This document shows positions 1-40,000 of a DNA stretch of 40,000 bases, piece after piece. Each line of letters begins with the position of its first letter. The first letter of the stretch is position 1. The notes below the pieces were generated by a model. The model saw nothing but the letters and a program-made list of their open reading frames with translations. It was not told where the DNA came from and ran no database searches. Position numbers and translations under genes: made by a program. Origin of the DNA: an uncultured bacterium (GTDB lineage: Bacteria; Patescibacteriota; Gracilibacteria; Absconditabacterales; Absconditicoccaceae); the NCBI GenBank assembly GCA_947170225.1, contig CAMVSQ010000006.1:14404-54403 (forward strand). The letters are read 5' to 3'.

Positions 1-1218
1 TTTACTAATATTTGCAACTTCTTTGATTACATTTGCTTTACCTGATCCAATTTTTTCTCAAACAGATTTTCCTTGTACTACAATTTCTCATTTTTGTTCC
101 AATTCGTAGGTTTTCAAAACATTTGTATCAGAATTTGAGTGTACAGTTTCTGGCCTAGCTTGGACAATAAACAATTCTCATGTTTTACCGTCTTTTGCTC
201 GCTCTGTATCCATAGGACAAAATTTTCATTTTTTCTTTGAATAATGATCTTCAATAATCAAAACTTGCTTTGCCAAATTTTCCACCTCATCATCTGTCAA
301 TACCAATTTTTTTCTATCATTTTGTGGCACTGTGATATTTTTTGTAGGTGACCTCATATCACTAGAATATATCATTTTTACAGCCTTTTCTCACACTTTT
401 CTAGAAAGCACAGCTTTTTTTCATTTTCTCACAGATGGCTTAAAAACATACCATTCATCTGGATTTACAGCTCACTGAACCACATTTTCCCCTAATCAAT
501 ATGCTCATGTAAGCAAAATTGCATCTTTAAATCCAGATTCTGTATCGATGGAAAACATTACCCCACTACATGCCAAATCAGATCTAACCATTTTTTGTAC
601 TGATATAGACAGTGCAATTGAAAAATGATCAAAATTTTTGTCTTCTCTATAAGATATTGCTCTATTTGTAAACAAAGAAGCAAAACATTTTTTGCAAGAT
701 TCTATCACTTCATCATATCCAAATATATTTAGATAAGTATCTTGCTGTCAAGCAAATGAAGCATCTGGTAAATCCTCAGCTGTAGCAGAACTTCTAATTG
801 CGACATCCACATTTTTTCCATAAATTTTTTCCATTTTTTTGTATGCTTCAATTATCTCTTTCCTCAATTCTATTGGAAATTCCAATGATTTAATCAAAGA
901 TCTGACTCTTCATCATCTTTCTGCCAAATTATCCATATCTGAAGTGTCCAAATCAGCCAAAATTTCCTTAATTTTTTTGTCTGCTCATGTTTTTTCCAAT
1001 AAATAACGATATGCATATGCTGTAATGGCAAACCCATTTGGAATATTTACTCATTTTGGCACCAAATTTCTATACATCTCTCAAAGTGAGGCATTTTTTC
1101 ATCCAACTAAAGGCACATCTTCAATTCCAATTTCATCAAACCATAAAATAAATTTTTCTGATTTATTGTTTTTTTTACAATTTGTTTTTATATTACATTT
1201 TTTTTCTTTTTTCAGCAT
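1..1218 (-). CDS. ppsA: Phosphoenolpyruvate synthase, N-terminal ~405 aa (3' end lies beyond the window start)
   Basis: Table-25 translation from ATG at 1216-1218: [37 protein letters not shown].., [26 protein letters not shown][CGA][18 protein letters not shown] codons fall on conserved Gly (VGGKNASLGEM). Confidence 0.9.
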
Positions 1219-1243
1219 TTTATTATTTTATAAATTAAAATAG

Positions 1244-1327
1244 AAAGTCGTTAGTCTACAGTCATCAGTCAACTGATTTTTCTAAAATCAAATAACTAAA
1301 GACTGATAACCGCTGACTGTCGACTAT
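1244..1327. repeat. Heptad-periodic palindromic intergenic element, copy 1
   Basis: Left arm GTCGTTA GTCTACA GTCATCA GTCAACT, AT-rich spacer, right arm GACTGAT AACCGCT GACTGTC GACTAT. Outer arms AGTCGTTAGTC / GACTGTCGACT are complementary. The pyk stop codon (1324-1326) lies in the right arm. Confidence 0.75.
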
Positions 1328-2331
1328 ATATACTTCTCTGCTTCGCTAATAATTTTATTCATCACTTCTATACAAGATATTGGATACTTTCACATAGAAG
1401 TTTCTCAAGATAACATAAGATAATCTGCTCATTGAGAAACAGCATAAAATATATCAGATACTTCAGCTCTAGTTGGAAAATGATTTGTAATCATGCTTTC
1501 CAGCATCTGTGTAGCCACAATTACTTTTTTTCATTTTCTCTTTGCTTTATCAATCATATTTATTTGATGTGAAGGGATAGTTTCCACAGGTACTTCCGCT
1601 CCCAAATCTCACCTAGCCACCATAATGGCATCAGCATTTCTGATAATACCAGATATATTGTCTATTCATTCTTGATTTTCTATTTTTGCAATTACTTTGA
1701 TATGTGCTCATCCATTTTTATACAAAAATTCTTTTAATTCCTGCACATCTTCTTGTTTTCTAGCAAAGCTCAAGGCTACATAAGACATATTGTGATCTAT
1801 GGCAAACAAGATATCTTCTTTGTCTTTTTCAGTGAGTCATGGCAATTTTATAGGTACTCAAGGCAAATTTACATGCCTTTTTGATGTAATTTCTGCCTCA
1901 TTTTCAGTCACTCAAAGCAAATAATCTCTTCATTTTTTCGTCACTCTAATATCTAATAATCATGACTCAATTCTGATTATACTTCACAATTGGACATCTT
2001 TGATCATATCAGGATAATCCACATACATAGTATCTTCATCTTCTACCAAATCTTGATCTACTACTATTTTGATTTCTTGTCATTTTTCGTAGTACACAGG
2101 CTCTTTTAATTCTCCTGTCCTAATTCAAGGTCATTTGGTATCCAGCAAAAAAGCAAATCTATTTCAAACCATACGCTCAACTTCTCTAGCCGTAGCCAAA
2201 GTAGTTTCCATCCACTCATGACTGGCATGAGAGCAATTAAATCTCAATATCCTGACACCATTTTTGTACAACGACATCAGTCTATCTTTTGATTGTGTTG
2301 CTGGTCATATTGTTGCAATTATTCAAGGCAT
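1324..2331 (-). CDS. pyk: Pyruvate kinase, short form (335 aa, no C-terminal regulatory domain)
   Basis: [39 protein letters not shown].. and ..[43 protein letters not shown]. Frame scanned by hand with no TAA/TAG, and UGA falls on conserved Gly. Confidence 0.9.
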
Positions 2332-2364
2332 TACTTATAATTAAAATGTAAAATATATCCAAAG

Positions 2365-3903
2365 CTATCATTTATCAGCTAACCGCCAATAAGTATAAAA
2401 CGACTCCTCTTTCATCATTTTTTTAGCCTCTTGTATCTTATCTGTATCCATTGCATAAAATGTACACAAGACATCTCATTTTTTTACTTTATCTCAAACT
2501 TTTTTATTTAAATAAATTCCAGCTTCATTTATCAATGGAGATCATAAAGTCCTACACAAAGCATTTAATCTATGCATATCTATATTTTTTACTTCTCAAT
2601 TTTTTTCAGCTTTCACTTCAAAAGAGTATTTTCCAAGCACTAAATCTTCAGATTTTATATCTGGATTTTTACCATTTTGTGCTTTGATAATCTTTTGCAT
2701 ATATTTCCAAGCAGCTCATGAAACTAGCTGTCCATAAGCCAATTTTTTGGCTTCTTCTCATTTTGCCATTCATACACTTTCAATCATCTTTGATGCAAGC
2801 AAAATTACTTTATTTTCCAAATCCATAGGTCTATCTGGATGTTGTTGTAATACTCTCAAAACTTCTCTCACTTGCAGTATAGCACCAACTCAAGCTCAAA
2901 TTGGCTGTTTAGCTTCCGTGATAACCACAGACATTTTCATTCCCAATCATTTTCCTACTTTTTCAAACTTTTCTTTCCAATCCAATGCTTCCTCCATGTT
3001 TTTCACCTTTGCAGTAGGTCACATTGGTATATCAATCAATGAATGTGTAATTCACATAGCATATTTTTTTGCCATAATTGAGCTAACCACTTTCGCTTTA
3101 TCTTGAAGTCAAAGTGGAGATTCCACTTGAATCAATTTGTCATCCGCTGGTGCTATATCCAAACTTCATCACCAAACCAGACAACAATTATTTTGTTTTA
3201 ATAATTTCTCTATTCATTTTTTATCAAAAGAAATATCCATCAATACATTTACACATTCTCATGTGGCTGCTGGCGAGGTAATCGCTTTTGAAAAATTCTT
3301 TGGAAATCTAATTCCAAGTGAAGCAATCAAAGGGGTCAAAACCATTGTTGTTTCATTTCACGAAACTCATCAAATACAGTGTTTGTCAGCAACTATTGCT
3401 CATTTTGGATGTTTGATCATCACGCCACACTCTGCCATCGCTTTTGCAGTTTGGATAATTTCTTTATCGCTTGTAGGATAAAAAAAACTACTGGCAACAT
3501 AATATGTCATCAAAGAATCTACCAATTTATTATCCGAAATATCTTTTATGATAGCTTTTATCTCATCTTCCGATATTTTTTTTCATTGCATCTTTTTTTT
3601 GATTGCTTCAAGTGCTGTATGAGATCTCCTTGTATACCTAATTTTTACAAATTGTTCATTTTCCAGAGGAAAAACATCTGTCACATCCTGAAAAACTCAA
3701 ACATATCACGGTTTCACCAATTTTTTTGTAATATCCACATCTACCACCATAGTGTCTTTACCACAAGACAACTCTACTTTGTCGTATGAACTCAAACCGT
3801 ATTCTACAGCATCAATTTCATTTAATACGACAATTTTATTTTCTCCATCATGGATATGTAATTTTTTTACTTTTACATCTAAATAATTTTTATTTTTTCT
3901 CAT
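2365..3903 (-). CDS. AMP phosphorylase / thymidine phosphorylase family protein, paralog 1 (512 aa)
   Basis: N-terminal AMP-phosphorylase-type domain ([32 protein letters not shown]), [39 protein letters not shown]. The whole frame was scanned and is stop-free under table 25. Confidence 0.85.
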
Positions 3904-3924
3904 TTTTATTGTTTTGATATAAAA

Positions 3925-4365
3925 TTATGCAGCATTTTTGTATGAATCCAAAGTCGCTGTCAATTCTGATTTCACAATATTTTTATCAAAATCAGATTTT
4001 TTATTAAAATTATCCACAATTTCTTTGTCTGTATTTATTTTTCATCATTTCATTGGTTCCAACAAATTTCACTCTTCATCCTCAAAAAATTCTGGATAAT
4101 TATTTTCAATATATTCCAATATTTCATGTTTCAAATCATCATCAACAGAATCCAAATACTCTTGAATTCACATATAATCCAAATTATTTACAAATTCATC
4201 AATAATTTTTTTATCCAATTTTTGCCCATTTATAGTTTCAATCGGAGATTCTTGTGTTTCAAAATTTTCAAAAATATCGTCTTCATAACCAAATCCACCA
4301 AAATCATTTTTTACACTAATCACATCCATTTGTGGTTCTTTTTGAGTATTAACATTTTTTTTCAT
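3925..4365 (-). CDS. Hypothetical acidic protein (146 aa)
   Basis: ATG..TAA ORF under table 25 between the phosphorylase and RuBisCO genes (MKKNVNTQKEPQMD..EDDIFENFETQES..). I recognise no family. Confidence 0.5.
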
Positions 4366-4395
4366 TATTATTATATATAAGGTATAAAATATTTA

Positions 4396-4464
4396 TTAGT
4401 CGTTAGTCACTAGATGATAGATGATAAAGAAGCTAGAAACTAGAAACAAACGACTAGACACTAA
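4396..4464. repeat. Heptad-periodic palindromic intergenic element, copy 2
   Basis: GTCGTTA GTCACTA GATGATA GATGATA .. CTAGAAA CTAGAAA CAAACGA CTAGACA CTAA. Ends 2 nt from the RuBisCO stop codon. Confidence 0.75.
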
Positions 4465-4465
4465 T

Positions 4466-5887
4466 TTACTTCTTTTCAAAAAACTCAATCGCTCTAGCCA
4501 ATTCCGTATGATTTTTTGCATATTCATGGATATCTACCCCTTTTTGATATGCTTCACATGATTGAACCAATGCAGTTGCTCCTGCTCTAGTTCCATCTGG
4601 ATGAGCATGACAACCAGCTCCCATAGTAGTGATGAAGTCTGGATTTCACATCAAATCCATAAATGGTTTCAAAAGCACTGGATTTAGTCACCCAGAAACA
4701 ATTGGACAACATTTTTTGATTCATCTCCAGCTATCATCCACTAGTATTTCCATATTTTTTTTATCCACATCATTTACTTCTAGCAGATCTTCATCTTGTG
4801 GCGGAATTTTTGTCCAAGACTGCTCAAATGTGTGTCACATTTCAGTGAAATATCTAATTTCTTTTGCAGCTACCACATCTTCTCATGGAGTTCATTTCAT
4901 TTTTCCAACTCCTGCAGTACCAGTATGAATTCAGCTTGCTCCAGCTAGTCTTGCAAATTTTGATAAAACCAACACACTATATCAAATTGGATTTTCTGGT
5001 CTAGTATAGGCTCCATGTCCAGCTCTATGGAAATGGATAAATACATCTGGATATCTCCTCCTCAAAGTTTGGACCGCCATCCATCATGCAGTTGTTCCAT
5101 CAATAAGGAATGCATAACTTCATGGTTCAAATCCAGCATTTCTAATTATTTCACATCTAGCGATCATAGTATCAAAATCTGCTGCCGAAACATTGAAAGA
5201 ATGGACTTTTTTGTGTCATGTCTCTTTTACAGCTTTGTCCATAGCTTCTTTTACATGAGCTACCATTTTTTCATAAGGACAAAAATCTTGATCCGCCTGT
5301 GGTTCATCATTTTTTACAAAATCTCATCCACCAACTCGGAAATCATAACAAACTTCTGCATATTCAGCAGAACTCAATCACATTTTTGGTTTGATAATTG
5401 TACCAAGAATTGGTCTATCATACACATTTAGATACTTTCTCATATCATCCAAAGTATAACTTGGCCCATCATACTGCTCAAGCATTACTGGTGGAAACCA
5501 TACATCAAGCAATTTCAAAGCCGAAATATCTCACATTCACAAAATATTTCCTGCAATATATGTAAATATATTTTGCACATTCCCTCCTCTATCAAACAAT
5601 CTCCATGGGAAAGCAATTTTTACGATATTATCTTGCAAATTAACATCATAAACCAAGGCATTCAAAAGCTTTGCATATGGAGTTTCTGTTTTTACTGGGA
5701 AATTTGTACCAGTACTAGATTCACTCGCTACTTCACATGCAGCCTGCAAAATATTTCTTTTTTCAGACGGCACAAGATGATAGGAAGCTAGCATATAATC
5801 CCCATTTATAGCTTTTTCTCACAAATTTAAATCCAAATACGCTCTCTGATGGTCATTCAATGAATTTAAAAGTTCTTCAATTGTCAT
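4466..5887 (-). CDS. rbcL: RuBisCO large-subunit homolog, form II/III-like (473 aa)
   Basis: ..[15 protein letters not shown].., ..[19 protein letters not shown].., C-terminal half typical of RbcL. Genomic context with AMP phosphorylase and R15P isomerase supports the call. Confidence 0.9.
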
Positions 5888-5951
5888 TTTTTATTTTTTT
5901 ATAATCTAAAATTATATCTAATTATAATCATAAACACAAATTCTAGCAAAA

Positions 5952-5996
5952 AAAAATGAATTACAGCGACAAAATCATTTGCCATAATTCATTTTT
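5952..5996. terminator. Bidirectional hairpin between the surface-protein gene and rbcL
   Basis: Perfect 12-bp inverted repeat AAAAATGAATTA (5952-5963) / TAATTCATTTTT (5985-5996), with A- and T-runs built into the arms. Confidence 0.5.
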
Positions 5997-6037
5997 TAGA
6001 TATAATAATACACTATCAAACAAATAAATTCAAAAAA

Positions 6038-9000
6038 CTACATTTCAGAGACTCTTTTGAATATCAACCATGCCCATTTCCTAATTTCAATTCTAGTCAA
6101 TGGATTTTCTATTTGTGTCATTATTGCATTACTTTTTAGCATATTCAAGTGGTTTTCATAATATGGAAGACTATCATCAGCGTTTGTATTATATTTATCT
6201 CACCATATTATCCTAGATACTATAGTACCAAATTCTGCTCTACTTACCAAATCATTTGGTCTAAATTTCTGGTTTGGCATTTCTATTCACATAATTCACA
6301 ATGCACATGCTCTATCTGCATAATTTCTAATCTCTTGTGATTCTCGTACTATTTGTTCATCGTTTCGAGTTTTGCATTGTTCTGAGATTTGTGTTGACTC
6401 AATTTTTCATAGCACATTTACTACAAAATTCACTACCATCTTTGCCATATGTCATCTCTTTACATATCAGTCCGGATCAGCTAATTCAAAGACATTTATA
6501 GTAGTAATTCCATTTTGATATGCTCGATCATAAGCTGTTTGAAGTTCCCCTTCTCCGTCATTCGACGAAGAATCTTTTTCTCCACAAATTCAATCATAAT
6601 AACTAGGTGAAAAATCTCCATTTGGACAATCATCAATCTGTGGTTTATCTCATATTCATGCTCAACCTCATTTTAAAATCATATTAGCATTGTATGTGGC
6701 TTTATAAACAGTATTTCATGTCACTATCGCCAATGCTGGACTCCATCAAGCAAATGTATATGTATAATCTGATGTCGCTTGTTTGCTAGGATTTGATGGT
6801 TTAACTATATCATCAGGATTGGTACCATAATCATACAATCTTCACGACAATAACTCTACACCACTTTCATCAACAAATGTAATTGTATATTGTCTCAATA
6901 TTGGAGTATATTCTGCTTTATAAGTAATATCTTTTGTCACATTTTCAAATTCTGGAGTCCATCCAGAAAAAACATAAGTATATTGCTCATTTTCAGATTT
7001 TGTAGGATTGGATGGTTTATCAGCATCCAAAACAGATTTATCCGTTCCATTGATATATCAACTCGTAAACAATACAGTTCAATCATCATTTTCAAATTTA
7101 ACTACCCATTCCCATTTGGCATACAGACCAGAAACTCAATTTACATCATCTCATGTTGCCACTTTTGTTCATTCTTGAAAATCTGGAGTTGTATACCATC
7201 AAAGAAATTCATCAGTCCCCCTAATAGGAGTTCAAAGTAAATTAATTCTATTTTCTACGATAGAAATTATCGCTTTTTCTCATCCATTTGGTTCAATAAT
7301 TAAAGGTGTATTATCCACATTTTTAAAACATCTAACAGGATCTCCGCTTGATCTTTGCATACCACCTCAAAGGTCAAATTGACTCGCAGTAAATGCAAAT
7401 CTATACGAACCATCACTTCGAGCTGGCGAAGATGACCATATATATCAAGCACCTTCACCCATATGAGATCAATCATTTTTACTAACATGTCATGCTAATG
7501 GGAGCAATAAATCTTTTGCAAACTGACCAAAATCATTACTATCTTGTGCTATACTTTTCCACTGATCTAATAATAAATTTAAATCTTTTACACTAGGCAC
7601 ATAATATCAATCTGGACATGGTCACTGTCTATCAGATTTTGTTCATACTCAATCTTTTGAAATAGAGTCTCTGGCTCATCATCGTAAATTACTATCACTA
7701 GTTCATCATTGATGCCAGTTATTAGAAGCTATCACAAATGATCATGTAGCATAAGTGGATGCTGGAAATTTGCTCCATGTATTGTAAGAGATTTGTGTAT
7801 CTGTAATATTAACACTTCCTGCCACTATATCATCATAAGAGAATCCATAATTATTTCATCGCTGATAATAATATCAATATGTGTCCGAATTGGATTCTCA
7901 TGTATATACTGCTGTAGCTCACATATTACGATCCATTAGAGTTTCATGATATACATTTGATGAACTATCAATAAAATATATATCCAAATCTTGTATAATT
8001 TGTGATATTCTTTGGTCTTCTGCTACCGTAAGTACACATACACCTCTAGATCCCATTTGTGTACCAGCTACACACTCCCATTTTGCATATAAATCAACAT
8101 CAGATTCCACTAAATTATTATCAAAATCCCAATTCTCAGTCAATCAATCATCTGTATATCGAACCGCTTCTTGATTTAATATTGTATCTAATGCAGGTTT
8201 TGTTAATTTAGATCATTTTTTTACCAATTGTGATGCAATTTCTACTCATTCATCCATAAATCTAACTTTTGCATATTGAGCTCTATCTGTAAATAATCCT
8301 ACTTGTCATTCTTTATCTATTTTTGCATAATTTACTCACACCCAATTTCCACCAGCAGAAAGAGACAACCATGTTGTTCAATTTCATCACACCAATTGTT
8401 TTGCTCTACCAAACATTTGTGTGGTTGATGCTTTATTTGTTATGAATCAATTTCATACATAAATTGTTTGCAATTGATATTCTCTACCATCTGCTGGTTG
8501 ATCATTACGTGCAAACATCTGTTGCATTTCACTCACATTACTTGTATCCCAATTTGATAAATCTATTTCTATCAATGAATTACAATTAAGAAACATAAAT
8601 GCAGTTTTTGTCACTTGACTAGTATTCCAATTTTCTATTCATTTTATCGTTTGTAATTTCCAACAGTCTCTAAAAACATTTCACATCTGTACAACTTCAC
8701 TAGTATCCCATCACGATACATCTAACAATACTAAACTATTACATTTAGAAAACATATGTTCCATACTAGTCACTTTGCTAGTATCCCATCAAGATGTATC
8801 TAATGATACAAGTTTTGTAAAATTTTCAAACATATAGCTACTATCTGCATTCAAATATATTTTTTCCACCTCTGAATAATAATATACTATTTTTGTTTCA
8901 GTATCATATCGTGCATATACTGGTATAGATCAATCAATTGATATAATTCTCAAATCTGTGGCTTGACCATTTAGCTTATCAGCTCTAATAAATGATACAA

Positions 9001-10207
9001 TATTGCTTCTAGTCCCAGCTAAAGACCCTATTATAGAACTAACTGTTGGTCATGGAAACAATGTAGCAAAATCTTCATCAGCTTGATATTTAGCATAAAG
9101 AGTAGTATTTTGTATAATTGGCATATCAAAATCAAAGTTTTGATCCGTAGCTAAATCATACCATCACAAAATAGAAAATCCAGATTTTTCTGGTATATTT
9201 GGCTCTGATATTGTATCTCATTTAGCAATTGTCATGATATCAACCTGACTTCCAACGATTTTTGGATCATAATTTAATACCACAGAAACCAAATTTGGTG
9301 CTACCGTCAAATATCCAGGGATGTATTCATTATCAATAACAGCATATTTCCCATTTGTATCTTCTCATTCACAAAGATCAGTACATTTTGATCCATTTTG
9401 TCATACTAATTTTGTTTGTCTTTTAAACATCATATCTGTTTTACTTACATCCGTAGGCACGATAAATTTATCTGATACATAAATTGTTTCCAAATTTATT
9501 GCTTCATTTTCTCAAACAAAAAACATTGCTGTCATATCCTCTACATTGGATGTATCAAAAGATGAAATATCAAGTGTCTTCAAATTATTCATTTGAGCAA
9601 ACATATATCTCATATTTGTCACATTACTAGTATCCCAATTTGAAAGATCAATATTTTTTAAATTTTTACACTGCTGAAACATATTGTTCATCAAAATCAC
9701 ACTATTTGTATCCCAATTTGATAAATCAATATTTTCAGCTCATATCCCATAAAAAACAGATCTCATATCAGTCACATTACTAGTATCCCATCATTCTACA
9801 GCAGATACATCTATCAAGCTACTACATCCATTAAAAAAGTCATACAAAGATGTTACATTATTTGCATCTCGTGTAGATAATACAGATATATCTGACAAAT
9901 TGCTACAATCTTTAAACATATTGCTAGAATCTGGACTCATAACAATAGATTCTTGTGAATAATAATAAATAGTCCCATCGTGATACCATGCTTTTATACT
10001 ATCATTTTGCTCTTTTGAAATATCTATAGCATCTGTTGGCATATCCTCTAGTACTCATTGTTTGATCGCTGTAATATTTTCTAAATCTCCAGCAAGCGTA
10101 TTCAATGTTGTATTAAAAGTTGGTCCATCTATTAGTGTTGTTTGTGCAAAACTAACACAACAAAAACACATTAAAAACATTAAGCACAAAAGAAGAAATT
10201 TTTTCAT
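6038..10207 (-). CDS. Large secreted surface protein (1389 aa): signal peptide, DUF285/BspA-like repeats, Fibrobacter-type paralogous domain, Listeria-Bacteroides-type repeats, C-terminal SLH-like anchor module
   Basis: MKKFLLLCLMFLMCFCCVSFAQ; repeated NMF..C.NL..IDLSNWDTSNVTNM..MF; CPDGYYVPSVKDLNLL..DPVRCFKN; YTITFVDESG../YVFSGWTP; C-terminus ITRGHMAKMVVNF..FRPNDLVSRAEFGTIVSRIIWG. All standard-code minus fragments share one frame, and 7022-7920 was scanned stop-free. Confidence 0.85.
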
Positions 10208-10275
10208 TACACAAAAAAATTAAATAAAATAAAATATATACCGCCAAGAAGAATAAAATATTTACCAAAAAATGC

Positions 10276-10299
10276 AAGAGAAAAATAAAAAATTCTCTT
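10276..10299 (-). terminator. Putative intrinsic terminator after the deoA2-R15Pi-ATPase genes
   Basis: AAGAGAA / TTCTCTT stem (10276-10282 / 10293-10299), followed on the minus strand by GCATTTTTT. Confidence 0.35.
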
Positions 10300-10338
10300 C
10301 TCTTTTTTCCAATTTATACTCAAAATAATAAAATATTT

Positions 10339-11886
10339 TTAGATATAATATAATTGTTTAGTTGCTAATAACTTTATCACTTTACTCAAACTTTCTCTAT
10401 CATTTGAATAAAATTCACAAAGGATATCTCCTTTTTTTACTCTATCTCAAACTTGTTTGGTCAAATAAAATCCTGCTTGTTTATCCAGTGGCGCTCCCAA
10501 TATCCTACAAAAAGATTTCAAGTTTTCCACATCAATATTTTTTATAAAACCAGACCAATCAGAAATAAAACTTGCCTTATACTGTGCCATAGGAATCTCC
10601 TCTGAATCTATCACTCACAAATAAGAAATAGTCGTATAATCAGGTTTTTTTTCATGAATAGCATTTTGAGCTAATATCAGACTTTTCATGTATTCCCACG
10701 CTTTTCACGAAACTAATTGCTCCTCTGCAAGTTGTTGTGCCTTTTTTCATTTGGCTAAACCGACTAATTCAATCAATTTCGCAGACAATACAATAGATTT
10801 TTCGCGAATATCTTTGGAATAATTTTTTTTGTTTTGCAATATCCTCAAAGCTTCTCTACACTGAAACACAGCTCAAATTCATTTTCACACAGGAGTATCC
10901 GCATTTGAAAACACCACTGCAATATTCATACCCAAATGTTTTCCAATATACTCAAAATGAGATTTTACCACTTTCGCTGATTTTTTATGATGAATTTTTC
11001 CATGTTTTCATACTGGGATATCTATCAAACAGTATTTCGCTCATCAAGCATAAATCTTTGCCATCACGCTCACTGCCACTTTTGCATAAGCTTCCATATA
11101 TATGGGATACGAAATTTTGATAATTTTATCATTTGCTGGTGCTAATTTCAAAGATTTTCCCAAAGCCAAACATGCTCATTGTTTATTCACCAATTTTTTC
11201 ATCTCTGGTACAGAAAATTCTGTATCCATCAATACTTCCACAGCTTCTCATGTAGCGGCTGGTGATGTAATTGATTTTGAAAATGTTTTTGGAGATGAAA
11301 TTCACAAAGCTCACAAAATAGGTACAATTATCATAGTTGTTTCATTTCATGGAATTCATCAAATACAGTATTTCACTGCTGTATCTTTTTTAAATTTTAT
11401 CATATCCCCCAATTCTGCAGAATATTTGGCTGTGAGATACAGCTCTCTATCATCACTTGGACGACAATAGCTACATGCTGCATAATAAGTAGCCAAAATA
11501 TCACTAATTTTTCCATCTGTCATATCTCTCATGAGTGCTTTTATTTCTCATGCTGTCAATTTTTTTCACAAAAGTTTCTTTTTTATAGCTTGCAAAGAAA
11601 GTGGATCCTGCTCTACCCTCGAAATCCTTACAACATCTCATTTTTCAATTCCATATTTTTCATCAAAATCTTTTGGAATTCAAATCTCTCATTCATCCAA
11701 AGAATTTTCTGTCAAATTTACATCTACCACAAACTTTTCAGTTTTGTCTCATATTTTAAAAGAAAAATTTACTTGGTCATGTGCTGTCAATCCAAGCAAA
11801 AATGCTGTCTTTTCATTTAATAAAACAGCAAATGACTCTCAAACCAAAATATCTATTTTTTTTACTTTCAATCTAAGTGATTTCAT
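10339..11886 (-). CDS. AMP phosphorylase / thymidine phosphorylase family protein, paralog 2 (515 aa)
   Basis: MKSLRLKVKKIDILVGESFAVLLNE.., KYCIGGIPGNETT (all three Gly are UGA, 11344-11367), KSITSPAATGE, APANDKII. ATG..TAA in one frame. Confidence 0.85.
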
Positions 11887-11906
11887 ATGTTAATTTATAA
11901 TATAAA

Positions 11907-11982
11907 TTAGTCGCTTGTTTCTAATATTTTGATTTCCTAGTGACTATTAGCTAGCAACTAGCGACCAATGTCTAGTGACTAT
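11907..11982. repeat. Heptad-periodic palindromic intergenic element, copy 3
   Basis: TTAGTCGCTTGTT.. then CTAGTGA CTATTAG CTAGCAA CTAGCGA CCAATGT CTAGTGA CTAT. The stop codon of the R15P isomerase gene (11979-11981) lies in the last heptad. Confidence 0.75.
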
Positions 11983-12896
11983 TCCAACATTCGTGGATAA
12001 TGTTTTTTTACCTCTCTCATCAAATTTTCTGGTCTAATAACTCCAAATTCTGTAATAATTCCTGTGATACATTTATGTGGTATCCTATCAAATGCAAAAT
12101 TCATTATATCAAGTCAATCTGGTGCATCTGGCCATAGTTCTTTTCCACTTCTTGTCTCTATTCATACTTTATCCATCGTATCAATTTTCAATAAACTTCA
12201 AACTACATATAGCGGTACTCATGAATTCCATGCGGATAATCAGATTGAGAAGCTTCATATCTTATTAATAACTGTTCAATCTGGTTTAATACAATCTGAT
12301 CACAAAAAAATTTCTTTTATATCTACAGTATTTCACATAGTATTATCTACAAAAAATCCAGCAGAACTATCCACCAGCATGGTATTTGGCACTCATGCCT
12401 GCAATAAATCCAAAGAAGTTTTTCTTCACTGATACAATGGTCTTGTTTCAGTATTGTACACATGAATTTTTTTTCAATCATTCCATGCTTTTTTTAGTAT
12501 ATCTATCACAGATTTTGAATGACAATGCGTAAAAATATCATCACCATCATGTATCAATTCTGCTCAAATTTTTGGTCTAATCTCTTCCTCTCTTTCTATC
12601 CATCCCAAATATTCTTTGAAAGAATCTGCTACACTATTTGCATCTACTCATTCTTTTAATTTAAATTTTGCATATTTCATAGCATTGCGAAGCAATGGCT
12701 CTGTTTCTCTTGCATCTATAAGCATTTGTGAAGCTTGATCAAAAAATTTAACCAATTCATCATGATTTAAAAATTCTGCATCACGCAATTTTTGCTCCAT
12801 TATCTTACAAGCTTCTCTCGCAATATTTGTCGCTCATTGAATGGTAATAGTTTTTATATCATCAGCTATTTTTCCGACATGTTCCAAATTTTTCAT
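11979..12896 (-). CDS. Ribose-1,5-bisphosphate isomerase (eIF-2B alpha/beta/delta-like, 305 aa)
   Basis: ..ITIQGATNIAREA.., ..IFTHCHSKSV.., ..NTETRPLYQGRKT.., ..GSDCIKPDGTVINKIGS... Frame checked over 11982-12300. Confidence 0.85.
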
Positions 12897-12921
12897 TTTA
12901 ATTAATTAAATTATAAAATTT

Positions 12922-15603
12922 TTATGATTTTCTTTCAAATCTAATTTTTTTTATTTTGTGCCAAATTGCTGCTCCAATAATTCAAATTCAGCTGATTATC
13001 AGCATTTCTACCAAATCGCGTCATCTCAAAGCCACTGTATCAAACATCTTTGCCAAAAATGGTATATATACTACCATAAATGTCAGTAGAATAGATACAA
13101 ACACAGCTCCAAACAGCCATTTATTTGACAAAAATTTGACTCCATAATCTGCTCTAACTACAAATACAGCCAACATTTCAAGTATTACCAATAATACAAA
13201 TACCCCAGTCCTTGCCAAATCTATATCTGTTGATACATTTATCATAAAAAATGCCAAACATCACATTGTCACAAATATTGATATCATCAAAATGCTGATA
13301 AGCATTTCTTTGTCCAAAATTTTCGATCATTTTTTTCTAGGCTTTTGTTTCATAATATCTTCCGCTACGGGATCAATTCACAGTGCCAATGCAGGCAAAC
13401 CATCTGTCACCAAATTCAACCAAAGTATCTGTATTGCCAAAAGTGGCGTAGGCATACCGCACAAACTAGCTATAAATATGATCAATATCTCCGAAAAATT
13501 TGTAGAAAACATAAAATTTACAAATTTTTTAATATTGTCGTAAATTCACCTTCATTCCTGTATTGCGTTTACTATGGTAGAAAAATTATCATCCAACAAT
13601 ATTAAATCACTCGCCTCTTTGCTCACATCAGTACCAGTAATTCACATTGCTACACCAATATCTGCATGTTTCAATGCTGGAGCATCATTTACACCATCTC
13701 ATGTCATAGCTACTACATTTCATTTTGATTTGAGCAATTTCACCAATCTCTGCTTGTGATTTGGACTAACTCTTGCAAAAATTGATACTTCATCCAAAAG
13801 TTTTTTTATCTGTATATCAGACATATCATCCAGTTGAATTCATTCAATAGATTTTCAATTCAATCATAATTCAGCACCAATAGCTCATGCTGTCACAATA
13901 TTGTCTCATGTAATCATGATCACTCTGATTCAAGCTTCATGACACTCTTTTATAGATTGCCTTACCTCTGGCCTTGGCGGATCAATCATCGCCTGAAGTC
14001 CTACAAAGACCAAATTATTTTCATCCAAATCTCATTTCACAGTTTTTTTGTAAGCAAATCACAATACTCTCAATGCAGATTTTGCAAATTTTTCGTTTTG
14101 AGACAGTATTTTATTTTTGTTTGCTTGTGTCAATTTTGTTTCTTTTTCATTTACCAATATATGAGAACATTTTTCCAATAACATTTCTGGAGCTCATTTG
14201 GTAAACATTATTACTTCTTTTCACTTTTGGCGGATGGTTGTCATGAGCTTTCTCTCTGAATCAAATGTTATTTCATCTATCAATTTGTATTCTGACTCTT
14301 CTTTTTCTCTATTCAATCATCATTTAAAAGCACTGACCAACAGTGCTACTTCTGTAGGATCTCAAATCACATGTTTTCAGTTTATAGCAGAATTATTACA
14401 CAAAAGTCAAATTTTCAAAAGTCTAGAAATTCCGTGTTCATGCTTAATTTCTTCATATTTCAATTGATGATCTTCATGCCCATGATATCCTACTCCAGAA
14501 ATATCAAATATTTCATCATCCACATACAATTTTTTTACTGTCATCTCATTTTTGGTCAATGTTCATGTTTTATCCGTACAAATCACATTTACCGCTCCCA
14601 ATGTTTCCACACTTCAAAGCTTTCTCATCAGTGCATTTTTTTTCACTAACTTTTTTACTCAAATAGAAAGTGCTATCGTTACCACAGCTGGTAATCATTC
14701 AGGGATTGCTGCTACTGCAAGTGCAATCGCCACAAACAATCACGATTTCAAAGATAAAATCCAGCTTTTCCAATCTCATGTATCCAATGCTGACCTAAAA
14801 AGTTGCAATCATTCTCATGTAAAAGCATCTACCATAAAAATCAAAACACAAATTATCAATATGATTACTCATAATTTTTTGCTCAAAGAATCCAAATCTC
14901 TTTGCAAATGAGTTTGTTTTTCTGGTGCTTCTTGAAGCATTCATGCTATTTTTCCTATCTCCGAGTCCATTCAAACATTTGTCACTACTGCCATTCCACG
15001 ACCTTTTGTAATTTCTGTCCCCGAAAACACCATGTTGCACTGATCTCCAAGTGGGACAATTTCTTTGATTGTTTCTATATTTTTCGCCACTGGCACAGAC
15101 TCTCAAGTCAAGACCGCTTCTGCCACCTCTACATTCATTGATTGGATCAAACGAGCATCTGCTCCAATTTTGTCTCATGCTTCAAAAATAATCAAATCTC
15201 AAACAACCAATTCACTTGAATCAATCAACATTTCCTTTCCTCATCTAATCACTTTTGCTTTCAATGCCGCCATTTGCTTCAATGATTCTATCGATTTTTC
15301 AGCATTGTATTCCTGTACAAATCACAATATTGCATTTAAAATTACAATTACAACAATTACAATAGCATCCACTCGTTCTCACATAACTGCAGAAATTACT
15401 ATCGCAAACAATAAAATCAAAATCAAAAAACTTTTGAATTGATCAAAAAAAATCTTCCAAGGATTTATTTTATTTTTTGATTCAATCTTGTTTTCTCCGT
15501 ATTTATCTCTACTCTCTTTCACTCATTTTTCAGTCAATCCAGACTTCAAATTTGTAAAATAAAGCTTTTCTAAATCTTTCACATTTTGCTGATAATTCAA
15601 CAT
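12922..15603 (-). CDS. P-type cation-transporting ATPase (P2-type, Ca2+/Mg2+-like, 893 aa)
   Basis: ..AVAAIPEGLPAVVTIALS.., ICTDKTGTLTKNEM (DKTGT at 14560-14574, its Gly is UGA), ..TGDNIVTA.., ..MTGDGVNDAPALK... C-terminal TM helices match ORF 13021..13257. Confidence 0.9.
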
Positions 15604-15628
15604 TACAAAAACTTATGAAATAAAATTT

Positions 15629-15704
15629 TTAGTCATTAGTTTCCAGTCAATTCTTTATAGTAATAAAACTAGTGACTAGCGTCTAGAGTCTAGCGACTAG
15701 CTAA
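15629..15704. repeat. Heptad-periodic palindromic intergenic element, copy 4
   Basis: GTCATTA GTTTCCA GTCAATT .. CTAGTGA CTAGCGT CTAGAGT CTAGCGA CTAGCTA A: six CTAG at 7-nt spacing. Lies in the divergent region between the ATPase gene and tmRNA. Confidence 0.8.
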
Positions 15705-15790
15705 TTATACTCCAAAATCAAAAAAAATGCAAAAAAATAAACACTTTTTTTTCAAAAAATTACAAATTTTTCAAAAAATATATATAATAT

Positions 15791-15818
15791 TTGATTTTTC
15801 TTTCTTTTTCATTATAAT
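15791..15818 (+). promoter_or_regulatory. Putative sigma70-type promoter of tmRNA
   Basis: TTGATT (15791-15796), 16-nt spacer, TATAAT (15813-15818). Mature tmRNA 5' end at 15833. Confidence 0.5.
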
Positions 15819-15832
15819 GACTCCATTGAAGT

Positions 15833-16199
15833 GGGGATGTATTTTGGTTTCGATAGAAGATTTCCATAATCAATAATTGCCACCATTCGATGAGTGTACC
15901 GAATCAAAAATAATCGCTCAGCATGTAAAAATGCAAAATCAAAAAATTTGTTAGCTAGAGCTAACGCTTTCGTTTTAAACTATGCTTAGTTTAGCGATCG
16001 TATCATCCTTTGTTCCAGACTCCTACTAAAGACAAAGGCGAAATCCAGTAGGGCGGGCTTCAGCAAGTGAAGCAAAAAAGTCTGATATAGCTTTGATTAT
16101 ATCAAAATCTGTGCGTGTTTGCCCGCCAAAAGACAAACTATAGTGGTAGATATTAGGGATTATGTCTTTTAGACACCGGTTCAATTCCGGTCATCTCCA
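15833..16199 (+). ncRNA. ssrA: tmRNA (transfer-messenger RNA)
   Basis: 5' GGGGATGTATTTTGGTTTCGA.. pairs with 3' ..GGTTCAATTCCGGTCATCTCCA (acceptor stem with a G3:U wobble, T-arm GGTTCAATTCCGG). Internal tag frame ..GCTAACGCTTTCGTTTTAAACTATGCTTAG. Island of higher GC in AT-rich DNA. Confidence 0.9.
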
Positions 16200-16227
16200 A
16201 AAAAATATGCAATACAATTGTTAAATT

Positions 16228-16254
16228 ACTTTACTTCGCAGTAAAGTTTTTTTT
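16228..16254 (+). terminator. Intrinsic terminator of tmRNA
   Basis: ACTTTACT tcgc AGTAAAGT hairpin followed by TTTTTTT. Confidence 0.75.
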
Positions 16255-16255
16255 C

Positions 16256-16292
16256 TACAAAAAAAGCAGATTATAAGACTCTTACAATCTGC
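16256..16292 (-). terminator. Intrinsic terminator of the small minus-strand gene
   Basis: GCAGATT..TAAG act CTTA..AATCTGC hairpin. On the minus strand it is followed by a T-run (A-run 16255-16265 on plus). Confidence 0.7.
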
Positions 16293-16301
16293 CAACACTT
16301 T

Positions 16302-16553
16302 CTAACACAAACCTGCTTGGGTTGAAGTCACAAACCTCAATCCGGCTCTTTCAGCTTTTTTACGCATAGGACCACCAATACCATCGCCAATAGCATGATT
16401 TTCATAGATAGTCCCATCAATATTTACTACAGCACCCATAAAAGTACCGTCTTTCCTGTCCACCTTAAAACTGAATTCATTTGGCTGAAGATTCAGCCTC
16501 TTGAATGACCGAAATTCAGTCAATTCACCGAAAATTTTGCTGTTTTTAATCAT
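16302..16553 (-). CDS. Hypothetical small protein (83 aa), UGA-free and more GC-rich than its neighbours
   Basis: MIKNSKIFGELTEFRSF..AIGDGIGGPMRKKAERAGLRFVTSTQAGLC, TAG stop. All 10 Gly codons are GGN. Own consensus promoter and own terminator. Confidence 0.6.
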   Translation of the reverse strand: MIKNSKIFGELTEFRSFKRLNLQPNEFSFKVDRKDGTFMGAVVNIDGTIYENHAIGDGIGGPMRKKAERAGLRFVTSTQAGLC

Positions 16554-16585
16554 AATTCTAATTTTTATTGGGTTTAGCAAAGATG

Positions 16586-16613
16586 ATTATATATAATTAT
16601 AATTGTTTGTCAA
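16586..16613 (-). promoter_or_regulatory. Consensus sigma70-type promoter for the 83-aa gene
   Basis: Minus strand reads TTGACA (16608-16613), 16-nt spacer, TATAAT (16586-16591). Confidence 0.6.
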
Positions 16614-16621
16614 GACAAATT

Positions 16622-17104
16622 TTACTCATCTGCATCCTCTGCCTCAGCTTTCTTTGATTTTTCTACTGTTTCTTCACTAGCATTATCTCATTTTTCCTCA
16701 ATATGCAAAGCTCATCCATCCACCACCAATTTCAATTTTTTTCCAACCATTTCCAGCTGATCCAATCTTTTTTCTACGGAATCATCCAAATACAACCACC
16801 AATCCATACCCGTCACATCATCCTCTTCCAAAATCTTTGGTGTCTGAATTATCCCAATTTTTTTTCAATCAATATTTAATAAATAATTCAATTTATTATC
16901 TTTTCACAAAAATACTTTTGCTCAAATTCACATAATGTCATATTCTCCAGGGTATTCTATGATTGCATGTGGTAGTCTTTCTGTCACTACATCTTCTCCC
17001 ACTTCCAATGCTAAATTTACATAATCTGAATGTGGCTGTGTTGCTCAAAACAAAACTTTGTTTTCAATCAAAAATCCTTCTCATTCCAATTTAATATCAA
17101 CCAT
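16622..17104 (-). CDS. Hypothetical protein (160 aa), acidic C-terminal tail
   Basis: ATG..TAA under table 25: MVDIKLEGEGFLIENKVLF..IEYPGEYDIMGIGAKV..KSKKAEAEDADE. Faint resemblance to MBL-fold hydrolase fragments only. Confidence 0.5.
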
Positions 17105-17130
17105 TTTTTTTCTTTTATAAATTAAAATAT

Positions 17131-18282
17131 TTAACCTCCAAAAAAACTTGGATTTATCAAACTCAAAATAAGTCATGAAGATCACAATAATATCAACGAA
17201 ATTATCACATTTTTTATTATCGTGATTCACTTATTATAGCTTGATCAATTAAATGCTCATGCTGTAATCATAAGTCAAGATACAATTATCATCAAAAACG
17301 AAAATATCATAATCACAGACATCAATATTTTCATCAATCACTGCATTAAAATTGGGAAAGCCGTCACACTTGTCACACTAGTAGTATTTGGATTAGATGA
17401 ATCTGTATTCATCTCGATACAATCCCCAATAAATGGCACTCCCATGTTTAGTTGAATCCCACAGCATGCAGTAGTAGAATCACAAATACATTTTGTATGC
17501 TCAGCATTTGGAATTGTTCAAGTGCCACATCTTCTACAATCACTGGAAGAAGCACCTCACTCTGGCAAATATTGATCATTTCAAGGACACAATGAAACTG
17601 CATTTCATCAATTTACTTCTCATCAACTTTGAGAACTTCAGGAGCTTTGGTTGCCAGATCCTAATCATCACTCTCCAGATCCAGTAGATCAAACTTCAGT
17701 TCCAGTAGATCAAACTTCAGTTCCAGTAGATCAAATTTCAGTTCCAGTAGATCAAACTTCAGTTCCAGTTGAGTTAGAAGATTCATTTGTCTGACAACAT
17801 TGATAATTCATACCAAAAGCAGCATGAGAAACTAAATTAGCATCCGAAGAACAAGACAAATTTCAATCATTTAGTATAGGAGCTTGTAAATCATCTCATG
17901 TACACATCATAGAAACACAACTTCTTATCGCCGATCTCATCCTATTTCACGCTCTTCAATCTATACAAGTAGAACAAGATCATCAAATTTGTTGCATCTT
18001 AGTTTGAATAGTTGCCACATTACTAGCATTACAATTTGACCAGGAAATATTTATCATCTTCAAAAACAAATCTGCACCATCTAATGCTTGCTGATTATTG
18101 TATCGTTGATCCCCATTCAGTGCAACAGACCAACACTGTCCAGCTTGCTGTCAATTTCATGGATAAGGGCTACGACTTCATGCCGACATATCTGGTGTAC
18201 AATCTCACAAACTCACAGCACCGACAAAAAAACCCATTCAGACAGCAAAACTCAAAATATATTTTATATTTTTTATTTTCAT
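17131..18282 (-). CDS. Secreted Cys-rich protein with TEVGSTG tandem repeats and two C-terminal TM helices (T4SS-pilin/VirB2-like topology, 383 aa)
   Basis: MKIKNIKYILSFAVGMGFFVGAVSLG signal. Many Cys (CSTCIDG, CVSMMCTG, YQCCQT, DCRRCGTG, CICDSTTACCG). C-terminus ..FPILMQGLMKILMSVIMIFSFLMIIVSGLMITAGAF..IISLILLGSSGLILSLINPSFFGG. Entire frame scanned stop-free. Confidence 0.7.
17681..17764 (-). repeat. Four tandem 21-bp repeats inside the Cys-rich protein gene
   Basis: ccagtagatcaaacttcagtt x4 (third copy has aaatttc). Encodes TEVGSTG x4 on the minus strand, with one UGA-Gly per unit. Confidence 0.9.
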
Positions 18283-18307
18283 CAAAAAGATTTTTTCAAG
18301 ATAAAAT

Positions 18308-18754
18308 CTATTTTAGCATATCGTTTATCACTTCATTTGCAATAGATCAATCAATTTCTTCTCCATATTTCGATTTAATTGCTCACATAATTTGTCATCT
18401 CTGCTTAGCCAGTTCTGTAATTCCAAGCTCTGAAATAAGTCATTCAACAATTTCTTTTGTCTCTTGTTTTGATTTGCATTGAGGCAAATAAAATTCCAAA
18501 ATTATTTTTTTTGCTTTTTCTTCTGCCAACTCCTCTTTTTTATCCGATTTTTCCAAAAATCCAATAGACTCACAAATTGCTTTTATCTCTTTTTTCAAAA
18601 TCTTGATAATATCAATATCTTCCAATTCTTTTTGCAATTCTATCTTTTTGTTTTTTATCTGTGCAATGATATAATTTAACGCAGATTTTTTTGTATTGTC
18701 CCTATCTTTCATAGCAGACAAGTAATCTTTTTGAATCTGTTCCAACAAAGACAT
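18308..18754 (-). CDS. yqeY: GatB/YqeY domain-containing protein (148 aa)
   Basis: MSLLEQIQKDYLSAMKDRDNTKKSALNYIIAQIKNKKIE.. continues through UGA to ..GQIMGAIKSKYGEEIDGSIANEVINDMLK. Confidence 0.8.
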
Positions 18755-18822
18755 GACATGTAACTAAAAATTTAAAAAAAGTGATTGTAAATTATATTTT
18801 ATAACTGAATTATATTTTATTT

Positions 18823-18906
18823 TGCTCAAGAGGGGACTTGAACCCCCACGGACAGTCGTCCACAGCGACCTCAACGCTGCGCGTATACCAGTTCCGCCAC
18901 CTGAGC
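18823..18906 (-). tRNA. tRNA-Leu (anticodon GAG)
   Basis: Cloverleaf folded by hand: acceptor GCTCAGG/CTTGAGC, anticodon stem CAGCG/CGCTG with loop TTGAGGT, long variable arm, T-loop GTTCAAGTC. CCA not encoded. Confidence 0.85.
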
Positions 18907-18914
18907 ATAAAAGA

Positions 18915-18996
18915 AAAGTCGCTAGTCTCTTGTCGATAGTCTCTAGATCTAATAATTGTTAATTTCTAGCGACTAGTGACTAACGACTAGCGACTC
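18915..18996. repeat. Heptad-periodic palindromic intergenic element, copy 5
   Basis: GTCGCTA GTCTCTT GTCGATA GTCTCTA GATCTAA .. CTAGCGA CTAGTGA CTAACGA CTAGCGA CT. Outer 11 bp AGTCGCTAGTC / GACTAGCGACT are perfectly complementary. Confidence 0.8.
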
Positions 18997-19003
18997 TGTA
19001 TTT

Positions 19004-20203
19004 TTAGTCTTCTGCTATTTCTTCCAAATTTTTTACTACATCTTCCAATCATTTTGAGGCTGGCTTTTTTGTAGTTTTTTTTGCTGGAGCTTTTGTTTCT
19101 TGTTTCGCTTCTGTAGAATCTAAATCTTTCATACTCAATCAAATTTTTCTATTTTTTGGATCAAGTAATATCAATTTAGCTTTTACAGTCTCTCCAAGTC
19201 TAACTACTTCATTTGGATTGTTTACAGATTTTTGAGACAATTCACTCAAGTGAACCAATCAGTTGATATCATCAAACACTCTGATAAATACTCCATAAGG
19301 AACGAATCTCACCACTTCTCATTCCACAATATCTCATACTTTGTATTTTTTTGGCAATTCTGTCCATGGATCTTCTTTCAATTTCTTTGATGAAAGTGAA
19401 ATTTTTCCATTTTCAAGTCAGATAACCTTAACTTTGATTTTATCACCAATTTTTCCTAATCTATCGATATTGTTTACATGTCCATAAGTAATTTCTGAAA
19501 TATGAACCAATCATTCTACTGTACCTCCAATTGTCACAAACAATCAGTAAGAAGAAACTCCAGAAACAACTCAATCAAATACTTTTCCAACTTCAAGCTC
19601 TGACAATACTTTTTCTCTTTCTTCTTTCAAAGCTTCTCTTTCAGACAAGATTATCCTTTTTTCATCTTCATCAATATTGATAATTCTTACTGCAATATCC
19701 TTTCAGATTAAATCCAATAATTTATCAAATATCGCTTCTTGGTCTCCATCCTCTACTCTAGGATAGTGAATTGGAGCCAATTGAGACAAAGGGATAAATC
19801 ATTTGATACCGTGCATATCTATCAACAATCATCAAAGATTTGCTTCTGTAGGTACCACTGTAATAATTTCATCTTTTTCAAATTTTGCAAGGATAGATTT
19901 CCATACATCATATTGCAACAATTTTGTCACTGAAACGATGTAATATCCATCTTCATGCCTAATGTCTGGGTTTACTACTTCCAATTCAATTTCTCTACCT
20001 GGAGCCAAATCATAGTGACTTCTCTCCAATTCTTTTACCTCTTTAGACAATATAATTCATGTAAATGCTCCATTGTCACAGTCAACCAATACACCATTGT
20101 CTATACTTTTCAAAATTATTCATTTAATTTTATTTCCTTCTCTTATCAAAGGAATTTTGATTTCTCATTCATGAATTCAATGAGAAAATGCTTTTAAATC
20201 CAT
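19004..20203 (-). CDS. rpsA: 30S ribosomal protein S1 (399 aa)
   Basis: Several S1 domains: ..GKVFDGVVSGVSSYGLFVTIGG-VEGLVHISE.., ..GDIVEGEVVRFVPYGVFIRVFDDINGLVHLSE... ATG..TAA in one frame. Confidence 0.9.
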
Positions 20204-20276
20204 TATAATATAAAACTTAAAAAATAAAAATAAATTTAATTTAGTCTGTTAACATTTTGATATGTTATTGAATAAA

Positions 20277-20531
20277 TTAAACTCTTACACCAACTTTTTT
20301 TGAAACCTTTGAATAAGAATCCACATCAGCATTTTTGATGTACTTTAGTAGATTTCTTCTTTTAGCTACTTTTTTCAACAAAGATCTCTTTGCATCAAAA
20401 TCTTTTGGGTGCAATTGCAAATGATTTTGAAGTACTGAAATTTCATCAGACAACAAACCTACTTGAAATTCTGGAGATCAAGTGTCTTTGTCGTGTCTTT
20501 GAAATTGTGAAACAGATTTTTTTTCTGCCAT
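20277..20531 (-). CDS. rpsO: 30S ribosomal protein S15 (84 aa)
   Basis: MAEKKSVSQFQRHDKDTGSPEFQVGLLSDEISVLQNHLQLHPKDFDAKRSLLKKVAKRRNLLKYIK.. Confidence 0.9.
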
Positions 20532-20605
20532 AATTAATAAATTAAAAAATAAAACGACGCTAGACAAATCAATCAGAAAAAATTTCCGATCAAAATGTCC
20601 AAAAT

Positions 20606-20678
20606 TACTCCCAACAGGACTCGAACCTGTATCTGCCCCTTAGGAGAGGGCTATTCTATCCAGCTGAACTATAGGAGC
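20606..20678 (-). tRNA. tRNA-Arg (anticodon CCT)
   Basis: Hand-folded cloverleaf: anticodon stem GCCCT/GGGGC, loop CTCCTAA, T-arm ACAGG TTCGAGT CCTGT. G1:U72 wobble in the acceptor stem. CCA not encoded. Confidence 0.8.
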
Positions 20679-20689
20679 ATAAACTCGCC

Positions 20690-20718
20690 TTCATAACTTT
20701 ATATATTTTTACTTGCAA
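20690..20718 (-). promoter_or_regulatory. Putative promoter of tRNA-Arg
   Basis: Minus strand: TTGCAA (20713-20718), 17-nt spacer, TATGAA (20690-20695), about 12 nt upstream of the tRNA 5' end. Confidence 0.35.
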
Positions 20719-20810
20719 AAAGCAACAGAAAATAAAAATTTTTCCCTTGATTTTAAAATCATTTTTGAATATAAAAAATTATCCAAAATTTTTAATTTTT
20801 ACTCAAATCA

Positions 20811-20999
20811 ATGGAGGAACAAAAAAAAGAATTAAGCGCTACTATGGCTACAGATACCAACAAAATGAAAATATGACAAAAAGAATTGGGAAATGCTATT
20901 TCAAACGACTGATCAAATAATCTAGCAAAAAATCAGATTCCTATCAGCATGGATAAACGAGAAAAACAACTGGCAAAAAATAGAAATCACGAAAACTAA
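20811..20999 (+). CDS. Hypothetical small protein (62 aa)
   Basis: ATG..TAA ORF under table 25 (MEEQKKELSATMATDTNKMKIGQKELGNAISNDGSNN..). No recognisable family, and coding status is uncertain. Confidence 0.3.
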
Positions 21000-21012
21000 T
21001 ATTATCTGAAAG

Positions 21013-21519
21013 CTATTTACCAAGAATTAAACACAAAGCTAGCAACAACAAAAATATTATTATCAAGACAATTATAGTTTTTAGCAATATTGAAAAAAAT
21101 CTCCTAATTCTTAGTTTTTTCAATAATTTATCCAATTTTTGCCATTCTTGATCTGAAATTGCTTTCTCTCACAATCTATCTTCTATTTTCAAAATTGTAT
21201 TTTTTATCAAACTTTTGTTTGGAATATATTGTGAAGTTCAAGATTTCAATACACTTTTTAGCACAATAATTCACGGATTTGTTTGCAATGAATCCAAATG
21301 ATTATAATAATACTCCGACCACAAATAAAGTATATTATCATATTCATAAATGATCTGTTTTTCCACCTTTTGAGAAAGATTTCACAATCTCATAGAGACA
21401 AACAAATAAAGTCACAAAATAAACACAAACAAAAGCACCAAAATAAGCCATGGTGTTTTTATAAACGATTCTCAAATAATATTGTTTACAGAATCTACTA
21501 CATTTGAAATAATTTCCAT
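21013..21519 (-). CDS. Hypothetical membrane protein (168 aa, N- and C-terminal TM segments)
   Basis: Frame traced codon by codon: MEIISNVVDSVNNIIGESFIKTPWLILVLLFVFILGLYLFV..QEWQKLDKLLKKLRIRRFFSILLKTIIVLIIIFLLLLALCLILGK, TAG stop. Starts 13 nt after the tilS stop. Confidence 0.55.
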
Positions 21520-21532
21520 ATTTACAATAATA

Positions 21533-22798
21533 TTACTTATAAAAATATTTTAAAATCTGGTTTCAATCAGCAATTACTGGGACAAAATTTCTCCAAAAAA
21601 TTGGAATTTTTTTGTTTATACAATATTTTCACCAAGATTTTGATCAAATTTTATCTCCTCTTTTGGGGTATCTCAAATATTTTCAAATCAAACTTTCATC
21701 ATCTATATTGACACCATTTTTTCAAATTTCCACATCTCATAATTTATCAATAATTATTTCTTTTTCAATACACTTTTCCCAAAAATTTTGTTTAGCTTTT
21801 ATTATATAAATTTTCCCATTTGAGACAAAAAAATAAACTCCATTTATATATTTATATCACTGCTCCGCCTTATGAAAAAATTGCAAAAATTCGTCCAATG
21901 TTTTTTTTGTCACATCCAAATAAATATTAAATTTTTTCAAAACTTGCAAAAAAACATTTTCATCAATAAAACCAAATGGTATCTCTCGCAAAAATGCAAA
22001 ATCAGCATTTCGATACGGAGATTTTTTAATTTCTATCAAATTTCAAATTTCCACTTTTGAATATTTTGACTCCAAATCTTTGTAAATTTGATTCATAGAA
22101 TCAAAAAAAGAACAAGAAATATCATCGTTTCTATTTGAAATTTCAGCCAAATATGGCAAAATAGACAATCTAATTTTGTTTCTCAAACTAGTATTTTGAT
22201 CCAAATTTGATTTATCAATTACATAGGGAATTGACAAATTATCACAAAATTTTTCCACGCTTTTTTTAGTCAAATCCAGTAATGGTCTGATAATTTGTGC
22301 AGAACTTAGCAAATTATTTTGGTCCAAAAACCTCATAGATAAAAATCAATTTAATCCAGCTCCACGACACATATTCATAAAACTAGATTCTATGCGATCT
22401 GTCAAATTGTGCCCCGTAATCAAATAATCAATACTATTTGATTCAATTATTCTGTTAAATTGACCATATCTTCGCTCTCTCAAGACATTTTCTCATTTAT
22501 CAAATCAATCATATTTACACACATACAAATTTAATCCACCAAAAAAAGAACGAATAAAACTTTCTTCATTATCAGTTTCTATCCTAGTTTTGTGATTACA
22601 ATGCACAAAAAACAAATTATCCAAATCCAAATTATTTTCCAAAAAATATTTATAAAGCAAAACACTCACGAGCATACTGTCTGGTCATCCACTTACAGCC
22701 ACCAAAATTTTTGTATTTGAAAAAACAATTTTAGACAATTTATCAAAAATCTGAAAAAACTCGTTTGGCAACACAATATTTTCTTTTATAGTTTTCAT
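21533..22798 (-). CDS. tilS: tRNA(Ile)-lysidine synthase (421 aa)
   Basis: PP-loop SGGPDS (22676-22693, second Gly is UGA), ..ITGHNLTDRIES.., C-terminal ..RYPKRGDKI..NKKIP. Frame traced by hand from 22798 to TAA at 21533. Confidence 0.85.
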
Positions 22799-22826
22799 TG
22801 ACAATTAAATGTAAAATAATATATAA

Positions 22827-22891
22827 TAAGTCGATAGTCACCAGACACTAATCTATAGTTAATTAAAACTATAGGATAGAGACTAGTGACC
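22827..22891. repeat. Heptad-periodic palindromic intergenic element, copy 6
   Basis: GTCGATA GTCACCA GACACTA ATCTATA G..CTATAGG ATAGAGA CTAGTGA CC. Sits in the divergent tilS / yceD region, about 28 nt from each start codon. Confidence 0.75.
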
Positions 22892-22918
22892 ATTTTACAT
22901 ATTTTTGCATCAATTCCA

Positions 22919-23410
22919 ATGAAAAATTCAAAATTTATAATCAATGTTTGAGACTTACTACTTTCTGCCTGAAAAAACGATGAAATTTCTTTTGAAAATG
23001 AAATGATTTCAGAAATAAACTGACTAACAAAAGATTGAATCAGCGGAAAAGTATTGATCCAATCTTTCAACAAAGAATCCCTACTAGTCACTCTACAAGA
23101 CATAAAATGCACTATCAAAGAGCCATGCGACAGATGTACCAAAGAATATGAGAGAAATATCTTTGTAGATCACTACTCTGCCAAATTTCAAGCAGAACCA
23201 GAAAAAGATTATGATTGAGACGATGAAGTATTTTTGATAGACTCAAATGAAACAATAGATATCAAAGAAATGATAATAAATGCTATTTTATTACAAGAAC
23301 CCTTCACAAAAAAATGTGAAGAATGTTTGAAATATGATGAAGAAAATTGAGAAACAGAAGATTGAAATCTAGATGTTTTTGAATGAAAAGGAAATATAAA
23401 TTTTAGATAA
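22919..23410 (+). CDS. yceD: YceD/DUF177 family protein (163 aa)
   Basis: ..IKCTIKEPCDRCTKEYERNI..IDIKEMIINAILLQEPFTKKCEECL... 492 nt, in frame under table 25. Confidence 0.75.
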
Positions 23411-23415
23411 AAATA

Positions 23416-24456
23416 TTATTTCAAGTATTTTTGTTTGTTTGCATTGTGTTCTTGCAATGTTTTTCCATAACGAATAACTCAATTATTATCATGTAAATAA
23501 TAAAGATAATCAGTGTTTTTATAATTTAATACAGCCAAAATAGTTTCTTGCGATGGATTTGCTATTGGCTGTGGCGTCAATCAAGAGTTTGCTCTAGTAT
23601 TGTAAACATTTGATGAATCATTTAAATTTTTTACAATTACATTTGGAGTGCATTCTGCATATGGCTTTTTTAATCCATAACACAAAGTAATATCAGCCCC
23701 CAACAGCATTTTTTTATCCAATCTGTTTACAAAAATTCAAGCTACCGTAGATTTATTTGCATCATTTTTTTCTTCTTTTTCTATAATACTCGCCAAAATT
23801 ACAGTTTCATACCAATCTAATTTTTTGAAAGCAGAAATTTGTGATTCATATTTTTTCCAAACTTTATTATTAAAATTGTCCAACTGCAAATAGACTAATT
23901 GATCTATAATATTTCATTCCATATCCAAAAAATAAGTATCTGGATACAAAAATCATTCCAATATAGCTAAATTACCAGCTTTTGACAAAAATTCGTACCT
24001 ATTTTGATATTTTGAAATATAAGTAGAATTTGACACAAAATCTATATATTCTCATTGGGAAATAAATCATTTTTTTGTCAAATCATCATCTATATCATAC
24101 ACAGACCGTCATTCCAAAACCGTATATTTTTGATAAATACTTTTTGGTCACTGTGAAATTACTTTCAAAAAATCATTTTGAGAATAGTTTCCAGAAAACA
24201 CATAAGATCACTCCTCTATTTTTGAAATATCCAATATTGAATTGCTAGATTTTACACGAAATTTCAATCAAATTTGCTTCAATTTTGGCAAATCTCACAA
24301 AAATTTAGAAAAACTATCTCAACTAACTATCACTACCGTTTTATTTAATTCCACAGATCAAAAGGCATTTTTGAGCATAAAAAAGGCAACAATAAAAATA
24401 ATCAACAACCAACCAAATTTAAAAGATTTCGTTTGATTTTTTTTCTGATAATTCAT
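23416..24456 (-). CDS. mltG: Endolytic murein transglycosylase MltG/YceG (346 aa)
   Basis: N-terminal TM segment, ..LEGFLYPDTYFL.., ..ASIIEKEE.., ..GIFVNRL.., ..NVYNTRANSGLTPQPIANPS.., ..LQEHNANKQKY. Confidence 0.85.
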
Positions 24457-25045
24457 AATCTCTACAAAAATATATAAAATCAATAAATTTAAACATAATG
24501 AAAGCACAAAACATTGCAAATGTATTTAAAAAAAAGTCTCACTCAGAAATCTGAGAAGACTTTAAAATTTCTTGCGTCGCTCCAGCTGTACCCATAGATA
24601 TTATAAAAGATATAGCTGTAGAAACTGGGATGTCCGTGTGTATCAAATGTTTTTTGTCCACCACAACCAAATAACCATTGGTAGGATTTGGTGTGGTCGG
24701 AATAAAAACGGATACAAGATCACTTTTCCCCAAAACTTTTTCAATTGTTTTTGGATGTTCAGAAGTGATAAATCCCACAGAATAAGTATAATTTGTGGGA
24801 AATCTCACCAGCACTGTTTCTCGAAATGAATTTGAATTTTGCAATGTATTGGTCACCTGATGTGTTATTTTAAACAAAGTACTCAACAGTGGCACTTTTA
24901 AAACAAGTGGTTTAAAAAGACTTTTCAATCTTTTCCCCAAATGCTTTTCGTTTATCGCCACACCAATCAACCAGACAAAAAGTACCAACACAACAATACT
25001 CAATATTATGTCAATAGAAAATAATAACAACAAATTTTGTATCAC
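24419..25045 (-). CDS. DUF502 domain protein. The homology-supported part is 24542..25045. A formal table-25 reading runs through UGA at 24539-24541 to TAA at 24419-24421.
   Basis: ..FPTNYTYSVGFITSEH..VSVFIPTTPNPTNGYLVVVDKK..IPVSTAISFIISMGTAGAT... No internal UGA (7 Gly, all GGN). GTG start is uncertain and the N-terminal TM1 seems to be missing. The 40-codon extension overlaps mltG by 38 nt. Confidence 0.6.
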
Positions 25046-25128
25046 AAAAAAGTATTTTGATTTGCTTTTTGTTTAACTATATATATTGAACATATTGATT
25101 GGTAATTTATTTATTATAATATATATAT

Positions 25129-25683
25129 ATGAAAAAATTTGTAAATGTGCTAATAGTCTTAATCCTACTTGTTTGCTCTTTTTATTTATGAAAATCAAAT
25201 TTTTTCTTTGCAAATGATAATGAAAAAGGATTGAATACTGAAGAAACAAAAGAAATATCTTTGCAAGAACAATGGGAAAAATATCAATGAATATGAAGTG
25301 CAATTTTTGTAGGAGGGACAGAAAATACAAATGAATTATGAAAAAAGGTTGTAGATTCCAAATATTCTCCCAAAGAATATCAAAGAGCCTTGTTTAAAAA
25401 TCAAAGTTTGTATTTCCATTTTGTTGGATGAGAAATCGTAGAAAATTCACAGATTTCATTGTATGTCTATACTTGAACAGTAAACATTACATTTGAAAAT
25501 TTAGATAATCCAGAATTTGTGAAAACAATTTCGTTTCCTGCTTCTATGGATAATAAAAAAGAAAAATTTAGTTTTAGGGATTATGAAATGCTTGGTGTAG
25601 ATCAAGATATTCATACCATGAAAATCTGGACAGATAGTGATTTAGCAATTTTGGACTACGAGATAAAGATATTGGAAAAATAA
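25129..25683 (+). CDS. Hypothetical secreted protein (184 aa)
   Basis: MKKFVNVLIVLILLVCSFYLG signal-like N-terminus. ATG..TAA, 555 nt, stop-free under table 25. Confidence 0.55.
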
Positions 25684-25721
25684 ATTTTATGTAGATTATT
25701 TGATAAATTTATGCACAAAAC

Positions 25722-25752
25722 CTGATTATAAAGTCAGATTTTTGTTTTTTTT
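25722..25752 (+). terminator. Putative intrinsic terminator
   Basis: CTGATT ataa AGTCAG (one G:U pair) followed by ATTTTTGTTTTTTTT. Confidence 0.45.
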
Positions 25753-25924
25753 GATAGAATTGAGCAGAATATGATAATAATGTAAAAAGATATAGTAATT
25801 CTTGATTTACTTTGAATTAAATATAGCAAAGTTCCAAAAAGATTACTAAAAACTATTAAATGACTAAAATAGTAAATTACTAAAAAGTCAGATTATATTC
25901 AAAAAATATTTCATACAATGGAAT

Positions 25925-26884
25925 TTACCGATTTTCATATCTTCTTTGTTGGTCAATTTCTGCTATTTTTTCCATATCTTCATCAGATAATTCAAAATCA
26001 AAGATATTATAATTTTCTGCGATATGGTCTGGATTACCCGAACCAGGAATAGCTATATATCATGCCTGTAAATGCCATCTCAAAATGATTTGTGCTGAAG
26101 TTTTGTTGTATTTTTCGGCTAATTCCTTGATTACTTCATTATTAAAATTTTCTGAAGTATTTCATCTTCGACCAAATGGATACCAGCTTTCTATAAATAT
26201 TCCATACTGTTTCACATAATCTTGTAAATCAGTATTTTGATAGTAAATGTGATTTTCATTCTGAATTACAGCTGGTTGGATTTCTGCATAACTCAATACT
26301 TCGTCCACAGCTTCTTTTGTATAGTAATTTGAGATTCAGATTGATTTTAATTTTCACTGTTTGTAATATTCTTCCATTGTTTGATAAAGTCATTTATCAT
26401 CAAATCAAGGCTGATGGATAAGAAGTAAATCTATATAATCAATATTCAAATTGTTCAACGACTTTTCAATTGCTGCTACATGGTCTGATGAAGCATAAAT
26501 TTTGGAAGTAACGAAAACATCTTCTCTCTTTATCAATCAATCCTCAATAGCTTTTCTTACTCACTTTCAAACTCACACTTCATTTCAGTAATATTGAGCC
26601 GTATCTATCAATCTGTATCAATCCTTGATGGCTTCATATACAGCTTTTTCTGCTTCTTCATTTGATAAAGTCCATGTTCAAAGTCAGAGACTTGGCATTG
26701 TTATTCAATTATTTAGCATTTTATCTGCTACGAAATATTCTTGAGAATTATTCATTTCTTGGATGTTAGTTGGTAAATTGATTTGTTCTACTATTTCTGG
26801 ATATTGGAAATAAAGCACAACAATTATTCATAAAAGCAAAATAATTCATAGTAGAATTATTCAAAATCATTTTAGAAATTTCAT
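25925..26884 (-). CDS. Aldo/keto reductase with N-terminal membrane anchor (319 aa)
   Basis: ..MPSLGLGTW.., ..GYRLIDTAQYYGNE.., ..LLLIHQP.., ..[39 protein letters not shown]... Confidence 0.85.
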
Positions 26885-26902
26885 TATCTGAAAAAGTATA
26901 AA

Positions 26903-27319
26903 TTATAAAGCATTATATTCTTCGTCACTCACCTCTTCACATCGTTCATTAGATATATTTTCTCATGGGACTTCTACCGCAATATGCGAAAATCGTGAAT
27001 CTTTTTGGGCTCAATGTCGATGTTTTACATTCGCTGGAATTACTACTACATCTCATGGATTCAGACTTCTAGCCTTTTTTCACTGTTCTTAATACCATCC
27101 AGATCCATCTACACAAATTAAAATCTGACCTCCTCAATTACTAGCATGGTGAATATGTCGATTATTTCTGCATCATGGTTCAAATGTGACATTACATAGA
27201 AATACTGGAGATTCTCATGGTTTAGTAAGTGGATTGAGATATGATTGTCATCTAAAATATTGTGCATAAGCATCGTTTGGCTGTCATAGTCCAAAAATTC
27301 ATCAGTGATTTTCTGTCAT
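26903..27319 (-). pseudogene. Cupin-domain protein gene interrupted by an in-frame TAA (27089-27091)
   Basis: ..HIHHASNGGGQILICVDGSGWY[TAA]EQGKKARSLNPGDVVVIPANVKH[CGA]HGAQKDSRFSHIAVEVPGE... The stop replaces the residue before E in the conserved GWYQE motif. Confidence 0.6.
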
Positions 27320-27345
27320 AGTTATTATTTTAAGAGTTAAAAAAA

Positions 27346-28209
27346 CTATTTTCACTCTTTTACTGGAGCATATCCGTAATATCTCTTATATTCTCTGCTA
27401 AATTGAGATTGAGAATTGTATCAAACCTCATTTGCAGCTTGTTTTACACTGTAATTTGTATTTATCAATAAATTCTTCGCTTTACTCAGGCGGAGATTTT
27501 TGATATATTGATTTGGAGAGAACCCAGTTATTGCTTTAAATTGACGATAAAAAGTCGGTATAGATATATCCATATTCTGAGCTAATCATTCAATAGAGAT
27601 ATCAGATTTATAATTTTTATTGATATCTTCTATCATAGTTTCAAACGGTCAGAAATTCTTGTTATTCAAAACTAAATCACAGAAACTTTTGGCATCAGAT
27701 TCCTGAATTGCATAAAACATAATCTCTTTGATGATAGCTGGTCAAAGAACTTTCGCTTCATCGGGATCTTGGCTACATTCAAGTAAACGATATACAGCAT
27801 TATAAATCTTTTCACTAATATCCAATGATAAAATTCATGGTTCTAAATTATGCTTTTTCTTGGTAGGTTTATGTGAATCTTTCATCTGTTTAATCAGGTC
27901 ATAGAGATCATTTTTGTTTATATCGATATGAATTCATGCAAAAATATCTTTTCATTCAGTATCAGCTTCACAAACCACAGAAGTCGGAATAGAAACCAGG
28001 AGAAATTTTCATTCTCAGTATTTATAAGTATGACTGTCTAGAGAAATTGTCTTGGATCAGGAAGTAATAAAAATCATACTTGGCTGATAAAGGATAGGCT
28101 CAGATTTCTGAGGTTGAGTATTTTTGAATGTAAAAACTCATGGAATATCCAAGTGTTTTATTCCATCTCATGGTTGGATTTCTATGATTTTTTGAGTTAA
28201 TTTATCCAT
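27346..28209 (-). CDS. AraC family transcriptional regulator (287 aa)
   Basis: C-terminal HTH_18-type region ..SIEGLAQNMDISIPTFYRQFKAITGFSPNQYIKNLRLSKAKNLL..VGYNSQSQFSREYKRYYG.., with an AraC N-terminal-type sensor half. Confidence 0.85.
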
Positions 28210-28240
28210 GATTTGTAATTCTTAGAATAAAATGTAATTT

Positions 28241-28329
28241 AAAATTCTCACCCCTTCGGGGAGGTCCTTTAAAAAGGAGCAAAATCTTTCCCTCTTTTTA
28301 AAGAGGGTGGCCGAAGGCCGGGAGATTTT
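28241..28329. other. GC-rich element with four consecutive hairpins closed by an outer stem (candidate structured RNA or palindromic remnant)
   Basis: Hairpins CCCC-TTC-GGGG (28251-28261), TCCTTT-AA-AAAGGA (28265-28278), CCCTCTTT-TT-AAAGAGGG (28290-28307), GGCC-GAA-GGCC (28309-28319). Outer AAAATTCTC / GAGATTTT pairing. Confidence 0.5.
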
Positions 28330-28406
28330 ATTTTTTTATACGAAAATAAAAATACATGATAAATTTATATATAAAATATAATACAAAAATCAACATTTTA
28401 TATCAA

Positions 28407-28441
28407 TTTGATAATTTTGTGCATAATTTGATAAAAATAGG
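28407..28441 (+). promoter_or_regulatory. Direct repeats TTTGATA-N4-T(G/A)(T/G)G, 20 bp apart (candidate AraC-type operator) upstream of the hydrolase gene
   Basis: tttgataATTTtgtg (28407-) and tttgataAAAAtagg (28427-28441). TATAAT at 28469-28474, ATG at 28509. Confidence 0.45.
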
Positions 28442-28508
28442 TATAGATTTTTTTTAATTTGTGAGTAATATAATATCATCAAAGTTTTATTTAATAAATT
28501 AAAACCTT

Positions 28509-29492
28509 ATGCAAAACCTCAATTTAACACAAGAATGGGATAAAACTTTCCCAAAATCTGACAAAGTAAATCATAGAAAAGTTACATTTCACAATAGATT
28601 CTGAATTATTCTAGCTGCTGATTTGTACGAGCCAAAAGATGCTCAATGAAAACTACCAGCAATCGCAGTGAGCGGACCATTTGGAGCAGTAAAAGAGCAA
28701 TGTAGTGGACTTTATGCACAAATAATGGCAGAAAGATGATTTCTTACTATTGCATTTGATCCATCTTATACATGAGAATCTGGAGGAGAACCAAGATATG
28801 TCGCATCTCCTGATATCAATACTGAAGATTTTCAGGCTGCTGTAGATTTTCTATCAGTTCAAGATAATGTGGATCCAGAAAAGATAGGAATAATCTGAAT
28901 TTGTGGACGAGGTTGATTAGCTCTGAATGTGGCTAGTATAGATACTAGAATCAAGGCTACAGTTTGTATGACCATGTACAATATGTCTAGGGTTAATCAT
29001 AACGGATACTTTGATGCAACTTCAGAGGATGATTTATATGAATTGAAAAAAAATCTGAATGCTCAGAGAATAGAAGATTATAAAGCTTGAGAAGCAAAAC
29101 TGTGATGATGAGTAGTTGATCCACTTCCAGACGATGCTCCATTCTTTGTAAAAGATTATTATGATTATTACAAAACTCCTCGTGGATATCATCCAAGAAG
29201 TCTCAATTCAAATGGATGATGGAATATGACTTCTTCGTTATCATTTATCAATACTCCACAGCATACATTTAGCAAAGAAATCAGAAATGCAGTACTTATC
29301 ATTCACTGAGAAAAGGCTCATTCATGCTATTTCTCAAAAGATGCTTATGCTGATATGACTAAAGACTGAAAATATAATGATAATAAAGAATTGATGATAA
29401 TTCCAGATGCGGTTCATACAGACCTTTATGATAATCTGAATGTTATTCCTTTTGATAAGATTGAAAGTTTTATGAGAGAATATTTGAAATAA
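28509..29492 (+). CDS. Alpha/beta hydrolase (327 aa)
   Basis: MQNLNLTQEWDKTFPKSDKVNH..AVSGPFGAVKEQCSGLYAQIMAERGF..FDPSYTGESGGEPR..GIIGICG[CGA]GGLALN... 984 nt in frame. Confidence 0.8.
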
Positions 29493-29511
29493 TGTGAAAT
29501 AAAATAAAAAA

Positions 29512-29541
29512 AGCTGACTTCAAATGAAGTTGGCTTTTTTA
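29512..29541. terminator. Bidirectional terminator between the convergent hydrolase and R-M genes
   Basis: AGCTGACTTCA aa TGAAGTTGGCT stem (two G:U pairs), flanked by an A-run and a T-run. Confidence 0.65.
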
Positions 29542-32031
29542 TATTCTATCTCAATATGGTAAATTTTTGATATAGTTTTCCATAAATTCTCGATCCGGAA
29601 TATATCATTCATCGCTAAATTCTTTATTCTTATCAATAATTGGACTTCAATTAATATCTCTTACAATTGGTAACTTTATAATCATATTCTTTGATTCATC
29701 AGAATATACAGCCCTTCAATATGACCATTTAAATTGTTCTTTATTAATAATTGTTGAGATAAATAATCATATAAAATTATTTAATCTAAATTTTGGATTT
29801 AAAATATTAACCCTTCAATGGCTCACTGAGTAAAAATCTTCATGCTGATAAAATACATTACAAAACATATCAAGCGTTATTCTGTTGCCACCAAATATTT
29901 TTGCCTTTCAATCTCATTTTTCTGTTATATATCAAACAACTCAATTCGTTGTTTCTCATGATGATATTAAAGGAATATTTCATTCATCTACTTCATCCAA
30001 TTTAATATCTCACTTTGACAATTGAACATCGAATAATTTTTCAATCATAAATTCTTTTCGTTGATTAACATTAAAGTTCATTTGTTTTTTTCAACAATCA
30101 GAAGTATATTTATAAAAATAACTCCATTTTCATGCCCATGCTAAATATGATAAATAATTATTTCTTACTCTTAGAAAATCATATTCCGTTAATTTTGAAT
30201 AATCTGTTTTCATATATGCTTCACATAACCATTCATCATCTCAATTAACAATAGCTGTAGCACTTAATCAATCTATAATTTTATGGTTTTTAAAACAAGA
30301 CAACCAATTATCTCTTATTTTAATCCATATACTATTATCTTCAGAATCAAATTGTTCTACTCTTCATAAATTTTTCTTTTTCTTAAATCAATCTTCTTTG
30401 TAATATCAAAAAAAAGTTTCTTTATCTTTAGAATGAGGTTTTCACAGCGTAAAAAGCATACAACACGCTGTCACAGATGCTCAAGGATAAAAAACTTCAT
30501 CAGGTAAAGTAAAAACGGCTTCTAATGTATTTTCTTCCAACATTTTTTTCTTTTCTTCGACCATAGAATTATCCGTTCATATAGCAGCAGAAACTGGCAA
30601 TAATACGGCTAATTTTACTAATTTATGAGGCTTTCATTCTTTTTCATTTTTTTGGTTCAAATCTTTTATTACATCAGAAAGATACCTTATAAAAACTAAT
30701 CATTTTGTTGGATCTTCTTTTTTATCGTTTCAATCTTTGTCTTTTTTCCAATTAGTTTTATATTCCTTAGGTATTGTTATAGGTTTTGCATTATAAGGTG
30801 GGTTCATAAGTATAACATCAGGACAGGCTTTTTGGATAAAATCTTTACAATCAAAACAACTAGCAAATTTAATATTACTATTTCAATCCCCATGAATTAG
30901 CATATTAGTTGTAGATAATCAATAAGCTTTTTCTTCTACTTCTATTCAAAAAATATGTTTTTGTTTTACTATTTTCATTAATTCTTTTGCTTCATTTTCA
31001 GTCGTTCTTCTACGACAATCTGCCAACTCTTTTACCATTGCTTGAACTAAAAATGAACCACTTCCACAAGTCGCATCTAAAACAACTTTTGTTCTATCAA
31101 CTTCTGTTAATCTTGCCATAAAATCTGTAATATGGTCTGGTGTGAATGCTTGATTTTTATCAGCTTTCCCTGTATATTTATTGAATGCTATGAAAAATAA
31201 GTTTAGTATATCTTGTCATTCCGAAGAATCGTCATTTATATTTTTATAGATTTCCATTAAAATAAAATCTAAAACATTAATTCGTGAATCAATACTTAAT
31301 TTTTTTACTTTTTGGTCTTCTAAAATATTTTTCTGTAAAAGTTTAATTTTAATCTCTTTGTTTTCTGAACCATCTAATAATTGATTTAATGTTTCTCTTA
31401 TTGATTGAATTATTCAATTTGTTCAAATTGCTCTCCAATAATCATTAAATTTATTAACAAGGAACTCAGTTATATATTGTGTATGTTCTTTATTTACTAA
31501 ATCTTTCAGATATAATAATGCTGTTCCAATAAATTGACTACGAGTTTTTTCATCAATATCAACTTTGTGTAATATTTCATTTAATTTGTATGTATTTTTC
31601 ATTACAGCTTCTTTATCATTTTGTTTTTTTACATTAAAAAGTTTTCTGTAATGGTCCATTGAATCTAAAACTGTTTCTTCTGGAAGAAAATTTTTATCAC
31701 TTATTTCATCCATCCAAACATTTATTTTATCATTGCTTGTATTTGCAAGAATTGCGATTATTTTTTTATTTGGATTTAATATTTTTTCTTCTAAAAGATA
31801 TTCTGCTAGTTGTTCTCTATCAGAATCTACAAATTTTGTTTTAGTTTCTATTAAGACAGCTATTTCATTATCTTCAAATCTTAAATCTAGTTTGTAATGA
31901 CTAACTTTTCATACCTTTTTTTCTAGAATTTCTTTTGATCAAAAAGCTTGAACATAACTATATTCACCATTTTCAATATTGGCTGTTAAATATTTTTTTC
32001 AAACTCTTTCAATCATAGAAAATCTTTCCAT
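29539..32031 (-). CDS. Single-chain restriction-modification enzyme candidate (830 aa): N-terminal PD-(D/E)xK-like region, gamma-type N6-adenine DNA methyltransferase, one C-terminal HsdS-like target-recognition domain
   Basis: ..KLDLRFEDNEIAVLIETKTKF.. (D..ExK), FTPDHITDFM, VLDATCGSGSFL (motif I), LMNPPYNA (NPPY at 30793-30804), C-terminal ..Q[CGA]KEFMIEKLFDVQLSKGD..NIPLISSGETTNGVVGY... In frame with ORF 31423..31713. Confidence 0.75.
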
Positions 32032-32040
32032 TTTGAAAAA

Positions 32041-32067
32041 ATAGCTGGTTAAAAGTTTTACCTAGCT
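32041..32067 (-). terminator. Hairpin plus U-tract (minus strand), 10 nt upstream of the R-M start codon
   Basis: TAGCTGG..TAAAA / TTTTA..CCTAGCTA near-perfect hairpin. On the minus strand it is followed by TTTTTTCAAAATG. Confidence 0.4.
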
Positions 32068-32116
32068 ATCATAAGAGCCTCTAGAAGAGGAGGACGACTT
32101 ACGACACCTTCGGGTT

Positions 32117-32219
32117 CGCCAAAACCAGAACAATCTTTCCATAAGAGGACATCTTGCTTGAAGACATCGCAAGTACATCCTCTTTTTCTTATGAAAAAAT
32201 ATGTTCATTCTGGTTTTGG
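32117..32219. other. About 100-nt GC-rich extended imperfect hairpin (candidate ncRNA or MITE-like element)
   Basis: 13-bp outer stem GCCAAAACCAGAA (32117-32129) / TTCTGGTTTTGGC (32207-32219). Inner CATAAGAGGA / TCCTC..TTATG and CTTGC / GCAAG pairings. Preceded by CCTCT-aga-AGAGG and ACC-UUCG-GGU hairpins (32087-32114). Confidence 0.5.
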
Positions 32220-32273
32220 CTCTTTCCTTATATCAATATTTTCTTAAAAATCAAGCAAGTCAGAAAAAATCAT

Positions 32274-32308
32274 TTTTGATAAGATTAGGCAAAATTTGAT
32301 ATTTTTAG
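32274..32308 (+). promoter_or_regulatory. Direct repeats TTTGATA-N4-TAGG, 20 bp apart (candidate AraC-type operator) upstream of the AKR-flavodoxin-DUF4405 genes
   Basis: tttgataAGATtagg (32274-32288) and tttgataTTTTtagg (32294-32308). About the same distance (~70 nt) to the ATG as at 28427-28441. Confidence 0.45.
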
Positions 32309-32377
32309 GTATTGCTTTTTTATGTTTAGTTCTTATTTTTTAATCAGACTTATTTTTATTTTGATAATTTTATGATT

Positions 32378-33226
32378 ATGGAACAATTACGATTTACACT
32401 TAATAATGGAAATAAAATTCCAGCAATCTGACTTTGAACTTTTATGATTTCTCCTGCTGATGCAGAAGTTGCTGTCCAGTCAGCTTTAAAAGACTGATAC
32501 AGATTGATAGATACAGCAAATGCTTATGTAAATGAAAGAGCTGTCTGAAGATGAATTAAAAATTCAGGAGTAGCTAGAGAAGATATTTTTGTTTCTACAA
32601 AACTTTGGATTACTGAATATGAAAATCCTAATGCTGTTGATGAAACATTGGAAAGATTAGGATTAGACTATGTAGATCTTTTGTTTATTCATCAGCCAGG
32701 ATGAAATTATATGGCATGATACAGACAATTGGAAAAAGCTTATAAAGAATGAAAGGCAAAAGCAATCTGAATCTCAAACTTTGAATGAAAATATATCGAA
32801 GAAATTCTTGCTAATTGTGAGATTAAGCCACAAGTTATTCAGGTAGAGGCTCATCCATATTTTACACAAGATGAACTTAGAAAAACACTTGATGAACACG
32901 ATATTAAATTGATGAGTTGGTATCCATTATGACATGGAGATTCAAATCTTATCAATGAACCAGTTTTCAAAGAGCTTTGAGAAAAATATAATAAAACTTC
33001 TGCTCAAATTATTCTGAGGTGGCATATCCAGATGTGATTTATAGTAATCCCATGATCTAAAAATCCTGACCATATCAGAGATAATTTTGATTTGTTTGAT
33101 TTTGAATTAACTGATGAAGATATGGAAAAAATAGCAGAAATTAATAAAAATGAAAGATATTATCATAGATCAGATGAACAACTTGAGCAATTTGCAACTT
33201 GGCATCCAAACTATGAAGTTAAATAA
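32378..33226 (+). CDS. Aldo/keto reductase (282 aa; alternative ATG at 32372)
   Basis: ..LNNGNKIPAIGLGTF (both Gly of GLG are UGA, 32429-32437), ..GYRLIDTANAYVNE.., ..LLFIHQP.., ..IILRWHIQMGFIVIPGSKNPDHIRDNFDLFDFELTDEDM... Confidence 0.9.
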
Positions 33227-33249
33227 TTTTATATCCTACAATTTTACAA

Positions 33250-34044
33250 ATGAAAAACTTATCAAAAATCTGACTTTTAGCTCTTTCTTTAGGAGTCTTT
33301 ACTTTAGCTTGATGTGGTTCTAATCAAACTCAAGAAGTGGCAAATCAACCAGTAAATGAAGTAATTAATGAAAATAGTACAGATGTCATTCTGAACGAAA
33401 CAAAGTGAAGTGAAGAATCTATAGAAAACACACAAGATTCTTCGTCGCAAAGCTCCTCAGAATGACAGGATACAGAAATGGATTCTTCGGCTATCGCCTC
33501 AGAATGACAAGAAAATAATGAAGATGAAGATAAAATTATAGTTGTTTACTTTTCAAGAGCTGATGAAAATTATCAAGTTGGTAATGTAGAAAAGTGAAAC
33601 ACAAAGCTTTTGGCTGAACACATGATAAGCTATCTATGAGCTGATAGTTTTGAAATAGTCCCAGTTAATCCATATCCAGCTGATTATGATGAAACTACAA
33701 GAATTGCAACACAAGAAAAAGATGAAAATGCTAGACCTGAATATGTATGAGAAGCTACAAATTGGACTGATTACGATGTAGTTTTCCTAGGATATCCAAT
33801 TTGGTGGTGAGACTTACCGATGATAGTTTATACTTTCTTGGACAATCATGATTTCTCATGAAAAAAAGTTTATTTGTTTAATACACATGAATGATCTGGA
33901 AATTCATGAACATACAAATCATTGAAAAATAGATTATCAACTGCTGATGTAAATACAGATTGATTGACTATGAGATGACAAGATGCCAGAAAAGATAGTG
34001 CAAAATCTGAAGTAGAAAACTGGTTAAAAGGTTTATGATTTTAA
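33250..34044 (+). CDS. Flavodoxin-like lipoprotein (264 aa)
   Basis: Signal peptide plus lipobox LAGC (33304-33315, the Gly is UGA), acidic linker, then ..IIVVYFSRADENY.., ..VVFLGYPIWWGDLPM.., ..FNTHEGSG... All 265 codons checked stop-free. Confidence 0.85.
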
Positions 34045-34063
34045 AACAGTAATCTTATAAACT

Positions 34064-34693
34064 ATGCCAAAGAAAGTTATCATAGATATATTGATGTTTG
34101 TGTGTATGATTTTAGAATTCTCTAGATGATATATGCAACCAATCTATCATGAAATAATCTGAATCGCATTACTGATTTTAGTGATTCTTCATCTTTGGTT
34201 TAATAGACAATATTTTCAAAATATTTTCAAGTGAAAATATAATTTGGCTAGAACTGTGATGGTTATAGTAAATGTCTGATTTTTTATAAGTTTCTTTTTG
34301 ACTATAGTTTTTTGAATATTATCATCACAGAATCTGCTAACTTTCACAAATATCCACAGCATGACTTTAATTTCATTGCACAAGGTCTTTGGTTATATTT
34401 CGCTGCTTTTGATGTGAATCCATTTATGAATAAATATCGTATGACTAACTAATAAACTTTCACAAAAAATCTGAAATAAACTTGTGCTTTATGGAATCGA
34501 AGTTCTTTTGATTGCTTACTGAATTTATGCATGGATAAAGCTGAATATATGGAAACATATAATTTGAGAATATTGATTTTGAAATGTAGATGGAAATATT
34601 TGGATTAATATTTTGAATTATCTAGCTGTTGTCGTTATGATTACTCTCGTAGTAAACGAAATCTACAAATTGGCTTTTAAAAAAAATAAATAA
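34064..34693 (+). CDS. DUF4405-like integral membrane protein (209 aa)
   Basis: Four or more hydrophobic helices with conserved His (..YHEIIGIALLILVILHLWFN.., ..SLHKVFGYISLLLMGIHLGIN..). Typically a partner of flavodoxin genes. 630 nt in frame. Confidence 0.65.
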
Positions 34694-34787
34694 ATTTATA
34701 GATAATTTTCCTACTCTATTAAACAACTGTTTACTTACCATTTCTTTTCCTAAACAAAAAAAATCACTCCAAAAGTGAATTTTTTAA

Positions 34788-34864
34788 TGGAGCGGGTGAC
34801 GGGACTCGAACCCGCAACAGTCTGCTTGGAAGGCAGGAACTCTAGCCAATTGAGTTACACCCGC
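34788..34864 (-). tRNA. tRNA-Gly (anticodon TCC), CCA encoded
   Basis: GCGGGTG TA ACTC AATTGGCTA GAGT T CCTGC CTTCCAA GCAGA CTGTT GCGGG TTCGAGT CCCGT CACCCGC T CCA. Confidence 0.9.
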
Positions 34865-34872
34865 ATTTTATT

Positions 34873-34949
34873 TGGTGGGCCTACTTGGACTTGAACCAAG
34901 GACCGACCGGTTATGAGCCGGTTGCTCTAACCAACTGAGCTATAGACCC
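34873..34949 (-). tRNA. tRNA with CAT anticodon (elongator Met, or Ile2 read after lysidine modification), CCA encoded
   Basis: GGGTCTA TA GCTC AGTTGGTTA GAGC A ACCGG CTCATAA CCGGT CGGTC CTTGG TTCAAGT CCAAG TAGGCCC A CCA. Identity cannot be resolved by eye. Confidence 0.85.
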
Positions 34950-35003
34950 AAATACAACCATCAAATATATAATAAAATATATTCAAATTGCAAGACTTTT
35001 TTC

Positions 35004-35037
35004 AAAAAAAGAAAAAAAGCATCCAAACTGGATGCTT
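35004..35037 (-). terminator. Intrinsic terminator of the 319-aa protein gene
   Basis: Perfect 9-bp stem AAGCATCCA aac TGGATGCTT. On the minus strand it is followed by TTTTTTTCTTTTTTT. Confidence 0.75.
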
Positions 35038-35058
35038 CCAAAAATATTTTTTCATAAA

Positions 35059-36018
35059 TTATGCTTTTCTCCTTGCCAATCTATACACTATATACAATAT
35101 CAGCGTACCAAACAAAATCAGCATAATATTTTCTTTTGGTCATACTACTACAGGTTTCACTTCTTTTGGCACTACTTGAGGTGACACAGTCTCTGTATAG
35201 TGGATTGTATAATTTATTTCTTGTGATCAGTCAGACGGCCTCAATTTTACAATATGATCACCATTGTATCTTGCTGTAAAAGTATAAGATTTTCTATCAC
35301 TATCTACATCTCCTAATTTTTCAAAAGTATTTCTATCATCATTCCACAAAAATACTTCAATATTGACATCTGCAAAAGAATTCCATGTTAGTTTTATTTC
35401 ACTTCAATTGAACACATGAGAAACTCAATTAATTGAGTAAACACTAGTCTGATTGTTTGATGCAGTATTGTGTCAGGCACAGTATGTCCCCTCTCCATAG
35501 ACCCTATCATTTATCCTAAAACAAGGATCTTCTCAATTTACTGCGGATTCTTTTCAAGCAACTCACAAATTCAAAAAAGTTGTGACATCATTGACTGTAC
35601 ATTCTCAACTATACACTCATGCAACACCAAGATCCAAAGGTATAGAATAAAGATAATATACTTGTGATTGGTCCAAAGATCTGACATCAAGCTCTACTGA
35701 AAATTTATTTCAATTTATAGAAACATCATCAAAACACCAATAAGCTACAGGATTTCCATATCATCTCTCTGTGGAAGCAGAAAAAATGTAACTAGTAATG
35801 TTTTTAGATCCATCCTTGATCAATGGTGATTCCACATCTACAAAAGAATTTGACACAGACAATATTGATAATCTATCACTTGAATTGTACCCAAAAGATC
35901 AAATCCCACTTTCAGCATAATTCAAAAAATCCAAGATGCTATCTGCAGATACAGATACTCACAAAGAAACCAAAGGTAATAAGGCAAAAGCCATAACCCA
36001 AAAAGTAAATTTTTTCAT
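35059..36018 (-). CDS. Hypothetical secreted, C-terminally anchored protein (319 aa)
   Basis: MKKFTFWVMAFALLPLVSLGVSVSA signal, Fn3-like segment (..IKLTWNSFADVNIEVFLWNDD..YTFTARYNG..), C-terminus ..VVGPKENIMLILFGTLILYIVYRLARRKA. Full frame scanned stop-free. Confidence 0.65.
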
Positions 36019-36216
36019 CAAATACAAAATACATTATAAAACACAACACTTACATGTAGTATAATAAAATATATTATTTTTTTAATACAATTTTCAACAT
36101 TAAATTAACAAAAAATGATAAAATCTTGTTAAAAGATTTGACAATATGAAAATATGTGATATAATTTGGTTATCAAAAAAGAATAAATATCAAAAAATGT
36201 CAATATCCCATCTATA

Positions 36217-36251
36217 TAGACTGTTGACTAACGGCCGTAAACTGTCGATTA
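36217..36251. repeat. Partial heptad element (right-arm-type heptads only), copy 7
   Basis: TAGACTG TTGACTA ACGGCCG TAAACTG TCGATTA. The comM stop codon (36249-36251) is the last TTA. Confidence 0.55.
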
Positions 36252-37796
36252 ACCACTCACAAACATTGTCCTACTTCTGTACTGCATAGCTTCAGCCAAA
36301 TATTTTACCTGCAAATTTTCATCACCCTCCATATCTGCAATAGTCCTTCCAAGTTTGATAATTCTATGTACAAGCCTAGGAGACAGAGTCAACTTATTTG
36401 CAACATTTGCCAAAAAATCTTTTGCTTCACTAGACAAAAGTATATACTGATCAATATCTCTAGATGTCATACCAGCATTTGAAGAAATATTTGTATTTTT
36501 AAATCTTTCTTTTTGGATGTTTCGAGCTTTCATCACTTTTTGTTTTATAGATTCACTACTTTCTCATTTTATATTTTCCAGCAAATTATTTATATTTTCT
36601 CTAGGAATCTCCAAAATCATATCAATCCTATCCAAAAGCGGACCAGAAATTTTTGATTGATATTTTTTTATTTCATTCGCACCACAAGTACAGTGTTTTT
36701 CCATATCTTTGTAATATCCACATTTACAAGGATTCATACTAGCTACAAACATAAAATTAGCCGGATAGATCACAGAGCCAGAGACACGAGAAATACTGAC
36801 ATTTTTGTCTTCCAATGGCTGTCTAAGTACTTCCAAAGTTTCTCTAGGGAATTCCGTCAACTCATCAAAAAATAAAATCCCTTTGTGTGCCAAGCTCACC
36901 TCTCATGGGGTTAAATTTGATCATCATCAGACAATTGAAATTTTGGATGCGGTATGATGGACTTGACGAAAAGGTCTTTTGACAATCAAAGGCAAATCTT
37001 TGTTTAGTTTTCAAATCACTGAATAAATTTGGCTTACTTCCAAAATTTCATCAAAAGAAAGTGGAGGCAAAACACTTTGCAACGCTTTGCTCAGCATAGT
37101 TTTTCCACTTCATGGAGCTCAAACCATAAGGACATTGTGCAATCCAGCAGCAGCAATTCACATAGCTCTTTTGGCTATAATTTGACCTTTGATATTTTCA
37201 AAATCTATATTTGAATCAATTGTAGACAAATTGATATCTGAAATAGATTTCACCGTATTGATTGGCTGGACATCTACTTTTCATGACAAAAAATCGACCA
37301 AATCAATAAAAGTTTCAAATGGATAAATATTTATACCAGAAATATATTCCAATTCATACAAATTATCCTTTGGTATAACAAAATCTTTGTATCATTTTTT
37401 GATCGCTGAAATGACGGACGGCAAAAGTCAATTTACCCTCTTGATACTTCAGTCCAACCCTAATTCACCAAAAAATAAATATCTTGGAATATCTGAAATA
37501 TGAGCAAGTTTTCACTCATTTATCAAAATAAAAATTGCCACAGCCATAGACAGATCAAAACTCGTTCAGACTTTTTTGATATCTGATGGTGCCAAATTTA
37601 ATACATATTTACGATTTGGTAGCTCTATACCAGCGTTGCGAAATGTCGCTCTCAAACGCTCTTTGGATTCTTTGATAGCAGCATCTGGAAGTCAGATAAT
37701 TTCAATATTTGGCACAGATTTATTTAAATCAGCTTCAACTAAAATTTCATATCCCTGTAATCCAATGTTTGTAAAAGTTTTTGTAGTCCAAATCAT
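36249..37796 (-). CDS. comM: YifB/ComM family Mg-chelatase-like AAA+ ATPase (515 aa)
   Basis: Walker A GAPGSGKT (37098-37121, two Gly are UGA), ..GILFFDELTEFPRETLEVLRQPLED.., ..MNPCKCGYY.., ..LSGPLLDRIDM... Joins ORFs 36249..36536 and 36564..36899 through UGA. Confidence 0.9.
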
Positions 37797-37919
37797 TTCT
37801 ATAAAATATCAAAATAAATCTCATTGTCATAAATAACTTTTACAAATCGAAAATCAAGAGATTTTTTGACATTTTTGTTGCCAAAAAAAATATTAAATGC
37901 TAGTCTCAAGCAAATCAAC

Positions 37920-37947
37920 TTGACAAACAAAATTTAATAGATATAAT
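37920..37947 (+). promoter_or_regulatory. Consensus sigma70-type promoter for the 106-aa membrane protein gene
   Basis: TTGACA (37920-37925), 16-nt spacer, TATAAT (37942-37947), 26 nt upstream of the ATG at 37974. Confidence 0.55.
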
Positions 37948-37973
37948 CTCAAAAATAAAAAAATATCAAAAAT

Positions 37974-38294
37974 ATGGAAAACAAAAAAAATTTAATTGGT
38001 AATTTATTGCTTGTCATTGCTGCCATATCTTATATTGCAACGATGGGAGGCATGTTTGGATACCATTTATATGAGATAAATATTCTGCGCTATACAGGTG
38101 TCATAGGGCTTGTTGCCATGTTTGTATGTCTCATCATATTATCCAAGTTTAAAAACAAAATAATAATAAACAAATTCATACTAAAAATATGTGCATTTGT
38201 TTTTGTACTAATTACTGTGTTATCTATTATAGTTGCTACACTAATATTCATTTTCAACATAATAGACCTATTTGTGAGATGGGACTTGGGGTAA
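37974..38294 (+). CDS. Hypothetical small membrane protein (106 aa), UGA-free
   Basis: Intact ORF in both the standard and table-25 readings, TAA stop. Three hydrophobic helices. All 7 Gly are GGN. Confidence 0.6.
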   Translation: MENKKNLIGNLLLVIAAISYIATMGGMFGYHLYEINILRYTGVIGLVAMFVCLIILSKFKNKIIINKFILKICAFVFVLITVLSIIVATLIFIFNIIDLFVRWDLG

Positions 38295-38326
38295 TTATTC
38301 AAGTCCTTTTTTTAAATTACCAAAAT

Positions 38327-39466
38327 TTATTTTTTCAACCGCCAAAATACCATAAACAATGCTAAATTCCCAAACAAAATCCATCCCAGCATACCAAAAA
38401 CAGAAAAATCTTTTCAAATATTATTTTCTTCCAAATTTTCTAAATTTTCAAGATTTCATGTATCTTTTACAATCTCCATCTCTCCACAATCAAGTTTATC
38501 ATTTATCGTTTCCAATATACTCTGAGAATCATTTTCCAAATTTAAATACATTTCAGACAACAATTGACATTCACCACTCGTTCATCTCAAACTTTTTCCC
38601 ATATTTGCTATTTTCCTAAACTGTACAGGATCGATATCATTTAATAAATTCAATTCATCACTTGTCTGAAATTCGTAAATTTTTGTCGTAGTATTTGGTT
38701 TTCCATAAGACTGTTTGTCTGATACACTAATTTCCAGCGCAAACCCAGTATTAAACGGCATCCAAAAATCTGGATAAATTGTCAAAATTTTTCCATTTCG
38801 TATATGTTCTATGCCTTGCAAAGTATAGTCAAGTCCACCCATTTGTACTCTAATACTATCATTATTGACTCATTTTCACACATCATCTATTTCAAACTGA
38901 AAATAAGTATCCAAAGCCACAAAATCTCACGATTCAACGATCGGAAATACCAATTCTACACTTGGTGCAACAATATCTGGATCACATTCTGGCACTTGTG
39001 AAAACTGGAAATTATAATCTCATTGTAATTCAACCATATTTCACCTAGAATCTACCACATAACTTCATTTTGCAAATGAAAAGTCTGATTCTTGCAAATT
39101 TATTCAAACTTTGAAAAACAAAGAAAATATCACACTTTCCAGTCAGTCTCACTTACTTTTTAGCTTACTAAAAATTATTTTGTCATTTTCTACAGTGTAG
39201 CTCAAATTGTTTTCCTTTTCTCCAGCTACCAAAATTCTCAAAATTTCTACATCATCACCATTGTATTCCAGTATAGCATTTAATCAATTTATTTTTGAAT
39301 TTGGTAAAGAAAAAACGACATCTACTTGATTTTCGCAACCCGCATGAAATTTATCTGATGGCTGAAATCTATCTGAAGTATAAACTGGATTTAAATTTAC
39401 TTGTGCAAAAGAAAAACCAAATAAAGACACACAAGCTATAAATCATAATACACATTTTTTCATCAT
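38327..39466 (-). CDS. Hypothetical secreted protein with cohesin-like N-terminal domain and C-terminal TM anchor (379 aa)
   Basis: MMKKCVLGFIACVSLFGFSFAQ signal, ..GCENQVDVVFSLPNSKINGLNAILEYNGDDVEILRI.., C-terminus ..FSVFGMLGWILFGNLALFMVFW[CGG]LKK. Full frame scanned stop-free. Confidence 0.65.
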
Positions 39467-39486
39467 TTTTTCATTTTAATATTTTA

Positions 39487-39560
39487 AAAGTCAACAATCT
39501 TCAGTCTTGAATCTTCAGCTTTTAATTACCGTCAACTGTAGTCTGCCGACTGTTGACTAT
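39487..39560. repeat. Heptad-periodic palindromic intergenic element, copy 8
   Basis: GTCAACA ATCTTCA GTCTTGA ATCTTCA GC .. CCGTCAA CTGTAGT CTGCCGA CTGTTGA CTAT. The stop codon of the upstream gene (39557-39559) is inside the last heptad. Confidence 0.7.
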
Positions 39561-40000
39561 CTACTACTTCTCATCAACATTACCATCACATATCCACGAA
39601 TCTCCAGCATTTTTGGGTCTAGCAATGACACAATTCATTTATCACTCAATATTTCCATATGATTTTTGTAATATTCTGCTGTCCCTGCATATTCTCCATC
39701 TGGTGTTCCATATCTCATCCTAGATAATGCCGTCACAAATTCTGCCCTACTCACCAAATCAAATGGTCTGAAATTATTGTTTGGCATATTGATTCACATA
39801 ATTCATAGCTGATATGCTAGACTTACTCCATTGTCATATTCAGAATCTAATTTTTCATCTACATCGTTAAATTTTGGGACAATTATATTTGCTGGTTTTT
39901 TTCAAAGTACATTGATAGCGTATTTGCTGAGCATCTTTGCCATAGCGATTCTAGTCAAATTTCAGTTCAAATCAGCTTTTTCTACTGTATCCATTGTAGT
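39557..40000 (-). CDS. C-terminal ~147 aa of a second surface protein carrying the same SLH-like anchor module (5' part beyond the window end)
   Basis: ..NLTRIAMAKMLSKYAINVLGKKP..YQLGIMGINMPNNNFRPFDLVSRAEFVTALSRMRYG..YYKNHMEILSDKGIV... Clear nucleotide similarity of 39736-39806 to 6230-6300. Confidence 0.75.

Follow-up and report, generated by a model that had tools for sequence, protein, structure and literature searches.

Results

Heptad elements at gene boundaries

The window, i.e. the entire 40,000-nt stretch of DNA which was analysed, belongs to an Absconditabacteria/SR1 relative using genetic code 25. It harbours, amongst others, the genes of a pyruvate kinase, RuBisCO, a ribose-1,5-bisphosphate isomerase-like protein, a P-type ATPase, ribosomal protein S1 (rpsA), tRNA-Leu(GAG), TilS, YceD and a Mg-chelatase-like protein, at whose boundaries palindromic repeats are located (Table 1). 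The first-pass annotation had listed eight copies. All of them are present where it had placed them, all lie within the 10.5% of the window outside any gene or RNA and, as it had pointed out, none is found between 23.4 and 35 kb; only seven, however, constitute one family, from which 36217..36251 has to be set apart. Six copies are positioned 21 to 31 nt from a start codon and one 8 nt from tRNA-Leu, in agreement with the proximity claimed, but for 36217 this distance amounts to 199 nt.

The unit is a degenerate heptanucleotide consisting of an (A/G)GTC core followed by three variable bases, and (A/G)GTC recurs in the window at period 7 only. AGTC placed three times in phase yields, at no more than one mismatch, 11 matches at period 7 and 0 to 1 at the others from 4 to 12 (mean of 0.05 in the shuffled window), which substantiates the proposed heptad period. 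With the same tolerance, AGTCNNTAGTC is matched 24 times compared to 4.3 expected, a number attained in none of 100 shuffles. The covariance-model search which had been suggested was run on the window with a model (R1) trained exclusively on orthologues of the rpsA site. It recovers seven of the eight copies, 36217..36251 being the one missed, and no other match falls below E = 0.01. Dispersed copies have the terminal 11-mers AGTCGNTAGTC...GACTANCGACT in common, yet internal sequence is not shared and their loops are unrelated. Two subfamilies, T-type and C-type, can be told apart by their units.

Table 1. Elements and neighbouring features in the window
Feature	Position	Strand	Remarks
Element, full, C-type	1244..1327	-	R1 E = 3e-8; sense arms 5' AGTCGAC AGTCAGC GGTTATC AGTCTTT, 3' GACTGAT GACTGTA GACTAAC GACT; pyruvate kinase TAG stop (1324-1326) is first UAG of array
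Element, T-type	4396..4464	-	R1 E = 3e-5; directly 3' of RuBisCO stop (4466-4468); perfect 7-nt sub-repeats TAGATGA x2.3, AGAAACT x2.9 (TRF)
Element, T-type, extra 5' units	11907..11982	-	R1 E = 5e-3; hairpin proper ~11909-11966; isomerase-like gene TAG stop (11979-11981) inside first unit
Element, degenerate 3' arm	15629..15704	-	R1 E = 8.5e-5; predicted 5' end of P-type ATPase mRNA
Promoter, sigma-70-type	15704..15733	-	TATAAT -10 box abuts element 15629..15704
tRNA-Leu(GAG)	18822..18907	-	8-11 nt downstream of hairpin
U-rich tract, sense UUUUCUUUUAU	18908..18916	-	Directly after hairpin
Element, T-type, best copy	18915..18996	-	Between rpsA stop (19004-19006) and tRNA-Leu; sense 5' arm AGTCGCT AGTCGTT AGTCACT AGTCGCT
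Consensus promoter TTGACA-N18-TATAAT (12/12)	22798..22827	+	Ends 2 nt before left end of element; drives yceD (22919-23410)
Element	22827..22891	(.)	Between two facing promoters
Promoter TTGGAA-N16-TAAAAT	22892..22919	-	Direct reading; ends at right end of element 22827..22891; drives tilS
One-armed array	36217..36251	-	Sense AATCGAC AGTTTAC GGCCGTT AGTCAAC AGTCTAT; begins at TAA stop (36249-36251) of Mg-chelatase-like gene
Element, full, C-type	39487..39560	-	R1 E = 4e-8; AGTCAAC AGTCGGC AGACTAC AGTTGAC; upstream gene's TAG stop (39557-39559) inside first unit

Folding of the window copies

Folding energies and z-scores were calculated for the sense, i.e. the minus-strand, RNA, and the antisense was folded for comparison. 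Strong folds are obtained for 1244 (-32.2 kcal/mol, z -6.5; antisense -23.5), 18915 (-35.3 kcal/mol, z -7.4), 22827 (-26.3 kcal/mol, z -6.0; plus-strand RNA -18.2) and 39487 (-25.1 kcal/mol, z -5.0; antisense -13.8, z -2.0), so that a bias in stability towards the sense strand is visible in 1244, 22827 and 39487. The 3' arm of the latter has undergone C-to-U changes (GAUU) which allow pairing in the sense RNA only. The fold of 4396 is moderate (z -3.6), while those of 11907 (z -2.3) and 15629 (z -1.2) are weak and 36217-36251 forms no hairpin in the sense RNA (z +0.5). The assertion that every copy folds into a long imperfect hairpin does not hold for 36217-36251. The family of intergenic, period-7, palindromic repeats able to form long imperfect hairpins is real.

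The rpsA to tRNA-Leu site

At this site the hairpin is maintained by compensatory changes in 11 related contigs. The examination of the arms for such changes, proposed along with the original description, reveals seven pairs altered on both sides. In the alignment of the 11 orthologues, for which 26 base pairs were scored, 95.1% of the cells are paired compared to 87.1% after shuffling, and the covariation score amounts to 0.350 compared to 0.214, neither value being attained in any of 500 shuffles; shifting the partner column by 1 to 3 reduces pairing to 24-43%. The arms are conserved and the loops diverged among strains whose S1 identity is only 85-91%. The mean MFE of the sense strand is -34.0 kcal/mol (-30 to -38.5) and that of the antisense strand -27.6 kcal/mol (-17 to -35), the sense fold being the more stable one in nine of 11 orthologues. 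The clear preponderance of G·U over C·A cells (32 versus 5) together with the constant sense stability indicates that, at the rpsA site, selection acts on the stability of the sense-strand hairpin and not on double-stranded DNA. Part of the G·U excess could stem from a mutation spectrum that differs between the strands. Throughout 44 unit instances of the 11 orthologues the GTC of the 5' arm is invariant, while the 3' arm drifts; as pairing would survive a C-to-U exchange in the former, some further sequence constraint may be at work.

A run of 5 to 8 T follows the rpsA hairpin in 12 of 12 orthologues. Direct reading disclosed no promoter that could be assigned to tRNA-Leu, which is why its expression probably depends on read-through; with the tRNA gene so close behind the hairpin and devoid of a visible promoter, termination there cannot be complete. 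The units themselves are T-type in some strains and C-type in others. In the L128 group CAGTC units replace TAGTC, a U-A pair thus having become C-G, by which TAG is lost and stops in all six frames disappear. A sister clade uses 9-nt units, and in L131, L127 and L206 unrelated palindromes have been inserted into the element or replace it. In distant relatives, rpsA and RuBisCO are each followed by a classic terminator with a short G+C stem and a T-run, as exemplified for RuBisCO by RAAC1_SR1_1.

Promoters adjoining the elements

Conserved promoters end at the element edges 15704, 22827 and 22892. The one at 15704..15733, called as TTTGCA-N18-TATAAT and equivalent to TTGCAT-N17-TATAAT, is conserved in alignments with L002 and L128, and its predicted transcription start coincides with the first AGTC of the element. 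L002, L127 and L128 share the tilS promoter. Since two copies begin directly after conserved promoters they would form 5' leaders. For 22827..22891, the position between facing promoters makes transcription of both strands probable, yielding the leader of tilS on the minus and of yceD on the plus strand.

Variation between strains

In L002 and L128 the gap between the isomerase and AMP-phosphorylase genes (site of 11907..11982) is devoid of the element, and the 15629 site contains only a 9-bp mini-hairpin, ACTAGTTAG-GTGA-CTAATTAGT. The tilS site (22827) is empty in L002, L127 and L128, but carries a short hairpin in L132 and eight TAGCNNN heptads in L130, and at the S15-S1 site long, short and remnant forms grade into each other between strains. 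Copy density is high in the window, with seven copies per 40 kb, and in L131, with 3-4 per 6.9 kb, whereas L002, L128 and L132 have one per roughly 21 kb. L130 displays an exact tandem duplication of 21 nt (three units), and perfect 7-nt and 14-nt sub-repeats occur in the window. This variation in unit number and presence is as would be expected for repeat slippage. Slippage alone leaves unexplained why separate sites have the AGTC core in common and why units at the rpsA site are T-type or C-type depending on the strain.

Discussion

Possible roles of the elements

The best reading of these data, to which we would assign about an even chance, is that of RNA stem-loops which are built by slippage and act as terminators, as attenuators and as hairpins at transcript ends. 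The degenerate heptanucleotide, in short inverted arrays, would be transcribed within mRNAs, the sense RNA folding into an imperfect stem-loop of 25 to 37 bp, and replication slippage, by which units are gained or lost in place, would account for period 7. Where a U-tract follows, as between rpsA and tRNA-Leu, the position suggests an intrinsic terminator, albeit a leaky one, or an attenuator. Where a transcript begins with the hairpin, or where the hairpin separates two cistrons, it may serve as an end-protecting or insulating stem-loop, a role known from REP elements and 5' stem-loops in other bacteria. Outside the rpsA site a U-rich tract follows only about three of ten copies; most copies are thus not canonical terminators. 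The weak folds at 11907 and 15629 and the missing one at 36217 speak against the stem-loop reading. Among the roles considered in the first-pass annotation, the long-stem terminator and the REP-like element come close to it, the six-frame stop insulator does not.

According to the latter idea the elements are translational insulators whose UAG and UAA codons in six frames compensate for the lost UGA stop. CTAG is indeed enriched about 13-fold, the elements containing 19 of its 105 sites on 1.4% of the sequence, and five copies supply the stop codon of the upstream gene. Stops in all six frames, which had been ascribed to the whole family, are however present in only five of the eight window copies and in none of four orthologues tested. 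As, in addition, TAG is not conserved, being changed to CAG by compensatory exchange, the stop-codon reading fails; the 9-nt units of the sister clade, the same inverted build in standard-code organisms and phages and the abundance of TAA in AT-rich spacers anyway likewise argue against it, and we regard it as scarcely credible. Both the TAG content and the six-frame stops are side effects of the sequence of the consensus unit. That the elements are REP- or MITE-like mobile palindromes, spread by a transposase or ectopic conversion with any effect on RNA being secondary, appears rather unlikely. The common terminal 11-mers, filled and empty orthologous sites (tilS, isomerase/AMP-phosphorylase gap), sharp differences in density among close strains, the strain-dependent subfamilies at the rpsA site and the foreign palindromes there would all fit. 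Yet internal sequence and loops are not shared, the comparison of filled with empty sites reveals no target-site duplication, forms at S15-S1 are graded and unit number changes in place by tandem duplication. The search for a co-occurring transposase or binding protein, which the annotation had advised, disclosed neither in the window and its annotated neighbours, a RAYT-like gene included.

A protein reading (A/G)GUC or UAGUC every 7 nt and governing a global regulon would account for a core of 4-5 nt that recurs in many places exactly every 7 nt, for the invariant GTC of the 5' arm opposite a drifting 3' arm, and for arrays adjoining promoters 21-31 nt before start codons; the arrangement would resemble HutP or TRAP sites on RNA and omega sites on DNA, and an unidentified binding protein has been suspected by the authors of earlier papers on heptamer repeats. 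Part of the arm asymmetry arises, however, from wobble, which leaves GUC one tolerated transition and GAC two. Binding to DNA is contradicted by the G·U excess and the GAC decay in one arm, which would leave only half of such a double-stranded site intact, and by the location of the arrays downstream of the -10 box instead of over the promoter, and a reader of UAG by CAGUC in the L128 group. No candidate protein was found. Such a binding-site array is distinctly unlikely. We consider it quite improbable that the elements are a neutral by-product, i.e. slippage-prone simple repeats in AT-rich spacers lacking a selected function at most sites. Heptamer arrays are in general very common, viral contigs giving at least 120 matches for the AGTC core and at least 120 for the control ACTG core, several window copies are weak, degenerate or one-armed, and copy number varies by strain. 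Against this stand the compensatory changes and constant sense stability at the rpsA site despite the divergence of S1, the conservation of arms but not of loops, and the restriction of all copies to gene boundaries, three of them abutting promoters.

Comparison with known systems

Like intrinsic (Rho-independent) terminators, the elements provide a hairpin followed by a U-tract 3' of rpsA in all orthologues, and the corresponding sites of distant relatives carry classic terminators. Their stems, however, are long (25-37 bp), imperfect and of about 40% G+C, compared to 5-14 bp and G+C-rich in terminators; a terminator scan did not flag them, most copies lack the U-tract, two would lie at transcript 5' ends and the rpsA copy has a tRNA gene no more than 11 nt behind it. 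Enterobacterial REP/BIME and further repetitive extragenic palindromes, which are thought to stabilise upstream mRNA and to attenuate transcription, are likewise imperfect palindromes scattered through DNA that is transcribed but extragenic, between genes pointing the same way. In contrast to these, the elements share a repeated core of 4-5 nt instead of a 35-nt family consensus, possess an internal 7-nt periodicity and are not accompanied by a RAYT transposase in the window and its annotated neighbours. The Correia elements of Neisseria, which are MITEs, carry inverted repeats at their termini and occur next to promoters and within 5' leaders. Such termini and positions recur here, as do orthologous sites that are filled in some strains and empty in others, but conserved internal sequence and a detectable target-site duplication do not, and the elements change in size as units are slipped in or out.

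The ribbon-helix-helix repressor omega, encoded by plasmid pSM19035, recognises operators made of 7-bp heptads in either orientation, direct or inverted, and HutP RNA sites consist of two blocks of UAG-N4 repeats, within which UAG returns after every 7 nt. The 7-nt spacing, the direct and inverted units (omega) and the two UAG blocks (HutP) are mirrored in the elements, whose strand-asymmetric decay, however, argues against a double-stranded DNA site and in which UAG is not conserved; a candidate for a cognate binding protein was not found.

Intergenic heptanucleotide tandem repeats also comprise the STRR heptamers of cyanobacteria. The view that no element of this kind had been described is mistaken, and further phyla as well as phage contigs display the same inverted heptad build. 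Heptanucleotide repeats are the commonest class of long simple repeats in prokaryotes, with slippage proposed as the cause. Intergenic heptamer repeats are documented for Nostoc (bioRxiv 10.1101/2022.06.06.494920) and TAACTGA repeats for Beggiatoaceae, cyanobacteria and Bacteroidetes (MacGregor 2015, PMC4679880), the latter comprising 169 direct sets and one indirect repeat only, with no structure predicted and a forward-frame stop restricting where arrays can sit. The elements resemble such repeats in the head-to-tail 7-nt unit present in few to many copies, the intergenic location near promoters and start codons, the forward-frame stop which limits gene overlap, the patchy distribution across lineages and the proposed origin by slippage. 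They differ in that their units are degenerate (4-5 of 7 positions fixed), their arrays short (3-5 units) and nearly always paired with an inverted partner, so that the RNA forms a hairpin, which is kept by compensatory change, and in their host, a code-25 CPR bacterium. The elements belong with the heptanucleotide repeats known from other bacteria, themselves poorly understood, as a variant which forms hairpins.

Results

Period, membership and anatomy of the elements

The eight stretches listed by the first-pass annotation are all found in the sequence and read as described there. Throughout, "sense" designates the minus strand, since most genes of the window sit on it. With at most one mismatch, AGTCNNTAGTC is matched 24 times in the window, compared to 4.3 expected occurrences, and in-phase triples of AGTC occur eleven times at period 7 but no more than once at any other period from 4 to 12. 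TRF calls repeats of period 7 or 14 at 4411, 4428, 15676, 18918, 18966 and 39495, and perfect sub-repeats of 7 nt and 14 nt are present inside copies of the window. All eight copies lie, as claimed, within the 10.5% of the window outside genes and RNAs, and none of them falls into the accessory block at 23.4-35 kb, where conventional terminators are in use.

In the sense RNA an element comprises three to five (A/G)GUCNNN units as its 5' arm, a loop of 5 to 25 nt and NNNGAC(U) units as its 3' arm, the stem consisting of 24 to 37 pairs with mismatches at a G+C content of about 40%. The units have nothing in common beyond (A/G)GTC and a T or C at position 7, the arrays are paired as inverted sets, and the loops are unrelated among copies. 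In five cases (1324, 11979 and 39557 of the window; 2250 and 3293 of L131, a locus from a relative) the first UAG of the array is the stop codon of the upstream gene. The distance of 20-30 nt to the next start codon given by the first-pass annotation applies to six copies, in which 21-31 nt separate it from the element end. The terminal GACT unit was considered as a -35 box of leaderless downstream genes and rejected, the spacing fitting poorly except at 39487.

A covariance model trained solely on orthologues of copy 18915, which lies between rpsA (ribosomal protein S1) and tRNA-Leu, was run over the window. It matched all of the other six hairpin copies (E 3e-8 to 5e-3), and no further match at E<0.01 was obtained in the window beyond these and the rpsA-site copy. 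The notion of a single hairpin family thus holds for seven copies, by model match or fold, but not for 36217, which is a one-armed array without a fold. Likewise, the proposed folding into long hairpins varies when sense RNA is compared with shuffled sequences: it is strong in 1244, 18915, 22827 and 39487 (z -5 to -7.4), moderate in 4396, weak in 11907 and 15629 and absent in 36217. Rfam reports only the tmRNA and four tRNAs of the window above the gathering threshold, none of the elements gives a match at E≤1, and a Pfam search of nine unassigned or neighbouring window proteins revealed neither an RNA-binding protein nor a transposase.

Covariation at the rpsA-tRNA-Leu site

Relatives were represented by 80 metagenome loci around S1 genes and five loci from assemblies. 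The element is present between rpsA and tRNA-Leu in twelve distinct orthologues, with three versions of the outer unit (GCT:AGC, GAT:ATC and GAC:GTC), and a run of 5-8 T follows the hairpin in all twelve. In four of these orthologues (L128, L129, L130 and L188), as in window copies 1244 and 39487, CAG replaces UAG, while the GUC of the 5' arm is invariant across the orthologous series.

In an alignment of 11 orthologues, 95.1% of the cells of the 26 consensus pairs are paired, compared to 87.1% with partners shuffled, and the covariation score amounts to 0.350 compared to 0.214; neither value is reached in 500 shuffles (0/500 each), counts which are not probabilities since the 11 sequences are phylogenetically related. 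Sliding the partner by one to three columns lowers pairing to 24-43%. Compensatory changes between the arms do occur, seven pairs being altered on both sides. Non-Watson-Crick cells comprise 32 G·U and five C·A or A·C, and the minimum free energy ranges from -30 to -38.5 kcal/mol in sense and from -17 to -35 kcal/mol in antisense orientation, sense being the better in nine of the 11. Covariation, G·U bias and the steady stability of the sense strand bear the mark of selection acting on the transcribed RNA rather than on duplex DNA. The tRNA-Leu gene begins 8-11 nt downstream of the hairpin and no promoter for it could be placed within the 3' arm by direct reading; hence, its expression probably depends on read-through.

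Occupancy of the same sites in relatives

Among related genomes, paired heptad arrays recur in the closest clade (13 in 177 kb; S1 at least ~83% identical, G+C 0.28-0.33), while 359 kb of SR1 loci from more distant relatives yielded no such array in this search; the element counts for the element-rich genome refer to the 40 kb of the window. The covariance model adds one inter-tRNA copy in L192, a lineage whose S1 is 77% identical; this heptad hairpin (AGTCCAT AGTCTTT AGCCTAT AGTCTTT ...) forms the spacer of two tRNA genes.

In a sister clade (L165 and L195; S1 ~82% identical) rpsA is followed by a long hairpin of 9-nt and 7-nt AAAGTTNNN units, while the gap between S15 and S1 contains AATTTACAAT-type units that are 14 and 21 nt long, the two hairpins sharing no common motif. 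Distant relatives carry classic short G+C stems with T-runs at the rpsA site, and in RAAC1_SR1_1 the position corresponding to 4396, downstream of RuBisCO, is occupied by a classic terminator. In the S15-S1 spacer a full heptad hairpin is present in L131 and L188, while all others, including the window, have a short hairpin ending ...AGACTAAAT. The tilS leader, which in the window harbours the 22827 element, is empty in L002, L127 and L128 and contains a short hairpin in L132. In L130 it shows eight TAGCNNN heptads directly after the -10 box, with a unit unlike that of 22827 and with (TAGCTGA TAGCCAA TAGCTGG) doubled as an exact 21-nt tandem duplication. Unit number at this site is hence polymorphic, being 0, 3 or 8 across strains. 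These are the dynamics of simple sequence repeats. Copy density differs largely among close strains, which also vary in whether their rpsA site is T-type or C-type, and some copying between sites may have taken place.

Three further loci show other palindromes at these positions. In L127 the rpsA-tRNA-Leu site is taken by a G+C-rich double hairpin (CCCCTCTTTGAAAAAGAGGGG ... CCCCTTCTTTGGAAAAGAAGGGG, flanked by AATCACCCC/GGGGATGATT) without T-run. In L131 an unrelated perfect palindrome of ~90 nt (TGTCATTCTGAGTGTAACGAAG...CTTCGTT...CACTCAGGATGACA) sits inside the heptad element at rpsA, nested in its loop, and the equivalent hairpin of L206 contains a G+C-rich insert (CCTGCCCTGCC...GGCGGG). From the inserts in L131 and L206, small mobile palindromes seem to target element loops.

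Promoters at element edges

Two copies are flanked by divergent genes, and at both the predicted transcription starts coincide with the element start. The arrays begin downstream of the -10 box without overlapping the promoter. As promoters abut each edge of 22827, which separates tilS (-) from yceD (+), this element is probably transcribed from both sides.

Strong -10 boxes are located just 5-13 nt from start codons at 12910-12938 (-) and at the rpsA start (20203), with no Shine-Dalgarno sequences evident; judged from sequence, many mRNAs of this host may have very short leaders or be leaderless. Promoter-like sites (15759-15818) also lie directly upstream of the tmRNA gene. A 12/12 consensus promoter with TG extension is directed antisense into the 3' end of a Mg-chelatase-like gene; no plus-strand gene follows it, only a possible 31-codon ORF from ~36197, and its transcript may be a small or antisense RNA.

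Host and gene content

The G+C content of the window is 30%. Its genes end with TAA and TAG only (genetic code 25) and contain 4-63 in-frame TGA codons each; across the whole window long reading frames exist only with TGA as sense, which raises the codons in ORFs of at least 100 codons from ~4,000 under the standard code to ~21,800. Since TGA is read as sense and S1 (19004-20203) is 73-96% identical to proteins labelled SR1 or Absconditabacterales by their sources, the host is a code-25 relative of the Absconditabacteria. Nucleoside-salvage genes are grouped in two regions, representing the salvage route familiar in CPR bacteria. Two in-frame tandem repeats were noted, one of GSTGTEV-type within a Cys-rich membrane protein (21-nt unit x4.5) and one within a 1389-aa surface protein (78-nt unit x2). 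The accessory block encodes an AraC-type regulator, two aldo/keto reductase-like proteins, a hydrolase and a fused methylase/specificity protein; tRNA-Gly and tRNA-Met (34788-34949) mark its edge. In L002 this region carries different genes.

Inverted heptad arrays in other phyla and phages

Scanning a genome collection for AGTCNNY x4 yielded at least 120 loci in other phyla, with no SR1 genome among the matches listed; of these 120 loci, 24 have an inverted array no more than 150 nt away. The SR1-derived model matches hairpins over their full length not only in Acidobacteriota (L008, 63.5 bits), cyanobacteria, Actinomycetota, Saprospiraceae and Chloroflexota but also in several viral contigs, although only the hairpin part of these matches is independent as the loci had been picked by the motif. 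In L008 and the viral contigs L222 and L231, four to five AGTCGTC or AGTCNTT units are followed by a loop, by complementary units carrying G·U-type changes and by a T-run; L222 and L231 have AGTCNTT x5, the loop, CTAACGACT... and T8. On this evidence the AGTC core does not stand out in viral contigs, since the control core ACTG is equally abundant (at least 120 matches each). Phage-like contigs L336, L376 and L382 (G+C ~0.6) contain 6-10 inverted CAGTAAT/ATTACTG arrays per 5.6-9.1 kb, built as (CAGTAAT)n - CAGTAAAGGCAAAAACTG - (ACCACTG/ATTACTG)n, several of which end directly before an ATG.

Location of elements, promoters and further features (window positions unless a locus is named; window copies are named by their left coordinate)
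Feature	Location	Strand	Remark
T-type copies	4396, 11907, 15629, 18915, 22827		UAGUC units
C-type copies	1244, 36217, 39487		CAGUC units
Conserved promoter	ends 15704		TATAAT -10 box; TTTGCA-N18-TATAAT as scored
12/12 promoter	ends 22827	+	TTGACA-N18-TATAAT
Conserved promoter	ends 22892	-	TTGGAA-N16-TAAAAT
12/12 promoter, TG extension	36138-36165	+	TTGACA-N16-TATAAT
Pyruvate kinase, two AMP/thymidine-phosphorylase paralogues, form II/III-like RuBisCO, ribose-1,5-bisphosphate isomerase-like (IF-2B family) gene	1324-5887, 10339-12896
tmRNA gene	15833-16202	+	Rfam 78.8 bits; strand opposite to most genes
Tandem repeat, surface protein	9582-9735
Tandem repeat, membrane protein	17676-17769
Fused N6-methylase/type I specificity protein, 830 aa	accessory block (23400-35000)		Pfam PF02384 + PF01420
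tilS-leader array	L130:4085-4190
Inter-tRNA hairpin	L192:12112-12182
Double hairpin	L127:11205-11290
Nested palindrome	L131:6640-6735
Sister-clade hairpins	L165:3650-3760, L195:11190-11290, L195:9860-9990
Acidobacteriota MAG hairpin	L008:1045-1121
Viral-contig hairpins	L222:3972-4045, L231:4483-4556

Discussion

The reading we put forward, with an even chance of being correct, combines a mutational origin with selection on RNA and with roles depending on position. Slippage would build the arms and selection would maintain a stable stem in the sense RNA. Together with a U-tract this stem would act as a leaky terminator or attenuator, while at transcript starts or between cistrons it would form a stem-loop that protects ends or insulates. 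As one relative has an annotated RNase J gene, the clade plausibly possesses a 5'-end-dependent nuclease.

That the elements are mobile palindromes would agree with sites filled in some strains and empty in others and with their uneven density; we nevertheless regard mobility as unlikely, as loops are unrelated, target duplication is absent and graded forms occur at a single site. Somewhat less probable still is an array bound by a protein, to which the invariant GUC of the 5' arm would point, because the asymmetry of the arms excludes a duplex-DNA site and the loss of UAG excludes a HutP-like reader. Purely neutral repeats, which we rank slightly lower again, are contradicted by the covariation, at least at the rpsA site. 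The device placing stop codons in all six frames, as suggested by the first-pass annotation, appears very improbable: all-frame stops are found in five of the eight window copies but neither in the other three nor in any of the four orthologues examined, UAG is exchanged for CAG through compensatory change in orthologues, and CTAG occurs 105 times over the window compared to 107 expected, hence is not avoided elsewhere.

Inverted heptad arrays are found in SR1, cyanobacteria, Acidobacteriota, Bacteroidota, Chloroflexota, Actinomycetota and phages, and it is conceivable, though improbable in our estimate, that they constitute a widespread class of RNA modules that has gone unrecognised, either hairpins of 7-nt units read by a conserved factor or a general terminator or leader structure. 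If so, the SR1 clade, given its orthologous series and the invariant GUC of the 5' arm, would be the first case to allow a demonstration of both RNA-level selection and a sequence-specific partner. This clade offers a series of orthologous sites at which the hairpin is kept by compensation and by G·U pairing of the transcribed strand only. The classic terminators at the same sites in distant relatives, together with the covariation, point to the RNA and its hairpin stability as the selected trait, a question now testable with existing metatranscriptomes. For annotation of CPR genomes, the elements would mark transcript boundaries and promoters in organisms not yet culturable.

To our knowledge, intergenic heptanucleotide repeats have been known for decades from cyanobacteria, giant sulfur bacteria and Bacteroidetes without an agreed function. 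The statement that no element like this had been described has thus to be withdrawn, as TAACTGA repeats and Nostoc heptamers are already in the literature. Among long simple repeats of prokaryotes, heptanucleotide repeats are reported to be the most abundant, and polymerase slippage has been proposed for them (Mrazek et al. 2007, as cited in PMC4679880). TAACTGA direct repeats, of unknown function, immediately precede start codons in Beggiatoaceae, cyanobacteria and Bacteroidetes, and their own stop codons restrict overlap with genes (PMC4679880). For Nostoc heptamer repeats near promoters, binding by an unknown protein is suspected (bioRxiv 10.1101/2022.06.06.494920). A literature search with STRR unit sequences returned primer sequences only. 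The window family shares with STRR/TAACTGA arrays exact 7-nt head-to-tail units, intergenic location and unit numbers varying among strains, but has degenerate units in inverted pairs in place of near-identical units in one direction; the arrays of L336, L376 and L382 belong to the TAACTGA type, but are hairpin-shaped.

An intrinsic terminator is resembled at the rpsA site, where stem-loop and U-tract co-occur in 12/12 orthologues; outside it only ~3/10 copies have at least five T in the next 8 nt. The imperfect stems also differ from the short G+C-rich stem of such terminators, and a terminator scan of the window did not report the elements although it found four conventional terminators. With REP elements the family has in common the imperfect palindrome, the transcribed extragenic location and the many copies, but not a family consensus of ~35 nt, and no transposase, including RAYT of REP type, is found among the window proteins scanned or annotated neighbours. 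Of the hallmarks of MITEs, it lacks both the target-site duplication, none being seen on comparing filled with empty sites, and a conserved internal sequence. An omega/RHH duplex heptad operator keeps both arms and overlaps the promoter; the elements differ on both counts, one arm decaying via changes which pair in sense RNA only (32 G·U versus 5 C·A, rpsA site). The UAG spaced by 4 nt in HutP-type RNA sites is matched by T-type copies only, C-type copies having CAG. What is new in the window family is the combination of degenerate units, obligatory inverted pairing, covariation at the RNA level and a CPR host.
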